DNA from: a virus
IMG/VR virus record: IMGVR_UViG_3300032770_000007
Location: 1-64,000 of that record
Strand: one strand, 5' to 3'
Length of the DNA stretch: 64,000 nt
Within the stretch, counting starts at the first letter, position 1, and each line of letters starts with the position of its first letter. The notes beneath the pieces are model-generated. The model was given only the letters and a program-made list of their open reading frames with translations. It did no database searches and had not been told where the DNA came from. Both the position numbers and the translations under genes were made by a program. Positions 1-64,000 of the stretch are shown one piece after another.

Positions 1-391
1 GGCCATTTAGAGGCTCACTAGTGAATGCTGTAAAGGCTGGTATTGTTAACAATGTGGTTGGATCTGTATTAAGCTTTGTGATTGCCACATTTACCAAAGC
101 CTTGGCTGCTGTCATTGATCTAGGAGTATATCCCATCAATTTGGCATGAGAAATAATATTTGGCAACAATACAGCCGTATCAATAAACATTTCATTAGCA
201 ACCATATTCAAATAGAATGCCAAATAATGTGTATTGTATGCTAATAGATTTACAAGCTGATTTAAAGCAGAACCAGTGAAATCATAATCTTGAAACTGAG
301 ATTGACTTTGAAGATAAGCAAGCAGATTAGTCTTAATGCTATCAAAATCTAGATCACTCACCACCAACTTACTATTATTTGATGCTGCCAT
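1..391 (-). CDS. gp6: Baseplate wedge subunit gp6 (N-terminal part, runs off window)
   Basis: Manual translation from ATG at 391: MAASNNSKLVVSDLDFDSIKTNL...QFQDYDFTGSALNQLVNLLAYNTHYLAFYLNMVANEMFIDTA, the typical gp6 N-terminus; follows gp25. Confidence 0.9.
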   Translation of the reverse strand, partial: MAASNNSKLVVSDLDFDSIKTNLLAYLQSQSQFQDYDFTGSALNQLVNLLAYNTHYLAFYLNMVANEMFIDTAVLLPNIISHAKLMGYTPRSMTAAKALVNVAITKLNTDPTTLLTIPAFTAFTSEPLNG

Positions 392-1048
392 TTATTTCTT
401 ACCTTTGGTATGTAATCTTCCTGGTACCAATTTGTTTTGTAATGCTTTTTCTGGTAGCATTCTATAATCATTATGCTCATCATTATACCATTTCAAACCT
501 TTACTTATTATACTTAAATGTTCACTAATTATTTTTGGATCCATTCTGCGAATGTATTTTGTACCTATAACTGAATTAACTCTTTTTTCAATACCAGATT
601 GAGGCAAAATCTTGCCTTTTGTACCTATACGTTGTTCTTGATGAAGACAAATAGCATTTGATCTTTTTTTATTTCTGGTTTCCTTTGAACATTCTCTACC
701 ACGAGCTATATTGCCTATTTTGATTTTAGTTGTTTCGGAATGATGATAACCAGATGGACCTTCGCCACCATTTGTAAGATTTAGCAACAATCCTTCATTT
801 TTGTCTTTACGTCCAATCAATCTAATCAATCCCATCTCAAGATCAAATGCTGCCTTTTCAGCAGAACATTCTATCTTAGTAATGATTGGTTGAATACCTT
901 CATTCAACATTTTCTGCAAACGTTGAACAAATGGATGTCTATCTTTACGCTTCAAGTGTCTATTGGCACGATTACCCGTACCTTTACCAATATAAAAGAT
1001 TTCGTCATTTTTTGATGGATCGAGATAAAGATATGTATAATAAATCAT
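392..1048 (-). CDS. Free-standing GIY-YIG-like homing endonuclease with NUMOD3-like region
   Basis: YTYLY..FYIGKG.G.R and LLNLTNGGEG motifs, HSETTKIKIG repeat; inserted between gp25 and gp6. Confidence 0.75.
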   Translation of the reverse strand: MIYYTYLYLDPSKNDEIFYIGKGTGNRANRHLKRKDRHPFVQRLQKMLNEGIQPIITKIECSAEKAAFDLEMGLIRLIGRKDKNEGLLLNLTNGGEGPSGYHHSETTKIKIGNIARGRECSKETRNKKRSNAICLHQEQRIGTKGKILPQSGIEKRVNSVIGTKYIRRMDPKIISEHLSIISKGLKWYNDEHNDYRMLPEKALQNKLVPGRLHTKGKK

Positions 1049-1443
1049 CGAATGCGTTCCAAAAAGAAGGAAATAGATAGTGGACTCGTTGAACCCAATA
1101 CCGTAAAGATTACTGTTACATCAAATCCATTATTGACTTCATCCCAAACCACATCCACATTTGTCAGCTGTGCTCTGGGTTCAAAATTGTTTATAACATC
1201 AGTGATTTCTTGACTTATTAAACCTGCTGTTGTAGGATCAGCCAATTCAAATAATAGTTTTCTTACATTGCCACCTATTTCTGGATGGAATGGTATGTCA
1301 TAGTGGTTCATCTGGACTAAATTAGTCACAGATTGTATAACACTTTGTGAACCTATTACCATAGCAACATCACCTGTAACTGGATGATTCTGAAAACTAT
1401 CAGCAAAATCTGAATATATTATTTGGTTTGTATTAGCAGCCAT
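1045..1443 (-). CDS. gp25: Baseplate wedge subunit gp25
   Basis: YSD..HPVTGD, QSVTNLV, PFHPEIG..LLFE, INNFEPR, C-terminal LERIR. Confidence 0.92.
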   Translation of the reverse strand: MAANTNQIIYSDFADSFQNHPVTGDVAMVIGSQSVIQSVTNLVQMNHYDIPFHPEIGGNVRKLLFELADPTTAGLISQEITDVINNFEPRAQLTNVDVVWDEVNNGFDVTVIFTVLGSTSPLSISFFLERIR

Positions 1444-1447
1444 TTAG

Positions 1448-1455
1448 TATTTATA
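1448..1455 (-). promoter_or_regulatory. T4-type late promoter TATAAATA
   Basis: Exact T4 gp55 consensus just upstream of the gp25 start. Confidence 0.75.
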
Positions 1456-1468
1456 AGAGTTCTCTAGG

Positions 1469-2035
1469 TTAGAAACGAGATTTGGTAGACCAAAATCTTT
1501 CAGATCTAATCCTTTTTATTGTATTCGAAACCTTTATACGATGTTCTATACTTGGCGGAGATCGATTAAGAGCGGCCAATCTCATATTAATGGTAGTAGA
1601 TTTGGGTTTCCTAAGAGTCTTTTTTCTCTCTTCAGAATAAGGTCCAAGTTTTCTACCTTTTAGGGCATTATTTGTATGACGATATCTTTCTTTCAAACCT
1701 CTTCCAATATTTTTATTCCATTGCTTATCTTCTAATCTATTCTTGTTCCATTTTTTCTTTAACCAACCATACAACTTATTACCTCTATATGAATGATCTA
1801 AAGATTCAACCGTCATCATTTTTGCTGCATAAACTAACTTTGGTTCATTAGGATATATTTTTACTAATAGTTGATGAGCTACATAGTGTTCTTCTGGTGT
1901 AAGATAAACAATGTTATTTTTATCTTTACCTCCCATACATTTAGGTAAAATATGATGACGTTCAAAATAACCAATTTTTGGTTTGGTCTTTGATGATCGA
2001 TTTATAAGAACATTATAATGTTTTTGGTAGTTCAT
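1469..2035 (-). CDS. HNH homing endonuclease (Mob-like)
   Basis: MNYQKHY..LI, ERHHILPKCMGG, LTPEEHYVAHQLLVKIYP. Confidence 0.85.
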   Translation of the reverse strand: MNYQKHYNVLINRSSKTKPKIGYFERHHILPKCMGGKDKNNIVYLTPEEHYVAHQLLVKIYPNEPKLVYAAKMMTVESLDHSYRGNKLYGWLKKKWNKNRLEDKQWNKNIGRGLKERYRHTNNALKGRKLGPYSEERKKTLRKPKSTTINMRLAALNRSPPSIEHRIKVSNTIKRIRSERFWSTKSRF

Positions 2036-3816
2036 TGTAAAAACTGTGCTTTTTCAGATTGTCTACGTGTTGTTAACCCAGCAACAACTGAACCCTGAGA
2101 GGTATTCCATAATAGCATTGCATTAGCTGCTGAACACCAGTTCTGTTGATTTAAATACTTTAGAACATTTGATGTAGAGAAGTTACCCACACCAATGTTA
2201 TACATCAAGCTCAACAAAGCATCCACCATATTCTGGGTTAGTTGAACAGTAACATACTGTTGAAGTTTTGGTAGAAAGATATTATTAATACTGTCATTAA
2301 TATATTGACTAGCAGTGGCTGGAGTTATAACTGTAGTTGGTGTAAGAGCTGCTGATGGGGGCAATACCACACTAGTTGTTCCATAACCAATGGTAAGAAG
2401 AGCAGGACCTATTACAGGATCTGGATAGGACTGAATATTTCCATTTGCTAGAAGCTTTGCCAATCCTTCTCTCTGTTGTAATAATAAAAGTCCGGCTGAA
2501 CTCATTTGCCAAGGTTGTGACATAAATGTATGAGTATTGATGTCAAAGCTACAGGTTACATTAGGTGCAGCAGCATCTCCACCACCGAACATAGCCTGCT
2601 TGGCTGCTGAGCCAGTGTAAGCATCCAAATATTGAGCATTCTGTGGCCAAGGAGTTGGTGTTGGTTCTTCTCCTGCTACTCCTTGATTTGGTGTGGTTGT
2701 TGCACCAGGTGATTTCAAAGAGTTGCCTGTGCCAGCCTGAGCACCAATCTGTGCATTAATATTCTCAGCAATCATATCTAAAGTTGTTGCAGCTACTAAC
2801 TCAAGTTGATCTGCTGCTGTAAGAAGAATATCTGAACCAGAAACTATAGTTGCTTCTTGTGATACATTCATATTGATAGATTGAGCAACTATATTCAATG
2901 CTCCACCAACAGCCACGCTCATGCTACCATTAGCTGTTACATTTAAATTATTATCACATTCAAGATTAACATCACCCAAAGCCTTAATATACACGCCTTG
3001 GCCCACCGTAACCAATGCTCTGCCCATTACATGGACATAATCATCACCCATAGTAATCGAATATTTGGATTTGGTGATCTTATCTACTCTACTTCCTGAT
3101 GGATATAGATCAATAAAAGAACCTGTCCTGTGAGTGAATGTAATACGTTCTGATCCTGGTGTATCATCAAACTCTATCATATGACCAGATTCAGTTTCTG
3201 TTGCCTTGTTATATGGATAAAGAGGATTATAGGCTGGATAGGGTTCAGACCAGGTTAGACCAGTTGCTGTTACCACACCTTTATCTAGATTATTCTTTCT
3301 TTGTTGAATAACCGTGTTTGCTATATCATATCTTGTAGCACCAGTTAATGTTGGTTTGTTTAGATTTTCTGCCAAAGGATAGAGACTGGCAGAAGTAGGA
3401 TTTGTTACTACTACTCCGGAGCCATCAGTCTTATAGGTAATAGACATTGGCTTTCTTGGAGCATCCTGTAAAGTAGCAGAAGTTCTTAAATCATTAAATC
3501 CTTGTCCCTGATTGGCCAATTGTGTTTGATAACCTGGTAGTTTGAAAAGAACCATGGGAACCTGGGCAGATCGTCCATCAGTCCAAATACCTAATACACA
3601 ATCTCCTTCCTTGATCCAGGGAGAACTATCATCATTAGAAGATTGAGCCACAATGGCCCAAGGTAGATCAGCTGTTGGAACATCCGCCAAGGAAGAAGAA
3701 TGCATAGCAAAGGCTCTAACTTGTACTCTACCTAAAGCTAGAGGATCCTGCCTTGATTCAACTATGCCAACAAACCAGCATAGTCCATCCAAACCCATCC
3801 AATTCTTTTCTATCAT
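2032..3816 (-). CDS. gp5: Baseplate hub spike gp5 with C-terminal GH24 lysozyme domain
   Basis: WFVGIVESRQDPLALGRVQVR OB-fold; YPYN..ETESGH..EFDDTPG.ER; C-terminal REG...YPD...TIGYG and GLTTRRQSE. Confidence 0.92.
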   Translation of the reverse strand: MIEKNWMGLDGLCWFVGIVESRQDPLALGRVQVRAFAMHSSSLADVPTADLPWAIVAQSSNDDSSPWIKEGDCVLGIWTDGRSAQVPMVLFKLPGYQTQLANQGQGFNDLRTSATLQDAPRKPMSITYKTDGSGVVVTNPTSASLYPLAENLNKPTLTGATRYDIANTVIQQRKNNLDKGVVTATGLTWSEPYPAYNPLYPYNKATETESGHMIEFDDTPGSERITFTHRTGSFIDLYPSGSRVDKITKSKYSITMGDDYVHVMGRALVTVGQGVYIKALGDVNLECDNNLNVTANGSMSVAVGGALNIVAQSINMNVSQEATIVSGSDILLTAADQLELVAATTLDMIAENINAQIGAQAGTGNSLKSPGATTTPNQGVAGEEPTPTPWPQNAQYLDAYTGSAAKQAMFGGGDAAAPNVTCSFDINTHTFMSQPWQMSSAGLLLLQQREGLAKLLANGNIQSYPDPVIGPALLTIGYGTTSVVLPPSAALTPTTVITPATASQYINDSINNIFLPKLQQYVTVQLTQNMVDALLSLMYNIGVGNFSTSNVLKYLNQQNWCSAANAMLLWNTSQGSVVAGLTTRRQSEKAQFLQ

Positions 3817-5129
3817 GACTGCTTTGCCGTCTTCAAACCTTGGCTCTGATTCTGTGCTGCATTCAGAGCCCCACTTACACTATCACTCAATAACTCAACA
3901 ACTGTGCTCATAACATCATTCATAAAGATATGATGAACAGCCGTAACTAGATATTTACTGGTTCTGAGAGTATTGATTTGTCCCTTTTGTGTTTGAGGGA
4001 CAGCCTGTGGTATCTCTACTTCTATAATATTACCCACCTTCATTAAAACATCACCAGGAATAGTTAACACCATTTTAAAACTATGCAACTGAGCCAAACG
4101 AGAAGATTTCTTTGTAAGCCAATTTTCAGGATGCGAATGATTAACTGTTGGATCTGATGTAGTAACTGGATAGAACTTAATAAAATAATCTGGATTGTTT
4201 ATCAAAGCATTACCAAAACGATTGATTGAATCATTAACAGGAATACTGCTATTTAATAATGGAAATTGTCCATATTGAAGATTTGTATTCTTCATAGTAT
4301 GATTGATCATGTCAAATGTTATCAGAGTAGAACTATAGGCACCATATCTACCACTCTCAATCAAATCAAAATCTTGAGGAATCTTAAGATAGTTTAGAGA
4401 GTTGATATTATTAGCAGCTGCTGTATCAGTCTTTGGTCTTTTGTAATAACTTTGATAGACTGGTTGAGCTATCAAAGATTCATAAGCACGAAAGTTATAT
4501 CCATCCCTGTTCTCATAAAATAAGAATAGAGAAGCATTAGCAGAATAGGCTCGAGAAGATAACCATTCAATGGCTTCTAGTGGTTGTAATCTAGGAACAA
4601 TAACATTGAAGACGCCTTGTGTGGTATCTATGGTTCCTACTCTTTTACTATTGGTTCCCAGTTTATTATTCAAAACATCTTTGATCATATCTGAAATAGT
4701 CATTCCACGATAAGACTTAGAAATATATTGCTGTGTTGATAAAATCATTTCTTCTGAACAAAAATGAATAGTATAATTTTGTAGAGCAGAAGATTTGAAC
4801 TCTCGATCACTGATCTTATAAATCCTAAACACCTTATTAATAGGATTATTCAAAGAAGGTTTGTCTATTGTCATAAGCAAATATTCATTACCATGAAACT
4901 TAAAGTTGGTCATTAGATCCATGGCATCACCAATCAGCAAACTACCACTCATACAAGGAGCAAAAATATCCTCATATAGATTTATTTCAACCATGGCAGA
5001 ACGTATATCTACAACTACTCCATCACTTGTTAAAATAGATAGAGTACGGATATGATAATCAGATGAATATATTAGACCTGATTGAGTTTGCGGATTATTT
5101 GATGGAACAACATTATTAGGATTTGTCAT
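3813..5129 (-). CDS. Baseplate hub protein (gp27-like)
   Basis: EINLYEDIF..MSGSLLIGD, FLFYENRDGYNF, IPGD....VG, KYLVTAVHH; synteny between gp53 and gp5. Confidence 0.7.
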   Translation of the reverse strand: MTNPNNVVPSNNPQTQSGLIYSSDYHIRTLSILTSDGVVVDIRSAMVEINLYEDIFAPCMSGSLLIGDAMDLMTNFKFHGNEYLLMTIDKPSLNNPINKVFRIYKISDREFKSSALQNYTIHFCSEEMILSTQQYISKSYRGMTISDMIKDVLNNKLGTNSKRVGTIDTTQGVFNVIVPRLQPLEAIEWLSSRAYSANASLFLFYENRDGYNFRAYESLIAQPVYQSYYKRPKTDTAAANNINSLNYLKIPQDFDLIESGRYGAYSSTLITFDMINHTMKNTNLQYGQFPLLNSSIPVNDSINRFGNALINNPDYFIKFYPVTTSDPTVNHSHPENWLTKKSSRLAQLHSFKMVLTIPGDVLMKVGNIIEVEIPQAVPQTQKGQINTLRTSKYLVTAVHHIFMNDVMSTVVELLSDSVSGALNAAQNQSQGLKTAKQS

Positions 5130-5800
5130 TGTGATAGAAGTTGTTGAAGTTCAATATCTATTTCATTAGCAAATTGGTTTTGAACCAATTGGATGTTTCT
5201 ATTTGCCTCATTTTGATTTATATATGCCTGATAGTTTGAGATAGCATACAACTGTACAGAAGTATCAACTATAGAACCATCAGGGAAAGAAACCATTGTA
5301 TTAGACCCAGTTTGTATCACTGGATTATCAATAGTTGGAAGCACCATGCTCCCATCTACTGCAATAACACTAGTATCTATTAAACTAACATATGTATTAA
5401 GAGATACCTGATAGTTCTTTGTTACGATAACATTGGTATGTTTTTCATAATGATGAATGGTTGCCTGAGCAGCAACTACAGAACCAAAATTACTAATTAG
5501 TTGTGCTTCTAGTTCATTCTGATCTATTGGCCAACCATAATATGGATCTATGATTTGATTAGCATACAATACCATCCAATGTCTTGTAGGATCATTATAG
5601 TATTTGGTTGCTATAATCTCAGGTGTATCTGAATTCTTTATATCATAGGTATAGAAGACACTTATATTATTAACAATAGAGTCAAGTAGTTTTGTGCGAG
5701 CAAATATATCTACAACCGTCTTGAAATCATTTTGCGCAATAGCATCAGGATTATCTGGATTGGCATAGAGTATACGGGGAAAATAGTCAAAAAATGGAAT
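5126..5800 (-). CDS. gp53: Baseplate wedge subunit gp53, probable ATT start at 5800 (ORF track truncates it at 5575)
   Basis: In-frame upstream extension IPFFDYFPRILY...FYTYDIKNSDTPEIIATKYYNDPTRHWMVLYANQIIDPYYGWP carries the LysM-like gp53 motif; GGAG SD 6 nt before ATT. Confidence 0.85.
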   Translation of the reverse strand: MPFFDYFPRILYANPDNPDAIAQNDFKTVVDIFARTKLLDSIVNNISVFYTYDIKNSDTPEIIATKYYNDPTRHWMVLYANQIIDPYYGWPIDQNELEAQLISNFGSVVAAQATIHHYEKHTNVIVTKNYQVSLNTYVSLIDTSVIAVDGSMVLPTIDNPVIQTGSNTMVSFPDGSIVDTSVQLYAISNYQAYINQNEANRNIQLVQNQFANEIDIELQQLLSQ

Positions 5801-5801
5801 G

Positions 5802-6368
5802 TTAGTCTCCTCCCTGTTTGGAAGAAAATCTTGGTGGTAAAATCTTATTTTCTAAAGCCCATTGTCTCTTCGCTTCTCTTTTTTCTATGGTCCATGCTGC
5901 TCTCATACGTTCTTTTGTTTGTTCTGTCTTTTTTCCTTCTTCTCCCCTTTTATATTTGCGATGTAATCTATTATATTCACTAACCCATGGTTTTTTCATC
6001 CCTTTGTGAGAGTTACTTATTTTTTCTTTATGCATATCTGTTTTAGGTTTTATAGCACCTCTTCTACAAGAATCAAAATCAAATGATTTATTGTTAGTCT
6101 TATTCAACCAAATATCTTTATTTTCTAATACTTTCATCCTTCTAAGAACTTTATTTTCCCAAGAAGCAGCTTGTTTATTTGATTTAAATGTTTTCCTAAT
6201 CTCAAATTCCCAACAATCATCACCAAATAATGTTCTTAATAGTTGAATTGTATTACTTGAAGTATAGTAAGTTTTCCAAAATTCGTCTGGGTAGCATCCT
6301 TTTTTCCAACGAACTCCATAATACCATTGGTTGGTTGGTTTAAAATGTAAAAGATAAGTATAATACAT
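5802..6368 (-). CDS. GIY-YIG-like homing endonuclease
   Basis: MYYTYLL..WYYGVR..YYTSS..FEIRKTF..WE.KVL; NUMOD3-like HKEKISNSHKG; likely start ATG 6368. Confidence 0.75.
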   Translation of the reverse strand: MYYTYLLHFKPTNQWYYGVRWKKGCYPDEFWKTYYTSSNTIQLLRTLFGDDCWEFEIRKTFKSNKQAASWENKVLRRMKVLENKDIWLNKTNNKSFDFDSCRRGAIKPKTDMHKEKISNSHKGMKKPWVSEYNRLHRKYKRGEEGKKTEQTKERMRAAWTIEKREAKRQWALENKILPPRFSSKQGGD

Positions 6369-6369
6369 T

Positions 6370-7602
6370 TTAGAATCCCTGTCCTTGATTCTGACCAGTA
6401 GGATCTGCCATGAGTTCTCTGTAAATGATTTCTGCTTCACGGAAACGTAACTGCATAGATATATCAGCTGGCGCACCATCAGTCATTGTTGTCCATTGTC
6501 CTGAACCTGACCAATTGATATCAATAGCTTCTAATACACAGGTACTAATTTGACTGATAAACTGATTATCAATATTACCAAACTTGAAAGTAATATCAAA
6601 CTGCCCTGGTACAATAAAATATCTACCACGACTGCCTTGTTGAATAGAAGGAGAAGAGAAATACTTAAATGTTTGAATAATATTCTTTATGGTTTGTGCT
6701 TCTTTGGCTGATCTAGGCTGAAATCTAAATTCAAATATGAATGATCTGTTTTGAGTTCCTCTATATAATAATTCAACCTGTGGATTGATAGCCAAACCAC
6801 CACTTCTTAAGGCTAGACCAGTAAAGTCTGAACCAACAAGTCCTGAACTCTCAGCCAAAGTACCTAATAGTTCTCTACCAGCTGGAGAACCAGCAAATCC
6901 TGCACCCATTTGTTGAAATATACCACCAGCTATCTTGGCATCCTTCTTTAGATCAAGACCCCAATCAGCATTCTTGAGCTTACTCCATGTAGAGTTCAAC
7001 GTGTGAGAAACTGCTCCACCAACAGCTGTTGCTAATCCTAACTGGCCCATGGCCTCTGTAGCACTTACAACACCATAGTCATGATTGAAAGAAGTCATGA
7101 CAGTATCAGGCATGTAGATAGCAACACTCTGATTAATCTTTCTAAGCTTTGGTTTTAAGCTAACAAGATCATTTCCAAAAGCAGAAATAGCTGTGGCTGT
7201 TAGACCAGTAGCAGCAGCCTGACCTAATCCTGAACCTGCTCTTTCTAATACACCACCATCAGTCTGAGCAAAACTAGTTAGACCAGCAATACCTGCTATA
7301 GTTGCCACACCTGTTCCAGTAGCACCCAAACTTTGTGGCTTACCAGCATTAGCTTTCAAATAATCACTATTATTTTGAGAACGACTTTGAACTTGCTGAG
7401 AACTTGCAAAATGTTGGACAGCATATTGATCTGTAGTAGGAACATAAATATTGAAAACTACGTAGCTTGGTACATCATTGCTACCAACTTCATTAGGATA
7501 TTTGAGAATATTCAAATCATATCCAGAAGAGTCTAAAGCACTCAATGGAGTAGATTTATTTGGTATTTGTTGAACAAAAGGATTTTGAATGGTGCTTGGC
7601 AT
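6370..7602 (-). CDS. gp48: Baseplate tail tube cap gp48
   Basis: LKYP, AIYMP, AINPQVELLYRG..NRSFIFEFRFQPRSAKEA..I..I, CVLEAIDIN, LRFREAEII. Confidence 0.9.
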   Translation of the reverse strand: MPSTIQNPFVQQIPNKSTPLSALDSSGYDLNILKYPNEVGSNDVPSYVVFNIYVPTTDQYAVQHFASSQQVQSRSQNNSDYLKANAGKPQSLGATGTGVATIAGIAGLTSFAQTDGGVLERAGSGLGQAAATGLTATAISAFGNDLVSLKPKLRKINQSVAIYMPDTVMTSFNHDYGVVSATEAMGQLGLATAVGGAVSHTLNSTWSKLKNADWGLDLKKDAKIAGGIFQQMGAGFAGSPAGRELLGTLAESSGLVGSDFTGLALRSGGLAINPQVELLYRGTQNRSFIFEFRFQPRSAKEAQTIKNIIQTFKYFSSPSIQQGSRGRYFIVPGQFDITFKFGNIDNQFISQISTCVLEAIDINWSGSGQWTTMTDGAPADISMQLRFREAEIIYRELMADPTGQNQGQGF

Positions 7603-7618
7603 TATAATCTCTTGAATA

Positions 7619-8056
7619 TCAACTATTATTTATTCCTATATCTGACTCAGTTATTACCTTGAATACCCAACCCATCTTATTAGCATACTCTGTAGCTGCT
7701 GAAAACTTGGCCTGGTTCTTCCCCCACTCAGCAACCTCTGTAATATACTTCTTGGTTATTCTCTTAGGCTTCTTAGGAGGAGTTAGAAATCTCTTAGGTT
7801 TCACCTCTATTAACATAATCTGGCCATCAGAGTTCTTAACCTTCATATCTACAAAGTATCTATGCACTTTCCCATCAATAGGACTAACATAAGGAATAAC
7901 TGTCTCTTCAGAACTCCATTCAATGATCTTAGGATCACTATCACAACGAATCATTACGCATAATTCATATGATGATCTATACCAAATATTTGATGGATCG
8001 CCTTGATACTTTTGCGGATTTTTTGGACTAAATCGTCCTTGCAGGTACTTTGCCAA
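7619..8056 (-). CDS. gp4: Head completion nuclease gp4
   Basis: GRFSPKNPQKYQGD..I.YRSS.E, WSSEE..IPY.SP.D...HRYFVD, IEVKP, NQAKF.AA. Confidence 0.92.
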   Translation of the reverse strand: MAKYLQGRFSPKNPQKYQGDPSNIWYRSSYELCVMIRCDSDPKIIEWSSEETVIPYVSPIDGKVHRYFVDMKVKNSDGQIMLIEVKPKRFLTPPKKPKRITKKYITEVAEWGKNQAKFSAATEYANKMGWVFKVITESDIGINNS

Positions 8057-8073
8057 AGAAACTCCAGATACAC

Positions 8074-8105
8074 ACTAAATATTGCCACCGATGTCTAATA
8101 TTTAG
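8074..8105. promoter_or_regulatory. Divergent pair of late-type promoters (ACTAAATA plus, CTAAATA minus) for gp2 and gp4
   Basis: Same CTAAATA motif recurs before many genes in this window. Confidence 0.55.
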
Positions 8106-8113
8106 CAGTATAA

Positions 8114-8554
8114 GTGTCATTTCAATCTCTTCAACAATATGGTTCTTTTGTCACAACTCCTACAGTTGGTAGATTGTATCATTATGTCTATGATGCTAAA
8201 CTAAAGGATGAACTACCCTATTGGGACAAGTTTCCTCTAGCTTTGATTGCAGATCCTTATCCGGATGGCTGGATCGGCTATAATTTTCATTATGTTCCTC
8301 AAAGAACTCGTAAGGTTATCTTGAATGAATTGTATAAGTACATGGAGTTTGATCCAGTGACTAGAGTTAGATCAAGTTATGGATTTTTGAAACAAATATC
8401 TATCTTCCCTGATATCAAACCTTGTATAAAGAGATATCTGACTTCACATATCAAAAGTAGATTATTTGAGATCAATCCAATAGCCTGGGATGAAATCATT
8501 AAGATGCCTACTGCTAGATGGCAGACTGGTGTGCCATATAGAGGCGCGAAGTAA
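8114..8554 (+). CDS. gp2: DNA end protector gp2
   Basis: GRLYHYVYDAKLKDELPYWDKFPL, GYNFHY, PCIKRYL.SH. Confidence 0.9.
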   Translation: MSFQSLQQYGSFVTTPTVGRLYHYVYDAKLKDELPYWDKFPLALIADPYPDGWIGYNFHYVPQRTRKVILNELYKYMEFDPVTRVRSSYGFLKQISIFPDIKPCIKRYLTSHIKSRLFEINPIAWDEIIKMPTARWQTGVPYRGAK

Positions 8555-8817
8555 TGGGAAAATTTCAAGGTAAAAGAGTTGAACTAATCCCACAATCAGG
8601 AGGTTTTCAACTTTTGAAACCCGGTGAATATGGAAAATGGACTGATGGAAAATGGTTTGGATGTACTCCAAATGATCATGGTTGTAATTTATCTGCGCAT
8701 GATATTATTGAACACTCTGATGGCACCATTACCGTTAGTCCTTCAATCCTTGTATCTGATAATCGTGATGCAGTGTGGCATGGATTTTTAGAACAAGGTA
8801 TTTGGCGAGAAGACTAA
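8554..8817 (+). CDS. Small hypothetical protein (possibly DUF6527-like)
   Basis: DGTITVSPSIL...WHGFLEQGIW; translationally coupled to gp2. Confidence 0.55.
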   Translation: MGKFQGKRVELIPQSGGFQLLKPGEYGKWTDGKWFGCTPNDHGCNLSAHDIIEHSDGTITVSPSILVSDNRDAVWHGFLEQGIWRED

Positions 8818-8836
8818 TCAAGAGGTATTTGCAACA

Positions 8837-9580
8837 ATTGCTTTCAATATAGATGATTTCAAAACAAACCTTGAGCAATACAATGAAGTAGCCAAGGCTG
8901 ATAAGTTTGATGTTGTTATTGCTTTGCCTGCTCCTCTACAATCAAGTTTTGGAACACAACAACTATCTCTAACCTGTGAAGCTTCTGAGTTGCCTGGTGT
9001 AGATATTACTCCAATAGAATATAGACATCATGCTTTCAAGAAATACATTCCTCATTATCTAAACTATAGTCCACTTGTTCTTACGTTCTATTGTACAGGA
9101 CAAATGATGGAAAAAAGATTCTTTGATTACTGGATCAATCAGTGTATTCCTAAATCGTCTGGTCTGGTGAATTATCGACTTGATAATAATGGTAGTCCTT
9201 TATATGAGGCTCAAATCAATATCAATCAATATGACCAGGCAGGCAATCTAACATATTTCGCTTTGGCTCAGGATGCCTTTCCAATATCCTTAAGCCCATT
9301 GAATCAAAACTGGGGAGATGATAGCATACATCGTCTCACAGTAACTTTTATCTTCACCAAGTGGCTAACTGGTGATGATGGTATTTCTGGTCTTCCAACT
9401 AGAATACCCCAGGTTCAGGCTCCATTTGTAACCAACTTTACAAATATATTGAATAATGCTTTGAATACAATAACTAATCCAGCAGCTCTAATAACTCCTG
9501 GTGGTATTCATTCTGCCATTAATGGTCTACAGGCTCAAGGCAATCAGATAGCTAAAAATCCATTTACATTGATTTACTAA
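8837..9580 (+). CDS. gp54: Tail tube initiator gp54-like, probable ATT start at 8837
   Basis: In-frame extension (I)AFNIDDFKTNLEQYNEVAKADKFDVVI upstream of the ORF-track TTG; CEASELPG, FFDYWIN, AFPISLSPL..W....HRLTVTF; GAGGT SD. Confidence 0.8.
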   Translation: MAFNIDDFKTNLEQYNEVAKADKFDVVIALPAPLQSSFGTQQLSLTCEASELPGVDITPIEYRHHAFKKYIPHYLNYSPLVLTFYCTGQMMEKRFFDYWINQCIPKSSGLVNYRLDNNGSPLYEAQININQYDQAGNLTYFALAQDAFPISLSPLNQNWGDDSIHRLTVTFIFTKWLTGDDGISGLPTRIPQVQAPFVTNFTNILNNALNTITNPAALITPGGIHSAINGLQAQGNQIAKNPFTLIY

Positions 9581-9595
9581 TACGAGATTTACATT

Positions 9596-10315
9596 ATGAC
9601 ATTTCCCAAAGTAGATTTACCTGTCTATAAGATCAATATTCTGTCTCAAAAAGATCCGGTGGCATTCTTGCCATTTACTGTTAAAGAACAGAAAATCCTA
9701 ATGATGGCAAAGGAAAGCCAGGATACCAAAACTATTATTGATGCTGTTAGACAAATCATCAACAACTGTCTATTAGACAAAAATATTGATGTTGATAAAC
9801 TACCCATGGTTGATCTAGAATGGCTCATGGTCAACATCCAGGCCAGATCGGCTGGTGAAAAAGTTCCTGTCTATTACAAGTGTAACAATATAGTAGAAGG
9901 TAACGTCTGTAATATGATCATGGATCTAGAAGTGGATCTATTGAAAACTGAAGTAGTCAATAAGGATGTAGATTTGAAGATAATGATAACCAGCAATATT
10001 GGTATTGTGATGAAACTGCCTACATTTGAAACTACTCAAAAACTAGTAACAGCCAATACAGAGAAACTTGATATCATCCTATCTTCTTTATGCATTGATT
10101 ATGTGTTTGATGAACAATCAGTAATGCCAGCTAAAGATGCCAAAGAAGAAGAGTTGATTGCCTTCATAGAAGGTCTTCCATCTGCTAAATATGAAGCAAT
10201 AGAACAGTTCTTTGATAACTGTCCTGTTATTAGATTAGATTTGGAGACAGATTGTCCTAAGTGTAAGTTTCATCATAAGATTACTCTGGAGGGACTAGAA
10301 GATTTTTTTACGTAA
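9596..10315 (+). CDS. gp26: Baseplate hub assembly chaperone gp26
   Basis: PKVDLPVY, PFTVKEQKILMMAKES, DLEWL...I.ARS.GE, CPKC, terminal EGLEDFF. Confidence 0.92.
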   Translation: MTFPKVDLPVYKINILSQKDPVAFLPFTVKEQKILMMAKESQDTKTIIDAVRQIINNCLLDKNIDVDKLPMVDLEWLMVNIQARSAGEKVPVYYKCNNIVEGNVCNMIMDLEVDLLKTEVVNKDVDLKIMITSNIGIVMKLPTFETTQKLVTANTEKLDIILSSLCIDYVFDEQSVMPAKDAKEEELIAFIEGLPSAKYEAIEQFFDNCPVIRLDLETDCPKCKFHHKITLEGLEDFFT

Positions 10316-10542
10316 GCCTTCCAGAAGAAGGCCTGAGACAACATTACCTAACGACATTTGTTCTTCTTTATCATCACAAGATGGATCCAAGGATATTTGA
10401 TGAAATGATACCCTGGGAAAAAGACATTATCTTGAATTTAATGATTAAAGAAGTTGAAGAAGAGAACTTGAAGAAAGAACTAGCGATGGCCAATAAAAGA
10501 GCACAAACTAAGAAAGCACCAATGAGAAAGAAGAATGGCTAA
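10303..10542 (+). CDS. gp51: gp51-like hub assembly catalyst, -1 frame continuation of gp26
   Basis: Translation FFYVSLPEEGLRQHYLTTFVLLYHHKMDPRIFDEMIPWEKDIILNLM matches the gp51 pattern (Y..F.L..HHK...MIPWE); no ATG/GTG/TTG ahead of the conserved block. Confidence 0.8.
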   Translation, partial: FFYVSLPEEGLRQHYLTTFVLLYHHKMDPRIFDEMIPWEKDIILNLMIKEVEEENLKKELAMANKRAQTKKAPMRKKNG

Positions 10543-12211
10543 GACACCAACTGGAGTTAAACTTGATGAACTGGTGAGTAGTTTGAGAACTCAGAATCTT
10601 CAGATTCCTGAAAATATTCAAAATTTGTTAACAGAACAACAAAAGGCCAAAGTAGAAAAACAACAGGCAAAGAAACTCAAGCATCCTGGTTCCATGGAAG
10701 AACAAATCAAACAGGCCATGGAAAAGACTGAAAAGGCTAAAGAAGACGAGACTGAAAAACCTAAAAATGAGACAGTCAAGAAAACTAAATCTAATAGGTT
10801 TGGCGCAGGCACCAGAACCTTTGCTTATCATTTTCTAAAAAATCTTGTTGGTAGAGATATTGCTGGTAAGTTGATCAAAAAAACAGATCAAGAGATTACT
10901 TCAGATACAAAACCAAAATCAAGTAGCACCCAAACTGATCTTAAACACATTAAGTTATTGGTTGAAGAGATCCATGACCATTTGTTGGGTAAAGGAAAAG
11001 GGATTCTTAGAACCAAAGGACCTTCAAGATATAAGACCTTCACTGGTTCATTTAAAAGAAACTTCCTGGGCCATTTTGGAGTAGCAACAAAAACCAAACC
11101 TAATGTTGAAAAGGCATATAAAGAAGTAACCCCAAAGTCTGCTGAAAAACTACCTGTGGCTAATATAAATGAAGACACGTTGGCTGCTGCAGATCAAAGT
11201 CATGCTGCTAAAACTAAGCTTGAAGTATCACAGGCCGCATCTCAAAAAGCCATTCAGGATAAACTAGAAAAAATCAAAGAGGATGTAGAGAAGATAAAAA
11301 AGAAATCTTCCTTGAGTATAGGAGCCATTGGTTTATTGTTAGCTGCTGCTTTGAAGAAACTATGGAGCAAGTTAGATAGTCTTTTACTCAAACCTCTTTG
11401 GAAATTATTGAAGGGTATGAGTTTGACACTAGCAGGATTAGCAACAAAAATCATTAGCAAAATTTGGCAACTAATGAAGAATGCAGCCAAAGGAGTGATT
11501 GGTGGAGCAAAAAATCTAATCAAGAAGGGAGCTGGTGCTGTTGAAAACTTCTTGGTTGATCATCCCATTATAGGAATGGGAGCCAGAGCATTAGGTGCTG
11601 CTGGTGCTACAGCTGCTACTTTCCTAGGAGTTCAGAAAGCAGCAGACTATGAATTGAACCAATCTCTTCAACAAGGTTGGCCAATGCTAAAGAAAGAATA
11701 TGGTCTAGAACCTATTGTAAGCAAACCTGGTCATTTCTTGTTGAAAGGCAAAGAAGTTACTCGTGATAATTTGCCAGATCAATACAAAACTTTGATTGAT
11801 GCTTACACAGGTGATACAAGAGGAGGAACTGCCAAGAAAGCTCAAATGGAAGTGAAACAGCATCAATCTGATTACGATGCTCTTAAGATTACTCCAAAAG
11901 TTGAAAACAAACCACAACCACAAGTTCAGAAACCAATTGCTCAGGTACAAAAACCCATGCCAGCACCTAAACAGGCTCCAGATAGATTGGCTGTTGCTTC
12001 ATCAACCAATGCTGATCTTAAGGATAAACAAAAATCTTCACCAGAAGTGATAGTGATAAAGGGTGGAAATAAAATTACCCAGGCACCAAAACAACAAGAT
12101 CAAACAGCAACAGTTACCGTGATTGCTCCAAGAAATCCTGAATCCTCATTTAGTCGTTTGTCTTCTATCACCTATGATGATCCAGGCTCTTACACTTCTC
12201 TGACCAAATAA
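10535..12211 (+). CDS. Probable tail tape measure / gp29-like hub protein
   Basis: 558 aa, helical, Ala/Gly/Lys-rich hydrophobic core, position directly after gp26/gp51. Confidence 0.6.
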   Translation: MAKTPTGVKLDELVSSLRTQNLQIPENIQNLLTEQQKAKVEKQQAKKLKHPGSMEEQIKQAMEKTEKAKEDETEKPKNETVKKTKSNRFGAGTRTFAYHFLKNLVGRDIAGKLIKKTDQEITSDTKPKSSSTQTDLKHIKLLVEEIHDHLLGKGKGILRTKGPSRYKTFTGSFKRNFLGHFGVATKTKPNVEKAYKEVTPKSAEKLPVANINEDTLAAADQSHAAKTKLEVSQAASQKAIQDKLEKIKEDVEKIKKKSSLSIGAIGLLLAAALKKLWSKLDSLLLKPLWKLLKGMSLTLAGLATKIISKIWQLMKNAAKGVIGGAKNLIKKGAGAVENFLVDHPIIGMGARALGAAGATAATFLGVQKAADYELNQSLQQGWPMLKKEYGLEPIVSKPGHFLLKGKEVTRDNLPDQYKTLIDAYTGDTRGGTAKKAQMEVKQHQSDYDALKITPKVENKPQPQVQKPIAQVQKPMPAPKQAPDRLAVASSTNADLKDKQKSSPEVIVIKGGNKITQAPKQQDQTATVTVIAPRNPESSFSRLSSITYDDPGSYTSLTK

Positions 12212-12801
12212 CATTTATGTTTTGCTATATTTGATACATTAGTTTCTTTTTTACAACTAATACAAGAACAACGTCTATAAAGTTGTATTTGACTAAGAGT
12301 TCTCTTAACTTCATCAGAATGATGTCTACCACGTTGATGATTATCTAATCCAGTCAATCCGGTATTCCATGGTTTATAACCTATCTTGGCTATACGCATC
12401 TTTTCGATTGATTCTAATGACATTGATTGTCCTTTATTCCATGGAATCTGCAATCCCTTAGTCCCTTTATTCCAAGGCGATTTCCCTTTCCTACATTTAC
12501 TCATTTCCAGAGAAAGTTTTCTCTTAACCCATCCATAAAGTTTATTATTGATACGTTGACCATTTTTATCAACCGTCATCATATAAGCTGCTCTGATCAA
12601 AGCAGTTTTCTTTGGATATATTTTTACTAATAGTTGATGAGCTACATAATGTTCTTCTGGTGTAAGAAATGCAATATTGTCTTTAGTATATTTGCCTCCC
12701 ATACAACCAGGAACTATTCTGTGTCTCTCTAAATAAAAATCGGGCACCTTTTGCTTCGGTGCCCGATCCATCAACTTCTTATAATGGTACATATAATTCA
12801 T
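12190..12801 (-). CDS. HNH homing endonuclease with PWNKG repeats
   Basis: ERHRIVPGCMGG, LTPEEHYVAHQLLVKIYP; paralog of 1469..2035; late promoter at 12807-12813. Confidence 0.85.
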   Translation of the reverse strand: MNYMYHYKKLMDRAPKQKVPDFYLERHRIVPGCMGGKYTKDNIAFLTPEEHYVAHQLLVKIYPKKTALIRAAYMMTVDKNGQRINNKLYGWVKRKLSLEMSKCRKGKSPWNKGTKGLQIPWNKGQSMSLESIEKMRIAKIGYKPWNTGLTGLDNHQRGRHHSDEVKRTLSQIQLYRRCSCISCKKETNVSNIAKHKCYLVREV

Positions 12802-12829
12802 GTACCTATTTAGTAAGTTGCCGCGTTTG

Positions 12830-13777
12830 CTAACCTAGGTCCCTTGCTAACTTCGCGAAAGTTTCGAATTCATCCTCATCAGTAGTTGCAACAGCTTTTG
12901 CTATTTCAGCATCAGCTTCCTGGGCTGTTGGGACATCCTCAGAACTATCCCCCGAAACGTCCTCTGCAGTCCTACGAGCCGCGATTGGACCTGACTCTCC
13001 TACCAACCCAAGCACTCTATCTAACTTCTCTTTAAGTTGTTCATATGTCTTGAATTTCTCAGGAGCCACCTCTGCTTTCAAAGAATAACACTGACGCCAG
13101 ATAGCCTCAATCTTCTTATCATCAGAGAATAGTGGTGATGACTTGTCATCAAAACGTGACTTATCATAGTTACGATAGCCTTCTACCTTACGAATGCTAA
13201 GTTTGAAGTTACCACCTTCCCAAAAGTTGAAAGGATTATAGACCTGATCTTCAGGATCACGATTAACCACATTGCCCTTCTCATCAACTTCCTGATCAAT
13301 AGCAGCCTTGTACTTAATCATGTCCATGATCTTCTTACCATAAGAATAAAGAAAGACCTTCCCTTCATTCTCTGGATGAGCTGCATCCTTCACAACAAGA
13401 ATGTTGCTAATATAACTCAGGCGTCTCTTCTGTTCACGAGCCTTGTCCTGATTGGCCTTGATATTGGTGTTCCATAGCTTGCTATTATACTCACTAACAG
13501 GATCACTCTTACCAAGAGTTGTCAAAGAGTTCTCAATGTAATATTGTCCTGTTGGTCCTTTGAAACCATGATTGAACAACACAACATAAGGTTGCGCATC
13601 ATCACCATCAACAGCAGGAGCATCGAGAAAACGGATAACAGCGAAACCATTACCTGCCTTGTCAACAGTTGGTTGCCAATATCTTTCATCTCTTTGGAAC
13701 TTGGTATTTTGTGCTTCTAGAGTTTTCTGAAGCTTTTCTATGGAAGAATTTTTTCTAAGTTTTGCGAAATCAGTCAT
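12830..13777 (-). CDS. gp32: Single-stranded DNA-binding protein gp32
   Basis: DERYWQPTVDKAGNGFAVIRFL, HGFKGPTGQYYIENSLTTLG..DPV, EGKVFLY.YGKKI, YRNYDKSRF, acidic tail. Confidence 0.97.
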   Translation of the reverse strand: MTDFAKLRKNSSIEKLQKTLEAQNTKFQRDERYWQPTVDKAGNGFAVIRFLDAPAVDGDDAQPYVVLFNHGFKGPTGQYYIENSLTTLGKSDPVSEYNSKLWNTNIKANQDKAREQKRRLSYISNILVVKDAAHPENEGKVFLYSYGKKIMDMIKYKAAIDQEVDEKGNVVNRDPEDQVYNPFNFWEGGNFKLSIRKVEGYRNYDKSRFDDKSSPLFSDDKKIEAIWRQCYSLKAEVAPEKFKTYEQLKEKLDRVLGLVGESGPIAARRTAEDVSGDSSEDVPTAQEADAEIAKAVATTDEDEFETFAKLARDLG

Positions 13778-13978
13778 TTGTATTACCTCGTATGTCGTAT
13801 GTCATGTATGTTTATTCACTTGTTTCATCATATCTTCTATTTAGCCAAAACCAACCCAACATCGCCAGGATTGCCCCAATAATAGAAGCCATTTCCCTAT
13901 GTTCTGTCCAACCAAAAAGTAGTCCAAAAGTGACAGAACCAATCAATGCTGCACAGGTGTATTCATAAAGAGTTCTAA

Positions 13979-14212
13979 TCATTTTGGATGTGGCTTACTG
14001 ATGGCCATACTGTGGCCATCAAAACAATAAACTGATTCTATGTTTTGCTGATAAAGAAGATAATAATCTACTCCTTCATGATCTTTACATGCATCCTGTG
14101 CTTCTTTATATTCTGTGTCAAAAATATAATGAGGAGAATAAGCAGCCGAACAACCCACCAGGTGTCCCACTATTAAAATCGCTACCAACAACCACAAATA
14201 TTTAATCAACAC
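13979..14212 (-). CDS. Small putative lipoprotein
   Basis: Hydrophobic N-terminus ending LVGC lipobox. Confidence 0.5.
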   Translation of the reverse strand: MLIKYLWLLVAILIVGHLVGCSAAYSPHYIFDTEYKEAQDACKDHEGVDYYLLYQQNIESVYCFDGHSMAISKPHPK

Positions 14213-15185
14213 TGAAGCCTACCTTGCGACGCATTTTACCACGAGCATCTTCGCCTGTAGGTCTGTTACCTACCATTGCCTTGATGCGCTCAATGGTCTC
14301 GCTAAAACTTTTGCCAAGACACTCAATAGATACCACAACTTCTTTAAGAGCAGCTATTGAGAAATCCTTGGTGTTGTTTACCCACCTATCTAGTTCTTCC
14401 TGATCAGCTGCCAATCTTGGATTCTTAACCTTGAGATATGCTTCTCTGGCCTGTGGACTTGGCATGTCAATCAAAAGAACTTCATCAAATCTGCTTGGTC
14501 TTCTTACAAATCTATCATCCAATTCATCTGGATAATTTGTAGTGGCGATGTACACCACATTATCAATCTGTAGTTCGCCATCCAGAAGAGCCAAGAGATC
14601 AGGCTCACCAAATCTCTGAATGACTGCATCAATATCCTCAATCAACACAACCACTGGACGATGTTTTTCAATACGTCTAAACACTCTCAAAGCCTCAGCA
14701 GTTACGGCTGGTGAGTTACAATAGACAGAAATACCGTCCTTTTCTATGATCTGCATTGATAGCTGCTGTAGCAAAGAGGTCTTACCAGAGCCAGGAGGAC
14801 CATATAGCAGCATACCTCTTTTCCAAAGAAAGTTGAACTGTCTAAAAAACTTTTCTCTTGACCAAAAATCATTGATAGAATTCAAAACATTCTGGCCTTG
14901 TGAATCAGGTAAAACCAACAACTCATCCAGGTTGACATCCTTCTTTACCAAATATACTCCTCTTTGTTCACTATACATTGGAATATATTGGCCAGCTGGC
15001 ACTCTCTTTTCTGCTTTATCACAAGGGAAATATGAGTCTCCATGAACAGACCACATTTTCTGATCACCAAAAAGTATCTGTTGTTTGATGCTTTCTTCAC
15101 TATCATTATCCATTCCATCACTTAAATCTCTACTGCGGAACAGTGTAGAAGTTGGAACTGCTGAGGTGACACTATTTCTACCCAT
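14202..15185 (-). CDS. AAA+ ATPase
   Basis: RGMLLYGPPGSGKT Walker A, LIEDID Walker B, ATTNYP..LD.RF.RRPSRFD. Confidence 0.9.
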   Translation of the reverse strand: MGRNSVTSAVPTSTLFRSRDLSDGMDNDSEESIKQQILFGDQKMWSVHGDSYFPCDKAEKRVPAGQYIPMYSEQRGVYLVKKDVNLDELLVLPDSQGQNVLNSINDFWSREKFFRQFNFLWKRGMLLYGPPGSGKTSLLQQLSMQIIEKDGISVYCNSPAVTAEALRVFRRIEKHRPVVVLIEDIDAVIQRFGEPDLLALLDGELQIDNVVYIATTNYPDELDDRFVRRPSRFDEVLLIDMPSPQAREAYLKVKNPRLAADQEELDRWVNNTKDFSIAALKEVVVSIECLGKSFSETIERIKAMVGNRPTGEDARGKMRRKVGFSVD

Positions 15186-15835
15186 TATATAACTCCTAAT
15201 ATTTCTTTAATAATTGCTTTGTATTTGTCTATATCAAAATATTTGTATTCATATATGAAAGGTCTAAAATTCAAATATTGTTTATAAAATGTTTGCCATA
15301 TGATGTCATTTTGTAGATTCTTGTTCCAACCTTCTGTTAGGTGCATGAAGTAATCTAAAATAATCAATGTCTCTAGATTAATCTGATTACCTTGTACCAT
15401 TTCAAAAAGTTTTGGATAAGCATTCTCTTCACAGACTATTAATGATTTAAAAGTATCTTTGATGGGTGTTAGTTGATCTGTTAGAAGTTGTTCTCTATTA
15501 TTTTGATCTTCTCTCCAGGCTATAAATCTATCCATTTGTTGTAAATCAAAGACATCATGAACCCAAATTTTAGGATTATGATAAAAACATAATGCAAGAA
15601 AATAAGTAGAATCTTCATTAACTATCATGTTATGCTGATCAAACAATCTACCTAGTTTTACAAAAGAGTACTTATCTGATCTCTTATTAAAAACTGCAAG
15701 AGTGCCTTCTACCTTACCACTATATTTGAAAAAATCATAATCAGTGTTAAAGTGCAACCATGTGGCCTTGAACAGTTTATAAGCAAAAAATCCCTTAAAA
15801 CCACCAATCAATTTTTCTAATCCTCTATCGGCCAT
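15185..15835 (-). CDS. gp59: Helicase loader gp59
   Basis: LHF..DYDFFKY.GK...F.KR.DKY.F.KL, INLETLIILD; synteny gp33-gp59-gp32. Confidence 0.88.
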   Translation of the reverse strand: MADRGLEKLIGGFKGFFAYKLFKATWLHFNTDYDFFKYSGKVEGTLAVFNKRSDKYSFVKLGRLFDQHNMIVNEDSTYFLALCFYHNPKIWVHDVFDLQQMDRFIAWREDQNNREQLLTDQLTPIKDTFKSLIVCEENAYPKLFEMVQGNQINLETLIILDYFMHLTEGWNKNLQNDIIWQTFYKQYLNFRPFIYEYKYFDIDKYKAIIKEILGVI

Positions 15836-16158
15836 CTTATGTGCATCAAAAATCCTGTTCTGCCATTTTTGCTGTGCCTAACAATAGCTGTTAGGTAATA
15901 TATTTTACTAACATTCTCTTTAAGAGTATATATCAATATCAATTCAACCTTTTGATTGGTACTAAAAACATAACCATTAGATTGAAGTAAAATCCCTTGC
16001 TGACAAATGTTAATAGATTTAAATTTAACTATCTTCCGTTTGTGCTCTTTATCTTCTATGATTAGAAATACATTATCTACTAAATCAAATCTCTTATAGA
16101 ACCGTTTCTCAACAAACTCATTATCTGTTGTTTGAATAGCCTGTTCTACATTCTCCAT
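15817..16158 (-). CDS. PilZ-like domain protein
   Basis: EKRFYKRF (RxxxR), NICQQG (N-x-S/C-x-x-G), A.VRH...G..G pattern. Confidence 0.55.
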   Translation of the reverse strand: MENVEQAIQTTDNEFVEKRFYKRFDLVDNVFLIIEDKEHKRKIVKFKSINICQQGILLQSNGYVFSTNQKVELILIYTLKENVSKIYYLTAIVRHSKNGRTGFLMHIRWPIED

Positions 16159-16164
16159 TCATTT

Positions 16165-16386
16165 TTACAGAGGGAGTTTAGCAGAATGTCCTGGCAACAT
16201 CCGTAATGCTTTAGCCTCTGCCTCTATCTTCTTTTTTAGTTGAGTATTTATCAAAGTCTTTACCATTTCAATCTCTAAACCAGTCTGTTCGCAATGATTA
16301 ATAATTGCCTCCATATGGGAACAGTTATCATCAATAGCCTTGCGTTCTATATACTGAGAAAACTTAGTCTTGTTATCAAGTCGCAT
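16165..16386 (-). CDS. gp33: Late transcription coactivator gp33
   Basis: FS..IE......SHMEAII.HCE..GLEIE....LI...LK.KIEAEA..L.ML......LPL. Confidence 0.9.
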   Translation of the reverse strand: MRLDNKTKFSQYIERKAIDDNCSHMEAIINHCEQTGLEIEMVKTLINTQLKKKIEAEAKALRMLPGHSAKLPL

Positions 16387-17428
16387 TCAGGCTACCATTT
16401 AGTTGATGATTGACTTTGATGAAATGAGGATCCTTCTGAAGTTCAGGAATGGTCCTGGCTCCAACATATAGCATGCCACTACGCAGGCCATTCAAATATC
16501 TTTGAACCGTATTTACTATAGACCCTCTATATCTTATTTTAACTTCTTTACCTTCTGATGATCTATAATCAGCCAGACCGCCATTATGAAGTTCCTGAGC
16601 CTTCTTGCTGGCCATGCCATGGAAAGGCAAACCACCATTAACAATATCCTTCAGTTCTGCTTCAGAATAGCCTTCCTTATGCCCCGCAAACTGTCCACCA
16701 ATCATGACAAAATCAGCACCACCAGCAAAAGCCTTGACCATGTCACCAGGACAGGTGATGCCTCCATCAGCGCAGATTTGGCCTTTTACTTTTCTGGCTG
16801 CTTCTACACATTCTAATAATGCAGAAAACTGAGGATATCCAACTCCTGTTTCTTGTCGAGTTGTACAAACAGAACCAGGACCAATACCAATCTTTACTAT
16901 ATCAACACCAACAGAAAACAACTGACTTACTCTTTGAGGAGTAACAACATTTCCGGCCATCAATACATAATGCCGATATCCTAGTGCCAACTTCTGTGCT
17001 ATTCTCAAAAAACTATCTGTATAAGCATTGGCCACATCCAAACATAAAGCACTTGGACCTTTGATATTTTCCTTGAGCAATGCATTTTCAAATGCCTGTA
17101 GTTTGTCTAAATCTGCCTGACCAGAACCCAAAGAATATATGGTATATCTGGCCACATCCTTATTCTCACGATAAAATCTTAGGAGTTCTTCTAAAGTGTA
17201 ATGCTTATTCAAACAAGTAAGAAGACTATACTTTGACAATACTTTTGCTATCTCAAATGTGCCTATATGATCCATGTTAGCAGCAATAATAGGCACAGTG
17301 TCTGTGAATTTGAAAAGATATTTGGTAAGTAATACTTCTTGTCTAGACTCTGGTCCATTGATTACTTGTTTTGGGACTAGCATGACATCAGCATAATCTA
17401 ACTTCACATCATTATCTATAACCACCAT
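16376..17428 (-). CDS. guaC: GMP reductase
   Basis: KLDYADVMLVPK, PIIAANMD, DVANAY, GIGPGSVCTTR..TGVGYPQ, ADGG, YRSSEGK; start probably ATG 17428. Confidence 0.9.
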   Translation of the reverse strand: MVVIDNDVKLDYADVMLVPKQVINGPESRQEVLLTKYLFKFTDTVPIIAANMDHIGTFEIAKVLSKYSLLTCLNKHYTLEELLRFYRENKDVARYTIYSLGSGQADLDKLQAFENALLKENIKGPSALCLDVANAYTDSFLRIAQKLALGYRHYVLMAGNVVTPQRVSQLFSVGVDIVKIGIGPGSVCTTRQETGVGYPQFSALLECVEAARKVKGQICADGGITCPGDMVKAFAGGADFVMIGGQFAGHKEGYSEAELKDIVNGGLPFHGMASKKAQELHNGGLADYRSSEGKEVKIRYRGSIVNTVQRYLNGLRSGMLYVGARTIPELQKDPHFIKVNHQLNGSLNAT

Positions 17429-17669
17429 TTCCACCATCTTTTCTTTATTGGACGAGGAGTATATGTACCCAAATTCACTATACACATCATCCTACAAAAG
17501 GGACAACGAAGAGTCACGTAATCAGGCACAGTTCTAGTAGCATTATGAAACTTGCCTTCAGTTCCATGAAAAGTAAACTCAGTAGCACAACAACGGCATT
17601 TACCACGATATTCGTGTTCCCAGGGCAACTTACCTTGTGTGATGATTTTCAAAAGAACTCCATAATAAA

Positions 17670-17920
17670 AGGTGGCGTATGAGTAACAGAGAACACCACC
17701 AGAAACTCTGGATTCAGCTTTAGGCTGCTAGTGCCATTTCTGGCAAATCGAATGCATCATCGTCGTTTGCATTTAACGTTTTGTGCTGCTTAGGGCAGTC
17801 ACCTGTCCGGTAGCCATTGATTTATTCCGCGCCCAATCGAAACCTGGTCATCCCCATATGGTGGAGATGTGGGGAATCGAACCCCAGTCTTGAACGATTT
17901 TAGTCAACAGTTATACTACC
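17670..17920 (-). ncRNA. ssrA: Two-piece (circularly permuted) tmRNA; tag ANDDDAFDLPEMALAA
   Basis: Acceptor piece (TGGGG-TTCGATT-CCCCA, CATCTCC-ACCA ending 17859) precedes the coding piece starting GGGGATG at 17855; G3:U70; tag at 17770-17720; outer ends approximate. Confidence 0.9.
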
Positions 17921-17951
17921 ATCAGAACTATTTAGTTTACTACAAATATCC

Positions 17952-18194
17952 TTAAAAGTCAATCATTTCCATGGTGTTTATCTCTTCCTCTTGTTGTTCG
18001 TACTTTTCATAAAGTTCTGCAAGTTGATTGAATGCCGAAGCCACGCATTTGGCTTGTTGTTCTGCTAATATTTCTTCATTAGATACATAATATCCAACTC
18101 CAGGAGAATAACGAGCAGGATCATATGGTTTCAAATAACCTTTAGCATACTCTCGTAAAACTTCAGAAAACTTGGGTCTCATATTTCTTTTCAT
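17952..18194 (-). CDS. Hypothetical protein
   Basis: ORF in operon orientation. Confidence 0.45.
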   Translation of the reverse strand: MKRNMRPKFSEVLREYAKGYLKPYDPARYSPGVGYYVSNEEILAEQQAKCVASAFNQLAELYEKYEQQEEEINTMEMIDF

Positions 18195-18317
18195 CCTCTG
18201 TTGAAGAAATAACTATTCTCAAACCATCAAACTCTTTGTAATATGGTATGAATAGTTCGGTTGTAGAATACCTTTGCAGATTTTCTACAACCTCTGCCAT
18301 TATAGTTTCAAAATTCT

Positions 18318-19022
18318 TCATAATGTTAGTAACTTATGCTTCATCAAATCACCACGTTCTCTAGCTGGAATAGGCATTGTGGCTACAGCCGTGACCTGAT
18401 TACCTATATCTGGTTCTAAAAATGACCAATACTTCAAACCACGATAATCCAAATCACCTTTCACAGCATTCAAAGCACTATCATCCCTCACGCCAATCAC
18501 CGTGAAATATAAACCATCAGGAGTAACATTCTTCAACTGCACCACATCATCCTTCTGAATGGTAGCTAGTTGATAGCCTGCTTTCAGAGCCACATGCGCC
18601 GCCTGAACTAACTGATAGGCTGGTGGGAGATCCTGTCTAACAAAAATATAAACATAATGTCTCTTGTAGTATTCCTCTACATCAAAATAACTATACACCA
18701 ACCAATGTACCAGTTCTTTGTATATACTTTGATACTTCTCATCCAATGCCTTGAATGGTGCATCAAGGATAGTGTTGAGTACACTAGTATTACAAATAGC
18801 AATGACCAAAGCACCAAAAGGTTTCAATCCATTATCTAACTTGATTTGTCGTTTGATGGGAGTAAATGCTTTTGCCAGGTACTGAACGATAATCTTCTTT
18901 GATTTCTCAATATCTCCATCAGTTGTTTCTAATGCTCTAAGAATAGCATACTGCACGACATGATGGGACTGGATCTGTTTTGTATTGGCCAGATGACGCC
19001 AAAGTTTTCTATAGTCTAACAT
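18318..19022 (-). CDS. Protein with C-terminal peptidyl-tRNA hydrolase 2 (Pth2)-like domain
   Basis: YVYIFVRQDL...QLVQAAHVA...FLEPDIGNQVTAVA; SD AGAGGA before ATG 19022 (ORF-track start 19115 is probably too long). Confidence 0.75.
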   Translation of the reverse strand: MLDYRKLWRHLANTKQIQSHHVVQYAILRALETTDGDIEKSKKIIVQYLAKAFTPIKRQIKLDNGLKPFGALVIAICNTSVLNTILDAPFKALDEKYQSIYKELVHWLVYSYFDVEEYYKRHYVYIFVRQDLPPAYQLVQAAHVALKAGYQLATIQKDDVVQLKNVTPDGLYFTVIGVRDDSALNAVKGDLDYRGLKYWSFLEPDIGNQVTAVATMPIPARERGDLMKHKLLTL

Positions 19023-19035
19023 TTTAGTTCCTCTT

Positions 19036-19137
19036 CTATATTTTGCTTGAAATACCTTCTGCAACATATGAAGAGGATGGAGGACCACGCGCATCATAAC
19101 AAACCTACGTATCAAGAACCTATAGACACAAACTCAT
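19036..19137 (-). promoter_or_regulatory. Leader peptide with two internal TAG codons and RGPP motif overlapping an RBS-sequestering hairpin
   Basis: GGAG-N6-ATG; MSLCL*VLDT*VCYDARGPPSSSYVAEGISSKI*; TCCTCTTC (19077-19070) pairs with GAAGAGGA (19036-19029). Confidence 0.7.
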
Positions 19138-19138
19138 T

Positions 19139-19666
19139 TTATTCTCCAGAATGACTATCATTATTTATATCCTTGTTGGGTAATAGTTCATGAGGATTAA
19201 CTCTTGGTTCTGCAAGAAACTGTTCTTGCGGTACTGATGAATGACCACCATTACCACCATTCAATAATTGACCATGACCAAACTTTCCAAATGTAGGAAT
19301 GCCTTGTTGTCTGGCTGCTTTGGCATCATCCAGTTCTTTGGCTAGTTCTGAAGAAAATGGGACAGAATAAAGTCTTGTTGATTTATCAGAACCTTTACCA
19401 GAAGACTTCATCCACATTTCAATATGCTTTCCTTGACCTTTTATATCAGATATCACGGCATGATCCAAATACTCTACTCTATCCTTGGGCCAATGAGGAT
19501 AGGCTCTACCCATGAGATCAGGGATAGAAAAAGACAAATACAATGCCAATATCAAAGTAAGAGGTATCATGAACCATTTGAGCCAATAACTAACAGGTGT
19601 TCTGATTACGAGATAACCAGCAAACAAAGCAAAACTAGTCAAAAGGATTAGAATAGTATAAATCAT
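19139..19666 (-). CDS. Membrane protein, third gene of a MotA/TolQ-type cassette
   Basis: Two N-terminal TM segments, RLYSVPFS.EL. Confidence 0.6.
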   Translation of the reverse strand: MIYTILILLTSFALFAGYLVIRTPVSYWLKWFMIPLTLILALYLSFSIPDLMGRAYPHWPKDRVEYLDHAVISDIKGQGKHIEMWMKSSGKGSDKSTRLYSVPFSSELAKELDDAKAARQQGIPTFGKFGHGQLLNGGNGGHSSVPQEQFLAEPRVNPHELLPNKDINNDSHSGE

Positions 19667-19667
19667 A

Positions 19668-20318
19668 TCAGAAATCTGTTGTTTGACCTGGTGGTGGTGA
19701 ACTATCTATGAATACAAATGGGTGAAAGTCTGTAGTAATGTTATCAATAGAGCCATCTGGTTCTATATCAAACTGAAAAGCAGTTGCTTCATTATTTGGT
19801 TCATTCAAGGTAACTACTCTGCTATAAACTGGTCTATAGTTAGGATCCAAATCGGTTAGTTGGACAGTAACTGGTACCGGATTCCTATCAACCTCATTAG
19901 TCAGAGTATCAGAATGCCTAGCATAAAACTCTACATTGACCACATATCTACCTGGTCTGCGTTGTCTTATTGAAACAACTTCCTGATTGATATAAAGCAC
20001 TCGAGGATTGCCATCAACCATGACGACATCATTTTGCTGTCCCAGATCATCATGGTCTAGAAATACATATCCATTTTCTCTTTTTCTATAACCTATAGCA
20101 TCATGCTCTGGAGTTAAAATCCATAGGTCTATATCATGAGCAGAGTGATCAGGCCAAGACATTATAACCTGTATTTCTGCTTTTGGATCTACTTTATGTT
20201 GATCTTTCTTGGTATTGATTAGAAGAAAACTCATAATAAACAAAACAAAAACAGCTGCTAGCATGGCAAACAGCATGTCAACATAACTCAATAATACAGA
20301 ATACTTTCCATTATTCAT
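19668..20318 (-). CDS. MotB/ExbD-like single-TM protein
   Basis: SYVDMLF TM helix with conserved Asp, then W.D.S.HDIDLW, LD.DDLG, PG.YVVNV domain. Confidence 0.6.
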   Translation of the reverse strand: MNNGKYSVLLSYVDMLFAMLAAVFVLFIMSFLLINTKKDQHKVDPKAEIQVIMSWPDHSAHDIDLWILTPEHDAIGYRKRENGYVFLDHDDLGQQNDVVMVDGNPRVLYINQEVVSIRQRRPGRYVVNVEFYARHSDTLTNEVDRNPVPVTVQLTDLDPNYRPVYSRVVTLNEPNNEATAFQFDIEPDGSIDNITTDFHPFVFIDSSPPPGQTTDF

Positions 20319-20796
20319 TATGTTCTAGGCCATGTTCTAGATTAACTAATTGCAACTTTGTTAATGTTGCTAGACCTATTCCAACCAATGTTGTTACAAT
20401 GCTGGTAGAAAATCCTTTGGTTAACTGAACTACAACAGTCTTAACAGTATCGACGTTCGTAGTATCAATGTGAGACATATTCTCAGAAAATATTAGCATG
20501 AAGCCTACCAGAGTTCCCATCATACCAATGGCCATCATACTATCTGCTGCAAACCAACAAGGTTTCAAGTGAACGAGATACCAAGGACGTTTTTCGACCA
20601 ATAGTTTATAATGAAGCCAACCTATAAAACTCGATACACCAATAAACAATCCTAGGTTAACCAAAGTTAATCTAGAATGATCTACTGTAAGCAAATATGG
20701 AAACAATAATCCGGTAAACTGAAGTAATAAGAACATAATAGCAATAGCATGAACTATTACATACCATCGCAACAGTGCTATTTTTTGAGTTGTCAT
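20311..20796 (-). CDS. MotA/TolQ/ExbB proton-channel family protein
   Basis: IGMMGTLVGF and G.STSIVTTLVGI motifs. Confidence 0.75.
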   Translation of the reverse strand: MTTQKIALLRWYVIVHAIAIMFLLLQFTGLLFPYLLTVDHSRLTLVNLGLFIGVSSFIGWLHYKLLVEKRPWYLVHLKPCWFAADSMMAIGMMGTLVGFMLIFSENMSHIDTTNVDTVKTVVVQLTKGFSTSIVTTLVGIGLATLTKLQLVNLEHGLEHNE

Positions 20797-21320
20797 TAAT
20801 GAAATCTCCAGCCTACCAAAATCACGTCTCGACCATAGTTAGGCAACTTTGAACCAGCATCAGAGAAATGAGTATATGTAAGAGTTATTGGCCATTTTCT
20901 AAATCTATAATCAATCTGAAGGTTGGCATTAATATTTCCGCCATTATAAGGTAGATAGTTGGTCATGTAGGCAATACCTATTCCTACATCAACAGGACCA
21001 AAACCATCACAAAACAAACCACGAAAAACTAAATTATTGTTATAATCTAATCCTTTGAATGTGCTTTCACCAATAGCTGTCATGCCAAACTGCCAGAAAG
21101 AATGAGGGACAATATTAGAAGGTTCCATAAATTGCAAATCTAGGACCTCTGTTGGTCCTCTGACTGCGGCGCCACCCAAAGAAAACTGTGCATATGGAAC
21201 ATCAAAAGGACTGGCAGCATGGCATTTATGAAGTGCCAAACCGGCCACAATGAGACCAATGAATACTAAAACTGCTATGGTGCCACTTAGACTAAGATTG
21301 AAAGGAAACTGTATTTTCAT
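20796..21320 (-). CDS. PagL-like lipid A deacylase / outer-membrane beta-barrel
   Basis: Signal peptide; C-terminal YTHFSDAG...PNYGRD.....WRF resembles the PagL H-x-S catalytic region. Confidence 0.6.
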   Translation of the reverse strand: MKIQFPFNLSLSGTIAVLVFIGLIVAGLALHKCHAASPFDVPYAQFSLGGAAVRGPTEVLDLQFMEPSNIVPHSFWQFGMTAIGESTFKGLDYNNNLVFRGLFCDGFGPVDVGIGIAYMTNYLPYNGGNINANLQIDYRFRKWPITLTYTHFSDAGSKLPNYGRDVILVGWRFH

Positions 21321-21552
21321 TCAAATAGTCTCCAAATAATATTACCTATTCCCAATCCAAGCAATGAAGAAAAACAGAATAGACTTATAACAAATGGACC
21401 ATAATACCAAGCATTAGGATTAGGATTGATTACGTGATATAATCCAAACATTGACCAACACCAAACTATGCAACCAGAAAATACCGCAAAAAGAAACTGA
21501 AGAAAATCTTTGAAATGTTTTTGCATTTGATCCTCCAATATATTTAGGATAG

Positions 21553-21624
21553 CGCGCGAGGCGGGATTTGAACCCGCAACCGTGATGTTTAGAGCACCCC
21601 GCTCTGACGTTGAGCTACACGCGC
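21553..21624 (-). tRNA. Amber suppressor tRNA (anticodon CTA), CCA not encoded
   Basis: Cloverleaf: GCTC/GAGC D-stem, loop CT-CTA-AA, GCGGG-TTCAAAT-CCCGC T-arm. Confidence 0.85.
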
Positions 21625-21625
21625 A

Positions 21626-22198
21626 TTATTCACCATACAGAAGCATAATAATATCAAAAGCCGCATCATGAACAGGATCATGCTTTATGACCTGATATTC
21701 ATCAAACTCAGGAATAACACAATAACCTCTGGCTGCTGTTTCTTTTGTCAAGGCCAGAGCTGTTCTGAAATCCATCCAATCCCAATAGTTACAAAGTAAA
21801 GGAATATTAAACTGACGACAAAGATTATCAATAATCATTTGATCCAAAGAACCTCTTTGCCAAAAGGTCTTATGACCATTACAATATTGAGTTAGTTGTT
21901 CTAAACCAGTTCTAACTGGCAAATCTGTATCTGTTCTACGAAGGCTTCTCTTGATAGGAATCTCTGCCTGCTTTTTCCACCACTCCAAGGCATCCTTCTC
22001 TACCTTTCTACCAACAGTAACCTGATTATCAGTATTGAATTTTACAAAACAAGAGTTGGTAAGATACTTCTGATATTTTTCATTGACTGTCAAATCAGCA
22101 TCACGTTCTTTATCAGACAAATCAAATGCTATAGCACCAACACTTAGCACCACAGCATTACTTTCTAATCCAAGAGTTTCAACATCAAAACTAATCAT
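21626..22198 (-). CDS. dexA: DEDDh 3'-5' exonuclease (DexA-like)
   Basis: FDVETLG, WQRGSLD, DFRT, HDPVHDAAFD. Confidence 0.8.
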   Translation of the reverse strand: MISFDVETLGLESNAVVLSVGAIAFDLSDKERDADLTVNEKYQKYLTNSCFVKFNTDNQVTVGRKVEKDALEWWKKQAEIPIKRSLRRTDTDLPVRTGLEQLTQYCNGHKTFWQRGSLDQMIIDNLCRQFNIPLLCNYWDWMDFRTALALTKETAARGYCVIPEFDEYQVIKHDPVHDAAFDIIMLLYGE

Positions 22199-22887
22199 TT
22201 TTTCCTGAACTCCAATAATTTATGAGCATACTCTTTCAACATTTGAAAACACTCATCAGAACTCTTTTGAAAGACTTGTGGAATATTACCATTCTCTATG
22301 GCTACTATAATCACACATTTCTGTGGTCGTTGACCAAACAGTTCCTCATACATTACAGAATAAGCACCTGCTTGACAATAATAACCAGTTATCCAATTTT
22401 CTTTCTTAAACTCTGTTGAAGTCTTGAAATCTATAACAGACAAACAATCACTATAATCAGCTATTACATCAGGAGTACCTGCTAATCGCAGTTTATGTGA
22501 ATATAAAGATTTTTCTATCAATCTAACATTATCTATTCCATTTATGGTTGTTAGAACCTGATTGAATAAATGTTTGGTTAGAGCATCCTGTGGTTCTTCT
22601 AGCTGATTCTGTATATAACCCTCAAGAGTAGAATGTAAAGATTTTCCTCTTTTTGTGGTTGCTCTGGATACAGCCTGAACCTTTTCAATGCCCATATTCT
22701 TTTTCCAGGCAGTAAGTGCCTTATTGGGCAATTCATGTAAAAAAGTAGTTACTGAAGAATAGCGTTGTCCTCCAGGAACCTGATATACTCTCTTGCCATC
22801 TGGAGCAGTAATCTGTTCAAGTTTTGGAACTGTAACAAACTGATGATTGAAAGTCTTATAACTCAAAACTCTCTCTTTGGAGACCAT
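22195..22887 (-). CDS. Cas4-like PD-(D/E)XK exonuclease
   Basis: YSSVTT.L, RG..LH, E..LYS....AG..D.I, IDFKTS, Y.Q..AY..M..E. Confidence 0.85.
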   Translation of the reverse strand: MVSKERVLSYKTFNHQFVTVPKLEQITAPDGKRVYQVPGGQRYSSVTTFLHELPNKALTAWKKNMGIEKVQAVSRATTKRGKSLHSTLEGYIQNQLEEPQDALTKHLFNQVLTTINGIDNVRLIEKSLYSHKLRLAGTPDVIADYSDCLSVIDFKTSTEFKKENWITGYYCQAGAYSVMYEELFGQRPQKCVIIVAIENGNIPQVFQKSSDECFQMLKEYAHKLLEFRKK

Positions 22888-23153
22888 TTAGCATTATCAA
22901 ACATATTCTGAGCACCAGGATAGTTATGCTTGATAGTGTTCAAACGTTCCATGAATCTACCATCAGGAGTTACAGTGCTAACAAACATATGAGCAGGAGC
23001 ATCAACGAAATATCTCTCCAGATAACCTTCATATTTGGCCTTGAACTCATCATAATCTCTAATAGGTAACTCTACCTCTATCACATGACCTTCAGGCCAT
23101 GGCACTGGAAACTCTGGGTGTTGTTTACGAACTATAAAAGTGTATGTAATCAT
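22863..23153 (-). CDS. Hypothetical protein (FmdB-like, usual neighbour of the exonuclease)
   Basis: M.TYTF N-terminus, F.E.L..IK..YPG C-terminus. Confidence 0.45.
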   Translation of the reverse strand: MITYTFIVRKQHPEFPVPWPEGHVIEVELPIRDYDEFKAKYEGYLERYFVDAPAHMFVSTVTPDGRFMERLNTIKHNYPGAQNMFDNAKWSPKREF

Positions 23154-23421
23154 AACTCAACCACTTTCTTTATGGTCAAATTTCCTATCCGTGCTAGATT
23201 GAAATATTTACCAAATGTATGAGGAAATATGTCCTCAACTTCGCATTTCCAATGTCTTGTTGACAATTCATTAGCAATATTGACTATTTCATTGAACTTA
23301 TTACGAAGAAGCATAGCTAAATCTTCATCTGATATTACTGAATATGAAGCCTTTTGACATTCCTTACAAGAGGCTAAATTTCCATGCCGACATACTCCAA
23401 TACCAGCTGCTGAAGCATTGC

Positions 23422-23817
23422 TCATTCAAAATCTCTTCTATAGGTATCAAGACCCAGGCTTTCCTTCACATCAGTTAAAGTCTTGTCATCCATTACAACC
23501 AAGTCATTGTCCTTATCCAGAACAGGGACAGCACCATTATCCAAAGACACTGTTGTAGTCTTAGCAACATACTGAGCATTGTTGCTACGATACATTGGTA
23601 CTTTGACCTTTTCACTATTTACTAGCTTATAGGCTGTTACCTTACGACCCGAACGAACAGACTGGACGTCTGCCTTATAGAGTTTCTTCAACTCATGAAT
23701 ATAAACAGGAACTGAATAATACTTGATTCCAAGTGTTTCAGCAATCTTCTGAACTTCTACTGCTTCCCCCGAAGACAACAGGGTCCATAGTTTATAACTT
23801 TGTATCACCTTTGGCAT
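23422..23817 (-). CDS. Putative winged-HTH DNA-binding protein
   Basis: IAETLGIKYYSVPVYIHELKK...RSGRKVTAYKLVN. Confidence 0.55.
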   Translation of the reverse strand: MPKVIQSYKLWTLLSSGEAVEVQKIAETLGIKYYSVPVYIHELKKLYKADVQSVRSGRKVTAYKLVNSEKVKVPMYRSNNAQYVAKTTTVSLDNGAVPVLDKDNDLVVMDDKTLTDVKESLGLDTYRRDFE

Positions 23818-24394
23818 AAATCAAAACTCCTCAAGAACAGTTAATCAATATTTCAAATATCATTATTGGCGCACTTTGTGCACTTATTATCTGCCTTAGC
23901 AGATGGAACACCAGGACAACCACATTTGGGGCAAATATAGGCCATATTGGTGGATAATATTGTCTTTGCCCAATCAATATCAAAGTTGGTAACTTTGCCT
24001 GGGGGGCAAAGTTCTTCCATAATAGCAACTTTCACATCATTAGCAAGCAATACATCATATGCTTCCCTTAGTAAGTTATGAGCACGTTCAAGACGTTCCT
24101 CAAGGTTTCTGATTTGTATATCACCCCAGCCGCTCAAATCATTTCTTCGACGCCAACTATTCATTCACGATCCTCACATTATTCATATGAATGCTATATT
24201 CCGTCTTGCCTCTAACAAAGAGGTAATAATCATCTAGAGTTCCTCTCAACTCCTTTTCCACAAACACATTGTCTGCTTCAGGAGAAGCAATCCAAGGAGC
24301 AAAAGAGGCTAACTTGGTCAGATCCCTGACCACTCCGGTAGAACCCGGATCTACTTTGAACAACTTCATTATTATACCTCCAATATCTGTAAGA

Positions 24395-24913
24395 CTAAAC
24401 ACGAGGATGAACAGGACACTCTAAATCTTCTCTGATCTCCTTACTATTACAAATACAATCAGGATGTTCTGGAACAATTTCTCCAACCGGTTCTTCTGGT
24501 TCTATTACAAATCCTGACACTTCACAATACCTATCCACAATCAAATCAATCAACTTTGGAGCCCTATATGCAAAATTATCTGGAATGTTTAGAACATAGA
24601 TAGGAACTTCTTTACCCTTGAACTCTTTCAATGCTTTCAAATCATAGGCTCTCTCCAAGATTTTCTTATGGGTCTGTTCCATGCATACGATTTCATCACA
24701 CCATTGCATTAAAACTTCATCAGTCCAGATCAATGCATAATCTTCAACAGCACCAGCAGCCCGAGTATTGAAGTTGAAAGGCGCATTACTCAATACCCAG
24801 GCTGCAGTTGGAGAGCGCAAAATACCACCAGAGCACACACAAAGAACTCTTTTATAATCTTCTGGATGTTGGTATTGATTATGACAAGTAGCTATTCTAT
24901 TCATCATTCCCAT
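24395..24913 (-). CDS. Low-molecular-weight phosphatase (CX5R) family protein
   Basis: VLCVCSGGILRSPTA; LNIPDNF. Confidence 0.8.
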   Translation of the reverse strand: MGMMNRIATCHNQYQHPEDYKRVLCVCSGGILRSPTAAWVLSNAPFNFNTRAAGAVEDYALIWTDEVLMQWCDEIVCMEQTHKKILERAYDLKALKEFKGKEVPIYVLNIPDNFAYRAPKLIDLIVDRYCEVSGFVIEPEEPVGEIVPEHPDCICNSKEIREDLECPVHPRV

Positions 24914-25494
24914 TATAAATCTCCCATTTTATCATGATGTGCACGCACTGGTCTCTGACTGAGAATAGCATCAACTTCTTCCCAGGTCCAGAGAGTCATG
25001 TCACTCTTTGGACGACTATCAATACCCACATCCATGCAACGACCTGGTATACCAGGATGCTGCAGATGCCCATATCTAGAATGAATATGACCATAGAGAT
25101 GATATGACCCATGATGGATCTTGTGCCATTCATACATTGGATAATGAAACAGTACAAGTCTCTTTCCATCAATATTGATTTCTCTATAATCAGCAACAGA
25201 CACAAACTTTGATCTGAGTGTGCTATTACTTTGGATTACCTTGTCATGATTTCCATAAACCAAAAACTTCTGGCCTGGCAGTCTATCCATGATGGCAATA
25301 GCTTCCTCTGCTCGGCAAAAGAACACATCACCAAGCATGTAAACAATATCTTCAGGCTCTACCTGAGATTGCCATTTCTGAATCATTAGAGCATTCATTT
25401 CTTCTACCGTTTCCCCTTGTCGAGTAGTTGGGCAGAACTTACGAATATTCTTATGCCAGAAATGGTTATCAGAAGTGAAATAAATCTTGGACAC
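24913..25494 (-). CDS. Calcineurin-like metallophosphoesterase
   Basis: FTSDNHF.H, LGD, GNHD, HYP, LYGHIH. Confidence 0.9.
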   Translation of the reverse strand: MSKIYFTSDNHFWHKNIRKFCPTTRQGETVEEMNALMIQKWQSQVEPEDIVYMLGDVFFCRAEEAIAIMDRLPGQKFLVYGNHDKVIQSNSTLRSKFVSVADYREINIDGKRLVLFHYPMYEWHKIHHGSYHLYGHIHSRYGHLQHPGIPGRCMDVGIDSRPKSDMTLWTWEEVDAILSQRPVRAHHDKMGDL

Positions 25495-26372
25495 TACTTG
25501 TAAAAATCTCTTATATACTGTAAACGATCTTGCTCATTCATACCAATGAAAAAGTCTTGATTAGTTTTGATATGATCTATCAATGGATAAAACTCTTCAT
25601 CAACTGTAGCTTTTGGATTGACACTATTTAACACATCAAAAAGATTAGTCTTGCGTGCCAAAAACTTAGACACTAGGTAAAAAGGAGACTTCATTTTCAA
25701 AGTCACATCATTACCATAAACAACAATGCCTTCCTTTTTATAGCTCTTCATCCTCTCTATCCAAAATCCAAAAGTCTCTGTATCATCCCATTCTGGTCTA
25801 TTAACCAAAAGCTTATCAGCAATATGATCCAAAGCCTCTTCACTCATCATTTGACCACTACTTAGTCTTCTACCACCAATCAAATATGCATCCTGAACTT
25901 CTGGAATAATATGAGGATCAGCGATATCACAAATCTCAAATATGAATGTATATCCTGGTTCTACTACAATATGATCTAAATGGTTTCTGGCCATCCCAAC
26001 ATATTCACTATCCAAAGAACCTGTGGTTGAAATAATCTGACGCCCATCCTCTAACTTTGTTAGACAGGCCATGAAACCATTAATCTTTGAAACAGCTATT
26101 ACCTTTTCCTTTGGATCTATAGTTGTGTTATTTTCCCCATGATTGAAAATCTTTGTAAAAGGCCACACAACAATGTTGTAATCTTTGTCTACAACCATAC
26201 CTCTCATTTCCATGAGCTCAGGACACCAAAGATTATCATAAAATACTTTGCGCTTGTACTTCAAAACATACAAGTCAGGATAAGTGGTAGATTGATGTCG
26301 AGAAACTAACTTTGGATTGGTTTCTACAAACTTTCTAAGCTCATCAGACGTAAACTTCATACTCTTTTGCAT
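25494..26372 (-). CDS. RNA ligase 1 (RnlA-like)
   Basis: PFTKIFN, KINGF adenylation motif, FIFEI, EGIV, LKMKSPFY. Confidence 0.85.
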   Translation of the reverse strand: MQKSMKFTSDELRKFVETNPKLVSRHQSTTYPDLYVLKYKRKVFYDNLWCPELMEMRGMVVDKDYNIVVWPFTKIFNHGENNTTIDPKEKVIAVSKINGFMACLTKLEDGRQIISTTGSLDSEYVGMARNHLDHIVVEPGYTFIFEICDIADPHIIPEVQDAYLIGGRRLSSGQMMSEEALDHIADKLLVNRPEWDDTETFGFWIERMKSYKKEGIVVYGNDVTLKMKSPFYLVSKFLARKTNLFDVLNSVNPKATVDEEFYPLIDHIKTNQDFFIGMNEQDRLQYIRDFYK

Positions 26373-26802
26373 TTCTATAAGTCACAGGACAATCATCAAT
26401 AAAAGCAGAAAGAACTTCATTTGTAGTGAATCTCTTTCTCATATTTTCTAATACTCTTTCTGGGACATTATGAATGTTACCATACTCTTCTAAACATTCA
26501 ATCATGACTACATCAATATTCAATGCAGCGGCCTTGAGCAAATAAGGTTTTAGTTCTGAATATCTAGTAAAGGTATTACTAACGATTACATCACTACCAT
26601 TTTCAAGTTCAGCATAAGTATTCTCTAGACACCAATCATGAGCCTGACCTATGAATTCCCCCACAAAATAATAGTTACCTTCAACATCAGTGAAGAACTG
26701 GTCTGCCTCAAAATGTTTAGCATTATATTCGTGTGCCAATCTTTTTGCTAATGTACTCTTTCCTGATCCTGGTAATCCTCTAACCAAATATAATGTCATC
26801 AC
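26344..26802 (-). CDS. Polynucleotide kinase-like P-loop protein
   Basis: RGLPGSGKST, EAD, AH.WC, VSNTF, HNVP. Confidence 0.85.
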   Translation of the reverse strand: MMTLYLVRGLPGSGKSTLAKRLAHEYNAKHFEADQFFTDVEGNYYFVGEFIGQAHDWCLENTYAELENGSDVIVSNTFTRYSELKPYLLKAAALNIDVVMIECLEEYGNIHNVPERVLENMRKRFTTNEVLSAFIDDCPVTYRNAKEYEVYV

Positions 26803-26811
26803 ACCACCATC

Positions 26812-27171
26812 CTAATTCAACTTGATTTTGCTATTTGCCAACTCTTCAATATGCTTACCCACACCAATCGGATCTACCTGATATTGTTTAATCAACAACA
26901 TCAGCTGTTCAATCTGCTTATCTTTCAGTTCTAGGGCACCAGTATAACTAGCAGAAAGTCTGTTGATCTTTTCCGCTAATTCATCTGGATCTACAGCGAA
27001 CTGCTTGAATCTACTCAGTTCATTAGTCATGTGCGCAATGTTTGGTACTGCTGTACGCCATTGCACTAATTCAGCAACCATTTCTACTGGAGAAAGTTTT
27101 GATACTTCTATCTTGATTGCTTCTGGTTCAAATAGATTTTCAATATTTGCCTGTTCAACTTCGGTGGTCAT
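26812..27171 (-). CDS. Hypothetical coiled-coil protein
   Basis: ORF in operon orientation. Confidence 0.5.
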   Translation of the reverse strand: MTTEVEQANIENLFEPEAIKIEVSKLSPVEMVAELVQWRTAVPNIAHMTNELSRFKQFAVDPDELAEKINRLSASYTGALELKDKQIEQLMLLIKQYQVDPIGVGKHIEELANSKIKLN

Positions 27172-28225
27172 CGTTCCTCTGAATGACGTATGTCATATAC
27201 GCTAAACTCTAAGATATTAATATTTAGACCTACCAAACCGAGCCTAAATCCAGGAGCATGATCTCCCTTGAGCATTAGCATGAAGTCAATATTGAAAAGA
27301 GTTATGAGACTCCAATCCCCAACAAAGGGATGGAATAGCACCAACTCAACAACCTTAAATGTTTTGGGTATTTTCCAGGACTTGATCATCCTTTGCTGCC
27401 TTCAACTTAGCCAAGAGCTTGGCTGTAGTGACCCTGTCTGTCAGTTGTCCAAAGTATCGAACTTGCAACCTGACAGAAATCCTATTTGGATTCCACCAAT
27501 AGGCTTTCAACTGTGGATAGTGTGTGATTGTCATAGTAATGTAATCGCCCAAAATAGCATGAATGCAACCAATACTGTTGTCAGCGAACTTGTGGCATCA
27601 GCCTTTCCTGCACTAATACCAGTAATAATATAACTCAAAAGAGTTGTGCTTGCTAACACAATATAGACCCATAAAAAAGCATGAACTGAGAACATCGTTA
27701 CCTCTTTCTTGAGCCTGGAAGTTTATAGCCACCCTGCTCCTTGCGTTGTTGAACCTTTGAATCAGAAGCTTTTGCCATGAGGTCACGAAAACCTTTCTGA
27801 CGTGCTTCCAATCGACGTTGAATCTTTTTGCCTGCTTTCAATCCAAACCTCCTTCAAGCATTATCAATAACCCACATTAAAAAAGAAACAAACAGAAAAA
27901 TAATCGGCACCGCCAAAACTATAGCAAGAGCATACTTCCAACCCACAATAGGTTCACAGACCAAAAACATGGCTGTCAAAAAAGCGATGCTAAGAAAACT
28001 TAGTGCTGTTCTTGCAATGAACTTTTTAGTCATTCTTTACCTTATACAGTTCTAACTCATCATCCGTATGAGGCTCTGGGTGACCTGGGAAATCATCCCA
28101 GGTCACATTATAGCATCCTTCACCACATGGTCCACAACTCACAATCCCCACAATCTTTCCAGGAGAGTTATAAATCCCCTTGTCCACATCATAGGAACTC
28201 AAAACACGATCACCAACCTTGAACT

Positions 28226-28996
28226 TCAAGGTGCAACCTTCCCATTCAGAACCCAATCACCCTCGGCGGTGAAAGGTGACTTCTCGCCCCAGGGCAGATG
28301 CCAGTGCTCAGCGCAGATCGGACCATAGCCCATGTTGAGGCTGCGTGGGTCACTCAGAGGCAAAGAACAGAAACAGCAGTTTCCGGTCAGCTTGCCATGA
28401 AGGATCGCAGTCTTCTCAGGCTCAGCACAGAACACCTTCAGAAGATCCATGAGCTCCGTCTTCGCATCATTTCCTGCCTGCCTCAGAACCAACTCATGGT
28501 TACCTATGTTGATCCAACCATAAGTCAGCCCATAAGTGTCCCCATTCATGTAGAGACGGCCACGAAACTCATTCAGAGAGAACCGAACCTTGCGAGCATG
28601 CCGGGAAACCGTGCCAGCCGCAAAGCCTGTTGGGTTGTCCAGAAGCAGAGTAATCTTGGGTCTCTTCAGGTGCTGGCGCGCATTAGAGAACATCGCCATC
28701 ACCTTGGTAATATCCACCGTCTCAACAGCCGGAGGGACTGCTACGGCTGCGTTCGTCTTGGCATGGTAGGCATGTGTCTGTGCGATAATCTTCTGCACGC
28801 AGGCCATCTGTTTCGGTGAAGGCTTCTTCACCCGAATCATGTCCTGAGAGAATGCCACCTGCTTAGAGTAGACCTTGGCAGTAAGCACCAACTCATAGAG
28901 TTCTGCCTGTTCTGGAGTAGCCAGGGACACATTCACGTCCTGAGTACCTGTGCTCACAACCACCATGTTACCCATTCTACTCTTGAAAGTCGCCAT
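28226..28996 (-). CDS. DUF6011-like early protein
   Basis: G.CCFC...L.D..S...GYGPICA..W.LPWG; SD GGAG; directly after an early promoter. Confidence 0.7.
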   Translation of the reverse strand: MATFKSRMGNMVVVSTGTQDVNVSLATPEQAELYELVLTAKVYSKQVAFSQDMIRVKKPSPKQMACVQKIIAQTHAYHAKTNAAVAVPPAVETVDITKVMAMFSNARQHLKRPKITLLLDNPTGFAAGTVSRHARKVRFSLNEFRGRLYMNGDTYGLTYGWINIGNHELVLRQAGNDAKTELMDLLKVFCAEPEKTAILHGKLTGNCCFCSLPLSDPRSLNMGYGPICAEHWHLPWGEKSPFTAEGDWVLNGKVAP

Positions 28997-29022
28997 TGTC
29001 TGTCTCCTATCCAAGTAAAGCC

Positions 29023-29051
29023 ATTATACTCTTACAAGGATCAGAAGTAAA
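29023..29051 (-). promoter_or_regulatory. Early sigma70-type promoter TTTACT-N17-TATAAT
   Basis: One of five copies of a conserved promoter box. Confidence 0.8.
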
Positions 29052-29079
29052 GCACTATAAACTGAATGAATACAACATG

Positions 29080-29382
29080 TTACTTCAGAGGAATTTCGAT
29101 CCCAGCTCTAGCATTGAATACTTCATGCCGACCATCCAATGGCTCCAGGGTCACTTCCTCACCAAGTTCAATGTAGAGTTTTGAACCTGGTCTTTTGGCT
29201 TCCCACTTTGCTAGAACACCCATTCCACTATAGCCATAGTTTGTGGGATGATCTGTGAATGGTTCATGCTGTGTCAGATGGGATGTGTGCTCACCTTCAA
29301 TCTTCAGATAATCTGGTGCGAGCACACATCCACTGAGCGCCAAAAAAGGAACTATAAGTAAAGTCTTAGTCAATGATCTCAT
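29080..29382 (-). CDS. Putative lipoprotein
   Basis: LALSGC lipobox. Confidence 0.55.
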   Translation of the reverse strand: MRSLTKTLLIVPFLALSGCVLAPDYLKIEGEHTSHLTQHEPFTDHPTNYGYSGMGVLAKWEAKRPGSKLYIELGEEVTLEPLDGRHEVFNARAGIEIPLK

Positions 29383-29585
29383 CCTTGCTCATAGTCATGT
29401 TTCTCATCCAGACAGCGGAGATCAACAAGATACACATTGGTTGCTGCCTCAACCACCACTGCAAAACCATCCACCTTCTCATAATATGAGAGAGCAGTGA
29501 CAGCCTCTGAGAGCGCTTTCACCACTTCATCATAAGTCGGCTTTTTGTGTAACTTTGCCATCGTCATTTCCTATCTAGTAGGGCC

Positions 29586-29614
29586 ATTATACTCGGTACT
29601 ATTACAGAAGTAAA
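29586..29614 (-). promoter_or_regulatory. Early promoter TTTACT-N17-TATAAT
   Basis: Matches copies at 29023, 38994, 48000, 53479. Confidence 0.8.
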
Positions 29615-29634
29615 GGACTATATTAGATGAATAT

Positions 29635-31008
29635 TCAATGACTTGCGGAGGCTCTGGCCTTTATTTCCTCAAAAGTCTGATTGATGAGTAGTTCTCCATT
29701 CAGATAAACAGTTTTCAAGGCTGAATTACCTACACAACCAGCAGGCAAAGTGTAGTATTTTCCATTGTCTTCTATCAAAGTAAACCGTCCCTTTTTGCTC
29801 TTCTTGTAAGGATCCTCAACTGGATCTTTATAGACATCATGCCATTCACCATTTATTCTAATAGCTGAACATTTCATAGCAAACTTCTGCGTATCCCTAT
29901 TCAATTGCTGGAGTAATGCTCCTCCCATTCCAAAGGAAACATTTTCTGTAGAATAGTTATCCAATGCTAGTCTGCCCAAAATCTGTTCAATAGAATCTTT
30001 ATTGACTCCATCACCCTGAATAATCCTAACATTATTCAGAACCTTGAAACCCTTTGAATTGATAGTTGAACCAAACTTCTTATCTAACAAAGCAGCAACA
30101 CGACAAACTACATCAGGAGGATTGCCAGAATCTGGTCTAATGACCACAATGGCACCACTATCAACAACTTTTTGCTTTAGTTGTTCTCCCCAAATGAATT
30201 CTACAGCATTGTAAATATCATAACTATCAGATACCACAGCAACCAAAGCACCTGGTCTGGCATATTTCTCCAACATATTGGCATAGGCTTTGGCCTCATT
30301 ATCTCTACCCCAGGAAGTAATAGTAGAATGTTCTGCTGCTGGAATAGAGAAACCAGGCATTTCAGAACTTCTATAATACTCAGCAACAGCCAAACAGGCT
30401 GGAATATTATCTGTTCCCTGAAAGTTAATCAAATGAGCCATGCCGCCCAACTCACAACTTTCTAGACTTGCTACTCCTCTAGAGCCAAAATCATTCAGTT
30501 TGAAATCAACATTCTCATTATCATCAGTCCTTTTTAGATATTTGAGAATAATCTTCTTGATTTCAGCGCTGATTGTTGCCACTGTGGTAGGATACCAGAT
30601 AGCTCTTAAAATAGAAGTTTCTATATATGAGGTTAGCCAATAACAATTTGGATCTGTGTTCTCTACTGTTACCAAGACATTCTTTGTAGGAATAACTGTT
30701 CCTTCAAGAACAGCATCAATCTTGAGAGGCAATTTGCCTCCATGATGATCTATGATGTACAACCAACCTTCTTCATTGAAAGGAACTCCATGGCGCTTAC
30801 AAAAGTATTTGGCTTCACTAACATCATCTCTAGTAATCCTCTTGACCAAATATTCCTTCAAATATGCCTGTAATCCAAAGAAAACAGTATTCGCATATTC
30901 ACCACCACGAGACTCGATATAAGAATAAACTATTTCTGTCCCTGGTGGATATTGAAGATAATGGGAAGCCTTATAACTATCAACATTCAAAATGATATTA
31001 CGTTTCAT
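29635..31008 (-). CDS. nadV: Nicotinamide phosphoribosyltransferase
   Basis: DSYKASH..QYP, YIESRGG, WYPTTVAT, DFGSRG, SIPAAEHST, VSDSYD, RPDSG, IQGDG, FGMGGALLQ. Confidence 0.95.
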   Translation of the reverse strand: MKRNIILNVDSYKASHYLQYPPGTEIVYSYIESRGGEYANTVFFGLQAYLKEYLVKRITRDDVSEAKYFCKRHGVPFNEEGWLYIIDHHGGKLPLKIDAVLEGTVIPTKNVLVTVENTDPNCYWLTSYIETSILRAIWYPTTVATISAEIKKIILKYLKRTDDNENVDFKLNDFGSRGVASLESCELGGMAHLINFQGTDNIPACLAVAEYYRSSEMPGFSIPAAEHSTITSWGRDNEAKAYANMLEKYARPGALVAVVSDSYDIYNAVEFIWGEQLKQKVVDSGAIVVIRPDSGNPPDVVCRVAALLDKKFGSTINSKGFKVLNNVRIIQGDGVNKDSIEQILGRLALDNYSTENVSFGMGGALLQQLNRDTQKFAMKCSAIRINGEWHDVYKDPVEDPYKKSKKGRFTLIEDNGKYYTLPAGCVGNSALKTVYLNGELLINQTFEEIKARASASH

Positions 31009-31010
31009 GG

Positions 31011-32087
31011 CTAACTCCTATTGATCATATACATGCCAATAGAATGATGATCTTCAAATAACTGTTCACTCATATTATAAAAGTCTGAAATAGGTACCCA
31101 TTTGGCAACTTCAGCATCATCAGATCCCTTGATATAAGGTAAATGTCCTGGACTCATTAGAAGAAACAAACCAGCATGAGTGATAGTACGACCACGTAAT
31201 GATCTACCAGGAGCATCAAAAACATGGGTACTCTTGAGACAAGATTCTAAAACTTCTTCTGAAGCAAGTTGAGTTTCTTCAACCAACTCTCGAATCATTG
31301 AATGTTCTATTGTCTCATTCTGTCCTAAGAAACCACCAGGTAGAGCCCAAAGACCTTTGCCTGGGTGAGAACGTCTTTTGACTAAGAGAATATGCCCATC
31401 ACAAATAACAACAGCATCTGTTGTCACAAAAATGGGAGGATATTTCAATGAAGCGAACTGTGATTTATAGTCATTCAGAAACTTCCATTCCTCACATAAT
31501 GACTTATAGATATCTGAAAATCTGTCTTTCCAGTCATTGATATACTGATTGACCAAAGGAGGAACCAGGTCATCAATAGAAGCTTGGCTATAAAACAGCT
31601 GCTGTCTTACTTCTGTTCCAGAGGTAAAATGAGCCTGCTTGATTTCATGGAAGTCATACTGTGGGAACATATTCAGATAATATGAACTTTCATCTTTATA
31701 ATGACCCACAATCACCACTCTGGCTTCTTGCTTAGTTTTAATGAATGGCCAGAGCTCTTTATTTATGGCCTGTTGAACTTCTGCTACCCAGCGCTGATCA
31801 TTGTACAGATCATCCACAATAGGAGCATAATGAAATACCTTATCCAAAGGAGTTACTGCTCGTTCAATCATAGCAACTCTTTCATCATATGAAAAAGGAT
31901 TTTTAATATCTCGAGCAATCCAAGAAGAACCAACTAAAATCAAACGATGTTTGGCTATCTTGCCTGCTGCTGTAAATAGTTTCATATGTCCTAAATGGAC
32001 AGGCTGAAACCGACCAATCACCACAGCAAGGTCTGCTTGTGGCAACTCAATAGTCTTATCTGACCAAGATTTTGATTTAGATTTCAT
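31011..32087 (-). CDS. nadM: Bifunctional NMN adenylyltransferase / Nudix hydrolase
   Basis: GRFQPVHLGH, NPF...ER, Nudix box PGGF...E.......REL.EET. Confidence 0.93.
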   Translation of the reverse strand: MKSKSKSWSDKTIELPQADLAVVIGRFQPVHLGHMKLFTAAGKIAKHRLILVGSSWIARDIKNPFSYDERVAMIERAVTPLDKVFHYAPIVDDLYNDQRWVAEVQQAINKELWPFIKTKQEARVVIVGHYKDESSYYLNMFPQYDFHEIKQAHFTSGTEVRQQLFYSQASIDDLVPPLVNQYINDWKDRFSDIYKSLCEEWKFLNDYKSQFASLKYPPIFVTTDAVVICDGHILLVKRRSHPGKGLWALPGGFLGQNETIEHSMIRELVEETQLASEEVLESCLKSTHVFDAPGRSLRGRTITHAGLFLLMSPGHLPYIKGSDDAEVAKWVPISDFYNMSEQLFEDHHSIGMYMINRS

Positions 32088-32390
32088 AGAGGTCTATCCT
32101 CCTAAGTTTTCAAGAACAAACAGTCTATCTGTTTCTGGCATTATTTAGTTTGGACGTTTTTTAGAATAATCCCATTCCCACACTTCATCATCACGTACAC
32201 TACTTGAATAAACATTATTACCACGACGATATATCTTTTCTAACCAACGCCAATCACCATATCCTAAATGAACAGGATACCAAGTAAAATATATGTGCCA
32301 TGTCTGAAGATAGATTCTACGGTTAGACTCTCTTTGAGCCGCAAACAATCTTCTTCTATCAGGATCACCAAATAGCCAACCTAGTTTCAT

Positions 32391-32531
32391 TTATTGCCAC
32401 CCATTAATACACCACATAACAAAAATGACTAGAAAAAGTGCAATAGCAAAAGCCTGAATGAAACCCAACAAATTCATAAAAAAATGATTAGTGGGTGTTT
32501 CTTGTTCAGGTTGTTTACCAAAGTAAATCAT
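32391..32531 (-). CDS. 46-aa membrane peptide whose SD and ATG lie within the RNase P P1 helix
   Basis: GGGAG-N5-ATG; MIYFGKQPEQETPTNHFFMNLLGFIQAFAIALFLVIFVMWCINGWQ. Confidence 0.5.
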   Translation of the reverse strand: MIYFGKQPEQETPTNHFFMNLLGFIQAFAIALFLVIFVMWCINGWQ

Positions 32532-32771
32532 TATTGCTCCCATTACCCGCGATTCTGGTCTATGCTATCATTTGTCTCAGTTATTTCTAACTGGCTTTTC
32601 AGCTGCCCCAACCCGTAATCTCGCCGAGTAAGGTCATCAATCACTGTTTGGGTTGCTGCCTCGGATGTTGTGGTCACTGACTTTCATCTCCCACAGAGCA
32701 TTTACCGTTACTCTAAGCAGTCGCGAAGTTCCTCGATGAATATTCACCGCGATAGCTCGGAGCAATAATGA
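32528..32771 (-). ncRNA. rnpB: Minimal RNase P RNA (catalytic domain, reduced S-domain)
   Basis: 13-bp P1; GAGGAA-CTTCGCGA pairs with AGAA-TCGCGGGT (P4, bulged U); P2 GCTATC/GATAGC; P5 CTGC/GCAG-CAA; L15 GGT; P18 GAAA hairpin; J18/2 AGACAAAT. Confidence 0.85.
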
Positions 32772-32774
32772 ATT

Positions 32775-33008
32775 TTAGTGTAACCTCCAATAACTCATTC
32801 CATAATGGTTTTCCATGCGGCCATACATTGAATGGCCATGATACCAATATGTGCCATAATAAGGACCAGGAACCCATACGCCATTATACCAATAGCCATC
32901 CATGCCCATGATAACTCCTGGTGGAAATACAACCTCTGATCTAACCATGGGTGGAGCAACCACACAACCAGATAAAATCAGAACCAATAAACCAAGCAAC
33001 AGTCTCAT
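32775..33008 (-). CDS. Small lipoprotein with YXWGXW-like repeats
   Basis: LSGC lipobox; GYWYNGVWVPG. Confidence 0.55.
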   Translation of the reverse strand: MRLLLGLLVLILSGCVVAPPMVRSEVVFPPGVIMGMDGYWYNGVWVPGPYYGTYWYHGHSMYGRMENHYGMSYWRLH

Positions 33009-33311
33009 TTGAGCTCCTTAATGTTCATATCTAACATTTCCTTCAAATACTTCATAGCCAAGTCCAAATATCTATGTTGTTCTCTTGTCAGCATTATATT
33101 TGAGGCATCAATTTGTTCAATATAGTTTTGTACATTGCGCAACCTGTCTCTAAACTGTCCAGAATCTTTTATGAGTTCTTCTGCCCAGGCCTGAACTTTT
33201 TTCTTAAAATCATTTTCCATAATGTCTCCTGGTGCCAGTACACAGACTTGCACTGTGATTTCTTGCTTACGAAACAAGTGTTCTGCTACTTGAACCATAC
33301 TGGCCAATATT

Positions 33312-33396
33312 TGGTGCTCGTGACAGGATTTGAACCTGCAAGACCGAAGTCAGTGGTTTTTAAGACCACCATGTATACCCATTCCACCACACGAGC
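33312..33396 (-). tRNA. tRNA-Leu(TAA)
   Basis: Cloverleaf with long V-arm, loop CT-TAA-AA, encoded CCA. Confidence 0.9.
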
Positions 33397-33400
33397 ATTG

Positions 33401-33991
33401 TTAATCTAGCTTAATCTTACCATCCACAAACAATCTTGAAGTTTTTGGAATCTTTGACTCCAAAAAGTCCATTTGATCTGCTAAAATATTTCTATTCTTC
33501 AAAACATACTTTTCAGCCAAAGTTGGAACATAAGGAACATACAGCAGCATCATACCTGCTTCTTCAGGAGTTCTATCAGCCTTTTTGTGATTGCATCCCT
33601 TACAAGCAGTGACTGTATTCATCCAAATATTTTTACCACCTCTTGAACGAGGAAGTACATGGTCAATAGTAAGTTTGTGATTATGAAACTTATTCCCACA
33701 AAAGGCGCAAAGATATCTATCACGCGCATAAAGAATGTCCCTTTCAGTGTAGGCAGTTGTCTTTGACAACCACTTTTCACCAACCAATGGACCAGTAACA
33801 CCAATCACTGGATTGATGTTGATGCGTGAGATTTCTCCATCCTTATTCTTACCACCAGTAAATGTCTTAACAGTATCTCCTACTGTCCAGACCACCTTGT
33901 CTCTGGCATAGTAACAACAGGCCACTTCGAATCCCTGCCATTCGCGAGGATTACCCGCCGCATCAGTTATCAATATTTGTACCGGCAACAC
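33401..33991 (-). CDS. HNH endonuclease (McrA-like)
   Basis: RDRYLCAFCG, TIDHVLPRSRGG...W.N.V.AC..CN..K. Confidence 0.85.
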   Translation of the reverse strand: MLPVQILITDAAGNPREWQGFEVACCYYARDKVVWTVGDTVKTFTGGKNKDGEISRININPVIGVTGPLVGEKWLSKTTAYTERDILYARDRYLCAFCGNKFHNHKLTIDHVLPRSRGGKNIWMNTVTACKGCNHKKADRTPEEAGMMLLYVPYVPTLAEKYVLKNRNILADQMDFLESKIPKTSRLFVDGKIKLD

Positions 33992-34556
33992 TTTCTTTTC
34001 TCCTTTTCCAAATCTCTTTCATCATTTTGCTTTTGTTTATACGATACTCTTCTGATCTAATACAACCTTTAGCATTCTGATTTCCTAACTTAGTCAAAGA
34101 TAACTTTGCTCTAACCTCTAATCTTTTATTAGGACTATCTTCTCCCCTCAAAATGGGTAATCTATTTCCCCAACCTTCTTCAATAGCCTTTGTTCTTATA
34201 TAGGCTTTATGAGTTTCAGTATGCTTTCTTCCTCTATTCCTTTCACCAACTTTACGTTTCATTATCTCGGTACGTTTTTTGCCTTTATTTCCTTTGCTTA
34301 TCTTCTTTTTACTTTCTTCTGTATGTTTAATCAATTTTCTGGCTTCTTCTAACTGCCTCAAAATAACTTCTTCGTGCCCAATCATGCCAGCTAAACCTTT
34401 CCAAGCTATTTCATCTTGCCATCTTCCATATTTTTCAAATAACACCTTATGAGCATCAGCATGATCTTTTACAGACACTTCTATTAAATTAGAAGTGTCA
34501 TCTGATCCTCCCATATGTTTCGGAACAATATGATGTTTATGTTTGACAGTATTCAT
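33963..34556 (-). CDS. HNH homing endonuclease with NUMOD3 repeats
   Basis: HKHHIVPKHMGGSDD.SNL, H..AH; HTEESKKKIS; late promoter at 34561. Confidence 0.8.
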   Translation of the reverse strand: MNTVKHKHHIVPKHMGGSDDTSNLIEVSVKDHADAHKVLFEKYGRWQDEIAWKGLAGMIGHEEVILRQLEEARKLIKHTEESKKKISKGNKGKKRTEIMKRKVGERNRGRKHTETHKAYIRTKAIEEGWGNRLPILRGEDSPNKRLEVRAKLSLTKLGNQNAKGCIRSEEYRINKSKMMKEIWKRRKESVAGTNIDN

Positions 34557-34632
34557 AGTTTATTTAGCACAAAACCATTATAAACTGAATATCTGTAAGA
34601 GTATTATCTAAATGAGTATGTGGCTGATCTCA

Positions 34633-34902
34633 TTAGATAAAACCCAAGATATTGTTATCTTCAATCATGATTTCATCTGATGCTAAACCTGGCATGCCTG
34701 GATGCAAAGCACCATTCTTCAAATAGGTCACCTTGACACCTTTGGCGAAGTTATGAAATACTTTATCTTCTCTCTTACCTGCTGTAGGACCAACCTCTAC
34801 AACCTCTCCAACTCCATAAACAGGATGCTCACTAATCAATACACGACCTGGAGCCTTCTGTTCAACCACTCTCAAAATCACTCTATTATATGTAGGAAAC
34901 AT
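34633..34902 (-). CDS. GroES-like co-chaperonin
   Basis: P.YNRVILR, GEVVEVGP, G.KV.Y, MIEDNNILG. Confidence 0.65.
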   Translation of the reverse strand: MFPTYNRVILRVVEQKAPGRVLISEHPVYGVGEVVEVGPTAGKREDKVFHNFAKGVKVTYLKNGALHPGMPGLASDEIMIEDNNILGFI

Positions 34903-35079
34903 AATCTAAACTCCCCTTATAAAAACCATTCTGTCTCTGTCAAAAGCTGTCTGCCCTCATTCATTGTTTTCTTGCTACGAACCCATGTCTCAAAAGATGG
35001 AGGAGTACCAGCATAGTTCATAAATGCTATACGATATTCTTCAGCATATTTCTCATATTCTTCTGTCGTCAAAACTATG

Positions 35080-35421
35080 TCAGGTTCTTGTGCTATCTTG
35101 ATTGTCATTTTCAACTCCTGCTTGATCTAAATCAAAATCTGCTAATGAAGGTATGTATTTCTTTAGTTTGGTTATCTTCTTACGGACAGCAGCATCCAAA
35201 ATCTTTTCATTCAAAATTTCTGGATATTTATTACTAATGATTATCACTGTCGCAATGACATCACCAACTTCTTGTTGAAAACTTTCTAACTTTGTTTTGC
35301 CATTGATGTAAATAGTATCCCAACCAAATTGGTCTGCTTTGAAATATGCCTGAATGACTTCAGCACATTCCTCGCAAAGTTTCTTCAACAAAAGTTTCTG
35401 TTCATCATTCATGGGATACAT
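35080..35421 (-). CDS. MazG-like nucleotide pyrophosphohydrolase
   Basis: EECAEVIQA..K...FG; QEVGDV. Confidence 0.7.
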   Translation of the reverse strand: MYPMNDEQKLLLKKLCEECAEVIQAYFKADQFGWDTIYINGKTKLESFQQEVGDVIATVIIISNKYPEILNEKILDAAVRKKITKLKKYIPSLADFDLDQAGVENDNQDSTRT

Positions 35422-36192
35422 GCTCCACCATAACTAAAAAAGGCTGCATAATTTGTGTTAATATTGGCTGTTGTATTTGCTTCTGGTTGTTTTACAAAAC
35501 CAGAATTTTTGTAATGATAATCTGTTAAAAATGTGAGCAAACAATAGTCATGATATACATTCTCACGATAAGTTACTGCAGTGGCTCGGTCATAGTATAA
35601 TGACTTTTTACAAACTGGACAACTTTTCCTAAGAACTTCAAGATTGTTCTCATAATGCCAATAAACTTCTGGCTCACTATTTGTGTTATCCATTAAGCCT
35701 CCCTATTATATTTAGCAACTAGTTTAGCTTTGGATCTCCCACACTTTCATAATAATATTTGCCTTCACATAATGCTACATAAATCTCGCCCAAATCTTCT
35801 TGAGCAGCCTTTATAACTTCATCCTTGTTAAACCCATTGGTCTGAGATAGTTCATGAAGTTGAACACCCAAAGTATTCAACAATGCCCAAACTGTGACCC
35901 CAGCATGCTGTTCTTGATCACAAACAACTTCAATCTTAGATTGAAGTTCATCAGCCTTTTCATAGAACTCCTCAGACTCAGCTTCTGATATTTCCAAATC
36001 TTCCTTACTATATGTATTCATATTACTCCTCAAATTTATCTGGACCTGTTAAGGTACTTAGCTGTTCTCTTGTAATGTACCAATGCCAATAAAGAGAACC
36101 ACACTTAGGACAACCTGGTCCATAATATTGTCCAAACTGGCCCACACCATCAAACCAGCGATGATAACATTTATAACAAATCATCATACAAG

Positions 36193-36633
36193 TCATATAA
36201 CAATCAACTTCGTTCTCTTACCTAATGATGCAGCATACTTCATAGTCCAACAACCACCTGACTTAATGTGATCTGAAGTGTGACAATGGTAGCAAGAAGA
36301 AAATCTCATGTCATTGTAACCAGGTGGATATTCTTTCACAGTTATACAAACAACCAAATCAGATGCCTTAGCAATCTGAATATTGCGTTGCTTGTAACCA
36401 CCTTCCCATCTTTCAATCTTTGGTGGAAACTCTCTGGTTGAAATACCAAGACTCTTGGCCTCTTCTATGGCCCAAATATCTATCCCTCCTCTTGGACAAG
36501 CACCAGAAACCACTTCACCCAAAGCATAACTAACCAGTTCCTCGTTACAGATTTGCCGGATTGCTGCTCTGGCCTTTGCTTCTGTTTCTGGAGTAAACTT
36601 TATGGATTCACTGCCAACAATGCCTATGATCAT
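36193..36633 (-). CDS. SLOG/YspA-like nucleotide-binding protein
   Basis: IGIVGS, VVSGA..GG.D..A, RN..IA...D, SGG..T..YA. Confidence 0.6.
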   Translation of the reverse strand: MIIGIVGSESIKFTPETEAKARAAIRQICNEELVSYALGEVVSGACPRGGIDIWAIEEAKSLGISTREFPPKIERWEGGYKQRNIQIAKASDLVVCITVKEYPPGYNDMRFSSCYHCHTSDHIKSGGCWTMKYAASLGKRTKLIVI

Positions 36634-36998
36634 AATATATCTTTCAAAACTGCAGCTACATGCTCAGCATATAGAATTTTGTTTCTAATCTTGCCTCGAG
36701 CAGCTGGATGAATAATCTTCAAATGAGGTATCTTTGCTCTGGTAAGTCTCTTTGATGCCTTTGCTCCCATGGCTACAATTGGTCCTTTGTGGTTTCTTAT
36801 TCTTGTAATGGCGCCGCGTTCAAAAGCATTATCAAATATCCTTGGTCCTCTGAAGCCAATCATTTCAAATGCATCAAATAACTGTTTGGCTGCTAGTCTG
36901 CCATTTTCCCAACGGACATTCATCCGGATAGCGGTTTTTGATCTCTTTTCGCCTACAAATAAAATAATGTTCATTCTAATATCGCAATTCGTTTCCAT
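36630..36998 (-). CDS. Uracil-DNA glycosylase-fold-like protein
   Basis: LFVGE, IVAMG..A, HPAAR motifs. Confidence 0.4.
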   Translation of the reverse strand: METNCDIRMNIILFVGEKRSKTAIRMNVRWENGRLAAKQLFDAFEMIGFRGPRIFDNAFERGAITRIRNHKGPIVAMGAKASKRLTRAKIPHLKIIHPAARGKIRNKILYAEHVAAVLKDIL

Positions 36999-37418
36999 TC
37001 ACCACAATATTCATCCAATGGTACTGGTGGATGCTCCCATTGAGTATAGGGCGATCCGCTGGCATGTGCATAAATAACAGGTATAAGCGGATAGCGATGA
37101 CATCGTTTTGGAGCATCAGGAAAATCATCTGGAAATATTAATGACTTATCTTTCCTAGCAAAATGACAGTTTCCGCAACACCTAGACATTAGAATATATC
37201 AATGATAAGAAGAGTGATCTATGAACCTCGAACATTTACTTTATCCATCATATGAACTAAAGCACGAATGGTTTCTTCTGCTGAAAGATCAGTTTGCTTA
37301 ACCTGGTTTTCAACCAAGATAGTATAGACGTCGGGTCCATGCTCTTGTTCAAAATGAGTAGGACTAGAAATCACCCTAATCTTTCGGTCTGATGTTTCGG
37401 CGACTAGCATTCTTATCC

Positions 37419-38333
37419 TTACATATCAATCTTGTCACGGAATCCCTGAAACACTGGGAACCGAGGCAAATCCTTTACACCAACTTCAAAATAGCGGTAC
37501 TTGATAAACTTGCCATTCAAAGCAGATCGATGACGCCAATATTTCTTTCTCTCATCAGCATCAAAACCAGTGCCAACATTGAACCGGACACCAGTCTTCA
37601 AATCCTCAACAATGAAAGAGCCCAGAGTACCTTTACCAACCATGCCATCCTTTTTGCTGGAACGTTCTGTGTGACCAAAAACATCCAGAGTGGCCTCATT
37701 AGTATTCTCTAACTCCTCCACTGCTCCTACAATCACTGCCTCACTATCCTTAAATCGGCGGACCTTCAGCATGAATCCCTCATTGGCTGTAGAGCGGCCG
37801 AACTTATAGGGTGAATCCAGACTACGCAGAATCAGTCCCTCATAACCAAGCTGAAGGACCTTCTCCTCATAGGCACGCAGAGCAGTATCATCATTGATCT
37901 GAACCTGCTGCAAAATCACTACACGATGTGGTAGTTCTTTACAAGTAGGATAACCAGATCGCCATTTGCCCTGAAGCAATCTCTGATTGCGCTGAACAAA
38001 GGTCTCATTTGGAAAATTTACCATGTCAAAAACATAAAACATAAAGTCTGGCTGTCCTTCAATGGACATCACCGCACTATTGGTGACACGGTAGACATCC
38101 TTAGCATTCGGTGAACCAACAATCAGTTCACCATCCAGACCTTCAAGTTCAGGATACTGAGAAAACCATAGCTCAACAAATTTGTTTGGAAACAGTTTTC
38201 CTGACCTGGAAAAGATTTGGGCGACTCCATTCACCTTTTCTACAATCCCACGGACACCATCCAGTTTGGCACTAGCCATAACTGGATATCTAATAACCTC
38301 TGGAGCCTCAACAGCAAGCATGGGCTTTTTCAT
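37419..38333 (-). CDS. ATP-dependent DNA ligase
   Basis: KPMLA, KLDGVR, LDGEL, VFD, EGLILR, GRST, VGTGF, PRFPVF. Confidence 0.93.
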   Translation of the reverse strand: MKKPMLAVEAPEVIRYPVMASAKLDGVRGIVEKVNGVAQIFSRSGKLFPNKFVELWFSQYPELEGLDGELIVGSPNAKDVYRVTNSAVMSIEGQPDFMFYVFDMVNFPNETFVQRNQRLLQGKWRSGYPTCKELPHRVVILQQVQINDDTALRAYEEKVLQLGYEGLILRSLDSPYKFGRSTANEGFMLKVRRFKDSEAVIVGAVEELENTNEATLDVFGHTERSSKKDGMVGKGTLGSFIVEDLKTGVRFNVGTGFDADERKKYWRHRSALNGKFIKYRYFEVGVKDLPRFPVFQGFRDKIDM

Positions 38334-38993
38334 GTGTAAATCACCGCGTCATCATTCTCATTAATAAAATCAATACAGGCTCGATTCAGTGCGGCCGCAA
38401 AGCGATCTGCTACTTCCTTTGAAAGGCATGAGCCTATGGTAAAGTCAGTGTTGTGAGTTTTAATCTCCCAAAACTCCTCTGGATTCACATTCGGATTAGC
38501 ATCCGCTAATACTACTCCAGGGACGGGCACTACATGAAAAGGATGCCAGTACTTAGCCATGATGAGACACCTTCGCCAAATATTGGGCAATAGTATTATG
38601 AACTACAGAAGACAAATTACCAAGTGATACATCGCTGAAACTAGGACCATAGTTATTCAAACGACCATGCTTTTCAGCCTCAACGATAGTTTGTAAAAGA
38701 GTCAACAACTCATCTCGTTCCTTACGAGCAACATCACGCTGACGTGTCAGATTTGTTATGATGTGTTGGTAATCTGAAGGAGATACAGTCTTCATATCAC
38801 CAGATCATACACACTTACGTAAAATTCACCAGGTTCGCCATTGAGATGAGTAAGCTGGCCCACTAATACAGTATCACCATCAATTTCGAGGACTTCAACA
38901 TACTCAGCAACTGACCCCAAAACGGCATTAGCCTTTAGGGTAACTATCTGACCAACCTCTAAGCTCATTATTGTCTCCTACCTAATGAAGACC

Positions 38994-39022
38994 ATTATAC
39001 TCTTACAGAGATAGGAAGTAAA
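38994..39022 (-). promoter_or_regulatory. Early promoter TTTACT-N17-TATAAT
   Basis: Near-identical over ~35 bp to the copy at 53479. Confidence 0.8.
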
Positions 39023-39050
39023 GCACTATAAATGATTGTAAATCAATATG

Positions 39051-39476
39051 TTAGGATGGATTATCTGGAAGAATGGCATCTTTTTGAATTTCTTGCCACA
39101 AATCTTCATCATTTTTGACTTCAACCTTGATGTTTTGAAGTTCTCTTTGGACCTTTTCATCAATAGCAGCCTGCTGTCCGGAACGACGGCGAAACTCCAT
39201 TTGTCTCCAGTCCTCAAACTCTTTAGTCTTAGTCATGCGCACAAAGGCCATTTGTCTGTTCTGTCTTTGAGAACGTGTGTCCTCAGCATAACCACGAGCA
39301 CCTGAAGGAGGATGCTTGCAATGCACTGCTGATGATGTTTTATTTTTCGCCTGACCACCATGGCCAGTCCCTCTTGTATAAGACCACTCACAATCTTTGG
39401 CTGTGACTGAAAACAGAAGTCTACGGGATTCAACTATATTACCTGGCTTTAAATTTTTTATGTTTATTGAGCTCAT
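39051..39476 (-). CDS. GGQ peptidyl-tRNA hydrolysis domain protein (RF-1/ArfB-like)
   Basis: RGTGHGGQAKNKTSSAVHCKH.PSG......RSQ.QNR..AF. Confidence 0.85.
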   Translation of the reverse strand: MSSINIKNLKPGNIVESRRLLFSVTAKDCEWSYTRGTGHGGQAKNKTSSAVHCKHPPSGARGYAEDTRSQRQNRQMAFVRMTKTKEFEDWRQMEFRRRSGQQAAIDEKVQRELQNIKVEVKNDEDLWQEIQKDAILPDNPS

Positions 39477-40045
39477 AGGCTAAACAGATTGTTCGTTTTT
39501 TAGTGAAATAATTTCTGGACCACTTTAACCAAGTCACAGGATATTTAGCATTGAAAGCAGAAGGATGAACTAGTTTGAATCGTATATAAGGCTCATACCA
39601 ACCAGTAAAGGTGTGATCAATCATGAATCTAGAACAGTCAGGAGGATCCCAACGACTATGTCTTCTTTTTTTCATTAACTATTTGCATCAACTGATTGGT
39701 AATAATCGTGGCCTTGACTATTTCTTCTTGTGGCCGTTCATCATATCCATAACAGTTTTCAACCATATATATATGGTTGAATTCAACCATATAACCTGCT
39801 TCTCTAGCAGCAATATGTAATTCATCAATGGTATTGTCCCAAAGACAACGAACTTTTTGATTATTATATGTTAGAGTAACCATAGTATAAACCATAGTAT
39901 ACCAGGTATAGGCGCTGGTGCAATTGACCATCATATCTGTAAAAGTACGATGAGTTATAACCTCTAGTATATCTCTAAGTTCATCCTCATATATTTTGAT
40001 ATTATCATTTGACATAATATTTCCTGAAAACAGAAGCATTTATAT

Positions 40046-40121
40046 TGGAACCCCCGACAGGACTCAAACCTGCATTTACCTGGTTCGTAGCCAGGGCCGT
40101 ATTCATTCCGGTCACGAGGGC
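40046..40121 (-). tRNA. tRNA-Arg(ACG)
   Basis: Loop CT-ACG-AA, CCA encoded. Confidence 0.9.
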
Positions 40122-40126
40122 AAAAC

Positions 40127-40202
40127 TGGATCCATCACTGGGACTCAAACCCAGATTTGTGCCTTACCAAAGCACTGTCCTAATCACTTGGACGATGACG
40201 GA
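40127..40202 (-). tRNA. tRNA with GGT (Thr) anticodon
   Basis: Loop TT-GGT-AA; U1-A72/U73 body resembles the Gln tRNAs. Confidence 0.8.
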
Positions 40203-40704
40203 AAATATTTCCTATGATCCTACCTGAAGGCAAATGAATCCATTGACTAATGCCTTCTATGGTAATAACTCTTATATCTCTACCTGTATCATGAACCTTA
40301 TCTATCTTAGGATCAAACTCATGAACATCGCCGGTGCATTCATCAAGAATGAATGTAGGAACACCAAAGTAATAAGGAGACACCAAATCCTGTTGTGAAA
40401 AATATTGCGAATAGTAATCATTTGAACAAGGATGGGTGTGATATAGACCTTTCAACGTTGCTCCTGGTAAAAGAAGCCTAGTCACATCAACAGTTACTGC
40501 TGCTACATTCTTATTAGTAACAGGAAACATAGAATATTGATATTGACCTTTATAAAGGACAATGATGCCACCATATTCCCACTTCTTGGCATCGTCTATT
40601 TTATTGATATATTTCAAAGCATGAATAGCTGTAGTCTCTAGTTCATTTGACATTGATATCATGGGAACTAATAAAAAGAGACTAAGGAAGATAGCTTTGA
40701 GCAT
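40180..40704 (-). CDS. Secreted JAB/DUF4329-like protein
   Basis: Signal peptide; EYGG.I, YHTHP, FS..D. Confidence 0.55.
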   Translation of the reverse strand: MLKAIFLSLFLLVPMISMSNELETTAIHALKYINKIDDAKKWEYGGIIVLYKGQYQYSMFPVTNKNVAAVTVDVTRLLLPGATLKGLYHTHPCSNDYYSQYFSQQDLVSPYYFGVPTFILDECTGDVHEFDPKIDKVHDTGRDIRVITIEGISQWIHLPSGRIIGNIFRHRPSD

Positions 40705-40814
40705 TCAATATTTAGGGTTTCAAACTACCTCTTGTTCAATGAGGATCGCCTGCCAGCGACTATACAACACATAGGTGGCAGCCAGGATAAGTTGTATTAG
40801 AGTTTGAAACATTC

Positions 40815-40888
40815 TGGTAGTGAAGGATGGTTATGCTCCATCGTCTATGGCTTATGAAACCACCGCTCTCCTATTGAGCTACTTCACC
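40815..40888 (-). tRNA. tRNA-Met/Ile2(CAT), elongator type
   Basis: Loop TT-CAT-AA; T-loop AGCATAA. Confidence 0.85.
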
Positions 40889-40893
40889 AAATT

Positions 40894-40970
40894 TGGTGCC
40901 TCCACCAGGATTTGAACCCGGACCCTACCGCTTAAAAGGCGGAGCTCTATCACACTTGAGTTATGGAGGC
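40894..40970 (-). tRNA. tRNA-Lys(TTT)
   Basis: Loop CT-TTT-AA, CCA. Confidence 0.9.
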
Positions 40971-40976
40971 ATGAAT

Positions 40977-41052
40977 TGGTAGGTCCAGTCGGAACTGCCC
41001 CGACATCCAACACTTTAAGAGAGTGAGCTCTATCTGATTGAGTTATGGACCT
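40977..41052 (-). tRNA. tRNA-Lys(CTT)
   Basis: Loop CT-CTT-AA, CCA. Confidence 0.85.
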
Positions 41053-41057
41053 GAAAA

Positions 41058-41136
41058 TGGTGCGCGGATGTGGAATCGAACCACATTCTCAACTTCTTCA
41101 GAGTTGCGCTGATGTCACCAGACTAGCTCTCCACGC
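41058..41136 (-). tRNA. tRNA-Phe(GAA)
   Basis: Loop CT-GAA-GA, CCA. Confidence 0.85.
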
Positions 41137-41747
41137 ATGAATTTTTCATAATCTTCTTTTTCTAAAATGATTAGTTTTCGTTCAGGATAGGTGGCAAGAA
41201 TAATATTCATTTTCTTTCGGTCATTACCCCACCAATAACCTTTTATCTCTAACCAAATATCCAACATCGGAAGATAAAAATCTGGCGCATATGATTTCCA
41301 TTGGCCATCCATTTGATATTTCCAAACATCATTATTTGTTGATGGTTTATTCCATTGAATATTAAGTTCATTTAGTTTAGTAGCTATATCGCGTTCCCAA
41401 GTACCTTGAACTTTTATTCCAGAAACTTCATACCATTTGGATTTACCACCACGATTGTGTAAGGACTGTTCAATACTCAATCGTTGTCTTGCTTCAAGAC
41501 ACATAGGTGGAGGTTTCCAACCCTTATTCACTCTATCTCGAAGTTCTATAGCAACATTTGCCGCATATGCAGCTACTCTGTTATCAGTTTCTTTTGATAG
41601 ACCTCTGTTCCAAGCCTTTCTGGGTTGTTTAGGAAGTATACTAGTGCTAATATTAGCACAACCTTTCTTAGTATGCCAATATAATCCACTAGTAGTTGTT
41701 TCCTTATGACAACTTATACAAGAACACCTAAGTTTATATTTGTCCAT
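41115..41747 (-). CDS. PD-(D/E)XK homing endonuclease
   Basis: GTWE..IA..L, Y.PDFYLP....LEIKGYW; PRKAWNRGL. Confidence 0.8.
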   Translation of the reverse strand: MDKYKLRCSCISCHKETTTSGLYWHTKKGCANISTSILPKQPRKAWNRGLSKETDNRVAAYAANVAIELRDRVNKGWKPPPMCLEARQRLSIEQSLHNRGGKSKWYEVSGIKVQGTWERDIATKLNELNIQWNKPSTNNDVWKYQMDGQWKSYAPDFYLPMLDIWLEIKGYWWGNDRKKMNIILATYPERKLIILEKEDYEKFMRGELVW

Positions 41748-41798
41748 ATGAATTTATTTAGTACAGGGACGTGCTAATCTGTCTCAGCTAAGAACGCT

Positions 41799-41875
41799 TG
41801 GTGCCCCCGACAGGAGTCGAACCTGTAAAACCTTGTTTTTGAAACAAGTACGTATACCATTTCCGTCACAAGGGC
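41799..41875 (-). tRNA. tRNA-Leu(CAA), short variable loop
   Basis: Loop TT-CAA-AA, A73, CCA. Confidence 0.85.
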
Positions 41876-41879
41876 ATAT

Positions 41880-41955
41880 TGGACTCCCTGACTGTCAGTT
41901 CAGTCTCAGCTGCAGCTGGCAAACTTCGCGTTCTAGAAAGGCAAAGTGCAGGGAG
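41880..41955 (-). ncRNA. CCA-terminated tRNA-like RNA without a recognisable anticodon arm
   Basis: CTCCCTG/CAGGGAG-T-CCA terminal stem with adjacent ACTG/CAGT hairpin. Confidence 0.55.
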
Positions 41956-42029
41956 ATAAAAAATGGTGGAGTTATAGACCTGTAATAAGGCGTGATAGCT
42001 TTCAAACCCCATGCTATCAACTTATCAGC

Positions 42030-42121
42030 TGGCGGAGCATATAGGATTCGAACCTATGTGATGAGTTTAATCATCAAGTTGTTTAGCAAACAACCGTCAT
42101 CAGCCTCTCGACCAATGCTCC
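42030..42121 (-). tRNA. tRNA-Ser(GCT)
   Basis: Loop TT-GCT-AA, long V-arm, CCA. Confidence 0.9.
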
Positions 42122-42127
42122 TTAGAA

Positions 42128-42218
42128 TGGAGGAAGGCTGAGGTATCGCGCCCCAAGTGATTCTTCACCACTCCCATCGCTTTCAAGGCGAGTTCTATGC
42201 TTCATAGATTAACCTTCC
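42128..42218 (-). tRNA. tRNA-Ser(TGA)
   Basis: Loop CT-TGA-AA, long V-arm, CCA. Confidence 0.85.
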
Positions 42219-42286
42219 AAATATTCCGAAATGCGAGGCTCGGAATAACACCATCACAGGCTATCGCAATATGTCCTGTGTCTGAT

Positions 42287-42361
42287 TGGTAGGTGACCAC
42301 GGTACTGCCCCGCGTTCTCACAGTAATCGGCTGTGGGTTTTGCTATCTAAACTAGTCACCC
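42287..42361 (-). tRNA. tRNA-Ile(GAT)
   Basis: Loop CC-GAT-TA (atypical), CCA. Confidence 0.8.
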
Positions 42362-42367
42362 ATAAAA

Positions 42368-42550
42368 TCATTCAATTGATGCGAAAGCCTTTGCTGCCTG
42401 AAGATCATTTGGATAGTTCTTCATATGACGACGGAGCTTGCGCTTTTTGTTCCTCAATTCAGTGGCCAGAGCCTTGTATGATGTGCAAAAGTTTTGATTG
42501 CGACCATACTTACGGTTTTTCTTTCCACCTTTCTTGTGGGCTGTTTTCAT
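42368..42550 (-). CDS. 60-aa highly basic peptide
   Basis: GAGGT SD; MKTAHKKGGKKNRKYGRN. Confidence 0.6.
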   Translation of the reverse strand: MKTAHKKGGKKNRKYGRNQNFCTSYKALATELRNKKRKLRRHMKNYPNDLQAAKAFASIE

Positions 42551-42620
42551 GACACATTACCTCTTCGGTTTAACTACATGTCATAAAAACCTCCTATTAA
42601 GTTGAATGTTACTATTTATT

Positions 42621-42694
42621 TGGATCATCCCCTTGGTTCCGCCCCAAGATTGCCGATTTCAGAGACCGGAGTACTACTATTGTACTAGGGATGA
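42621..42694 (-). tRNA. tRNA-Gln(CTG)
   Basis: Loop CT-CTG-AA, CCA. Confidence 0.85.
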
Positions 42695-42699
42695 ATAAC

Positions 42700-42773
42700 T
42701 GGATCACCGACTTGGATTCGCACCAAGATTAGATGGGTCAAAGCCACCGGTCCTGCTATTAGACGATCAGTGA
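42700..42773 (-). tRNA. tRNA-Gln(TTG)
   Basis: Loop CT-TTG-AC, CCA. Confidence 0.85.
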
Positions 42774-42780
42774 ATAAAAA

Positions 42781-42857
42781 TGGTGCTTCCATCCAGTGCT
42801 GCCCTGGATATTCCTGATTGAGAATCAGGTGACATAGCTAACGTTGTCTATGGAAGC
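42781..42857 (-). tRNA. tRNA-Glu(CTC)
   Basis: Loop TT-CTC-AA, CCA. Confidence 0.85.
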
Positions 42858-42904
42858 AAATTGCTGATATACCCTGGTATAGGAGATTACCAAATAAGCC
42901 AAGT

Positions 42905-42976
42905 ATGTTAGTGGTTGTATCGAGCAACCTTCTCCTTGTTCAAAGCAAGGTGATCTGCCATTTAATCTAACTAATT
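42905..42976 (-). pseudogene. Degenerate tRNA (TTG anticodon)
   Basis: Intact anticodon arm CCTTG-CTTTGAA-CAAGG and T-arm; weak acceptor stem, no CCA. Confidence 0.55.
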
Positions 42977-43030
42977 AGTAAACTTTGCTTACTTTTTATC
43001 CATCACAGGACTGCGATCAGCAAACGCAGA

Positions 43031-43115
43031 AGGAGCGACTGGATGGAATCAAACCACCTACCTTCCAAAGGACTAACTAAAGCCAATGGCTGCTCTATCA
43101 TTGAGCTACAATCGC
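43031..43115 (-). tRNA. Atypical tRNA with expanded anticodon arm
   Basis: Normal acceptor, D and T arms; about 10 extra nt in anticodon arm; ends TCCT. Confidence 0.6.
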
Positions 43116-43120
43116 AGAAA

Positions 43121-43195
43121 TGGAGCCTTGTAGGAGATTCTAACTCCTGTCTCTGACTTGGAAGGCCAGGGCCCGAACAACTAGACCAACAAGGC
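43121..43195 (-). tRNA. tRNA-Gly(TCC)
   Basis: Loop CT-TCC-AA, U73, CCA. Confidence 0.88.
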
Positions 43196-43201
43196 ATGAA
43201 A

Positions 43202-43287
43202 TGGTACCCTTGGCAGGACTTGCACCCGCACACCTTTACGGCGACTGGTTCTAAGCCAGTTACGTCTTCTAATTCCGTCACAAGGGC
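43202..43287 (-). tRNA. tRNA-Leu(TAG)
   Basis: Loop CT-TAG-AA, long V-arm. Confidence 0.88.
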
Positions 43288-43794
43288 AAAAGCTGGGTTG
43301 GATTTATCAAATAGCCCTGACATTATCGTGGCCATAGCCCTGATAAATCAGTCTATTTGAAACGAGAGTCCCAGCACTCCGTATAGGATGCCTCACAAAT
43401 GTAACGTTGAGTATTTTATCGACTTATTACCATGTAGCCTAGTTAGATAAGCTTTGGCAGGTCCACGAACAGGCCGCGCTCTAATCTCGCTTCAACTTCA
43501 GAACTGCACTGACATTTATGAGACATATTTTAACTTGAAACTGTTTTTTCTATGGCTATCTTTGCTGCTTCTAATGTTCGGTAGTAACCATACACTTTGT
43601 ACTCTAGACTTGTCTTTACTTCTACTAATGAAGCCACCCATATACTTCCATATGGTTGAACCAACCCAATAAGTTTTTCATTTGAATCAAAATATTCTAA
43701 AGAAACTTCTGATAATAGATTCTTATTACCTTTAGCATCTTTCCAATCAGGCTTTACCCAAACACCACCACTCATATTATAAACTCCTATGAAT

Positions 43795-43870
43795 TGGAAT
43801 CCCCAGCCAGACTTGCACTGGCAACCTGCTCCTTAGGAGAGAGCCATTCTTTCTATTGAACTATGGGGAC
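43795..43870 (-). tRNA. tRNA-Arg(CCT)
   Basis: Loop CT-CCT-AA, CCA. Confidence 0.88.
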
Positions 43871-44566
43871 TTACTTGACTGATAAATCTTTGACGAGAGC
43901 CTTACGCATTTTCTGCCTAATAGCATCCATGTAACCATTTTTACGAATGTGCTTATAGGCCAGATTGGTTTCATCAAACTCTGAATCACCCTTGGCGCAA
44001 ATCTCTGCTCTCTTATCTTTGATAGAATCTTTCAGTTTATCTAACTGCTGATAGCTTGCTTTGGGATCTCTTACAAGATCAACTATTTTCTTGCGCCATC
44101 TGTCAGCAATCCCAGCTACCTTGTCTTCATCAAAATCTGGTATCTGATATTCTGGTTGAGTAACCCATTTGTTGTCTTTGATAGAATACTCTCCATCAGA
44201 GCCAGCCTTGCTGTCTAGATCACAAATGGTCATTTCCATGGGAATACCATAGATACGAATATCATGATCACGTTTGAATAGTTTCTTCTTTGTTTCAAAG
44301 AAGTTCTCTAAGAGGTCTTTGTTGGCTTTCTTGAAATCAGCCATGTCAACATAGATATTAATGTCTATATCTGACTTGGCTGTCCAAGTATAATTTGCCA
44401 TGGAACCAACTAGTCTGATGTCTTTTGTATCAATAGGAACACCACAAAAATCAATGAAGGTATTCACAATAGCCAGGAGACCCTTACGGACCTCTGGTTT
44501 CATTTCCATGCCATCCCAAATCTTAGGACAGAGGGTTTTGTGATATTCAACTTTGATGTCTGCCAT
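43871..44566 (-). CDS. Pol-beta-superfamily nucleotidyltransferase
   Basis: LVGSMANYTW..KSDIDINI (GS-x-DxD); start ATG 44566 after CATAAATA promoter (ORF-track extension is inside tRNA-Glu). Confidence 0.8.
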   Translation of the reverse strand: MADIKVEYHKTLCPKIWDGMEMKPEVRKGLLAIVNTFIDFCGVPIDTKDIRLVGSMANYTWTAKSDIDINIYVDMADFKKANKDLLENFFETKKKLFKRDHDIRIYGIPMEMTICDLDSKAGSDGEYSIKDNKWVTQPEYQIPDFDEDKVAGIADRWRKKIVDLVRDPKASYQQLDKLKDSIKDKRAEICAKGDSEFDETNLAYKHIRKNGYMDAIRQKMRKALVKDLSVK

Positions 44567-44583
44567 GAGACTATTTATGGATT

Positions 44584-44660
44584 TGGTAGACCATGAGAGT
44601 GCTGCCCTCTCTATTTCGCCTTGAAAGGGCGATGACATAGCTAACGTTGTCTAATGGTCC
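44584..44660 (-). tRNA. tRNA-Glu(TTC)
   Basis: Loop CT-TTC-AA; D-arm identical to Glu(CTC). Confidence 0.88.
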
Positions 44661-44784
44661 GAATAAGCGTGGGCGTAATAGCCTTTATACGAAAATCGCG
44701 TGCCATAAACACTTGCATTGAATGGGTGGCCAACCTATTCAATGGTCTGCTGGAATCGAACCAGCATTTCCCACTACGAAAAAT

Positions 44785-44860
44785 TGGAGTATCAGGTCAG
44801 AATCGAACTGACACATAACAGTTTTGCAGACTGCTCCCTTAGCCATTTGGGTACTGACAC
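44785..44860 (-). tRNA. tRNA-Cys(GCA)
   Basis: Loop CT-GCA-AA, U73. Confidence 0.9.
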
Positions 44861-44866
44861 ATAATA

Positions 44867-44943
44867 TGGAGGGAAGAATGGGATTTGAACCCATACATAC
44901 GACATTCACAGTGTCGGGACTTAGCCAGTTTGTCAATCTTCCC
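44867..44943 (-). tRNA. tRNA-His(GTG)
   Basis: Loop CT-GTG-AA; no G-1, U73. Confidence 0.88.
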
Positions 44944-44949
44944 AAAATT

Positions 44950-45023
44950 TGGCGCCTGAGACGGGACTTGAACCCGCATTTACTTGCGTGACAAGCAAGT
45001 GTCCTACATTAAACGACTCAGGC
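44950..45023 (-). tRNA. tRNA-Asp(GTC)
   Basis: Loop TT-GTC-AC, G73. Confidence 0.9.
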
Positions 45024-45029
45024 ATGAAA

Positions 45030-45106
45030 TGGTGCGCGTACAGGGATTTTAACCCTGGTCTCAACCTTGGCAAGGTCGCATACTAAACAGGCTGTACTAT
45101 ACACGC
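45030..45106 (-). tRNA. tRNA-Gly(GCC)
   Basis: Loop TT-GCC-AA. Confidence 0.85.
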
Positions 45107-45108
45107 AT

Positions 45109-45183
45109 TGGCGACCCCAGATGGATTTGAACCACCACACGCAGTTTTGGAGACTGCAGTCCTGCCAGTTAGACGATGGAGCC
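45109..45183 (-). tRNA. tRNA-Trp(CCA)
   Basis: Loop CT-CCA-AA, G73. Confidence 0.9.
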
Positions 45184-45262
45184 ATTGAATTGATGTCAGC
45201 CGCAAGACTGACGGGGCAAACTCGGACATTTGAACCCAAACAAGGATTTGCGCCTTGTGATT

Positions 45263-45337
45263 TGGTAGCGGGTCTGTGATTTGCACACAGGATCTTGTGG
45301 TTATGAGCCACACGAGTTGCTACTTCTCCAACCCGCA
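45263..45337 (-). tRNA. tRNA-fMet(CAT), initiator-like
   Basis: 1:72 mismatch, loop CT-CAT-AA. Confidence 0.8.
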
Positions 45338-45411
45338 ATATCCTTACAATCTGGTTGTCAATTCAACCCCAGGATTCTAGACCAGAGCACGGTTGCGGCT
45401 CAGATTGTATT

Positions 45412-45506
45412 TGGTATCCCTACTAGGACTCGAACCTAGATTGTGCTCTAATCTGGAGCCAAGGACGGTTTATAAGGCCGTTGTTTTGCCATTAAACTAT
45501 AGGGAC
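45412..45506 (-). tRNA. tRNA-Ile(TAT) with long variable arm
   Basis: Loop CT-TAT-AA; GCTC/GAGC V-arm hairpin. Confidence 0.85.
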
Positions 45507-45511
45507 AAATT

Positions 45512-45587
45512 TGGTCGGAGTGGCAGGACTCGCACCTGCGATAACCGAGTTCCAGGCTCGGGAAGATTGCTGCTACTTTACACTCCG
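45512..45587 (-). tRNA. tRNA-Pro(TGG), divergent
   Basis: C1-G72, loop CC-TGG-AA. Confidence 0.8.
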
Positions 45588-46145
45588 AAAATTTATCAAA
45601 TACGTATCTATCCTTGATTGTATTTGATCTCTAAATCTACTATGAATATACTGATGATGAGTTGGGCATAATGGAACCAAATTTTCTGGTCTGTTATCTT
45701 CATGATTTTCATTTACATGGTGAGCGGCAACTATATTTTGCTCGCTACAGATCAAACATTTTTTGCCATGATGCCTAAAACAAATCGTTCGATAGGTCAA
45801 CGATTCTTCATTTTGAGAAGAACCTCTTGGCTTCAAAAGATTAGAACATTTATAAGAACAAGTTACATTTTGTGCATAGTTCTTTATAGGAACATGACAT
45901 ATAGGACATAACTTTGTATTCAATGGATTTAGATAACAAAATGATTTATGTCTCATTATCATGGATCTTGAATATAATTTATTACAATAATCGCAGTTCT
46001 CTTTTATTGTAGTAACATTTACACCATTCTTCATCAAGTTGTTGACATTTACAATCCGTTCTGGATTTTGCTTACAACGAATTTGATGTTGTACTTGCTG
46101 TTTTCTATTCTTATTTGTTCGATTACAAAACTTACATTCTAACAT
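45573..46145 (-). CDS. HNH endonuclease with zinc-finger repeats
   Basis: CxxC/H repeats, HH.NENH.DN..ENL.PLCPTHH..IH; late promoter at 46173. Confidence 0.8.
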   Translation of the reverse strand: MLECKFCNRTNKNRKQQVQHQIRCKQNPERIVNVNNLMKNGVNVTTIKENCDYCNKLYSRSMIMRHKSFCYLNPLNTKLCPICHVPIKNYAQNVTCSYKCSNLLKPRGSSQNEESLTYRTICFRHHGKKCLICSEQNIVAAHHVNENHEDNRPENLVPLCPTHHQYIHSRFRDQIQSRIDTYLINFRSVK

Positions 46146-46180
46146 ACATCATCCATTTTAGTCAGGCTGATGTATTTAGT

Positions 46181-46256
46181 TGGTCAGGATGAGAGGACTC
46201 GAACCTCCGATTACGTGCGCCCAAGGCACGGGCCATAGCCACTAGGCGACATCCTG
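46181..46256 (-). tRNA. tRNA-Pro(TGG)
   Basis: C1-G72, loop CT-TGG-GC. Confidence 0.88.
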
Positions 46257-46272
46257 GGCAAAAGATTAAAAT

Positions 46273-46349
46273 TGGTACACGCGACTGGACTTGCGCCAGT
46301 ATATCCCTGCTTGTAGGGCAGGTCCGCACCTATTTCCGGACACGCGTGC
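46273..46349 (-). tRNA. tRNA-Val(TAC)
   Basis: Loop CC-TAC-AA. Confidence 0.85.
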
Positions 46350-46422
46350 GCTGAAAATAATTGGCCCTCTTATCCTAAAGGGCAAAGGTTCAACTGAACT
46401 CTGACATTCTGTTGAATGTAGT

Positions 46423-46497
46423 TGGTGGACCGTAGCGGTAACGCTCCGCTTTCTCCGCGGTGCAAACGCGGCATAATACCTTCTATACTAACAGCCC
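46423..46497 (-). tRNA. tRNA-Ala(TGC)
   Basis: G3:U70, loop TT-TGC-AC. Confidence 0.9.
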
Positions 46498-46502
46498 AAA
46501 TT

Positions 46503-46802
46503 TGGCGCGGCGGTATTGACTTACATCAATGCACTTATCGTCCAAAGCCTGCTTGTTCAGGCAGGATGGCCGCATATATGGAGCGGCGGCACTGATAAAT
46601 CAGTACACTTACCTTCCTAGAGCACGAAACAAGTTTCGCGCTGTCAGCGTAGGATGGCCGCATATATGGCGTGGTGTGAGGAGTGTATGCCCCAACTTAC
46701 CAACCATCTCCTGATGGTTGACCACATAAAATGGCGTGGCGTTGCTACTTATTCCTAGCAAACTTACCGACTGAAGGCAACATAAGCTACCTAGTAGGCC
46801 AC
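46503..46802 (-). ncRNA. Array of four related CCA-ended non-cloverleaf small RNAs
   Basis: Units 46503-46573, 46579-46661, 46667-46725, 46732-46802: GYGGY..stem..RTAAGT..hairpin..C-RCCRC-N-CCA. Confidence 0.8.
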
Positions 46803-46810
46803 ATATAAAA

Positions 46811-46897
46811 TGGTGAGTGTCGTAGGAATCGAACCTACTCAGTCATAAGACAGCAAGGTTACAGCTTGCTGCGCCTCTCCAACTGCGCCGGACACTC
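46811..46897 (-). tRNA. tRNA-Tyr(GTA)
   Basis: Loop CT-GTA-AC, long V-arm. Confidence 0.9.
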
Positions 46898-47276
46898 GAT
46901 ATTCGTTCCATTTGTTACCAACAACTATTGATGATCTAACACCAATCAAAGCACTTTTTGGTATCAAATATTCTTCCCCAGATTTTGTAATCACATAAAG
47001 AATATCATAATCCAACTCATTAGCATATTTTTGAACTTTATCGCCCAAAGATCCACCAATCAATCTCAGTTCAACTATATAAGTTGATTTTGTTCTACCT
47101 ATCTGTGATGTAGTCTTAACTTGAACCTTTTTCAAGGTTCCATTATCATCAATAATCAAATCATAATCCTGACTATCCGTCAAAGGAATAGCAACTGTAT
47201 AACTACGACGTGTAAAATACGCGATAGCTGACCCTAGACCATAATCACCTTGCTTTTTACTATTTTTGAAATTCAA
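46839..47276 (-). CDS. PD-(D/E)XK endonuclease (PDDEXK_5-like homing endonuclease)
   Basis: K.QGD.G, P......YDLIID...L.KVQVKT, YLIP; TTG start after GGAGGT. Confidence 0.8.
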   Translation of the reverse strand: MNFKNSKKQGDYGLGSAIAYFTRRSYTVAIPLTDSQDYDLIIDDNGTLKKVQVKTTSQIGRTKSTYIVELRLIGGSLGDKVQKYANELDYDILYVITKSGEEYLIPKSALIGVRSSIVVGNKWNEYRVSGAVGEAQQAVTLLSYD

Positions 47277-47342
47277 AATACCTCCCGAAAATGAACGGTC
47301 TTTGAACACCTAAGTTCGGGAAGGACCGTGAGCCCATGTATT

Positions 47343-47420
47343 TGGAACCCCCGACAGGACTCGAACCTGCATGTATCTGGGTAGAAACCAGAGCCGTTAT
47401 TCCATTCCGGTCACGAGGGC
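47343..47420 (-). tRNA. tRNA-Arg(TCT)
   Basis: Loop TT-TCT-AC; body nearly identical to Arg(ACG). Confidence 0.88.
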
Positions 47421-47425
47421 AAATT

Positions 47426-47501
47426 TGGCTGCTTTGGTAGGACTCGCACCCACAACCTCCTGATTAACAGTCAGGGGCATCTACTTTGATACTACAAAGC
47501 A
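47426..47501 (-). tRNA. tRNA-Asn(GTT)
   Basis: Loop CT-GTT-AA, G73. Confidence 0.9.
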
Positions 47502-47503
47502 AT

Positions 47504-47578
47504 TGGTGCCTCATCTCAGACTTGCGCTGAGTTCTGCGGCTTACAAAACCGCTGCATCGCTATCTATGCTTATGAGGC
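47504..47578 (-). tRNA. tRNA-Thr(TGT)
   Basis: Loop TT-TGT-AA. Confidence 0.9.
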
Positions 47579-47582
47579 GAAA

Positions 47583-47992
47583 TAGTGCGGTAGCAATCCA
47601 TGGGGCACAACCACTTCTAACGCTACCGGAATCTGTGCCATCTACCATTATAACTAATAATCAACAATGTATAATCATAGACTGTGAGTTTCCTGCCTGA
47701 CTCGGACATTCGGCAAGTCATGGAGTTATTTCCACTTATACACGCGACTATGGGAAAAACATTTTTTTTCAAATCAACTGCTAGGAGATACATTTTTCCA
47801 ATAACCTCGGCAGTCAATGGTCTCCATGAAAAAAGGTAGAGACCAACCCCAAAATGCTTCTGTTTTCAGTGGAGCACTAATAGGCTTACCCACGTGGCTG
47901 GCACAACAGGTTGCTACCTCTGTTGTGAGTTCCATGCTGGCTTCCGGTTTCGGTTGATGTCCCTAGTGCGGTTGAACCAACATCCCAATCAA
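47583..47992 (-). ncRNA. Unassigned ~410-nt structured RNA heading the tRNA operon
   Basis: Consecutive hairpins, two loop-complementary pairings, no credible ORF, directly after an early promoter. Confidence 0.55.
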
Positions 47993-47999
47993 GAGACCT

Positions 48000-48028
48000 A
48001 TTATAGGTCTAATCATTCAAAAAGTAAA
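48000..48028 (-). promoter_or_regulatory. Early promoter TTTACT-N17-TATAAT for the ncRNA/tRNA operon (tandem N16 copy at 48064-48091)
   Basis: Same -35/-10 as the other copies. Confidence 0.7.
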
Positions 48029-48274
48029 GTATAATATTGTCTCCTTCAACTTCAAGAAGGCATATTATACGTCAAAAATCTACTAAGTAAAGCTTATTTA
48101 GCCCAACAATATCAATCAGTTATACAATATCAAAACAAGTTATTGATTTTCAATCAAATATAGTCTGCTGCTGTTTCGGCCATCTGGATTTTATGGCCTT
48201 GCGATAAGTTCAAAGTATCGCAACTCTTGAAAGCGAGAGGCACGCAGCAACTCCTTGGTGTTTATTTAGCTGGC

Positions 48275-48967
48275 TTAACATGGATTTTTGATAACAACAC
48301 AATCTTTGTAACCAGGAACATGACCAAATCCGCAATCACAACAAAATACTTCTCGAAGACAACCTTCCATTATTTTATTATGACTAAAGCCACACTGTGG
48401 ACAAAAACTTTCTTTCAACTGTTCAGATTTTTCATGAAACGGATTTCTTGCCTTAGATTTCGTAACAGTTTTTCTAGTGCGTCGTTTGATAGACGTGCTG
48501 CGCCTTTTGGACTTACGTGTATTTCGCTCCCTGACTTTGTTAACATAACGTTCCTCAAGTTTCTTGAAATTTGTTTGTATAATCTCTTTGAGAGGGATCT
48601 CATACCTATTAGCAAGCTTGACAATATAGTATAATACATCGCCCATTTCCTCTTTCAACTTTTCTTTGTCTAAAATGTTTTTCTTTGGATCTCTGGCATG
48701 CTTCTTTAGCAATTCAAGAACTTCACCACATTCACCAGCCAGACCCATGGCCATGATATAATCATTTCTCCAGGACTTCCTACTATACTTTCCATATCCC
48801 CAGATATGTTCTACCCAGGCACTGAAAGCCTTTAGAAATGCTTCATCGCTATAGTTCAAATAACTATGAAAGGATACCCTAAGTTTGATATCTTCAATAT
48901 CCTGCATCAGATAACCCTCAATGAAACCAATACTATTGTCAGGAAGCCCATCAATACCAAAATCCAA
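48275..48967 (-). CDS. MazG-like nucleotide pyrophosphohydrolase
   Basis: MGLAGECGEVLE..KK..RD, EEMGDVLYY, N..KL..RY. Confidence 0.85.
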   Translation of the reverse strand: MDFGIDGLPDNSIGFIEGYLMQDIEDIKLRVSFHSYLNYSDEAFLKAFSAWVEHIWGYGKYSRKSWRNDYIMAMGLAGECGEVLELLKKHARDPKKNILDKEKLKEEMGDVLYYIVKLANRYEIPLKEIIQTNFKKLEERYVNKVRERNTRKSKRRSTSIKRRTRKTVTKSKARNPFHEKSEQLKESFCPQCGFSHNKIMEGCLREVFCCDCGFGHVPGYKDCVVIKNPC

Positions 48968-48986
48968 CCCACTCTTACAAATTTAA

Positions 48987-49256
48987 TCACTTTATTTCCT
49001 TCATTTGTTTAGCAATATCAGCATAGGCTACAGGCATTCTTGGAATGGTATAACCTTCTGTTTCAATCCAAAGTTTGGCACCACAAGAAAGAGGATTGTC
49101 TGGTTGATAGACCAAAGAACAAGGACCAACCATGTCTATGGCCATGCAATAGATTACTTCCTTCGTTTCTGTATCTTCTATACGGATAGGAGGAAGCTTG
49201 TTACCATATTTCTTGTTATGACGGATGACCTGTTGATTAACGTGTATTCTTTTCAT
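48987..49256 (-). CDS. Conserved T4-like phage hypothetical protein
   Basis: MKRIHVNQ..IR.N.K, GP..LVY.PD.PLSCGA..WIET. Confidence 0.65.
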   Translation of the reverse strand: MKRIHVNQQVIRHNKKYGNKLPPIRIEDTETKEVIYCMAIDMVGPCSLVYQPDNPLSCGAKLWIETEGYTIPRMPVAYADIAKQMKEIK

Positions 49257-50971
49257 GCTTATAATAGTCTGGTAATATAAGTTGTTTCATTTCATTAGAC
49301 CAGTTCTTGGTCATCATATAATAAGCTTCCATTTCCTTCTTGGAAGGGACTTGGTCTTTCTTCTTGAATGGTATCACATTAGCCATGATAGTTCTTCCAT
49401 TTTTTTGGAATATCCTCACACATCATATAAATCATACCAACCACCAAAGGTAGAGCCAATAAGGACCAAAGATTGATACGTGCTGCCAAAATCAACAAAC
49501 CTATTGCTGATAAACCCCACCATATAGTGAATATTATATCTAAAAGCCAAAACTCCCAAGCACTCTTTTTCATAACTATACCTTTTCTATAAAACCTTTT
49601 CTATAAACTCTACCTGTGCCCAAGGCACCAAATCTGATTTGTAAACAGTCAATGCACGAAGTTCTACATACCCACCAGTGATGGCCATGATCTTGCGTTC
49701 ACCAGTAATCACTCCCATGCGAACTTTCCAAACCTCTCCAACTTTAATAGATTGATCAGTCATTATCTTGCTCCAATTCGCGTGCTTCTGTACGTGCTTC
49801 ATCCCGTTCGCGCTTCTCCGGTCCGGCGAGAGCGGCGCGCGCAATGTCGATAGCGTTCTGGATATTAGCCATCAAACGATCTTTGGTTGCGATACTGCCG
49901 CATTGATTGAGCTTCGCGCCGATCTGCTCCAGCGCTGCGCGCAAGTGCTCATTTTCCTTTGCCAAATCAGCAACGATAGTCATCATTTTGTGTTTTGAAT
50001 CTTTCTTTGTTTCTACCTCGCGTTCCAAGCGGTCTATATCATGACATGCAGCATCCCAATTAGCACGCATATTCTTACAATCTGATTCAAGAGAAGCAAT
50101 CTTCCTATCCTGTATCTCAATTACACTAGCAGCCTGATCAACCTCTTCATCAGTAGTAAAACTACTACAAGGACAAGTAGGACCACACCTACAACCTTCT
50201 GGACGACTACAACCACCAGAATAACAACCACAACGGCATTCACCGCGTAGACGTTCAATCAATTCATCATTTGTACTCATCGTGTAAACCACCAAATAAG
50301 TAATGCGACTGCTCCTGCACTATAAGCAAGAGCAACACCACGAACATATCCGCGCCAAAAAGGAGTTAGTCGTTTCACTTTAAATTCTCTGTATAGAATG
50401 AAAGTAAATAAACAATACCTTCACCAGATACTTTATAAAAGATTTGGAGTCTGCATCCTCATGGATACTTACAACTTTAACTTTCTTTCCATTGACTTTG
50501 CGATCCTTAGACGCAATCTCCAAAACCTGACCAACTGTAAAGGTATTCATTAGTCCTCTGGAATCAGTTCAAGCACATCACTACGAACCCAGATTGTTTC
50601 ACCAAGCAAAGAACGACGAACACCCACAAACTTTTCGCCATCAACATATTTAACCTGGTTCTTGGAAATGATATATTCCAAACCATTCAATTTGTTTCGA
50701 TAGCGTCTAATACTAGCAGCTGCTGATTTCATATTTTGTTCTTCCAACCAAAGTATATCTTGATCAGTAAAATCTATAGTAAATTTCTTGAATTTTTTAT
50801 TCATCAAATCCTTCATTTGGATTCCAACGCCATTTTTCCTTCTTGCCTACCTTATGAATCCTCTTTCCACCATCACCAGCATGGCGATCATTCTTTCTTT
50901 TCTTCTTGCGCTTTTCCTTCTGTTCAAAATGATCACTGATAAAACCTTCTGGATCTTTATCTTCTACTTCA

Positions 50972-51472
50972 TCAATCATGGCGTTCATGATCCTTCCAAT
51001 GCTCCTTAAATCGTTCTATTAAATGTTGTTGACGACCAAATGCTTCAATCTCTTCTGGACTTTCATAGTATCCATCAGAGTCCCCAGGTTTGGGTTCTTC
51101 AAATATTTCGCCTTTGTAACAATAACGTGTATCATCAATCTCAACCAACTCACCAGATAAATATTGTTTGACATGGACCAATTCATGAAAAAGATATTCT
51201 AATATAAGTTGCGTTCTTTTTAACTGGTTTTTTACTTCTGGTTTAAAAAATTCTTTGTTCACCCAAATATAGCATCTTTTTCTTTTACCAGTACCATCAT
51301 AATGACATGTTCCAGCATTGTCCTTGTCTTCTTCAGATGGCATGCTAAAATTGATTATAATAGAACAATTTTTCTTATATAGATCATCCAACAGATAATC
51401 TAAAGTGAATTTGGTAGCATAACGTATCAGTGTCCTATCACTTTTAGAGAAGTGCCCACGTATGAGGATCAT
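50972..51472 (-). CDS. Zinc metallopeptidase-like protein
   Basis: HELVHVKQY, Y...P.EIEA. Confidence 0.75.
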   Translation of the reverse strand: MILIRGHFSKSDRTLIRYATKFTLDYLLDDLYKKNCSIIINFSMPSEEDKDNAGTCHYDGTGKRKRCYIWVNKEFFKPEVKNQLKRTQLILEYLFHELVHVKQYLSGELVEIDDTRYCYKGEIFEEPKPGDSDGYYESPEEIEAFGRQQHLIERFKEHWKDHERHD

Positions 51473-52023
51473 GTGCCATAAAGCCTCCTAACTGGATGCA
51501 TTATTTAGCACAACACCATATTTTAGACAGCATTCTCCTCATTCCATGACTTAATAACATCACTCCAAAGCCAACGCATGAAGAGAACTCCAAGACCAAA
51601 TCCACCAAGAAGACCAAGCAAAAACATATTAAACATCATAAAGTTACCTTGAATTCTCTGTTTTAGGTTGCCAAATCAATTCACCATTCTGATCTTTCAA
51701 CTCATCCCAAGAAGTCTTGTGATTGAGTGGACGATCATTATAGTAGATACTTTGATATGCAAATGGATCATTTTCTTCAGCTGAATAGAAATCTTCATCA
51801 GCTGTTGGTTCTATTTTCTGTAACCAGGCTACAGGACAGGCACCCAATGTTCCATCAATATCAACTTCAACAAAAAGTATATTCTTATGCACACCATGAA
51901 TACCAAAATCTAGCTGGCCTGTTTCAATGCCTGACTTCACTATGGCTATAACACCATACAACTTTTGTGCTGATGTCTTACAATACCACTCAGGTGGCAC
52001 ATAGTAACAAAGGTCTCCTTTCT

Positions 52024-53004
52024 TTAACATTTGTCTACCTTCAAAAGGATTGTATGTTTATTTATTCTACCACTAGTCTTGGTAGGCTTTGTGCTCAAAG
52101 CATCAACAATCTTTCTGGCCTGACGGGATGTCATGTCCAGGACCTTGGGCAATACTTCCAAAGGTTTCCTGAGCATTTTGGTTGTAGAGGTAGAGGTATC
52201 AAAGTTCTGAATAGTAGTACTCTTGACTGTCAGTCCTTCACCTTCCCTAGCCATATAATGCGTCAGGTATCTGTACTGTGTATTGAATGTCCACAAACTC
52301 TTAGCACCAATCAAGGAAGTAGGATCAATGGACTCAACCTTGAACTGGTCTGACTTCTTCATGTAGTTCAAGGCACCCACAACTTTCTCAGGCTTGAGTA
52401 CCTTTTGCTTCCTGGGTGCACGGATAGCATTCTTGTTTTTACGAATGCGCTCCAGGTCAGTCAGTACCTGTTCATATACCTCTGGCTTTTCCAACTGTGT
52501 TTGGATAAGCTTGATTTCCTCAACCATGTAACCTACATGGAGAGGCTTTACACCAAGACTATTAGCAAACTCATACCAGTTAGCATCACCAGCCGTGTTA
52601 GCATCCATGCGACTTTCAATCGCACCAACATAGTCCAAAGCTTTGGCTTTGGTAGCAGCCTGGATGTCAAACTTTGGCTTCTCTGCTTGCTTTACTTCAA
52701 GCTTGGCTGTATGCTCCTTGAACAGTGACTTCATCTCAAGATAAGTCTTCTGTTCCTTTTCTGGAAATAGGAAGCCTCGACTGAGCAATCGCTCAGCCCA
52801 GGCTAGTGTCTGGAACCGCGTAGCAGTCACGACATCGGTATCCAGATATTCTGATGCCTTCTTGTCTGAAGCATTATCATTGTACCAACGGAAGGCCTGT
52901 ATAAGACCTGCTGTAGTCAAAGTTGTCGGTGTGTTGGCTAGTGGCTCAGATAGAAAAGGAGGTGTGGGTAGTTCCAACGCATATGAACGTGCCATTTTAG
53001 ACAA
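52024..53004 (-). CDS. Conserved T4-like phage hypothetical protein
   Basis: SIDP...IGA..LW.FNT.YR.L..Y, K.LRKP...L, GRIN...ILLKV. Confidence 0.7.
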   Translation of the reverse strand: MSKMARSYALELPTPPFLSEPLANTPTTLTTAGLIQAFRWYNDNASDKKASEYLDTDVVTATRFQTLAWAERLLSRGFLFPEKEQKTYLEMKSLFKEHTAKLEVKQAEKPKFDIQAATKAKALDYVGAIESRMDANTAGDANWYEFANSLGVKPLHVGYMVEEIKLIQTQLEKPEVYEQVLTDLERIRKNKNAIRAPRKQKVLKPEKVVGALNYMKKSDQFKVESIDPTSLIGAKSLWTFNTQYRYLTHYMAREGEGLTVKSTTIQNFDTSTSTTKMLRKPLEVLPKVLDMTSRQARKIVDALSTKPTKTSGRINKHTILLKVDKC

Positions 53005-53478
53005 TCTCCGTCTCGCGCTCTTCTATGGTGATCGTATCACCCAACTCAAGTTCAATAGTTGACCAAAGTGCTGGCAGGCAATCATGACCAAAGCCTGCTG
53101 GTGACTTCCGTAATGAGATCCGATCTAACTCACAACCAAGGCTATTTCGTAAAACAGCCTCACGGATGGTCCTGAACTCACTCATCGTACTTCTCCTGGC
53201 GGACGAGGAGAGACCAACGCACGCCTATTTCGACACCAGTCGCAACCACCATCACTTTCTGGGTCAGAAGTGTCATCAGAGGTGCAATCCGGACACAGAG
53301 CTTCTTGCAGTGCCGCGCGCAGCTGGTCGCGCTCCTCCCAAAGCTTCTCGATGGCTTCGCGTGCCTCGGTGCTCAATTCATCTGGCGTGTCATCCTCATT
53401 GAAGACTTCGGCCAGTCGGTTACACAACCCATGTAAATCACGTTTAGTGTTCATGGTTATCTCCTACTTGAGGTAATC

Positions 53479-53507
53479 ATTATACTCTTACAGAGACAGG
53501 AAGTAAA
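53479..53507 (-). promoter_or_regulatory. Early promoter TTTACT-N17-TATAAT
   Basis: Conserved repeat. Confidence 0.8.
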
Positions 53508-53531
53508 GCACTATAACTTGTGTAATATCAA

Positions 53532-53810
53532 TCAGTTGTGATCTACTTGAATTTCGAGTTCAGTCTTTCTTCTTGGACTGGTATGAATGATAACGTCCTT
53601 GACTCTATCTACCCTGAATGATCTCCAGTCTTCCTTATCCAAATCCCACACACTTATTTTTTCTCTGTTGGTACTGACAATGTCTTCAAACATTTCATAG
53701 AGAGTACAATTCATTACTCTTTCCTCACCATTCATTTTGGTAAAGGTCACGGTAACTTCGGGATAGGCATGAAGAATATTCATCAAACTATCATAATCAA
53801 ACTCACTCAT
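53532..53810 (-). CDS. WYL-like / SH3-fold protein (DUF2693-like)
   Basis: VTFTK.NGEERVM.CTL, VWDLDK..WRSFR.DRV. Confidence 0.75.
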   Translation of the reverse strand: MSEFDYDSLMNILHAYPEVTVTFTKMNGEERVMNCTLYEMFEDIVSTNREKISVWDLDKEDWRSFRVDRVKDVIIHTSPRRKTELEIQVDHN

Positions 53811-54461
53811 ACCTCTTCAACCTCATCCCAAGATTTGAAAGCACAAGAAAGACGAAAGTCCTCTATATCATCCTTCTCTGGTTGCTCATAAAACTCTAAA
53901 ACTCCGGCATCATTTACTTCCATGTGATTAGCCTTGAGTCTCTTCTTTGTTTTCTTGATAGTAACTTCATATGTTTTCATAATGATTCACTCACAATATT
54001 GTTTGCTTTGACTGCACTAAAAATCAAACAACCTGCATTATAACGCATTTCTCGATGCTTTCTATCTGAAATCAACTTATCTTTCTTCTCTTTTAGAAGT
54101 TTGAAATACTCTAATGCTTTATGTGGAAATCTTTCAGCAGTCATGTAATAGATTTCAATATCCTGACACACCAAAGCAGCCACCTGCCTATATTGATCTG
54201 GATCATTATCCTGAATATCATCACTCATGATTTTCACTAATCCCCTTCAGACCAAATTTAATGATTTCAATAAGTCCCTGACGATTCAACACAACTGGTC
54301 TAGAAGTATCTGTCAGCTGATCTCTGAAGATAAAGGTCAAACCACCACCGGTGTTCAAGTTGATATCTACCAACTCTTCCTTTGGATTATCAAAATACAA
54401 ATTCAAAGCATCCTTGGCTCTTTCATGACCAATGGAACACTGATATACAACTTTCTTTTCT

Positions 54462-55424
54462 TTAGCCATTCAATCTACTCCTAAAATAATGAACTGTCTT
54501 CTCTAAGCCTTCATCCAAAGAAACTTTTGGTGACCAGCCTAACTCATTGATTGCTGATATGTCTGGACGACGACGTTCTGGATCATCTTCAGGCAATGGC
54601 TGATATACTATATTACTGGTAGATTTTGTAATAGTCAATATTTTCTCTGCCAATTCATTCATGGTTATCTCTTGTGGATTACCCAGATTGACTGGCGTCT
54701 TGGTATTACTAATCATCAAAGTCAAAATAGCCTGTATCAAATCATCAATATAACACATAGAACGTGTTTGATTTCCAGAACCACAGATAGTCAATGACTC
54801 TCCTCTAAGTGCCTGTACTATTAGATTACTTACTACCCGACCATCATTTATGGCCATGTTGGGTCCATAGGTATTGAAAATCCTACCTATGCGAATATCA
54901 ACCATGTCCTTGAAAATATAGCAAAGAGTTTCTCCTACTCGTTTACCTTCATCATAACAGGCTCTAGGACCATAGGGATTGACATTGCCCCAATAAGATT
55001 CAGGTTGTGGATGCACACTCGGATTGCCATATACTTCAGAAGTAGATGCCTGAAAATATCTTGCTCTGGTTATAGAGGCTATTTCCAAAGCATTAGTTGT
55101 GCCCTGAGTACAGGTCAATACCGTGCCATAAGGATCACTCTGGTAATGTACCGGAGAGGCTGGACAGGCAAGATTGAACACTACATTGATATGATCTTCT
55201 TTATACTGGCCATATTTCTCAAGAAAATATTGATCTGTAATGTCTATTTTATGAAACTTCAATCTTTCATTATAATGCTGGTCCCAAATATCTTCAATAT
55301 TTGATAGACTGCCTGTCTGGAGATTATCAACTATTTCTATCTCATTATACTGAGAACTATTAATCAAATATTTACTTAGATTAGAACCAATGAAACCACA
55401 TCCACCCAAAATCAAATAACGCAT
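54462..55424 (-). CDS. UDP-glucuronate decarboxylase-like NAD-dependent epimerase/dehydratase
   Basis: GGCGFIG, LACPASP.HYQ, STSEVYG, RACYDEGKR, RIFNTYGP, DDP..R.PDI. Confidence 0.9.
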   Translation of the reverse strand: MRYLILGGCGFIGSNLSKYLINSSQYNEIEIVDNLQTGSLSNIEDIWDQHYNERLKFHKIDITDQYFLEKYGQYKEDHINVVFNLACPASPVHYQSDPYGTVLTCTQGTTNALEIASITRARYFQASTSEVYGNPSVHPQPESYWGNVNPYGPRACYDEGKRVGETLCYIFKDMVDIRIGRIFNTYGPNMAINDGRVVSNLIVQALRGESLTICGSGNQTRSMCYIDDLIQAILTLMISNTKTPVNLGNPQEITMNELAEKILTITKSTSNIVYQPLPEDDPERRRPDISAINELGWSPKVSLDEGLEKTVHYFRSRLNG

Positions 55425-55433
55425 TATATAACC

Positions 55434-55868
55434 TCAAGTATATTGAAACTCAAATGCTCCCTTATCAAACTTTAGCTGATCATCAATAAGAGTAACCTTC
55501 AAACTCTTCAACATGTCTAGAATGATTTGAAATCCTGAAAGAGATTTCTTAATAACAATGCCTTGACTACCAGAAGAAATTTGATTTTTCACAAAGGTCA
55601 AAGGATCACCAAGGTAAGTCTGAAAATAAACAATGTTCCAAACTTCCTTTTCATTCTCTAACTCACTCTCAAACAATACAACCAACCAGCGATCCATGTC
55701 CAGTTCTTCATTGTGTTCATATTTATGGCCATCCCCGAGATGGATAAAATGATACTTATAGACATTCGTCTCAGGCTTGATATCCTTTTTGAAATAGATA
55801 CCATCAACTGTCTTGCCATTGAAAATGTCTGAAACTTTCACAGAAGTTGCAAATTTAATAGTATCCAT
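55434..55868 (-). CDS. Hypothetical protein
   Basis: ORF after late-type CATAAATA promoter and GAGGT SD. Confidence 0.55.
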   Translation of the reverse strand: MDTIKFATSVKVSDIFNGKTVDGIYFKKDIKPETNVYKYHFIHLGDGHKYEHNEELDMDRWLVVLFESELENEKEVWNIVYFQTYLGDPLTFVKNQISSGSQGIVIKKSLSGFQIILDMLKSLKVTLIDDQLKFDKGAFEFQYT

Positions 55869-55929
55869 AGATCCGTGATACCTCTTTCTGCTCTTTGGTA
55901 TTTATGGTCACTGTCATTATAGTTTGCGG

Positions 55930-56234
55930 ATGGAATGGTCTGTCTAAGACTGCCCCTCGGTTGTAAATCCGATTATACAGTCTTAGACAGTATTGCAGTA
56001 TTTGCGGCCGGTGCCATAGATCTGCTATTTGGTTCAGGACAACCTGAGAAATTCATCTCAGGATATTCACTCATTTGCTTCTTGTGGGCATTCAATGAGT
56101 AAATAACTTTCTCACTCGGTTCAGGTTTTATTGTCCTGTCTGCCCCACTTGTAGTGTCCGTGAGGGCTCACTAATGACTACCAACCAAATAGCAGTCTTA
56201 GTCTCTGGTTTTTGCAGAGGATCTCTTATTCCAT
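55930..56234. ncRNA. Unassigned ~300-nt multibranch structured element
   Basis: Two perfect 13-bp stems and nested 7-12-bp stems in a 530-bp intergenic gap. Confidence 0.6.
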
Positions 56235-56401
56235 GAATATTTCAATGCCAGTAGGCATGTTTTGTAATATTATGTATTCTTGTATGTCGTGTAATAGTTG
56301 TGTGTATAAGTATTCGCATTTGTCACAACATTCCCAGGGAGGGCAATGGCATTCCATGGCTCTCTCGCCAACGGATATGCTCTCTATGAGATTATTGTTT
56401 G

Positions 56402-56971
56402 TCATATATGGGATTGTGTATATTGTCCGTATTTTGCTATGAAATAACTGTCTATAATGTCTGAAATAGGACTAGATATTTTGGTTCTCTTAGGGTAGAA
56501 TATTTTATTAATATCTGGATTGTTTTGTTTAAGAAATGCATCATACATCATTTGTTTGTCTGCATTGCCTTTGTCAGTTGCAAACTTTTTGATTACAGTA
56601 GGAGGGATGGTATTCAATAGCCAGCCTTTTTGATGTACCTTATGTTTGAATAGACCAGTGGCCTCTGCGATATTGAAGACTCTACCCTTGGAACCTAAAG
56701 AGTAATCTTCTAGATAGATAGTTGGTTTGGTATTTGGTTCATAATGATAAGAATAATCTGTAATGAATTGTATCAAAGTATTACTAATATTATCATAGCG
56801 TTCTTCTGCAGATTTGTATAAGAGATGCCTTGAAGGTCTTATCCAGGTATCTGACATAAAATCAAATGGAGTTGATGAATCAGCAATAAATTTGAAATGA
56901 GATAGTTTGAAAGTGTCTCTTAGTACACAAATACAAGGACAGGTGATGCTGAAATCAACTCCAATTATCAT
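56402..56971 (-). CDS. RuvC-like Holliday junction resolvase
   Basis: MIIGVDFSITCP, YLEDYS.GS.G.VF.IAE..G, PT.IKKFAT.KGNADK, DIIDSY. Confidence 0.85.
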   Translation of the reverse strand: MIIGVDFSITCPCICVLRDTFKLSHFKFIADSSTPFDFMSDTWIRPSRHLLYKSAEERYDNISNTLIQFITDYSYHYEPNTKPTIYLEDYSLGSKGRVFNIAEATGLFKHKVHQKGWLLNTIPPTVIKKFATDKGNADKQMMYDAFLKQNNPDINKIFYPKRTKISSPISDIIDSYFIAKYGQYTQSHI

Positions 56972-57146
56972 TAGTTTCACTTGCCTCATCGTCATCACTT
57001 TCTAATAGATCGCCATCATCCTCATCAATAACTTCTCCACAGAAAGGGCAATAGGATGGGGTCATTTTAGTGTTTTCCTCTGAGAACTTGATTGTGAAAT
57101 CTACATCACAAGGAAAACAAAATAATATCACAGATTTCTTACTCAT
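56955..57146 (-). CDS. Small zinc-ribbon protein with acidic tail
   Basis: CFPC...YCPFCG; start probably ATG 57146. Confidence 0.6.
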   Translation of the reverse strand: MSKKSVILFCFPCDVDFTIKFSEENTKMTPSYCPFCGEVIDEDDGDLLESDDDEASETNDNWS

Positions 57147-57308
57147 AACTCTTTTTGCCTCTACGTCCAGTTCGTTTAAATGTCCAACCACTTGGTGGTT
57201 TACGATGAAGGTTTTGCCAAGTTGCGGCACAACTTTTATTACAAAATATATTGATACGATTATGTGCGGTATTTGGCTTAATCTCTTCTTTACCACATTG
57301 TTTACATA

Positions 57309-59183
57309 TTATATCTCACATACCCCAGAAACGCATGCAAGAGTATGACTATTTTTAGTTGTATCAGTTTCCTCTTTGAAGTTGGTCCAATCAATATCAA
57401 CATTCATTTCTTTTACAAAACTTTCATATTCTTCTTTTGTAATCTCTGTATAAGGTGCTTGACGATAAGAGCCATTATCTCTGGGCAAGAAACTAACACC
57501 AGATAGTATCTGAATGTTCTTATAGCACCAGGTTCCCACCTCTAACCATTCATCCTCACCGACGTATATAGTGATACTTGGTTTGTGTTCACACCAATGT
57601 TCTTGATAAACCTTCCAGAGTTCTAGTTGTTGAATGGCAGAACGATCATTTCTTGTGATTGCTCCATTAGGCGCCTTGATTGGAAATGAGAACACCCAAT
57701 TGGTTTTTTGATAGAAATCTTCTTCAGCCTTGAAGCCAGATTTGATCATGTAATCAGCCAAAGGATCCTTCTTATCCATCCTCACTCTGCGTATATAGTA
57801 AGCTGAGTATCTAGGATGGATCCCAGAGGCACTATCTACCAATTGTGATACTGTTCCTGATGGTTTGATGCAGGTAATGGCTGCTGATGGATTGATACCC
57901 ATGTAACCAGCAAATTCTTTATTGGTTGATACTGCTACTTCTCGCATTTCATCTAATATATTTGGATTTACTCCAGAATTCAATAGAGAGTTATCCATGA
58001 TCCCTGTAAGACTAACACCAAGCAATCTTTCTTCTTCAGTATTTGTTTTCCATTTCTTATTGAGATAACGAAAATCTGAAAGAGTTGATTGAAGGGTTCC
58101 TAATATAGAAGCCAATCTAATTTTTTTCTTAATATCATTCAAAGTATCTTCTGCTCTAATGACTACTTCTGAAAGATTACAGAACTGATAAGGACGTAGA
58201 ATGATTTCAGAACAAGGATTGGTACCATATTCTATTTCAACATCACGTCTACCATATTTTGCGGCTTGTTGCTGAGAAGCCTTTCTACTAAAGATCCCTC
58301 TTTCACCAGAATGACTTTCAAACAGACTGAGCCATTCTTTCATAAAGATACCTATTTCGGGTTTCTGTTCATAGACGGCCGAATTATTTGAAAGAGCTCT
58401 GTGAGCATTCTTATTCCACCATTCACCAAACTTAGCCAATCTCATATGATCATCATTCAGATCACTAAGAGATATGAGAGCAGAACGTCTGACTCCTCCA
58501 CTGACAACCACATCAGCAACTTTACAAACCAAATCATGGCATTCTATTGTTGTTAGTTTTCTACCTTTGGCTCTGGCAAATAGATCAATGGTATAATTGA
58601 GTAGATCAACTAGTGGTTCTGGACCTGATGATCTACCACCAAAAGTTTTCAATCTTGCACCAGCTGGTCTAAGTTTTGATACATCCCACTTAGGAACCTT
58701 ACCAGAATACAATAAAGAAAGAAACTCTCTATAACCTGATGCCCAACCAATACGACTATCCTTAAAAATAATAGTGGTATCAGTAGGATGAAACTCATCA
58801 GGAACTTCTGGAAGTTTATTTGTGTATCGACTTTCAATAGAAAATCCTACACCAGTCCCGCACATTAAGATATACATTATTTCATCAAATGCTTTTACAT
58901 TGTCTATTGTTACATAAGAACAATTATATCCAGCGCATTGATCTATATCAAGAGCATCACCAGCAGTCATTAGTGCTCTCATTGAAGGCATGACTTCAAG
59001 ATTCAAAATGGCCGCATGAAGTTCATCCCAAGGGATCTTCCTTGATCCGGCGGAAATTCTATTCTTGAAGTATTTGATATATCTCGTTATTGTTTCTTCC
59101 CAAGTTTCTCTTCTTCCCAAGTCATCATAAAATCGTGCATATTTGGATACATGTATCCAACTTTGATAGGAGGTTGGTAGCAT
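57309..59183 (-). CDS. nrdJ: Class II (adenosylcobalamin-dependent) ribonucleotide reductase
   Basis: RRETWEET..RY, PSMRALM, YNC, GTGVG, GGVRRSA, TNPCSEI, KPSGTVSQL, C-terminal ACVSGVCE; no beta subunit adjacent. Confidence 0.92.
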   Translation of the reverse strand: MLPTSYQSWIHVSKYARFYDDLGRRETWEETITRYIKYFKNRISAGSRKIPWDELHAAILNLEVMPSMRALMTAGDALDIDQCAGYNCSYVTIDNVKAFDEIMYILMCGTGVGFSIESRYTNKLPEVPDEFHPTDTTIIFKDSRIGWASGYREFLSLLYSGKVPKWDVSKLRPAGARLKTFGGRSSGPEPLVDLLNYTIDLFARAKGRKLTTIECHDLVCKVADVVVSGGVRRSALISLSDLNDDHMRLAKFGEWWNKNAHRALSNNSAVYEQKPEIGIFMKEWLSLFESHSGERGIFSRKASQQQAAKYGRRDVEIEYGTNPCSEIILRPYQFCNLSEVVIRAEDTLNDIKKKIRLASILGTLQSTLSDFRYLNKKWKTNTEEERLLGVSLTGIMDNSLLNSGVNPNILDEMREVAVSTNKEFAGYMGINPSAAITCIKPSGTVSQLVDSASGIHPRYSAYYIRRVRMDKKDPLADYMIKSGFKAEEDFYQKTNWVFSFPIKAPNGAITRNDRSAIQQLELWKVYQEHWCEHKPSITIYVGEDEWLEVGTWCYKNIQILSGVSFLPRDNGSYRQAPYTEITKEEYESFVKEMNVDIDWTNFKEETDTTKNSHTLACVSGVCEI

Positions 59184-59242
59184 TATTTGCCTTTTTATTT
59201 CGAAGGGTTTTTGTTATGTGATATACTTAGTAAAACTAAGTC

Positions 59243-59923
59243 TTAGTTTTCAATAAAAGCTTTGACTGCTCTAGGCACAATAGGAGTTATCAAATCAATC
59301 ATAGCCTTAGCATAAACTCTTATTTCCATTTGAGCATGCTCATGTAGTCTTAGTTTCAAAAAATGAAATAAATTATGTAGATCAACTGTAGCAAACATTC
59401 TACTATAAGTTGATAATGGTAATACAGTCCTGGCTAGTTCTCTAGGACAATTGGATTCAATCAACCTCTTATAGACTTTGAAAGAATCTTTACAACTAAG
59501 TTCTATTGATTTACCTAGAATCTGAGAAAAAGGATGCTCTTCAGTAGTCCTCATTTGTTTATTTGAAGAACTTTGAGTTGTTATATTCTTGAGATCAGGA
59601 ACATAAAATCCTTCATCAAGTTCAGTATATCTGCCACTGATTTCATTATAGGACCAGGTGCGATGTCTATGCCACTGTCTGAATACAAATATGGGTGCCT
59701 TGACTTCAAAGGTAAATATTACACTTTCAAATGGGGAAGTATGTTTATTCTTCCAAAGATATTGTATTAGTTTTTCATCCTTCTTTTCATCACCTTCTCT
59801 CCAATCAGCATTGTAAGATACTCTTGCTGAACGAACAATACTCAAATCATCTCCCATGCTATCAACTAATCTAACAAAACCAGGCTCACCATCAACACAA
59901 GGCAACACATCAATCTTTTCCAT
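59243..59923 (-). CDS. thyX: Flavin-dependent thymidylate synthase
   Basis: H.SPFE, RQWHRHRTWSYNEISGRY, ELAR.VLP, HAQ.EIR. Confidence 0.95.
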   Translation of the reverse strand: MEKIDVLPCVDGEPGFVRLVDSMGDDLSIVRSARVSYNADWREGDEKKDEKLIQYLWKNKHTSPFESVIFTFEVKAPIFVFRQWHRHRTWSYNEISGRYTELDEGFYVPDLKNITTQSSSNKQMRTTEEHPFSQILGKSIELSCKDSFKVYKRLIESNCPRELARTVLPLSTYSRMFATVDLHNLFHFLKLRLHEHAQMEIRVYAKAMIDLITPIVPRAVKAFIEN

Positions 59924-60671
59924 TCATTTTACTCCAAAATATAAGTTCCCATCTACCATCCAGGTGTTCAACTAATGCTGAACAAGATTCAACCCAATCA
60001 CCTGTATTCATATAGGTGAAAGTATCTTCTATGATAATGGGTTTGTGGATATGACCACAAATCACTCCATTGTAATCTCTCTTTTCAGCATAATGGCGCA
60101 GGTGTTCTTCAAATTTATTAATGAATTGAACTGCCTCTTTAACCTTATGCTTTAAAAACAGACTCAATGACCAATAATCTTTTCCTAATAAATTTCTAAA
60201 CCAATTGAACTTGTCATTGATTATAAGTAATATTTCATATGCCCAATCTCCAAGGTGACTCAACCAACCCAACTTCATGAAATGATCAAACAAATCACCA
60301 TGGATAACCAAATACTTTTTACCATTTATTCCTGTATATACAAACTGATTATCAATATGTACATTACCAAAGTTCAAAGAATGTTTGATGAAAGGTCTAA
60401 CAAATTCATCATGGTTTCCAATAGCCCAATAGACTTTGGTTCCTTCTTTGGCTTTTTTCAAAATATGATGTATTACATTTACATGCGTCTGAGGAAAATA
60501 CCAACGACGATGAAGAGCCCATCCATCAATGATATCTCCAATCAGATACAAATTTTCACAATCATGAAAGCTTAAAAAATTATCTAGTAAGGTACTCTTA
60601 CAACCTCTGGTTCCTAAATGGGTATCACTAATAAAGATAGATTTATATTTGATCTTAGCTGGTACCTTCAT
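59910..60671 (-). CDS. LpxH-like metallophosphoesterase
   Basis: FISDTHLG, GDIIDGW, GNHD, HGD.FD, CGHIH, N.GDWVESC. Confidence 0.8.
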   Translation of the reverse strand: MKVPAKIKYKSIFISDTHLGTRGCKSTLLDNFLSFHDCENLYLIGDIIDGWALHRRWYFPQTHVNVIHHILKKAKEGTKVYWAIGNHDEFVRPFIKHSLNFGNVHIDNQFVYTGINGKKYLVIHGDLFDHFMKLGWLSHLGDWAYEILLIINDKFNWFRNLLGKDYWSLSLFLKHKVKEAVQFINKFEEHLRHYAEKRDYNGVICGHIHKPIIIEDTFTYMNTGDWVESCSALVEHLDGRWELIFWSKMNGKD

Positions 60672-60700
60672 TGCATACTCGTTTTGTCCTTGTCATCTAT

Positions 60701-61765
60701 TTACCACCTTTTCCAGCAATCAAAATAGATTTGAGCCATAGTTCCTTGATAAGTATGCGTTTTCATAATAGAATGTATTTCTGGAATAGAAATACCATTA
60801 ATAACCATCTCATTAATATCTTTACCATTAATGTCATCTGGCCAAATAACTACAAAATGACCAGCCGCAATGCTATCTTGAATGTGTCTAACGATTTCCT
60901 TATTCCTGGGTTCATTATCATAAACCAGAATCAAATCACCACAATCAGGATAAGCCTGTTTAAAATCTCTTGCTAACAGATCCAGACTGGCATCACCAGA
61001 AGCAATAGCATTATCTAAAAACATGCTATCTATTTCACCTTCAGTAATATAGATTGGTCCTGGGTGAATATCTTTCAAACCGAACAACTTGCGACTATTC
61101 TCTTCACCAGCAATCCTGGTCTTTATATAGCGCAACTTATTTCCGGCTGCCAGACCTCTACCACAAACATGGGTAATATTACCATTCAAATCAGTTAGGA
61201 ACCAAACTAATCTAGGATCCTTTTCTACTAACTCTTTCTTATGCTGGGGATAAAAGTTATCCATGTATTTCTTGAAGTCATTGGTATAATATAAATCTGG
61301 CCAATGTTCTTTTGGTATCTTACGATTTACCACATACCAACGCGCATAATGTTCTTCTGGTAATTTATCAATAGGTTGAATAGAGTTATCATCGAGTTCT
61401 ATTAGTCGTTGTCTAAGTTTGTCAGGCGTAATATCTTTTTTGATAATAGTATTTTCTGTCTTTTTTGGGTTCCAATCATTTCTTTTTTTTCTATTGACAA
61501 ACTTCTCTAAGACATATTCTCTATGATAAACTGGATCTATATTCTTTAACAAAAAACTGAAAGTGGCTGAAGTACCACAATTGTGGCAATGATATCTAAG
61601 ATTATTATCAGCCTCATAGACATAGCCTCTTGCCTTCAGATTATTAATCTGACTATCCCCACAGATAGGACAAGAAAAGTTGAATAGATTAGTGCGCTTC
61701 TCTTTGAAGTTGCGCAATCTATTAGAAATAAGTAAAAGATATTTTCTATCTATCCAAAGACCCAT
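60701..61765 (-). CDS. gp61: DNA primase gp61
   Basis: CPICGDS....KARG, CHNCG, ITEGEIDSMFL.N, DNEPRN, KDINEM. Confidence 0.95.
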   Translation of the reverse strand: MGLWIDRKYLLLISNRLRNFKEKRTNLFNFSCPICGDSQINNLKARGYVYEADNNLRYHCHNCGTSATFSFLLKNIDPVYHREYVLEKFVNRKKRNDWNPKKTENTIIKKDITPDKLRQRLIELDDNSIQPIDKLPEEHYARWYVVNRKIPKEHWPDLYYTNDFKKYMDNFYPQHKKELVEKDPRLVWFLTDLNGNITHVCGRGLAAGNKLRYIKTRIAGEENSRKLFGLKDIHPGPIYITEGEIDSMFLDNAIASGDASLDLLARDFKQAYPDCGDLILVYDNEPRNKEIVRHIQDSIAAGHFVVIWPDDINGKDINEMVINGISIPEIHSIMKTHTYQGTMAQIYFDCWKRW

Positions 61766-62327
61766 GATATCTTCTCAATGCAGCTATTCGTAACTTTTCT
61801 TTATGTTCTGGAGATTTGGGTTTGCCTTTCAACGCTAAACTATGTTTTTGTTTAGATTCTTCACTAAGTGTCCAAGTTTTTCCAAGACAAGAATGATGAC
61901 CTTTGCCGAACTGATTTCCCATCATTTGAATTCTACGTTTTTCACGTATATCTAATCGTTGATTCATTTTAGCAGTTTGGGGTTTAGGTAATCCTTTATG
62001 ACCCATACCAATTTTACGTTTATGTTCTTCACTTTTAGGACCAGAAGTACCTTCTCCGCCATTAGTATGATTCAACAAAGGCCCTTGATCTAAATCTCTT
62101 CGCCCAAATATTGCTATTAGATCCTGTTCAAACCAAAAAGCATCTGATTCAGAATCTACATAAGCGATTTCTATTAAATGATGTAATCCCATTTCATTTA
62201 GTATTCTAATACGACCTTGAACAAATTTATTATGCGAACCAAGATCATATATCCGTTTACCTTGACCTTTACCAACATAAAAAGGAAGACGTGTTCTTGG
62301 ATCAATGTATAGATACGTATAGAACAT
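61746..62327 (-). CDS. GIY-YIG-like homing endonuclease with NUMOD3 repeats
   Basis: YTYLY.DP...FYVGKG.G.R, LLNHTNGGEG; paralog of 392..1048. Confidence 0.78.
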   Translation of the reverse strand: MFYTYLYIDPRTRLPFYVGKGQGKRIYDLGSHNKFVQGRIRILNEMGLHHLIEIAYVDSESDAFWFEQDLIAIFGRRDLDQGPLLNHTNGGEGTSGPKSEEHKRKIGMGHKGLPKPQTAKMNQRLDIREKRRIQMMGNQFGKGHHSCLGKTWTLSEESKQKHSLALKGKPKSPEHKEKLRIAALRRYHGSLDR

Positions 62328-62351
62328 TATATACTGAATATGTGAAAGAGT

Positions 62352-62728
62352 TTAGGCTTTGAGTTTGCTTTCTGCTTCGAGAGCTCTTTGACGCCAGTAA
62401 TCTCTTCTTCTATAGGCCATTGCTATCATTTGCTCAACACAGCTGGTGCCATCACCAGGCCAAGCAGGCACACTACCTTGATGTAATAAAGCATCTAGAA
62501 TAGCAATCATGCAATCAGCACTATTATATTCTATATCATAATCAGCTACCCAACAATCACCATTCCATCCTCTCCAAAGTGCCTGATACATTCCATGCTT
62601 ATAATCATATTTTTCTTTAAACAACGCATCAAAGTTCTTACTAATTTTTCCCTCAGCCACAGCCTTATCATAGGCTGCTTCAATCTCAGGATTATATGTC
62701 TTTTTATAGTTTTCTAGAGTATCACTCA
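62352..62728 (-). CDS. Hypothetical protein
   Basis: ORF coupled to the o-spanin stop, likely start MSDTLENY. Confidence 0.5.
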
Positions 62729-63001
62729 TTTGCCACCCTTGGTAATATTTTTGGCAGTGTTTATTATCCATTGCTGGAGATTGGTAAGTTCTGTAGCATT
62801 TTCCTTGGCTATTTCATTGTTCTTTGTAGCTATAGATAATGCTGTCTTAGCATCAGTTCCAGCATCCCCAGGTATGGTTAATAGAGGCTTAGCAGGAACC
62901 ATTATTTCTGCTGGAGGAGTGGGCATGTATGGAGTTTGTACTTCTACTCTGGTAGTGGTACAGCCAACCAATAATAGAGACAATAATATAAGTAATCTCA
63001 T
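62726..63001 (-). CDS. o-spanin (Rz1-like lipoprotein)
   Basis: LLVGC lipobox, Pro-rich, NN......L..LQ.WI. Confidence 0.75.
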   Translation of the reverse strand: MRLLILLSLLLVGCTTTRVEVQTPYMPTPPAEIMVPAKPLLTIPGDAGTDAKTALSIATKNNEIAKENATELTNLQQWIINTAKNITKGGK

Positions 63002-63390
63002 TTGGTTGCTCCTGTTACTGATTGATTATACAAGTCTACCCATTCTTGACTTAGAGCACAAGAAGTAGTTCCATTTTGATTTGTAAGTATAGTCAATGAA
63101 TTTGCTGCTATCTCAGCCAACTTCTTTTGAATAGCAGCATTTGAATCTTGTAAGGTTTTGATTTGACCTTGTAACTGATTCACTGAAGTCGCATCAACGA
63201 CAGTCTGCGTTTTTTGAATATCAATAGTCTTGTTCTGATCTTTGATTATTTGAGCAGCCTGTTTAGCTTCTTCATGCTGTTCACCTTTTATCCAACCACC
63301 ACAAAATGCTCCTCCTACGATCAGGATTATTAGTCCTACTCGTATCAAAAGAGCATAAGGTTCTGGTATTAAACTTTCAATGAGATTCAT
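62998..63390 (-). CDS. i-spanin (Rz-like)
   Basis: N-terminal TM, coiled coil, C.L...WV.LYN. Confidence 0.7.
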   Translation of the reverse strand: MNLIESLIPEPYALLIRVGLIILIVGGAFCGGWIKGEQHEEAKQAAQIIKDQNKTIDIQKTQTVVDATSVNQLQGQIKTLQDSNAAIQKKLAEIAANSLTILTNQNGTTSCALSQEWVDLYNQSVTGATK

Positions 63391-63405
63391 AATAAAAACT
63401 CCATA

Positions 63406-63693
63406 TTAGCCATTCTGGCTTGATGTATTTTGTCCTGGCTCTGTATCCTGCTTAAGTTTGATAGTTACTCCAGCTGCACCCATGATCGTACCAAAACCAA
63501 TAGACCAATTTATATAGTCAAATGGTAGACCCTTATGAAGGACATTCCAGGCTGTCATTGCTAGGTAAAATATTGAACCAAAGAACCAAGATACTCTGGC
63601 TAGATCATATGTCTGTCCATCAATACCAGTCAAACAATGCTTGATTAAAGTATCAAGCAACTTAGGAAGTTTAGGAAATTTTATTCTTCTCAT
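63406..63693 (-). CDS. Putative holin-like two-TM protein
   Basis: Two TM helices between the endolysin-like gene and the spanins. Confidence 0.5.
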   Translation of the reverse strand: MRRIKFPKLPKLLDTLIKHCLTGIDGQTYDLARVSWFFGSIFYLAMTAWNVLHKGLPFDYINWSIGFGTIMGAAGVTIKLKQDTEPGQNTSSQNG

Positions 63694-64000
63694 ATAGCCT
63701 GCCCATCAGTTACCCAATATTTGTAGTTGTGAAAAAACTGTCCCTGTGTTGCTGCTCCAAGAGGAGTGTTATAATATTCCTTGTAATAGTTCCAAAGACC
63801 ATTCAAATCAGTGGCAGAAGGTAATGTACCAGGTTTTCTGGCATAATGTACTCTGGCCATTGCGATGGCATATGGATCATTATTTATGAGAACTTCTGCG
63901 GTATTGTTTCCGCCTGCCAAATCTTTGATTTGTCCTGATAGATCATCATGATATTTGAGATAATTTGTCCAGATATCATCATGGTCCTCTTTTTCCATTT
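63690..64000 (-). CDS. Endolysin/transglycosylase-like protein (C-terminal part)
   Basis: YAIAMARVHY.R.P..LP, YYK.YYNT..G; upstream of holin and spanins. Confidence 0.6.
   Translation of the reverse strand, partial: MEKEDHDDIWTNYLKYHDDLSGQIKDLAGGNNTAEVLINNDPYAIAMARVHYARKPGTLPSATDLNGLWNYYKEYYNTPLGAATQGQFFHNYKYWVTDGQAI

What the first reader, a model, noticed from the sequence alone, without database searches (positions are those of the whole stretch)
17670..47992. A dispersed, near-complete tRNA maturation and ribosome-rescue toolkit
One window holds tRNAs for all 20 amino acids, RNase P RNA, a nucleotidyltransferase inside the tRNA array, Rnl1 plus Pnk plus phosphoesterase (tRNA repair), tmRNA, a GGQ hydrolase, Pth2 and a suppressor tRNA. 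Inference: a coordinated system to keep translation running when host defences destroy tRNAs or stall ribosomes, with the amber attenuator as its sensor.
Basis: inference. Interest (0 to 1): 0.7.

Follow-up and report, generated by a model that had tools for sequence, protein, structure and literature searches.

The report
Phage tRNA array with ribosome-rescue genes
A large T4-like phage carries about 33 tRNA genes, a two-piece tmRNA, a release-factor-like hydrolase and an RNA-repair operon, a combination already known from other tRNA-rich phages and not one wired-together system.

Summary
The window is the first 64 kb of a 125,827-bp, about 69% complete T4-like myovirus contig.

Confirmed:
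- a permuted two-piece tmRNA
- an amber-suppressor tRNA (CUA)
- 33 candidate tRNA genes
- a stand-alone GGQ (RF-1 domain) protein just downstream of the tRNA array
- a translationally coupled operon of Pnk-like kinase, Rnl1, metallophosphoesterase and an LMW-phosphatase-like protein
- a pol-beta-type nucleotidyltransferase inside the array

Not confirmed:
- RNase P RNA: no Rfam match in four searches
- Pth2: no match by Pfam, PHROGs or tblastn
- tRNAs for all 20 amino acids: Glu and Val are missing
- any amber "sensor"

Across 22 viral records the parts do not travel as one unit. The GGQ gene sits beside tRNAs in 9 of 14 related loci. It co-occurs with permuted tmRNA in 6 of 8 GGQ-positive records. 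Rnl1 and the nucleotidyltransferase assort independently of it. The nucleotidyltransferase is absent from the closest complete relative, and one of its homologues is fused to an anti-CBASS Acb1 domain.

tRNA arrays with RF-1-domain genes, tmRNA and homing endonucleases are already described in mycobacteriophages, and two-piece tmRNAs in aquatic phages. Verdict: a new member of a known kind, of modest interest.

The parts
17629..17969 (-). Two-piece (circularly permuted) tmRNA. The acceptor piece with an encoded CCA comes first, then the coding piece with the tag ANDDDAFDLPEMALAA.
   Evidence: ARAGORN. Rfam RF04321 142.1 bits and RF01850 103.7 bits, with the alignment showing the G3-U pair and CACCA. 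84% identical over 111 nt to the tmRNA of the closest relative G001.
21552..21624 (-). Amber-suppressor tRNA (anticodon CUA). 63% GC, no encoded CCA, amino-acid identity undetermined.
   Evidence: ARAGORN and Rfam 53.9 bits. Structure and 3' end. No near relative among 207 tRNAs of the related loci. ARAGORN found no tRNA in the syntenic stretch of G001.
21626..22198 (-). DEDD-type 3'-5' exonuclease (Rv2179c-like), 2 nt upstream of the suppressor tRNA. Substrate unknown.
   Evidence: Pfam PF16473 E 3.8e-15. phrog_255 exonuclease E 5.1e-36. Homologue in G001 at 50% identity.
24395..24913 (-). Low-molecular-weight phosphatase-like protein, last gene of the repair operon. It carries a C-x5-R-S-P loop.
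   Evidence: Motif VLCVCSGGILRSP. The Atlas structure search reached LMWPc clusters at TM 0.58-0.60, a lead only. No Pfam or PHROG hit. 51% identical homologue in the same place in G001.
24913..25494 (-). Calcineurin-like metallophosphoesterase (aq_1665 type). Candidate 2',3'-cyclic or 3'-phosphate end-healing enzyme.
   Evidence: Pfam Metallophos 29.5 bits. PDB 1xm7, E 1.4e-14. The DxH, GD, GNHD and GHxH motifs are visible. Its start overlaps the Rnl1 stop by 1 nt.
25494..26372 (-). T4 Rnl1-family RNA ligase, 292 aa.
   Evidence: Pfam RNA_lig_T4_1 45.3 bits against a cut-off of 28.3. Motif I K-I-N-G, EGIVV and K-M-K are visible. 48.5% identical over 303 aa (tblastn) to the G001 homologue; a second search gives 51%.
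26344..26799 (-). P-loop kinase of the AAA_33 / polynucleotide-kinase type, with its own ATG after the upstream gene's TAG.
   Evidence: Pfam AAA_33 E 3.4e-11. phrog_2071 E 1.5e-37 and phrog_505 polynucleotide kinase E 5.6e-9. Sequence context.
33230..33396 (-). Outlying pair of tRNAs, Thr(CGU) and Leu(UAA), next to two HNH endonuclease genes at 33401-34556.
   Evidence: HNH Pfam hits.
39051..39476 (-). Stand-alone GGQ (RF-1 domain) peptidyl-tRNA hydrolase of phage type (phrog_3122), with an acidic rather than basic C-terminus.
   Evidence: Pfam RF-1 53.4 bits. phrog_3122 E 9.5e-23. GGQ motif and the PDB ranking PrfH > RF2 > C12orf65 >> ArfB. ArfB NCBIfam 32.4 bits against a cut-off of 100. 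Tail charge.
40046..47578 (-). tRNA array of 30 candidate genes, interrupted by homing-type endonuclease ORFs (41115-41747, 45573-46145, 46839-47309), a DUF4329 ORF (40180-40704) and the nucleotidyltransferase.
   Evidence: 30 of all 33 tRNA candidates end in an encoded CCA. Endonuclease hits.
43871..44638 (-). Pol-beta-superfamily nucleotidyltransferase (phrog_36119). The probable true start is 24 codons in. Not a recognisable CCA-adding enzyme.
   Evidence: AlphaFold pLDDT 72.9. Weak Foldseek matches to ANT(9)/AadA and CdnE. PF01743 found nothing in the contig. The homologue P0008 is fused to Acb1. Absent from G001.
47582..47995 (-). Non-coding leader between the promoter-like sites and the first tRNA. 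It is probably what was read as RNase P RNA. It contains a roughly 90-nt block conserved with G001 and a hairpin just before the first tRNA.
   Evidence: Folding z-score -3.0. 77% identity over 88 nt with G001, and two helices kept through changes on both sides. No Rfam match. Found only in G001 in IMG/VR.
48000..48153 (-). Tandem sigma-70-like promoter matches upstream of the leader and array.
   Evidence: Two sites matching 10 of 12 consensus positions and four matching 9 of 12 in this stretch. Consensus matches only: the regional count of 30 against 24.6 expected is not enriched.

Best explanation
This is the early, minus-strand accessory region of an uncultured T4-like myovirus, estimated at about 180 kb. 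It carries several separately acquired, separately known kinds of translation-support genes. It is not one integrated system.

I see two real modules.

Module A is the tRNA array, with 30 genes plus 3 outliers. It is probably transcribed from sigma-70-like promoters near 48.0-48.15 kb through a structured leader, and it is followed by a phage-type GGQ peptidyl-tRNA hydrolase. A two-piece tmRNA lies 21 kb away.

Inferred mechanism for module A: the tRNAs keep decoding going as host tRNAs decline or are cut. The tmRNA, working with the host's SmpB, and the GGQ protein free ribosomes that stall on truncated mRNAs or empty A sites. The GGQ protein lacks ArfB's basic tail, so it must recognise its target in another way. 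Its GGQ-domain sequence is closest to PrfH, RF2 and C12orf65.

Module B is a four-gene, translationally coupled healing-and-sealing operon: P-loop kinase, Rnl1 ligase, metallophosphoesterase and an LMW-phosphatase-like protein.

Inferred mechanism for module B: it repairs tRNAs broken by anticodon nucleases, as T4 Pnkp and Rnl1 do. The end-healing phosphatase function is supplied by separate genes instead of a fused HAD domain.

The amber-suppressor tRNA and the nucleotidyltransferase are strain-specific additions of uncertain role.

Shown: the identity of the parts, their order, their conservation in one relative, and their co-occurrence pattern. Inferred: every biochemical activity and the link to host defence.
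For: Phage identity: PHROG hits to gp5, gp43, gp23, gp20 and gp18 equivalents. The major capsid protein is 56% identical to that of cyanomyoviruses. CheckV completeness is 69%.

Module A:
- The GGQ gene lies about 570 nt downstream of the last array tRNA.
- In 9 of 14 IMG/VR loci with a relative of this protein, 5 or more tRNAs lie within 10 kb, all on its strand.
- In 6 of those 14 loci a tRNA starts 1-71 nt after its stop codon.
- The closest complete relative, G001, has a different GGQ subtype (32% identity over 65 aa) at the same position between the last array tRNA and the DNA ligase.
- All 8 GGQ-positive records have 19-54 Rfam tRNA matches, and 6 of the 8 have a permuted tmRNA.
- 205 of 232 isolate-phage records with this family are mycobacteriophages. 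In Catera the tmRNA sits inside the tRNA array and the RF-1 gene lies 18 kb away.

Module B:
- The kinase and Rnl1 ORFs overlap by 29 nt, and the next two gene junctions by 1 nt each.
- Catalytic motifs are present.
- The same four genes occur in the same order in G001 at 46-70% identity.

Independence of the modules: Rnl1 is in 2 of 8 GGQ-positive and 5 of 14 GGQ-negative records. The nucleotidyltransferase is in 4 of 22 records and lies near tRNAs in only 1 of those 4.
Against: - No expression or activity data exist. The only public run listed as holding the DNA is a DNA run.
- The host is unknown, so neither codon matching nor exposure to defence systems can be assessed.
- The 22-record profile is biased: 7 records were picked for GGQ, 13 for tmRNA and 2 for the capsid protein. 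Many records are fragments (22-100% complete) and several are close kin (L013/L014, L017/L018), so the counts overstate independent events.
- Family searches can miss divergent members. PF09511 missed the Rnl1 of G001, so some absences may be false.
- None of the 13 tmRNA-picked records has GGQ, so the GGQ-tmRNA link runs one way at best.
- In Catera the RF-1 gene is not in the array.
- The contig lacks SmpB, so tmRNA function depends on the host's SmpB accepting it.
Confidence: 0.68

Rival explanations
1. All parts form one coordinated anti-defence system that senses translation damage through an amber-codon attenuator read by the suppressor tRNA, and then deploys tRNA repair, tRNA maturation and ribosome rescue together.
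For: - All confirmed parts lie on one strand within 31 kb.
- The whole stretch is syntenic in G001.
- An in-frame TAG separates a 119-codon ORF from the kinase, and a tRNA(CUA) is present.
Against: - RNase P RNA and Pth2 are absent.
- The parts are separated by dozens of unrelated ORFs: NAD salvage, DNA ligase, MazG and homing endonucleases.
- The kinase has its own start codon and ribosome-binding site.
- The 119-codon ORF, the suppressor tRNA and the nucleotidyltransferase were not found in G001: the ORF and the tRNA in the syntenic stretches I fetched, the nucleotidyltransferase in a search of the whole record.
- Rnl1 and the nucleotidyltransferase assort independently of GGQ and tmRNA.
Confidence: 0.05
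2. The tRNAs, the tmRNA and the GGQ protein serve host take-over and codon supply, not counter-defence. When the phage degrades host mRNA and tRNA, ribosomes stall on the fragments. The phage then frees the ribosomes and supplies its own decoders. The tmRNA may also tag host nascent chains for recycling.
For: - This is the explanation offered in print for phage tmRNA (passages of PMC9004378).
- Extra rescue factors beside tRNA arrays have been explained the same way (passages of PMC5966550).
- 30 of 33 tRNAs encode their own CCA.
- tRNA-rich records without any GGQ gene or Rnl1 exist, for example G015, which is 100% complete and has 24 Rfam tRNA matches.
Against: - It does not explain an Rnl1/kinase/phosphoesterase operon, whose only established phage role (recalled: T4 against PrrC) is counter-defence.
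- NAD-salvage genes in the same region also hint at counter-defence (the role is recalled).
- This view is not exclusive of the best explanation. It differs only in the selective pressure.
Confidence: 0.2
3. The region is a general anti-defence and auxiliary island. The nucleotidyltransferase, and possibly the DEDD exonuclease, act on nucleotide second messengers or DNA rather than on tRNA, and their position among tRNAs is incidental.
For: - One homologue of the nucleotidyltransferase (P0008, 44% identity) is fused to an Acb1 anti-CBASS domain: PF23474, 45.4 bits against a cut-off of 27.
- The best, though weak, structural matches include the CD-NTase CdnE.
- In 3 of 4 other records the gene is not near tRNAs.
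- NAMPT and NMNAT-Nudix genes lie in the same region.
Against: - The structural matches are weak (TM about 0.28, one hit at E<1e-3) and equally fit aminoglycoside nucleotidyltransferases.
- There is a single fusion example.
- The Acb1 fold is a 2H phosphoesterase, which could also act on RNA 2',3'-cyclic ends.
Confidence: 0.07

Closest known systems
Cluster C (Bxz1-like) and related mycobacteriophages, and mycobacterial tRNA array units (Morgado & Vicente 2018, PMC5966550, passages read)
   Same: - Large tRNA arrays interrupted by HNH or other endonuclease genes.
- A tmRNA and an RF-1-domain stand-alone GGQ gene in the same genome.
- The window's GGQ protein is 39-42% identical to the mycobacteriophage proteins listed.
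- In Catera the tmRNA lies inside the array.
- An unnamed structured RNA of about 430 nt is reported in those arrays.
   Different: - A different phage lineage: T4-like with gp23/gp20/gp18 equivalents.
- The tmRNA is two-piece and lies outside the array.
- The PTH2-like gene reported for Cluster C arrays is not detectable here.
- In Catera the RF-1 gene lies between the DNA polymerase and UvsX, not beside tRNAs.
Two-piece tmRNA of Melnitz-like and pelagimyophage-type aquatic phages (Buchholz et al. 2022, PMC9004378, passages read)
   Same: A permuted ssrA carried by a large T4-like myovirus behind an early-type promoter. That paper counts 53 two-piece tmRNAs among isolate phages. My pattern scan found 63 IMG/VR contigs, 60 of them confirmed by ARAGORN.
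   Different: - No glutamine riboswitch match was found here.
- This phage has about 33 tRNAs, against 4 in Melnitz.
- The tag peptide differs from all 60 other viral tags listed.
T4 Rnl1 + Pnkp tRNA repair against the PrrC anticodon nuclease (recalled), and Clostridium thermocellum Pnkp with kinase, metallophosphoesterase and ligase domains (recalled)
   Same: An Rnl1-family ligase with motif I, IV and V residues, and a P-loop 5'-kinase with the Asp about 20 residues after the P-loop. As in CthPnkp, the phosphoesterase is a binuclear metallophosphoesterase.
   Different: - The kinase is a separate 151-aa protein without T4's fused HAD phosphatase.
- Two separate candidate phosphatases follow the ligase.
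- Rnl1 is 292 aa against T4's 374 aa (the T4 length is recalled), so the C-terminal tRNA-specificity domain may be reduced.
- No activity has been tested.
ArfB/YaeJ, PrfH and mitochondrial C12orf65 stand-alone GGQ factors (Burroughs & Aravind 2019, PMC6514570, passages read)
   Same: - A codon-independent-looking GGQ domain of about 115-140 aa without a codon-recognition domain.
- By profile the closest solved chains are PrfH (E 9.9e-12), then RF2, with C12orf65 further down the list (E 1.3e-8).
- That paper links PrfH and C12orf65 to the rescue of ribosomes jammed by RNA-targeting effectors.
   Different: - ArfB's defining basic C-terminal tail is missing. The last 45 residues hold 7 K+R and 10 D+E.
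- The ArfB model scores 32.4 bits against a cut-off of 100.
- There is no RtcB partner next to it, as PrfH has.
- The family is annotated only as an "RF-1 domain" protein in phages.
Translation gene sets of huge phages (Al-Shayeb et al. 2020, PMC7162821, passages read)
   Same: tRNAs, tmRNA, release factors and nucleotidyltransferases are reported together as phage means of taking over translation.
   Different: - Those genomes exceed 200 kb and also carry SmpB, RF1/RF2, RRF and aminoacyl-tRNA synthetases.
- Here SmpB and the class II CCA-adding enzyme are absent from the 126 kb in hand.

Membership tests
Two-piece (permuted) tmRNA | Score above the curated threshold of the permuted tmRNA covariance models | tested here: met
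   RF04321 142.1 bits against 47, and RF01850 103.7 against 84.
Two-piece (permuted) tmRNA | Acceptor piece ending in CCA lies upstream of the coding piece; G3-U pair in the acceptor stem; tag reading frame ending in a hydrophobic ...LAA plus a stop codon | tested here: met
   The alignment shows ...CUCCACCA followed by GGGGAUG..., with G3 opposite U. The tag is ANDDDAFDLPEMALAA*.
Two-piece (permuted) tmRNA | Works with SmpB; processed into two RNAs; charged with alanine | not testable with these tools
   The contig has no SmpB gene, so it would depend on the host's. No RNA data are available.
ArfB (YaeJ) alternative rescue factor | GGQ catalytic motif in an RF-1 domain | tested here: met
   GHGGQ at residues 38-42. 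Pfam RF-1 53.4 bits against 35.
ArfB (YaeJ) alternative rescue factor | Passes the curated ArfB equivalog model | tested here: not met
   NF006718 scores 32.4 bits against a cut-off of 100, and only 31 residues match. ArfB chains rank last in the family-profile search of the PDB, at E 1e-3 to 2e-3.
ArfB (YaeJ) alternative rescue factor | Basic C-terminal tail that probes the empty mRNA channel | tested here: not met
   The last 45 residues are net acidic in the window protein (7 K+R, 10 D+E) and in 12 of the 14 IMG/VR homologues.
T4 Rnl1 RNA ligase | Pfam RNA_lig_T4_1 above the cut-off, with the motif I lysine and motifs IV and V | tested here: met
   45.3 bits against 28.3, covering model positions 1-227 of 227. 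K-I-N-G, EGIVV and K-M-K are seen in the translation (motif names recalled).
T4 Rnl1 RNA ligase | C-terminal tRNA-specificity domain and sealing of broken anticodon loops | not tested
   Only about 60 residues follow motif V. No sequence match to any solved Rnl1 chain was found.
T4 Pnkp (polynucleotide kinase-phosphatase) | N-terminal P-loop 5'-kinase | tested here: inconclusive
   P-loop GLPGSGKS. phrog_505 polynucleotide kinase E 5.6e-9, but phrog_2071 "ATPase" scores better at E 1.5e-37. There is no specific PDB or NCBIfam match.
T4 Pnkp (polynucleotide kinase-phosphatase) | Fused C-terminal HAD-type 3'-phosphatase domain | tested here: not met
   The protein ends after the kinase domain at 151 aa. 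The phosphoesterases are encoded by separate genes.
Bacterial or archaeal RNase P RNA | Match to any RNase P covariance model | tested here: not met
   No RNase P family was listed. RF00010 gave 0 candidates in the contig, while the control search found it in 11 of 14 control genomes.
Pth2 peptidyl-tRNA hydrolase | Match to Pfam PTH2 (PF01981) or to a phage PTH2-like protein | tested here: not met
   0 candidates at E<=10. No hit in hmmscan of 49 ORFs. The Catera array ORFs gave no match. A very divergent member cannot be excluded.
CCA-adding tRNA nucleotidyltransferase | Class II head domain (PF01743), or class I architecture of about 400-450 aa | tested here: not met
   PF01743 found nothing in the contig. 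The protein is about 231 aa. CCA-adding enzymes appear only at Foldseek ranks 31 and 34, with E>0.1.
Pol-beta superfamily nucleotidyltransferase | G-[GS]-x(9-13)-D-x-[DE] motif plus a third carboxylate | tested here: met
   G78, S79, D90 and D92 are invariant, as is the K-R-D-H-D block, in all 8 aligned sequences, the window's own included. NTP_transf_2 scores 22.9 against 21.
Amber suppressor tRNA | Cloverleaf with a 7-nt anticodon loop reading CUA | tested here: met
   ARAGORN structure. Rfam tRNA 53.9 bits. Charging and read-through cannot be tested here.

The most novel reading that the evidence does not exclude
The phage-type GGQ proteins (phrog_3122) may be a distinct class of codon-independent release factor with an acidic tail and no ArfB-like mRNA-channel probe. 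They appear to be co-transcribed with tRNA arrays and have become associated with a phage tmRNA independently in actinophages and in this T4-like lineage. On this reading they clear ribosomes jammed when host tRNA-targeting defences or phage-induced RNA decay empty the A site. Together with the tRNA array they would form a portable counter-defence cassette. The covarying leader RNA upstream of the array would then be a new processing or regulatory RNA of that cassette.
Probability: 0.25. Interest if true: 0.6.

Novelty: new member of a known kind. Interest (0 to 1): 0.3.

Why it matters
Phage tRNA sets, tmRNAs and RNA-repair enzymes are now read as answers to host tRNA-targeting immunity and to host shut-off. 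This contig adds an uncultured T4-like example in which an RF-1-domain hydrolase sits just downstream of the tRNA array. It shows the same linkage recurring in several viral lineages. That makes the phage GGQ family a good target for a first biochemical study.

It also shows that a tidy-looking "toolkit" breaks up into independent modules once relatives are compared. That is a caution against reading co-location in a hyperplastic early region as a functional system.

Tried and rejected
- Megablast of 18 kb against isolate phages gave no match. Distant blastn gave only short patches.
- Single-protein scans of IMG/VR with the nucleotidyltransferase and with Rnl1 found no close relatives.
- The PF09511 family search missed the Rnl1 of G001, which tblastn and a protein search did find. 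I therefore treat family-search absences as soft.
- The AlphaFold model of the GGQ protein, built from an 11-row alignment, was too poor to search with (pLDDT 59.2, GGQ domain below 50).
- The nucleotidyltransferase model was moderate (pLDDT 72.9) and gave only weak matches.
- The Atlas look-up of the 127-aa ORF at 39656-40039, between the array and the GGQ gene, gave nothing usable.
- A tmRNA-specific pattern found no bacterial genome, so there is no host clue.
- Sequencing-run look-up: no RNA holder was listed. The one DNA holder may be the source sample, and I did not lay reads.
- Earlier-findings look-ups returned nothing.
- The RNase P reading of the leader is rejected. There is no model match, and the shared ACAGAA-type words are too short to count.
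- The in-frame TAG before the kinase is rejected as an attenuator.
- The aberrant tRNA at 43032-43115 is not the missing Glu or Val tRNA. Its anticodon arm does not form, and only its T arm resembles G001's Val(GAC).
- Literature searches found no paper on GGQ genes in the tRNA arrays of T4-like phages. The mycobacterial case is in print. Supplementary tables of those papers were not seen and may list more.

Full report
WHAT THE SEQUENCE IS

The window is bases 1-64000 of a single 125,827-bp viral contig. IMG/VR classes the contig as linear and CheckV estimates it at 69% complete. GC content is about 0.33-0.46 and nearly all genes are on the minus strand.

PHROG hits to a baseplate hub-lysozyme, a family B DNA polymerase, the major head protein, the portal and the tail sheath mark it as a T4-like myovirus. 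Its major head protein is at most 56% identical to that of any isolate phage, the best being Synechococcus myoviruses. The only public run listed as holding the DNA is labelled a wetland metagenome and may be the source sample.

The closest large relative in IMG/VR is a 176,865-bp record called G001 here. It is rated 100% complete and its head protein is 76% identical.

CHECKING THE LISTED PARTS

tmRNA. ARAGORN calls a permuted tmRNA at 17629-17951(-) with the tag ANDDDAFDLPEMALAA. Rfam's permuted-tmRNA model scores 142.1 bits against a gathering score of 47, and beta_tmRNA scores 103.7 against 84. The alignment shows an acceptor piece ending in CUCCACCA, directly followed by the GGGGAUG 5' end of the coding piece, with G3 opposite U. 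This part is solid.

tRNAs. ARAGORN at default settings lists 28 tRNA calls, one of them a plus-strand call that overlaps a minus-strand tRNA. At -ps90 it lists 34 in the window, two of them such plus-strand overlaps. Rfam adds one more at 47507-47578, whose loop reads TGT by eye. That makes 33 minus-strand candidates:
- the CUA tRNA at 21552-21624
- two at 33230-33396
- 30 at 40046-47578

Rfam supports 30 of the 33, 28 at or above the gathering score. Three are doubtful: 42905-42976, 43032-43115 (its anticodon arm does not form) and 41058-41136.

The isotypes cover 18 amino acids. Glu and Val are missing. G001, by contrast, has Glu(CUC), Glu(UUC), Val(UAC) and Val(GAC). Thirty of the 33 end in an encoded CCA. 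The suppressor does not.

RNase P RNA. No RNase P family appears at any threshold: gathering score over the whole window, E<=1 over 15-50 kb, E<=10 over 39.9-48.4 kb, E<=10 over the 441-nt leader alone, or RF00010 over the whole contig.

The finding's end coordinate, 47992, coincides with the start of a roughly 410-nt non-coding leader behind tandem promoter-like sites. I take this leader to be what was read as RNase P RNA. It folds better than shuffled versions (z = -3.0). It shares an 88-nt block, 77% identical, with G001. One 8-bp helix is kept through two double changes and one wobble. A second 6-7-bp helix, just before the first tRNA, has every position changed yet stays complementary. 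So it is a real conserved RNA element, but with only two sequences its nature is open.

Pth2. PF01981 gives no candidate in the contig even at E<=10. Pth1 gives none either. None of the 49 ORFs I scanned with Pfam hits it. The small ORFs of the Catera tRNA array, where a PTH2-like gene is reported, have no tblastn match. This part is not supported.

GGQ hydrolase. The ORF at 39051-39476(-) has an RF-1 domain (53.4 bits against 35), the sequence GHGGQ, and matches phrog_3122, "RF-1 domain peptide chain release factor".

It is not ArfB:
- The ArfB equivalog model gives 32.4 bits against a cut-off of 100.
- In a family-profile search of the PDB, PrfH (9.9e-12) and RF2 (1.5e-10) lead and C12orf65 follows further down (1.3e-8), while ArfB/YaeJ chains come last at about 1e-3.
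- The C-terminus is net acidic, not basic.

tRNA repair. Four genes are translationally coupled: the kinase and Rnl1 ORFs overlap by 29 nt, and the next two junctions by 1 nt each.
- A 151-aa P-loop kinase: AAA_33, and phrog_505 polynucleotide kinase.
- Rnl1: PF09511, with motifs visible.
- A metallophosphoesterase like Aquifex aq_1665.
- A 172-aa protein with a C-x5-R-S-P loop and an LMW-phosphatase-like predicted fold. This last assignment is a lead, not a proof.

The same four genes occur in the same order in G001, at 46-70% identity.

Nucleotidyltransferase. The ORF at 43871-44638 is a pol-beta-type enzyme with an invariant G-S...D-x-D motif. Nothing ties it to tRNA maturation:
- The contig has no PF01743 match.
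- The moderate AlphaFold model (pLDDT 72.9) matches aminoglycoside nucleotidyltransferases and the CD-NTase CdnE only weakly, and CCA-adding enzymes rank at 31 and below.
- It has only 7 relatives in the large protein set, and one of them is fused to an anti-CBASS Acb1 domain.
- It is absent from G001.
- In the four other records that have it, it lies near tRNAs in only one.

Suppressor tRNA and the "amber attenuator". The CUA tRNA is real. It is GC-rich (63%), lacks an encoded CCA, has no near relative among 207 tRNAs of the related loci, and ARAGORN finds none in the syntenic part of G001.

TAG ends 20 of 187 crude ORFs, and the large structural genes are intact under code 11, so there is no recoding. 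The only in-frame TAG beside a toolkit gene separates a 119-codon ORF from the kinase. The kinase has its own ATG 12 nt later, behind GGTGGTG, and the 119-codon ORF has no homologue in the G001 stretches I fetched. I found no support for a sensor.

DO THE PARTS BELONG TOGETHER?

I profiled 22 viral records: 2 picked by capsid similarity, 7 by a GGQ relative and 13 by a permuted-tmRNA pattern, the latter restricted to contigs of 80 kb or more.

- GGQ is in 8 of 22 records, by Pfam and by the family profile alike.
- All 8 have 19-54 Rfam tRNA matches. GGQ-negative records have 3-46.
- Six of the 8 have a permuted tmRNA. The two without are 22% and 39% complete.
- None of the 13 tmRNA-picked records has GGQ.
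- Rnl1, combining the family and protein searches, is in 7 of 22: 2 of 8 GGQ-positive and 5 of 14 GGQ-negative.
- The nucleotidyltransferase is in 4 of 22.

At the locus level, 9 of 14 GGQ loci have 5 or more tRNAs within 10 kb, all on the gene's strand. In 6 of the 14 a tRNA begins 1-71 nt after the stop codon. G001 carries a different GGQ subtype at the same spot.

Caveats. The sample is biased by how it was picked. Several loci are close kin. Many records are fragments. The family search had at least one false negative.

Even so, the pattern is clear enough. tRNA array plus GGQ is a recurrent physical module. tmRNA tends to accompany it at genome level. The repair operon and the nucleotidyltransferase go their own way.

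WHAT IS ALREADY KNOWN

- tblastn of the GGQ protein against isolate phages hits 232 records, 205 of them mycobacteriophages annotated "RF-1 domain peptide chain release factor".
- In Catera (Bxz1-like) the tRNA array at 90-97 kb contains the tmRNA, and the RF-1 gene lies 18 kb downstream between the DNA polymerase and UvsX.
- Morgado & Vicente 2018 (PMC5966550, passages read) already report RF-1-domain genes, a PTH2-like gene, tmRNA, HNH endonucleases and a structured RNA of about 430 nt in mycobacterial and mycobacteriophage tRNA arrays. They suggest that extra rescue factors accompany extra tRNAs.
- Buchholz et al. 2022 (PMC9004378, passages read) describe two-piece tmRNAs in aquatic myophages: 402 of 18,146 phage genomes have a tmRNA, 53 of these tmRNAs are two-piece, and 50 of the 53 come from marine or aquatic phages.
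- Al-Shayeb et al. 2020 (PMC7162821, passages read) list tmRNA, SmpB, release factors and CCA-adding enzymes in huge phages.
- Burroughs & Aravind 2019 (PMC6514570, passages read) argue that PrfH and C12orf65-type GGQ factors are tied to RNA damage in biological conflicts.
- The T4 Rnl1/Pnkp-PrrC story and the domain make-up of Clostridium thermocellum Pnkp are recalled, not read here.

MECHANISM I THINK MOST LIKELY

The tRNA array is transcribed early from sigma-70-like promoters and is cut out by host RNase P and 3' processing enzymes. It needs no CCA addition. It maintains decoding as host tRNAs fall or are cleaved.

Ribosomes that stall anyway are freed in one of two ways. One is the phage tmRNA with host SmpB. 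The other is the GGQ protein hydrolysing the peptidyl-tRNA. The GGQ protein lacks ArfB's basic tail, so its target recognition is unknown.

Separately, the kinase, the two phosphoesterases and Rnl1 heal and seal tRNAs cut in the anticodon loop.

All of these activities are inferred from family membership and motifs. None is shown. Whether the pressure is host defence or the phage's own shut-off of the host cannot be decided from sequence.

VERDICT

This is a new member of known kinds, of modest interest. The phage-type GGQ family beside tRNA arrays and the covarying leader RNA are the two points worth following up.

Noticed in passing
window 47582-47995 (-), and L118 18190-18638: A conserved non-coding leader lies upstream of the first array tRNA. 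An 88-nt block is 77% identical to G001 and has an 8-bp helix kept through compensatory changes. A short hairpin with a T-loop-like inner stem lies directly before the first tRNA, and its outer stem differs at every position yet still pairs. It matches no Rfam family and occurs only in these two records.
   Followed up: partly
window 29635-32087 (-): A nicotinamide phosphoribosyltransferase gene is followed by a fused NMN adenylyltransferase-Nudix gene. This NAD+ salvage pair is conserved in G001. From recall, such pairs are described as phage counter-measures to NAD-depleting defence.
   Followed up: no
protein P0008 (homologue of window 43871-44638): One homologue of the array nucleotidyltransferase carries a C-terminal Acb1 (anti-CBASS 2H phosphodiesterase) domain. 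In two other viral records the matching open frame is 472-482 aa, which suggests further fusions that I did not examine.
   Followed up: partly
window 33401-34556, 41115-41747, 45573-46145, 46839-47309 (-): Five homing-type endonuclease ORFs (HNH, endonuclease I/VII-like, PD-(D/E)XK) sit within or beside the tRNA clusters. G000 and G001 differ in tRNA content, which fits endonuclease-driven turnover of array content as proposed for mycobacteriophages.
   Followed up: no
window 45412-45506 (-), and L005 6319-6413, L119 487-580: A 94-95-nt tRNA called Ile(UAU), with a long extra region after the anticodon arm, recurs in three separate phage arrays. Its true identity is unclear: it may have a long variable arm or a small insertion.
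   Followed up: no
window 16376-17485 (-) and 20311-21320 (-): An IMP dehydrogenase / GMP reductase-family gene lies directly downstream of the tmRNA. Weak PagL-like (lipid A deacylase) and MotA/ExbB-like matches lie a few kb upstream of it. These are unusual auxiliary genes for a T4-like phage.
   Followed up: no
G001 (L119 6702-7091) against window 39051-39476: The two closest relatives carry different GGQ subtypes at the same genomic position. G001's version keeps the canonical release-factor C-terminal block, while the window's has the phage-type acidic tail. This could be either replacement or very fast divergence.
   Followed up: partly
The genome search family search, G001: The PF09511 family search returned no candidate in G001, although a 48.5-51% identical homologue of the window's Rnl1 is there. 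Absences from this kind of search should be checked with a protein query.
   Followed up: yes

What the first reader, a model, noticed from the sequence alone, without database searches (positions are those of the whole stretch)
18318..19147. Amber-gated RGPP arrest-peptide attenuator controlling a Pth2-domain gene
Seen: a GGAG SD and ATG (19137) open MSLCL*VLDT*VCYDARGPPSSSYVAEGISSKI*. Both internal stops are TAG in the same TAG-GTT context. The nucleotides right after the RGPP codons (TCCTCTTC, 19077-19070) pair perfectly with GAAGAGGA (19036-19029), the SD of the Pth2-like gene starting at 19022, and the stem extends inward (ATAT-GTTGC / GCAA-AATAT). Established: RAPP/RAGP/RGPP motifs (SecM, ApdA/ApdP type) stall ribosomes, and stalled ribosomes melt SD hairpins (secM-secA, mifM-yidC2). 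Inference: only ribosomes that read through two UAGs reach the stall site and open the RBS, so peptidyl-tRNA hydrolase is made only when UAG is suppressed (phage CTA tRNA at 21553) or RF1 termination fails. I know of no described stop-codon-readthrough AND stall switch of this form.
Basis: partly seen in the sequence, partly recalled or inferred. Interest (0 to 1): 0.95.

Follow-up and report, generated by a model that had tools for sequence, protein, structure and literature searches.

The report
Suppressor-tRNA-gated stalling leader before phage Pth2-like gene
A tiny leader gene in a large phage reaches a ribosome-stalling Arg-Gly-Pro-Pro motif only if two UAG stop codons are read through, probably by the phage's own UAG-reading tRNA, and that stall should uncover the hidden start signal of a tRNA-hydrolase-like gene.

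Summary
The window is the first 64 kb of a 125.8-kb phage record that uses the standard code.

- **Gene:** the downstream gene starts at ATG 19022. Its C-terminal half has the Pth2 fold.
- **Leader:** it is conserved. TAG followed in frame by Pro-Pro lies within 150 nt upstream of 16 of 17 distinct full-length homologue starts, against 5 of 341 other ORF starts. TAA and TGA score 0 of 17.
- **Translation across the TAG:** RGPP codons vary almost only synonymously, and third-position wobble continues across the TAG.
- **Hairpin:** the stretch after Pro-Pro pairs with each locus's own ribosome-binding site (0 of 20,000 permutations; window hairpin z -5.0).
- **tRNA link:** a tRNA(CUA) lies in 57 of 80 homologous loci. 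Domain-only homologues carry the stop inside codons 2-10, TAG with tRNA(CUA) and TGA with tRNA(UCA), including 7 of 7 cultured phages inspected.

Suppression, stalling and site opening are inferred, not shown. My six literature searches found no description. This scan has reported the same design before on other DNA.

The parts
21552..21624 (-). Phage tRNA with anticodon CUA (amber suppressor type). It lies 2.4 kb upstream of the leader and points the same way. It has a 7-nt anticodon loop CT-CTA-AA, no encoded CCA (G-CTA), and a T.T mismatch at 6:67.
   Evidence: ARAGORN. Rfam tRNA 53.9 bits. Alignment with tRNA(CTA) of related loci, 44-70% identity; the acceptor stem is identical to that of L012, which does encode CCA.
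19144..19147 (-). Shine-Dalgarno GGAG of the leader, 6 nt before its ATG, inside the 3' end of the upstream 175-aa gene (its stop TAA is at 19141-19139).
   Evidence: Read directly.
19036..19137 (-). Leader ORF: ATG, 4 sense codons, TAG, 4 sense codons, TAG, 5 sense codons, RGPP, 13 sense codons, TAG. If this last TAG is also read through, the frame ends at TAA 19026-19024, one base before the main ATG.
   Evidence: Peptide-level conservation in homologous loci. TAG..PP in 16 of 17 homologous upstream regions against 5 of 341 background.
19120..19122 (-). First in-frame UAG of the leader (context CTA-TAG-GTT).
   Evidence: It aligns with the first TAG of the related double-TAG leaders.
19105..19107 (-). 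Second in-frame UAG (context GAT-ACG-TAG-GTT, the 'DT-TAG' context), 5 codons before RGPP.
   Evidence: The 5-codon spacing to the xGPP motif holds in 8 of 11 aligned leaders; in one of these (L002) the position is TAT instead of TAG.
19078..19089 (-). CGT GGT CCT CCA = Arg-Gly-Pro-Pro, the presumed arrest site (P site on CCT 19083-19081, A site on CCA 19080-19078).
   Evidence: The arrest strength of RGPP and the RAP/P stall state come from passages of PMC12992588 and PMC10951233.
19029..19077 (-). Hairpin. The 5' arm (19077-19061) starts at the first base after the A-site Pro codon. The 3' arm (19046-19029) holds the SD of the main gene and the leader's third TAG.
   Evidence: Folds (-18 kcal/mol, z -5.03). 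Self against cross-locus duplex test (window self -19.8 kcal/mol, rank 1 of 17).
19029..19035 (-). Shine-Dalgarno AAGAGGA of the Pth2-like gene, 6 nt before ATG 19022, fully paired in the hairpin.
18318..19022 (-). Gene for a 234-aa protein. It has an N-terminal helical domain (1-120, no known fold found) and a C-terminal Pth2-fold domain (121-234).
   Evidence: Start set by alignment of homologues. AlphaFold2 pLDDT 93.0. Foldseek matches to 1q7s, 1wn2, 2zv3, 3erj, 1xty. phrog_1866, E 1.1e-6.
17629..17951 (-). Permuted (two-piece) tmRNA gene, two small genes downstream of the Pth2-like gene. This is context: tmRNA genes also flank the Pth2-like gene in several related loci.
   Evidence: ARAGORN. 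Rfam tmRNA_permuted 142 bits and beta_tmRNA 104 bits.

Best explanation
The 116-nt spacer before the Pth2-like gene is a translational switch keyed to UAG readthrough.

1. Ribosomes start at ATG 19137, probably coupled to termination of the upstream gene.
2. They normally terminate at UAG 19122 or UAG 19107. The hairpin 19077-19029 stays closed over the SD AAGAGGA, so the Pth2-like gene is off.
3. When the phage's tRNA(CUA) (21552-21624) outcompetes RF1 at both UAGs, the ribosome reaches Arg-Gly-Pro-Pro.
4. It arrests there with Pro codon 19083-19081 in the P site. Its footprint covers the anti-SD arm, which begins at 19077.
5. The SD and ATG 19022 become free and the 234-aa Pth2-fold protein is made.

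Two UAGs in series should give a steep, threshold-like response.

**Shown here by comparison and computation:** conservation of TAG, of the xGPP or PP motif and of the hairpin position; selection at peptide level across the TAG; locus-specific complementarity of the two arms; linkage to tRNA(CUA); the match between stop codon and anticodon; the Pth2 fold.

**Inferred:** suppression by this tRNA, arrest at RGPP in a leader with only 15 coded residues (or 17 if each UAG is read as a residue) before the motif, opening of the SD, and the enzyme's substrate. My preferred purpose, weakly held, is that the enzyme is supplied in proportion to UAG readthrough. It would either recycle peptidyl-tRNA after readthrough-induced stalls (a tmRNA gene is a neighbour) or act on the suppressor tRNA itself.
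For: **(1) Anatomy.** All elements are exact in the window. The local hairpin folds at -18 kcal/mol, z -5.03, 0 of 200 shuffles.

**(2) Gene start.** It is fixed at 19022. In the alignment of 27 homologues, 18 begin M-x-D/N-x-x-x-x-W at that position.

**(3) Leader conservation.**
- TAG followed in frame within 12 codons by CCN-CCN lies in the 150 nt upstream of 16 of 17 distinct full-length homologue starts, against 5 of 341 other ORF starts in the same DNA (Fisher p 1.4e-22).
- TAA..PP and TGA..PP score 0 of 17.

**(4) Peptide-level selection**.
- In 11 aligned leaders the codons are Arg CGT 6 / CGA 3 / AGA 1 (plus one TGT Cys), Gly GGT 8 / GGA 2 / GGG 1, Pro CCT 6 / CCG 4 / CCA 1, and Pro CCC 4 / CCT 4 / CCA 3.
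- Mean column entropy by codon position in the leader frame is 0.54 / 0.48 / 0.99 over 14 codons that span the second TAG (8 sequences).

**(5) Hairpin.**
- In all 16 leader loci folded, the MFE pairs the stretch beginning at or just after the second Pro codon with the SD of the gene, using different stem sequences.
- Self duplex energy averages -11.84 against -6.50 kcal/mol for cross-locus pairs, with 0 of 20,000 permutations as low.
- In the 11 RGPP-type leaders the distance from the Arg-position codon to the ATG is 62-70 nt (with the starts of L024 and L025 read). The distance from PP to the leader's own stop varies from 0 to at least 18 codons.

**(6) tRNA linkage.**
- A tRNA(cta) lies on the same strand upstream in 16 of 19 full-length loci.
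- It is present in 57 of 80 IMG/VR loci and makes up 57 of the 171 tRNAs found there.
- In the metagenome set 43 of 68 tRNAs are cta.

**(7) Stop codon matches anticodon.**
- Among domain-only homologues scored as directly gated, cta goes with TAG in 28 loci and tca with TGA in 2, with no cross case (Fisher p 0.0023).
- In the new metagenome set, cta with TAG 22 and tca with TGA 1, but also 3 cta loci whose nearest stop is TAA.

**(8) Cultured phages.** In 7 of 7 inspected, TAG sits at codon 2-4 of the Pth2-like frame: Arash, ME3, ScoobyDoobyDoo, XacN1, RAS14, RsoM2USA and CBB.

**(9) Published biochemistry.**
- RGPP gives the most robust arrest among RAPP-like motifs, tolerates varied N-terminal context and resists EF-P (PMC12992588, passages).
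Against: - **No experiment and no RNA data.** No listed sequencing run is RNA.
- **The window's tRNA has imperfections.** It does not encode CCA (G-CTA) and has a T.T mismatch in the acceptor stem. It needs CCA addition and could be impaired, although L012 has the same stem with CCA.
- **The leader is short.** It has only 15 coded residues (or 17 if each UAG is read as a residue) before RGPP. Arrest in so short a nascent chain is untested.
- **RNA-level constraint may contribute.** CCNCC is itself anti-SD-like, so part of its conservation could act at the RNA level.
- **The Arg is not universal.** There is one Cys-GPP (L025), one His-GPP (L096), one Pro-GPP (L097) and Arg-Asp-PP (L100/L103). 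Five loci have only xPP directly followed by a stop (L015-L019), which would be a different kind of pause.
- **Two TAGs are not universal.** L002 has TAT at the second position. L005 and L010 have one TAG.
- **Some homologues lack the leader.** L020 has none although a tRNA(cta) is 230 nt upstream. L095 has neither a leader nor a tRNA in 1.5 kb.
- **Possible internal promoters.** Eight of 17 leader loci (not the window) have sigma-70-like hexamers inside the hairpin loop, which could give ungated transcripts.
- **Ungated short forms.** In the metagenome set 9 of 59 domain-anchored loci have TAA as the nearest in-frame stop, and several then have an ordinary ATG.
- **Weak whole-spacer signal.** The 141-nt fold has z of only -1.5.
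- **Thin opal evidence.** The match for opal rests on 3 loci.
Confidence: 0.7

Rival explanations
1. Readthrough-dependent coupling without a durable arrest. Ribosomes that pass the UAGs simply translate through the hairpin. In the window the leader runs on to TAG 19038 or TAA 19026, next to ATG 19022. They would open the SD in transit or reinitiate, and Pro-Pro would be at most a brief pause.
For: In the window the leader frame continues 13 codons past RGPP into the 3' arm and can end one base before the main ATG. In L012 and L096 the leader is in frame with the main gene with no stop between them. In L014 its stop overlaps the ATG.
Against: The leader's stop lies anywhere from 0 to at least 18 codons after Pro-Pro. 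In L002, L008, L010 and L015-L019 it falls in or before the 5' arm, far from the main ATG, so coupling by transit cannot be the shared principle. What is conserved is the xGPP or PP motif and its position at the foot of the 5' arm. RGPP is the strongest known arrest core (PMC12992588 passages).
Confidence: 0.14
2. A sensor of release-factor-1 failure. The UAGs are passed when RF1 is depleted, inhibited or outcompeted for reasons unrelated to the phage tRNA(CUA). The switch then reports termination stress.
For: The design responds to the ratio of readthrough to termination and cannot tell the two causes apart. Loci L002, L004/L005 and several short contigs show no tRNA(cta) in the DNA held. A tmRNA gene is a neighbour.
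Against: A tRNA(cta) lies beside the gene in 57 of 80 loci. The gating stop follows the anticodon, TAG with cta and TGA with tca, with no cross case among 53 scored loci over the two sets. RF1 does not read UGA, so the TGA-gated relatives cannot be RF1 sensors.
Confidence: 0.08
3. No readthrough at all. MSLCL is an ordinary five-codon upstream ORF. The conserved sequence behind it is an RNA element (an SD-sequestering hairpin or a protein or RNA binding site) opened by some other factor.
For: A hairpin over the SD is enough for regulation by a trans-acting factor. CCTCC is complementary to SD sequences. No Rfam family covers the leader, which leaves the question open.
Against: Synonymous variation at all four RGPP codons, including CGN to AGA, and twofold higher third-position entropy in the leader frame across the TAG indicate translation. 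Only TAG, never TAA or TGA, precedes the motif (16, 0 and 0 of 17). In domain-only relatives the TAG lies inside the conserved frame, often with no in-frame start after it.
Confidence: 0.04

Closest known systems
RAPP/RGPP-type regulatory arrest peptides (ApdA, ApdP, ApcA; SecM with RAGP; Streptomyces RAPP/RGPP uORFs)
   Same: [quoted passage not shown] As I recall from the SecM and MifM literature, not checked in a call, their stalled ribosome disrupts a stem-loop that hides the SD of the next gene. Here the hairpin begins directly after the A-site codon.
   Different: Known members monitor protein export or insertion. They carry a signal or membrane segment, and pulling force releases the stall. 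Here the leader has 15 coded residues (or 17 if each UAG is read as a residue) before the motif and no such segment. The regulated input is whether the ribosome arrives at the motif at all, set by two UAG codons. The downstream gene is a Pth2-fold protein. PMC12992588 does not contain the words 'phage' or 'stop codon'.
prfB (release factor 2) autoregulation by an in-frame UGA
   Same: An early in-frame stop codon in a translation-factor mRNA measures the competition between termination and an alternative decoding event (recalled textbook knowledge, not checked in a call).
   Different: In prfB the alternative is a +1 frameshift and the sensed factor is the gene's own product. Here the alternative is suppression by a separately encoded tRNA. 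The signal is passed on through an arrest motif and a hairpin, and the product is a hydrolase-fold protein of unknown substrate.
Stop-codon-recoded phages with their own suppressor tRNAs (code 15, TAG read as a residue)
   Same: A phage-encoded tRNA(CUA) and TAG codons inside phage reading frames (PMC13037316 passages).
   Different: This genome is not recoded. Stop-to-stop ORFs of at least 80 codons cover 0.83-1.00 of each 10-kb bin under code 11, except the tRNA island at 0.64. TAG ends 21 of 140 crude ORFs of at least 100 aa. I found no other gene with an early in-frame TAG above the TAA and TGA background. The TAGs sit only in one regulatory leader.
Mammalian AMD1 readthrough tail
   Same: Ribosomes that read through a stop codon then stall at a defined downstream site, so readthrough is converted into a regulatory stall (abstract start of PMC13025110, seen only in the listing).
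   Different: It is eukaryotic, involves no dedicated suppressor tRNA and no SD hairpin. The stall there limits expression of the same gene rather than switching on a downstream gene.
PTH2 peptidyl-tRNA hydrolases of jumbo phages
   Same: A comparative study noted PTH2 across jumbo phages and proposed ribosome rescue as its role (PMC7824862 passages). The window protein's C-terminal domain has this fold.
   Different: That paper does not contain the word 'suppressor'. The XacN1 paper states that no target of its two CUA tRNAs could be found (PMC5852040 passages). XacN1 ORF364, a homologue, is preceded in frame by ATG-AAG-TAG. The window protein also has an extra 120-residue helical domain.

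Membership tests
RAPP/RGPP-type arrest-peptide leader | R-[AG]-P-P (or RAGP/RAPG) core near the end of a small upstream ORF | tested here: met
   CGT GGT CCT CCA at 19089-19078. This is the only RGPP in six frames of the 125.8-kb record. It is conserved with synonymous codon changes.
RAPP/RGPP-type arrest-peptide leader | The stall site is placed so that the arrested ribosome disrupts a stem-loop hiding the SD of the downstream gene | tested here: met
   In silico only. The 5' arm starts at 19077, the first base after the A-site codon. The SD at 19035-19029 is paired. Arm complementarity is locus-specific, with 0 of 20,000 permutations as low.
RAPP/RGPP-type arrest-peptide leader | Translation arrest demonstrated (toeprint, peptidyl-tRNA accumulation) | not testable with these tools
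   Needs in vitro translation or reporter assays.
RAPP/RGPP-type arrest-peptide leader | N-terminal signal or membrane segment, so that the stall is released by the Sec/YidC machinery (monitoring substrate) | tested here: not met
   The leader has 15 coded residues (or 17 if each UAG is read as a residue) before RGPP (MSLCL-x-VLDT-x-VCYDA) and no hydrophobic segment. The downstream gene is not a localization factor.
PTH2 peptidyl-tRNA hydrolase (Pfam PF01981) | Match to the family's sequence profile above threshold | tested here: not met
   No Pfam family at E up to 0.1. The only hit is phrog_1866, function unknown, E 1.1e-6. The PDB profile search gave only weak unrelated matches.
PTH2 peptidyl-tRNA hydrolase (Pfam PF01981) | Pth2 alpha/beta fold | tested here: met
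   Model pLDDT 93.0. Residues of about 121-234 match 1q7s (Bit1), 1wn2, 2zv3, 3erj and 1xty with target TM 0.70-0.77, probability 1.00, and E from 1.7e-5 to 7.5e-4.
PTH2 peptidyl-tRNA hydrolase (Pfam PF01981) | Catalytic residues and hydrolase activity on peptidyl-tRNA | not tested
   I made no residue-level superposition. The invariant columns of the phage family are R129, D131, Q137, Q140, H143, E203, P204, D205 and T211. Activity needs an assay.
Stop-codon-recoded phage (code 15) | Many genes interrupted by in-frame TAG, and low coding density under code 11 | tested here: not met
   Coverage by ORFs of at least 80 codons is 0.83-1.00 per 10-kb bin under code 11, except 0.64 in the tRNA island. 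Only one early-TAG candidate was found, against two each for TAA and TGA.
Amber suppressor tRNA | Cloverleaf with a 7-nt anticodon loop and anticodon CUA | tested here: met
   ARAGORN. Rfam tRNA 53.9 bits against a threshold of 29.
Amber suppressor tRNA | Aminoacylated and active in decoding UAG | not testable with these tools
   The 3' end is not encoded as CCA in the window. Amino-acid identity was not determined; the discriminator base varies among relatives.

The most novel reading that the evidence does not exclude
The tRNA(CUA), the double-UAG RGPP leader, the Pth2-fold enzyme and the neighbouring tmRNA form a self-contained homeostat for UAG readthrough. The leader measures the ratio of suppressor tRNA to RF1 with a squared (two-UAG) response. 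The enzyme it releases then acts on the suppressor tRNA itself, hydrolysing its peptidyl or aminoacyl form, or on the leader's own stalled peptidyl-tRNA. That would close a negative feedback loop analogous to prfB autoregulation, but built from a tRNA, an arrest peptide and a hydrolase. It would also explain why I found no other client gene for the tRNA in this genome.
Probability: 0.2. Interest if true: 0.95.

Novelty: new variant of a known kind. Interest (0 to 1): 0.85.

Why it matters
- **A target for orphan suppressor tRNAs.** It gives a concrete, testable target for the suppressor tRNAs that standard-code phages carry. The XacN1 authors stated that they could find none (PMC5852040 passages).
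- **A new input for arrest peptides.** The RAPP/RGPP class has so far been tied to protein export and a few other functions. Here the input would be the decoding of a stop codon.
- **A natural version of a synthetic design.** Biologists build amber-suppression gates by hand (titles seen). This is a natural one, with a two-codon threshold.
- **Annotation errors explained.** The Pth2-like frame is unannotated in RsoM2USA and truncated in CBB and Arash. The public database starts the window's own gene at ATG 19097, inside the leader.
- **A possible stepping stone to recoding.** A phage that already keeps a working UAG-reading tRNA and one UAG-dependent gene could be an early stage on the way to stop-codon recoding.

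Tried and rejected
**Searches that gave nothing usable**
- blastn of the 1.7-kb region against cultured phages found no match.
- The single-protein scan of viral contigs found no relative. The alignment-based scan worked.
- Pfam gave nothing for the gene. The PDB sequence-profile search gave only weak unrelated hits.
- Rfam shows no family over the leader; it lists only the tmRNA and the tRNA.
- No RNA holder is listed for the region.

**N-terminal domain.** I modelled it alone (pLDDT 85.6). The best VIA-align Z is 6.0, to generic helical bundles, which the tool's own note says may reflect only a common arrangement. The ESM Atlas gave no usable hit. Its fold and role remain open.

**Analyses set aside**
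- The MAFFT alignment of the stretch from RGPP to ATG (A3) did not place the stems in register. I did not use it for RNAalifold or pair counts and used the alignment-free self against cross duplex test instead.
- The promoter and terminator scan lists no minus-strand site between 19139 and 19022, so I dropped the ideas of an internal promoter or an intrinsic terminator for the window.
- The scan of the whole record for other early-stop-gated ORFs gave TAG 1, TAA 2, TGA 2, which is background.
- The IUPAC pattern for 'DT-TAG, five codons, RGPP' in viral contigs found 5 stretches. All lie on contigs already reached through the protein, so it adds no independent loci.
- I considered four-base decoding and dropped it for this window, because the tRNA has a normal 7-nt loop.
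- I did not determine the tRNA's amino-acid identity. Similarity to the phage's other 27 tRNAs is low.

**Limits of the literature check.** The claim that no paper describes the switch rests on searches of the held library only. Subscription journals are not covered. Supplementary files were not opened, so the uORF lists of PMC12992588 may bear on this and I could not see them.
Full report
**What is there**

The window is the first 64 kb of a 125,827-base virus record that is about 69% complete.
- The upstream 175-aa gene ends with TAA at 19141-19139.
- GGAG lies at 19147-19144 and the leader ATG at 19137.
- The frame reads MSLCL-TAG-VLDT-TAG-VCYDARGPPSSSYVAEGISSKI-TAG.
- AAGAGGA (19035-19029) and ATG 19022 follow.
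- Both internal stops are TAG-GTT.
- The eight bases after the second Pro codon (19077-19070) are the exact complement of 19036-19029, and the stem extends inward.
- The 55-nt hairpin folds at -18 kcal/mol with z -5.03 (0 of 200 shuffles). The whole 141-nt spacer has z of only -1.5.
- ARAGORN and Rfam confirm a tRNA with anticodon CTA at 21552-21624 and a permuted tmRNA at 17629-17951.

**The downstream gene**

A search of 5.8 billion proteins found 57 proteins with E <= 0.001, the window's own product (P0001) among them.
- In an alignment of 27 homologues, 18 begin exactly at the position of ATG 19022 with M-x-D/N-x-x-x-x-W.
- The longer database call for the window's own protein (259 aa, from ATG 19097) and two similar extended calls in relatives run through the leader in another frame.
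- Pfam gives no hit. PHROGs gives phrog_1866, of unknown function.
- An AlphaFold2 model (pLDDT 93.0) places residues of about 121-234 on solved Pth2 structures: human Bit1 1q7s, and 1wn2, 2zv3, 3erj and 1xty, with target TM 0.70-0.77.
- Residues 1-120 form a helical domain with no informative structural match.

**The leader is conserved as a translated sequence**

The upstream regions show the same design:
- L002 MKEDYEGL-TAG-IPDTYVHYVARGPPFP
- L006 MIDDYEGL-TAG-ILPDI-TAG-VYYEIRGPP
- L008/L009 ..I-TAG-KIPDT-TAG-NLHYARGPP
- L012 MKQEFEI-TAG-VPDT-TAG-NFCYARGPP
- L014 ..EGL-TAG-KPDT-TAG-HFCYARGPP
- L005 MGSNH-TAG-EIHYEIRGPP
- L010 ..ML-TAG-NYIRGPP
- L003, with two TAGs before RARGPP
- A shorter form in L015-L019: M-R-TAG-x-K-P-P-stop and similar.

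Quantified, using 17 distinct starts after dropping the duplicates L004, L007 and L011:
- TAG followed in frame by CCN-CCN within 12 codons is present in 16 of 17, against 5 of 341 other ORF starts in the same DNA. The same test with TAA or TGA gives 0 of 17 (Fisher p 1.4e-22). The exception is L020.
- The four RGPP codons vary almost only synonymously, including CGN to AGA.
- Over 14 codons spanning the second TAG, third positions carry twice the entropy of first and second positions: 0.99 against 0.54 and 0.48, in 8 sequences.

That is the signature of translation in the leader frame across the stop codon. It also argues against a start at 19115 or 19097.

**The hairpin is conserved in place, not in sequence**

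- In all 16 leader loci folded, the minimum-energy structure pairs the stretch starting at or just after the second Pro codon with the SD of the Pth2-like gene, and the stems differ between loci.
- In an alignment-free test, each locus's 22 nt from the second Pro codon binds its own SD region at a mean of -11.84 kcal/mol, against -6.50 for the other loci's SD regions. None of 20,000 permutations reaches the observed mean. The window scores -19.8 and ranks first of 17. For L010, L012, L014, L024 and L025 the fixed windows did not rank self first.
- The distance from the Arg-position codon to the ATG is 62-70 nt in the 11 RGPP-type leaders (with the starts of L024 and L025 read).
- The leader's own stop lies anywhere from 0 to at least 18 codons after Pro-Pro.

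So the conserved feature is a ribosome parked on Pro-Pro, not termination next to the main ATG.

**Link to the suppressor tRNA**

- A tRNA(cta) lies upstream on the same strand in 16 of 19 full-length loci.
- It is present in 57 of 80 loci overall and accounts for 57 of the 171 tRNAs detected there.

Homologues that consist of the Pth2 domain alone show a simpler version of the gate, with the stop inside the gene.
- In 53 distinct loci the nearest in-frame stop before the conserved Y-x-Y-x-F-V-R-x-D-L block is mostly TAG, 2-10 codons upstream. It is directly preceded by ATG-x, often with no in-frame start after it.
- By my fixed criteria the table reads: cta with a TAG gate 28; cta unclear 7; tca with a TGA gate 2; no suppressor tRNA seen with TAG 6, TGA 1, TAA 1 and unclear 6; odd anticodon unclear 2. 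Some of the unclear ones, L024 and L025, turn out to have RGPP or CGPP leaders.
- A second collection gave 59 new distinct domain-anchored loci. The nearest stop is TAG in 47, TGA in 3 and TAA in 9. Among them cta with TAG is 22, tca with TGA is 1 and cta with TAA is 3. Several of the TAA cases are followed by an ordinary ATG and look ungated.
- That set also added leader variants: HGPP in L096, PGPP in L097, M-M-TAG-IKIRDPP in L100/L103, and one full-length homologue (L095) with neither leader nor tRNA.
- All seven cultured phages I inspected carry TAG at codon 2-4 of the frame: Arash ML-TAG, ME3 MT-TAG, ScoobyDoobyDoo V-TAG, XacN1 MK-TAG, RAS14 MK-TAG, RsoM2USA ML-TAG and CBB MAQ-TAG. In XacN1 and RAS14 an in-frame ATG or the annotated start follows a few codons later.

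**The genome is not recoded**

- Under code 11, long ORFs cover 0.83-1.00 of every 10-kb bin except the tRNA island.
- TAG ends 21 of 140 crude ORFs of at least 100 aa.
- A scan for SD-ATG, 1-8 codons, a stop and then at least 70 open codons gives 1 TAG case against 2 TAA and 2 TGA.

In the 125.8 kb held, the leader is the only evident client of the tRNA.

**Mechanism**

Published work shows two things.
- RGPP gives the most robust arrest, tolerates varied upstream sequence and resists EF-P (PMC12992588, passages).

Applied here, a ribosome that has passed both UAGs would stop with CCT 19083-19081 in the P site. The anti-SD arm starts at 19077, directly behind the A-site codon. It would therefore lie inside the ribosome's mRNA channel; the size of the footprint is recalled knowledge, not from a call. 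That frees AAGAGGA and ATG 19022. Ribosomes that terminate at either UAG stop 28 nt or more before the arm and leave the hairpin closed. These steps are inferred, and no tool here can show suppression, arrest or SD opening.

**Caveats**

- The window's tRNA lacks an encoded CCA and has a T.T pair in the acceptor stem, although L012 shares that stem and has CCA.
- The Arg is replaced in a few relatives, and five loci rely on Pro-Pro followed by a stop.
- Eight of 17 leader loci, not the window, have sigma-70-like hexamers in the hairpin loop. The window has none on the minus strand in the spacer.
- The opal evidence rests on three loci.
- No RNA data exist for this DNA.

**Comparison with what is known, and novelty**

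The output half of the switch works like SecM, MifM and ApdA/ApdP leaders. It fails their membership test on the export-monitoring features. The input half resembles prfB autoregulation and, in eukaryotes, the AMD1 readthrough stall (listing only).
- PTH2 genes in jumbo phages have been noted without any mention of suppressor tRNAs (PMC7824862).
- The XacN1 paper reports that no target for its CUA tRNAs could be found (PMC5852040).
- Six full-text searches found no paper describing a stop-codon-gated arrest leader or an amber-gated phage Pth2 gene. Supplements were not read and subscription journals are not covered.
- This scan has reported the same design on other genomes. I reached before reading those notes, and I repeated the key tests on my own loci.

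**Verdict**

I rate it a new variant of a known kind (an arrest-peptide leader with a new input), with interest 0.85 and confidence 0.7 in the mechanism.

Noticed in passing
window 17629-17951 (-); L004/L005, L010/L011, L014, L021/L022, L024, L025: A permuted (two-piece) tmRNA gene lies close to the Pth2-like gene in the window (Rfam tmRNA_permuted 142 bits, beta_tmRNA 104 bits) and in several related loci. The recurring module is therefore tRNA(CUA), gated Pth2-like gene and tmRNA.
   Followed up: partly
window 19105-19113 (-); L008, L012, L014, L024, L027, L031, L051, L063: The codons before the gating TAG are often (Pro)-Asp-Thr (GAC-ACN-TAG). This holds both in leaders and in genes gated directly, across distant relatives. 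The window has Leu-Asp-Thr. The context may tune the competition between RF1 and the tRNA. It remains unexplained.
   Followed up: partly
window 21546-21624 (-): The tRNA(CUA) ends G-CTA instead of G-CCA and has a T.T mismatch at 6:67. Of the 15 aligned relatives, 14 encode CCA. L012 has the identical acceptor stem with CCA.
   Followed up: partly
L005, L010, L013, L014, L015, L016, L018, L019 (between Pro-Pro and the main ATG): Sigma-70-like hexamer pairs, mostly with 17-nt spacing (for example TTGACT-17-TATAAT in L010), sit inside the hairpin loop in 8 of 17 leader loci. They might yield transcripts that lack the anti-SD arm. None occurs in the window.
   Followed up: partly
L082 (Salmonella phage Arash), L087 (Ralstonia phage RsoM2USA), L088 (Pectobacterium phage CBB), window 19097: Public annotations break at the gate. 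The frame is split or truncated in Arash and CBB and unannotated in RsoM2USA. ARAGORN reads the Arash tRNA annotated as Phe (record 49176-49247) as anticodon CTA. The database product for the window's gene starts at ATG 19097, inside the leader.
   Followed up: partly
L064/L066 (1892-1968), L078 (3360-3510), L031, L048: Some related loci hold tRNA-like genes with 8-nt or odd anticodon loops (ccta, ttta, aaac, aata by ARAGORN) near the Pth2-like gene.
   Followed up: no
L012 (2917-3003), L096: In these loci the leader frame runs into the main gene with no stop between them. Readthrough would then also make an N-terminally extended fusion protein.
   Followed up: no
L095 (1300-1510): One full-length homologue follows directly after an exonuclease gene whose C-terminus resembles that of window gene 21626-22198. 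It has no leader and no tRNA within 1.5 kb, so it is an ungated arrangement.
   Followed up: no
window 19139-21320 (-): The genes between the tRNA and the leader include weak Pfam matches to PagL lipid A deacylase (E 4.5e-5) and MotA/ExbB (E 6e-4, below the curated cut-off). The leader is probably translationally coupled to the last of these genes (TAA-A-ATG).
   Followed up: no

Follow-up and report, generated by a model that had tools for sequence, protein, structure and literature searches.

The tRNA locus and its cloverleaf

Within the 64-kb window, the whole stretch of viral DNA analyzed here, a tRNA gene with the anticodon CUA lies directly behind the gene for a dexA-like 3'-5' exonuclease (Table 1), the product of which is approximately 30% identical to DexA/exonuclease A of cultured T4-like phages. 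A single nucleotide separates the stop codon of this gene from the tRNA, and 13-26 nt separate the tRNA from a small downstream ORF, which may be read from a TTG or from an ATG at 21526 following a GGAGGA motif, and for which no Pfam or PHROG match was found; the tRNA therefore sits between two co-directional genes. The packed block upstream is syntenic in relatives as judged by tblastn, and contains, alongside small ORFs, genes assigned by Pfam to a PD-(D/E)XK nuclease, a metallophosphoesterase, an Rnl1-like RNA ligase and an AAA_33/polynucleotide-kinase-like kinase. The RNA-repair genes are located 3-5 kb upstream of the tRNA. Downstream lie a gene whose sole match is phrog_1866, a family of unknown function, and a permuted tmRNA, which is also found near the suppressor tRNA in three relatives (G001, G003 and G004). 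Promoter-like sites near the tRNA do not exceed chance (14 found, 16.5 expected), and across the entire record the gene strand contains only three TATAAATA motifs. Consistent with the earlier note, which placed the tRNA some 18 kb from the main tRNA array, the dense array begins at 40,046, at a distance of 18.4 kb, while the nearest other tRNA is found at 33,230 (11.6 kb away).

Table 1. Features in and around the CUA tRNA locus (positions in the window).
Feature	Position	Strand	Basis
tRNA gene, anticodon CUA (amber suppressor type), G73; body Trp-derived by orthology	21553..21624	(-)	ARAGORN; Rfam RF00005; own model R1; G003 ortholog
3' trailer CTA, where orthologs encode CCA (one substitution)	21550..21552	(-)	Sequence; alignment with L308 and L018
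dexA-like 3'-5' exonuclease gene, TAA stop 1 nt before tRNA	21626..22198	(-)	Pfam PF16473, 3.8e-15
Small downstream ORF, 73 aa from TTG	21317..21538	(-)	ORF list
Packed co-directional gene block, upstream of tRNA	22195..27171	(-)	ORF gaps -29 to +35 nt; Pfam; tblastn synteny
Conserved gene between suppressor tRNA and tmRNA in all four phages	18318..19115	(-)	tblastn
Permuted tmRNA, 3.6 kb downstream, same strand as tRNA	17629..17951	(-)	ARAGORN; RF04321, 142.1 bits

On the minus strand at 21552-21624, ARAGORN reports a tRNA of 73 nt with the anticodon cta, and the Rfam model RF00005 matches the gene over its full length (model positions 1-71), scoring 53.9 bits where the gathering threshold is 29 (window-wide E = 8.6e-9), which places it 11th-12th among the window's 23 tRNA matches; a covariance model of our own, R1, assigns it 81.6 bits. 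The ARAGORN and Rfam results confirm the CTA-anticodon tRNA of the earlier note as a genuine tRNA. Its anticodon loop reads C-U-CUA-A-A (C32-U33-CUA-A37-A38) and shows the features by which Sup-CTA genes are defined, namely CUA centered in a 7-nt loop, U33 before it and a purine at position 37; the variable loop is 5 nt long, the T-loop is UUCAAAU and the discriminator is G73. The cloverleaf, described in the earlier note as good, passes both programs but carries imperfections: a U6.U67 mismatch in the acceptor stem (GCGCGUG), an unpaired G27.A43, and a 7-nt D-loop, AACGUCA, that lacks the GG pair. Pair 27:43 is likewise unpaired in the G001 and G003 tRNAs. As it is also the sole unpaired position in 15 of 107 phage CTA tRNAs and in one of the 27 other tRNAs of this phage, that feature is not specific. 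Loop and stem together fit efficient reading of UAG.

The label "Pyl" is given by ARAGORN to every CTA tRNA. Pyl-type tRNAs are built with a 3-nt variable loop, a 6-bp anticodon stem and a very short D-loop, and the tRNA here does not share that build, having a 5-nt variable loop, an anticodon stem of four standard pairs plus G.A, and a 7-nt D-loop. As had been noted, G73 is followed by CTA, whereas an encoded CCA ends 25 of the 27 other ARAGORN tRNA calls of the genome; among 110 unique phage CTA tRNAs from IMG/VR, 41 lack an encoded CCA. The tRNA has no paralog within the phage, its best identity being only 73%, to Leu-taa.

Conservation and ancestry of the tRNA

Positional homologs of the tRNA are found in three relatives of this phage (G000), namely G001 (locus L018), G003 (L308) and G004 (L094, with IMG/VR copy L298). 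The four share a gene order detected by tblastn, consisting of RNA ligase, metallophosphoesterase, PD-(D/E)XK nuclease, dexA, the tRNA, a homolog of the 18318..19115 gene and the tmRNA, and their dexA proteins are only ~41-50% identical. The G001 tRNA (L018 5595-5667; 71.8 bits) lies 3 nt after the dexA stop, that of G003 occupies L308 13031-13104 (Rfam, 49.6 bits), and that of G004 (L094 7305-7378) was missed by ARAGORN and found by Rfam with 37.7 bits. ARAGORN, which called the permuted tmRNA of G006, also missed those of G001, G003 and G004, and the loci of relatives were therefore redone with a covariance model.

The loop CUCUAAA is identical in these four tRNAs and in a fifth, from locus L333. 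Across the four sequences, 12 of 21 pairs have changed on both sides with 92.7% of cells paired, a result reached by none of 500 shuffles, and between the window and G003 tRNAs all four standard anticodon-stem pairs differ with pairing kept. Since three relatives retain a CUCUAAA tRNA in the same neighborhood with compensatory stem changes, conservation of the anticodon is, on this comparison, not drift; the random anticodons among homologs that had been envisaged in the earlier note are not seen, as all four positional homologs carry CUA.

The window and G003 tRNAs share the acceptor stem (GCGCGUG/CUCGCGC, including U6.U67), G73 and the T-stem, and with the anticodon masked the G003 tRNA is the best match to that of the window among 141 tRNAs (0.82; next 0.73). 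By the same measure the G001 and G004 tRNAs are no closer to it than ordinary Arg, Thr, Asn and Lys tRNAs, and it is by position that their descent from a common ancestor with the window tRNA is argued. Compared with that of G003, the window D-loop is 3 nt shorter, one G of the GG pair being among the nucleotides lost, and an encoded CCA is present in the G001 and G003 orthologs; with these two derived defects (D-loop and CCA to CUA), the window copy may be less effective, or in decay. The gene is also dispensable, given that in the syntenic relative L093 (12.5 kb covered) dexA is followed directly by the homolog of the 18318..19115 gene, and that the tRNA accompanies dexA in only 2 of 160 loci from more distant relatives.

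Exact-pattern scans of IMG/VR, which may leave out the window's own record, returned no match for the window anticodon arm plus T-arm or for its D-arm, and only the G003 contig for the 3' half common to both tRNAs. Close relatives were retrieved by an alignment query, a single-protein dexA search having given no match, and megablast of 3 kb around the tRNA matched no cultured phage.

Over 63 nt, the G003 ortholog shares 89.1% identity with a Caulobacter phage tRNA-Trp(CCA) (E = 7e-13), from which it follows that the lineage is Trp-derived. With the anticodon masked, 59 of 72 positions of the G003 tRNA and 49 of 71 of the window tRNA agree with tRNA-Trp; the window tRNA itself matches at 74.6% over 61 nt with an E of 0.2, and its Trp-derived class follows from orthology with G003. 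G73, a bacterial Trp identity element, is found in the window and G003 tRNAs and not in those of G001 (A73) or G004 (U73). The identity of E. coli tRNA-Trp is described as G73 plus the anticodon CCA, and its CUA version as a substrate of GlnRS (PMC2965240). Ancestry from tRNA-Trp by one anticodon change thus predicts the inserted residue: by the E. coli precedent, from which the assignment is carried over, the window tRNA would be charged with Gln. We take its acceptor stem (G1:C72, C2:G71) to be unlike both the E. coli Gln and Trp sets.

Other origins were considered and set aside. A search for a bacterial donor by the exact acceptor/D/T frame gave no match in 185,579 species genomes, and with pair 6:67 left free it gave 30 loci, of which ARAGORN typed 29, all as tRNA-Arg(CCG/TCG) and mostly from Gemmatimonadaceae. 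An Arg origin was rejected, the match being confined to the specified stems and the rest of the body being far better matched by tRNA-Trp. A Lys origin was raised by the 76 bits that R1 gave to the G002 tRNA-Lys(UUU); once masked, Arg, Thr, Asn, Lys and Trp tie at 0.69-0.71, so that similarity within the phages' own tRNA sets cannot assign an origin. Searches of E. coli genomes with the tRNAs by blastn were uninformative.

Genetic code, read-through targets and alternative roles

ORFs of at least 60 aa cover 90.7% of the 125,827-bp G000 record under code 11 and, once TAG is read through, 91.8%, as compared to 91.2% and 89.6% in the TGA and TAA read-through controls. Corresponding values for code 11 and TAG read-through are 0.920 and 0.927 in G003 (98% complete) and 0.913 and 0.936 in G004 (100% complete), such that the gain from TAG as sense, 0.7-2.3 points, is similar to the TGA and TAA controls. 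TAG ends 20 of 190 ORFs in G000, 9 of 50 in G001, 34 of 244 in G003 and 26 of 249 in G004 (10-18%), and 24 of 243 (9.9%) in the suppressor-free relative G002. Among the genes ending in TAG are gp32 (12830-13777), the NadM-like gene (31011-32087) and the RNA ligase gene (25494-26372), just as had been reported from the first inspection, and no PCRF, GlnRS/GluRS-type or CCA-adding enzyme domain was found in G000. None of the carrier genomes is recoded, as neither the density gain nor the rarity of TAG stops expected of code 15 is seen; the initial description of the phage as not recoded stands on both coverage and TAG stops. A rough code test of 76 IMG/VR suppressor loci longer than 2 kb gave, by a lenient measure, ORF-cover gains above 15 points at 12 loci for TAG and 11 for TGA, so that TAG shows no excess.

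The reading favored here, which we regard as probable though well short of certain, is that the tRNA is a functional, vertically conserved and Trp-derived amber suppressor of a standard-code T4-like phage, bringing about partial, genome-wide read-through of UAG, and is neither a recoding device nor a one-gene switch. The earlier note had instead proposed a regulatory suppressor, and regulated read-through at chosen UAG codons, extending or coupling particular phage proteins such as those at the leader or the kinase junction, would find candidates in two in-frame TAG junctions of G000 (119 aa, TAG and 155 codons; 319 aa, TAG and 98 codons) and in the TAG-containing leader (~19137-19022, minus strand), which does exist 2.4 kb downstream of the tRNA with three TAGs in one frame. 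Neither junction is conserved, however: in G001 the kinase junction, which here is the TAG linking ORF 26812-27171 to the kinase, falls in a different frame and has TAA as its stop. In L308 the TAGs of the leader do not share a frame, and L094 is missing one of them. The leader is conserved as nucleotide sequence ahead of the next gene, and another frame, ORF 18318-19115, is open across it. (The leader was also considered as a canonical sigma-70 promoter and set aside, its spacer, read by eye, being ~11 nt.) None of the 36 TAG extensions of at least 30 codons in four genomes continues the gene by matching the same protein as the part upstream, and no conserved coding extension beyond a leaky stop, as in programmed read-through of the Q-beta A1 type, was found in them. 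Nor is stop identity kept, only two of the seven TAG-ending window genes with a G001 ortholog ending in TAG there. TAG-ending ORFs cluster among the accessory genes (13 of 65 at 12.8-46.1 kb vs. 7 of 125 elsewhere; Fisher p = 0.005), a bias that the avoidance of TAG by highly expressed genes, described as a general pattern (PMC8954436), would explain. With no target in the junctions, extensions, stop identity or leader, a regulatory role is decidedly unlikely. The related suggestion that CCA addition could serve as a control point fares no better: the window CTA is one substitution away from the CCA of the G001 and G003 orthologs, there is therefore no conserved control point, and CCA-less genes are common among phage CTA tRNAs. 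Back-up stops are no closer after TAG than after other stops (p = 0.85), and free use of TAG, even in gp32, without extra back-up stops is awkward if suppression is efficient.

It is unlikely that the tRNA is instead an evolutionary way-station, a near-neutral or mildly useful step toward, or leftover from, recoding of TAG to Gln that tolerates amber mutations. In the account of Borges et al., acquisition of a suppressor precedes recoding, and a standard-code phage with a TGA suppressor is reported (preprint 10.1101/2021.08.26.457843); the Gln that a Trp-type CUA tRNA with G73 would insert is, moreover, the amino acid of phage code 15. That model, however, expects TAG to be depleted first, and as a stop it is no rarer in the carriers than in suppressor-free G002, while a tRNA that has persisted, acquiring compensatory changes, in phages with proteins ~40-70% identical argues for selection and not a transient state. 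Similarly improbable is a decaying gene, in which a lineage that once had a working suppressor is represented here by a copy losing function: the GG D-loop has been lost relative to G003 (AACUUGGCUA to AACGUCA), encoded CCA has become CUA, and L093 has lost the gene altogether, but all four helices of the window tRNA are intact, the four changed anticodon-stem pairs remain complementary around an unchanged loop, its Rfam score exceeds that of G003 and those of 11 among the window's 22 other tRNA matches, and absence of encoded CCA is, as noted, common. A role outside decoding, with the fold marking where RNase P/RNase Z would cut the dexA message apart from the genes downstream, or luring away an anticodon nuclease of the host, might be suggested by the wedging of the tRNA between co-directional ORFs and by the RNA-repair genes upstream, and is nevertheless highly improbable, as a cutting mark needs no particular anticodon and all four positional homologs keep CUCUAAA while their stems drift. 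Nor is any anticodon nuclease known to us to target CUA tRNAs, which host cells normally lack. Little probability is likewise given to the suppressor and permuted tmRNA acting as a pair, in which read-through of mostly host UAG stops would serve as host shut-off or counter-defence and the tmRNA, perhaps with a stand-alone GGQ protein, would clear stalled ribosomes and tag the products. In all four carriers a single conserved gene separates the suppressor from the tmRNA, which is encoded on the same strand 1.4-3.6 kb further downstream, and L093 retains that gene and lacks both RNAs, which would require two separate deletions; G006 has the tmRNA with no CUA tRNA among those typed, and no tmRNA above cut-off was found in three cultured Sup-CTA phages tested or in Caulobacter phage RB23, from which a tRNA-Trp came.

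Proposed mechanism and comparison with known systems

For the favored reading, that of a genome-wide suppressor, we infer the following course of expression, processing, charging and decoding, along with any benefit. A search for sequencing runs that contain this DNA found a single one, a DNA run that is probably the source metagenome. The change of anticodon from CCA to CUA turned a tRNA-Trp into a suppressor, which would be transcribed at the end of the packed nuclease and RNA-repair gene block. Its 5' end would be freed by RNase P and its 3' end trimmed and then finished by the host CCA-adding enzyme, needed because one substitution spoiled the encoded CCA. Charging would fall to a synthetase of the host, which is probably a β-proteobacterium, and by the precedent of E. 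coli tRNA-Trp(CUA) with G73 this would be GlnRS. Competition with release factor 1 at UAG could then yield partial read-through of host and phage UAG stops throughout both genomes.

For standard-code phages, suppressor tRNAs have been annotated in many genomes and described in print, and at least 115 IMG/VR loci match one narrow CTA pattern. Suppressors go unmentioned in the main text of Morgado and Vicente (2019). The cultured Sup-CTA phages, including the Xanthomonas jumbo phage XacN1 with two CUA tRNAs, Akh-2 of Aeromonas, fHe-Yen9-04 of Yersinia, CBB of Pectobacterium, BF of Serratia and pEa_SNUABM of Erwinia, likewise combine a well-formed CUA tRNA with TAG as a stop. For XacN1, in-silico read-through of 18 amber stops is described as yielding no target (PMC5852040), an outcome similar to that obtained here. 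The G001 tRNA is 77-83% identical to Sup-CTA genes of cultured phages and has the same loop, CUCUAAA, while the window tRNA has no significant match among them. It differs further in standing alone, 11.6-18 kb from other tRNAs and the array, in a conserved slot after dexA, whereas those of Akh-2 and CBB are in or beside arrays, and in its Trp-type body with G73, where the cultured-phage tRNAs have A73.

The Trp-derived amber suppressor of E. coli, su+7, has the same CCA to CUA change and a Trp-type body with G73. It is, however, a laboratory mutant allele of a cellular gene, while the window tRNA is a conserved natural phage gene with an acceptor stem of its own (GCGCGUG with U6.U67), a host other than E. 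coli and Gln charging that is predicted. The code 15 phages (crAss-like, Lak) also encode a CUA tRNA, for which charging by the GlnRS of the host is presumed (preprint 10.1101/2021.08.26.457843), but they carry in-frame TAG in late and lysis genes and some have release factors, whereas no such in-frame TAG is seen in the two complete or near-complete carriers and no PCRF in G000. An engineered E. coli tRNA-Thr(CUA) with a natural G27-A43 mismatch, and thus a 4-bp anticodon stem, is reported to outperform its 5-bp variant in reading UAG (PMC13092985); the natural window tRNA similarly has G27.A43 above four standard pairs and CUA. To these systems the present phages add clade-level evidence of an anticodon held constant while stems change, a clear descent from tRNA-Trp, two complete or near-complete carrier genomes without recoding, a fixed genomic slot near a phage tmRNA, and natural variants to compare, which differ in whether CCA is encoded, in whether the D-loop has GG, and in the discriminator (G73, A73 or U73).

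The suppressor tRNA and its relatives

Among the 29 RNA genes that ARAGORN lists in the window is a tRNA with the anticodon CUA, and positions 21553-21624 match the Rfam tRNA model at 53.9 bits (gathering score, 29), mid-field among the window's 23 tRNA matches; both results bear out the earlier note's isolated CUA tRNA. ARAGORN's label, tRNA-Pyl, was rejected, as it comes from the anticodon alone and the build is not Pyl-like. No similar tRNA was found among the phage's other tRNAs. Elsewhere, ARAGORN and Rfam conflict on several tRNAs at 40770-41136 and 47507-47578: three minus-strand tRNAs (40818-40888, 40980-41052 and 47507-47578) are found by Rfam only, and ARAGORN's plus-strand Phe tRNA (40770-40851), without CCA, overlaps one of these.

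A dexA-like exonuclease gene (PF16473) ends in TAA 1 nt before the tRNA, the next co-directional ORF begins 13-26 nt past the end of the tRNA, and the upstream ORFs, as far as 27171, overlap or lie at most 35 nt apart. Given this tight co-directional packing, the simplest reading is that the suppressor tRNA belongs to a single long transcript. The putative RNA-repair trio upstream (24913-26802, minus strand) is kept in relatives at 46-70% identity.

Features of the suppressor tRNA and its surroundings (window positions unless a locus or genome is named)
Feature	Position	Strand	Description
tRNA, anticodon CUA	21552-21624	minus	73 nt (ARAGORN)
Acceptor stem			GCGCGUG/CUCGCGC with U6.U67 mismatch, in the drawn cloverleaf
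D-arm			stem GCUC/GAGC; loop AACGUCA, 7 nt, without the usual GG
Anticodon stem			4 standard pairs beneath unpaired G27.A43
Anticodon loop			CUCUAAA
Variable loop			5 nt
T-arm			GCGGG-UUCAAAU-CCCGC
Discriminator			G73, then CTA
Suppressor, relative G001			3 nt past dexA stop, which is TAG
Suppressor, relative G003			3.9 kb past dexA, after nuclease gene
Suppressor, relative G004	L094 7305-7378 = G004 8268-8341		0.7 kb past dexA
AAA_33/polynucleotide-kinase-like kinase	26344-26802	minus	putative RNA-repair trio
Rnl1-type RNA ligase	25494-26372	minus	putative RNA-repair trio
Metallophosphoesterase	24913-25494	minus	putative RNA-repair trio
Permuted (two-piece type) tmRNA	17629-17951	minus	RF04321, 142 bits; tag ANDDDAFDLPEMALAA, then TAA
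Permuted tmRNA, further loci	L173 9452-9731; L094 9904-10184; L308 14939-15167; G006 47970-48258
Stand-alone RF-1 (GGQ) domain protein	39051-39476	minus	141 aa; Pfam 3.1e-14; phrog_3122

Relatives were collected by a dexA-homolog alignment search (80 IMG/VR and 80 metagenome loci) and a phosphoesterase alignment search (41 further loci). ARAGORN found one tRNA in the IMG/VR dexA loci, none in the metagenome dexA loci and CTA tRNAs in 3 of the 41 phosphoesterase loci. The suppressor of L094, a locus of G004, was missed by ARAGORN and recovered with Rfam, and rescanning all loci with a covariance model built from five sequences yielded no extra suppressor cases in the 160 dexA loci. Within the clade, the gene order runs from kinase, RNA ligase, phosphoesterase, small ORFs, PD-(D/E)XK nuclease and dexA to the counterpart of window gene 18318-19115 (w18318 homolog, of unknown function), the permuted tmRNA and an IMP dehydrogenase/GMP reductase. 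A tRNA lies between dexA and the w18318 homolog in four members, namely the window, G001, G003 and G004, and in all four its anticodon loop is CUCUAAA; the G003 copy is likewise solitary, with the main tRNA array about 18 kb away. In a fifth member (L093) the w18318 homolog lies within about 60 nt of dexA and the tRNA is absent, while the sequence of a sixth (L095/L299) stops 96 nt past dexA and counts neither way. In G004 the tRNA scores 37.7 bits with Rfam and has a non-canonical T-loop (CACUCAA, not UUCRANY) and U73. When the tRNAs of the window, G003 and G001 are aligned with the more distant one of L333, both sides have changed in 12 of 21 pairs and 92.7% of cells are paired, a count that would be high for any tRNA set, and weight therefore rests on the constant anticodon and position. 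The random anticodons expected of a drifting pseudogene were not seen (CUA in 4/4 positional homologs), and by these sequences the suppressor tRNA is conserved rather than drifting.

Genetic code and the search for a read-through target

The phage is not recoded, as the earlier note had held. In the whole record (G000), coverage by ORFs of at least 60 aa is 90.7% under code 11; reading through TAG brings it to 91.8%, near the TGA (91.2%) and TAA (89.6%) read-through controls. Of the 190 ORFs, 20 stop at TAG; gp32, the NadM-like gene and the RNA ligase are among them, all three of which had been named beforehand. Because the record is incomplete, the test was repeated on two carriers of the same tRNA, G003 (98% complete; 0.920 vs 0.927; TAG, 34 of 244 stops) and G004 (100% complete; 0.913 vs 0.936; 26 of 249), and no recoding signal appeared in any of the three. 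Compared with G002, a complete relative without the suppressor (24 of 243 stops), carriers show no cut in the use of TAG as a stop. No PCRF-domain release factor, GlnRS/GluRS-type synthetase or CCA-adding enzyme is encoded in G000.

The further proposal that the suppressor is regulatory is not supported. TAG read-through joins only two ORF pairs in G000: a 119-aa ORF with the polynucleotide-kinase-like gene, and two ORFs with their own start codon. In G001 the counterpart of the kinase junction is in another frame, with TAA as the stop and ATG as the start. Among 36 TAG-ended ORFs with at least 30 extra codons, from G000, G002, G003 and G004, no extension matched the same protein elsewhere as its upstream ORF, and, of seven window genes that end in TAG and have an ortholog in G001, only two have the TAG stop there; these results argue against regulation. 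TAG-ended ORFs do not differ from the rest in how far off the next different stop lies (p = 0.85). TAG stops are commoner at 12.8-46.1 kb (12830-46145), a region of small accessory genes and tRNAs, than elsewhere (13/65 vs 7/125; Fisher p = 0.005), which is taken to reflect the common tendency of highly expressed genes to avoid TAG and not regulation. The TAG-containing leader proposed 2.4 kb downstream does hold three TAGs in a single frame (19137-19022), but in L094 and L308, loci of G004 and G003, these are partly missing or out of frame. What is conserved upstream of the w18318 homolog in the window, L094 and L308 is the nucleotide stretch containing this leader (19022-19170, minus strand; GGTTCYTGAYAC...GCRCGWGGTCCKCC), which may be a 5' UTR, promoter or RNA element. 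In the window, a TATAAATA motif, of which the gene strand has just three, lies upstream of the stretch.

Ancestry, predicted amino acid and the CCA end

The window and G003 tRNAs share an identical acceptor stem, including U6.U67, the same G73 and the same T-stem, and with the anticodon masked are mutual best matches among 141 tRNAs (0.82 vs 0.73 for the next). The G003 suppressor in turn matches a Caulobacter jumbo phage tRNA-Trp (89.1% identity over 63 nt, E 7e-13) with the anticodon loop CUCCAAA. By this kinship and this match together, the lineage is Trp-type with one anticodon change. A recent duplication of the phage's own tRNA-Trp(CCA) (45112-45183) is ruled out, since the two are unrelated in sequence (35/70). 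The G001 and G004 tRNAs are too divergent, in the anticodon-masked comparison, for a sequence tie to the window suppressor; that of G001 is 77-83% identical to Sup-CTA genes (annotated CUA suppressor tRNAs) of cultured Aeromonas, Yersinia, Serratia, Erwinia and Pectobacterium phages. As described in PMC2965240, E. coli tRNA-Trp identity is set by G73 and the CCA anticodon, the CUA version is charged by GlnRS, and A73 plus U35 attracts LysRS. By this precedent from another host, the window and G003 suppressors would insert Gln and that of G001 (A73) perhaps Lys.

It may be that the window copy works less well than those of its relatives, the main grounds being its altered 3' end and shortened D-loop relative to G003. 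As noted earlier, no CCA is encoded: what follows G73 is CTA, while of the 27 other tRNAs that ARAGORN calls in the phage genome 25 encode CCA. Aligned with G003, this trailer is CCA with one C-to-T change, and the D-loop is G003's AACUUGGCUA minus three bases. Several features speak against decay: the stems are intact, pairing in the anticodon stem is retained although all 4 pairs differ from those of G003, and the Rfam score is not below G003's 49.6 bits. The suggestion that CCA addition is a control point is not supported: since G003 differs by one base and G001 encodes CCA, the CCA-less state is recent and peculiar to this phage rather than designed. Bacterial hosts in general have a CCA-adding enzyme. 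Position 27:43 is unpaired in the window, G003 and G001 suppressors, and a tRNA-Thr with G27-A43 and a CUA anticodon is described as reading UAG better than its 5-bp version (PMC13092985); as the feature also occurs in 15 of 107 phage CTA tRNAs and one other tRNA of this phage, it is given little weight.

The neighboring tmRNA and suppressors in other phages

The IMG/VR record of 125,827 bp, estimated as 69% complete with 37.7% G+C and with the window as its first 64 kb, carries T4-like markers (gp25, gp5-type lysozyme, baseplate proteins, gp32, gp59, late-transcription coactivator), and the phage is T4-like. A wetland metagenome is the sole sequencing run found to contain its DNA. Judged on one conserved phosphoesterase, its nearest cultured relatives infect Ralstonia, Variovorax and Acidovorax; since its permuted tmRNA is also of beta-proteobacterial type, a beta-proteobacterial host is a reasonable inference.

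This tmRNA, missed by ARAGORN in G001, G003 and G004, directly follows the w18318 homolog in four phages and lies 1.4-3.6 kb downstream of the suppressor in 4/4 carriers, with the w18318 homolog in between. L093 keeps the w18318 homolog and lacks both RNAs, and neither was found in G002. The complete relative G006 has its tmRNA within the tRNA array and no CUA tRNA among its typed tRNAs; none of three cultured Sup-CTA phages tested has a tmRNA above the cut-off, nor does Caulobacter phage RB23. Because G006 and the cultured phages do not pair the two RNAs, the association is limited to this clade and may be mere shared ancestry; functional coupling is improbable. The GGQ protein, without a codon-recognition domain, resembles ArfB and PrfH, with scores short of both curated cut-offs, and with the tmRNA possibly gives the phage two ribosome-rescue parts.

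Taken together, the sequence comparisons confirm a real, conserved and Trp-derived tRNA. Its most likely mechanism is that of an ordinary suppressor, in which the tRNA would compete with RF1 at all UAG codons. One narrow pattern found CTA tRNAs in at least 115 IMG/VR loci; of the 110 distinct sequences among those listed, 69 encode CCA, and in 32 of the 115 loci a further tRNA lies no more than 1.2 kb away. GenBank labels such genes Sup-CTA, Pyl, TERM or OTHER. The Sup-CTA tRNA of Aeromonas phage Akh-2 (L175 2497-2568), as read, has a G3:U70 pair and A73 and, by the AlaRS identity rule, would presumably insert alanine; this tRNA is also the best tmRNA-model match in the Akh-2 genome, below threshold. 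The standard-code jumbo phage XacN1 has two CUA tRNAs, and its description reports in silico read-through of 18 amber stops that gave no target (PMC5852040). A suppressor tRNA whose role is unknown is also discussed for a Klebsiella phage (PMC8386662), and the Borges preprint considers that gaining a suppressor may be an initial step to recoding (10.1101/2021.08.26.457843). The window tRNA thus joins an already known, still unexplained class, the suppressor tRNAs of standard-code phages.
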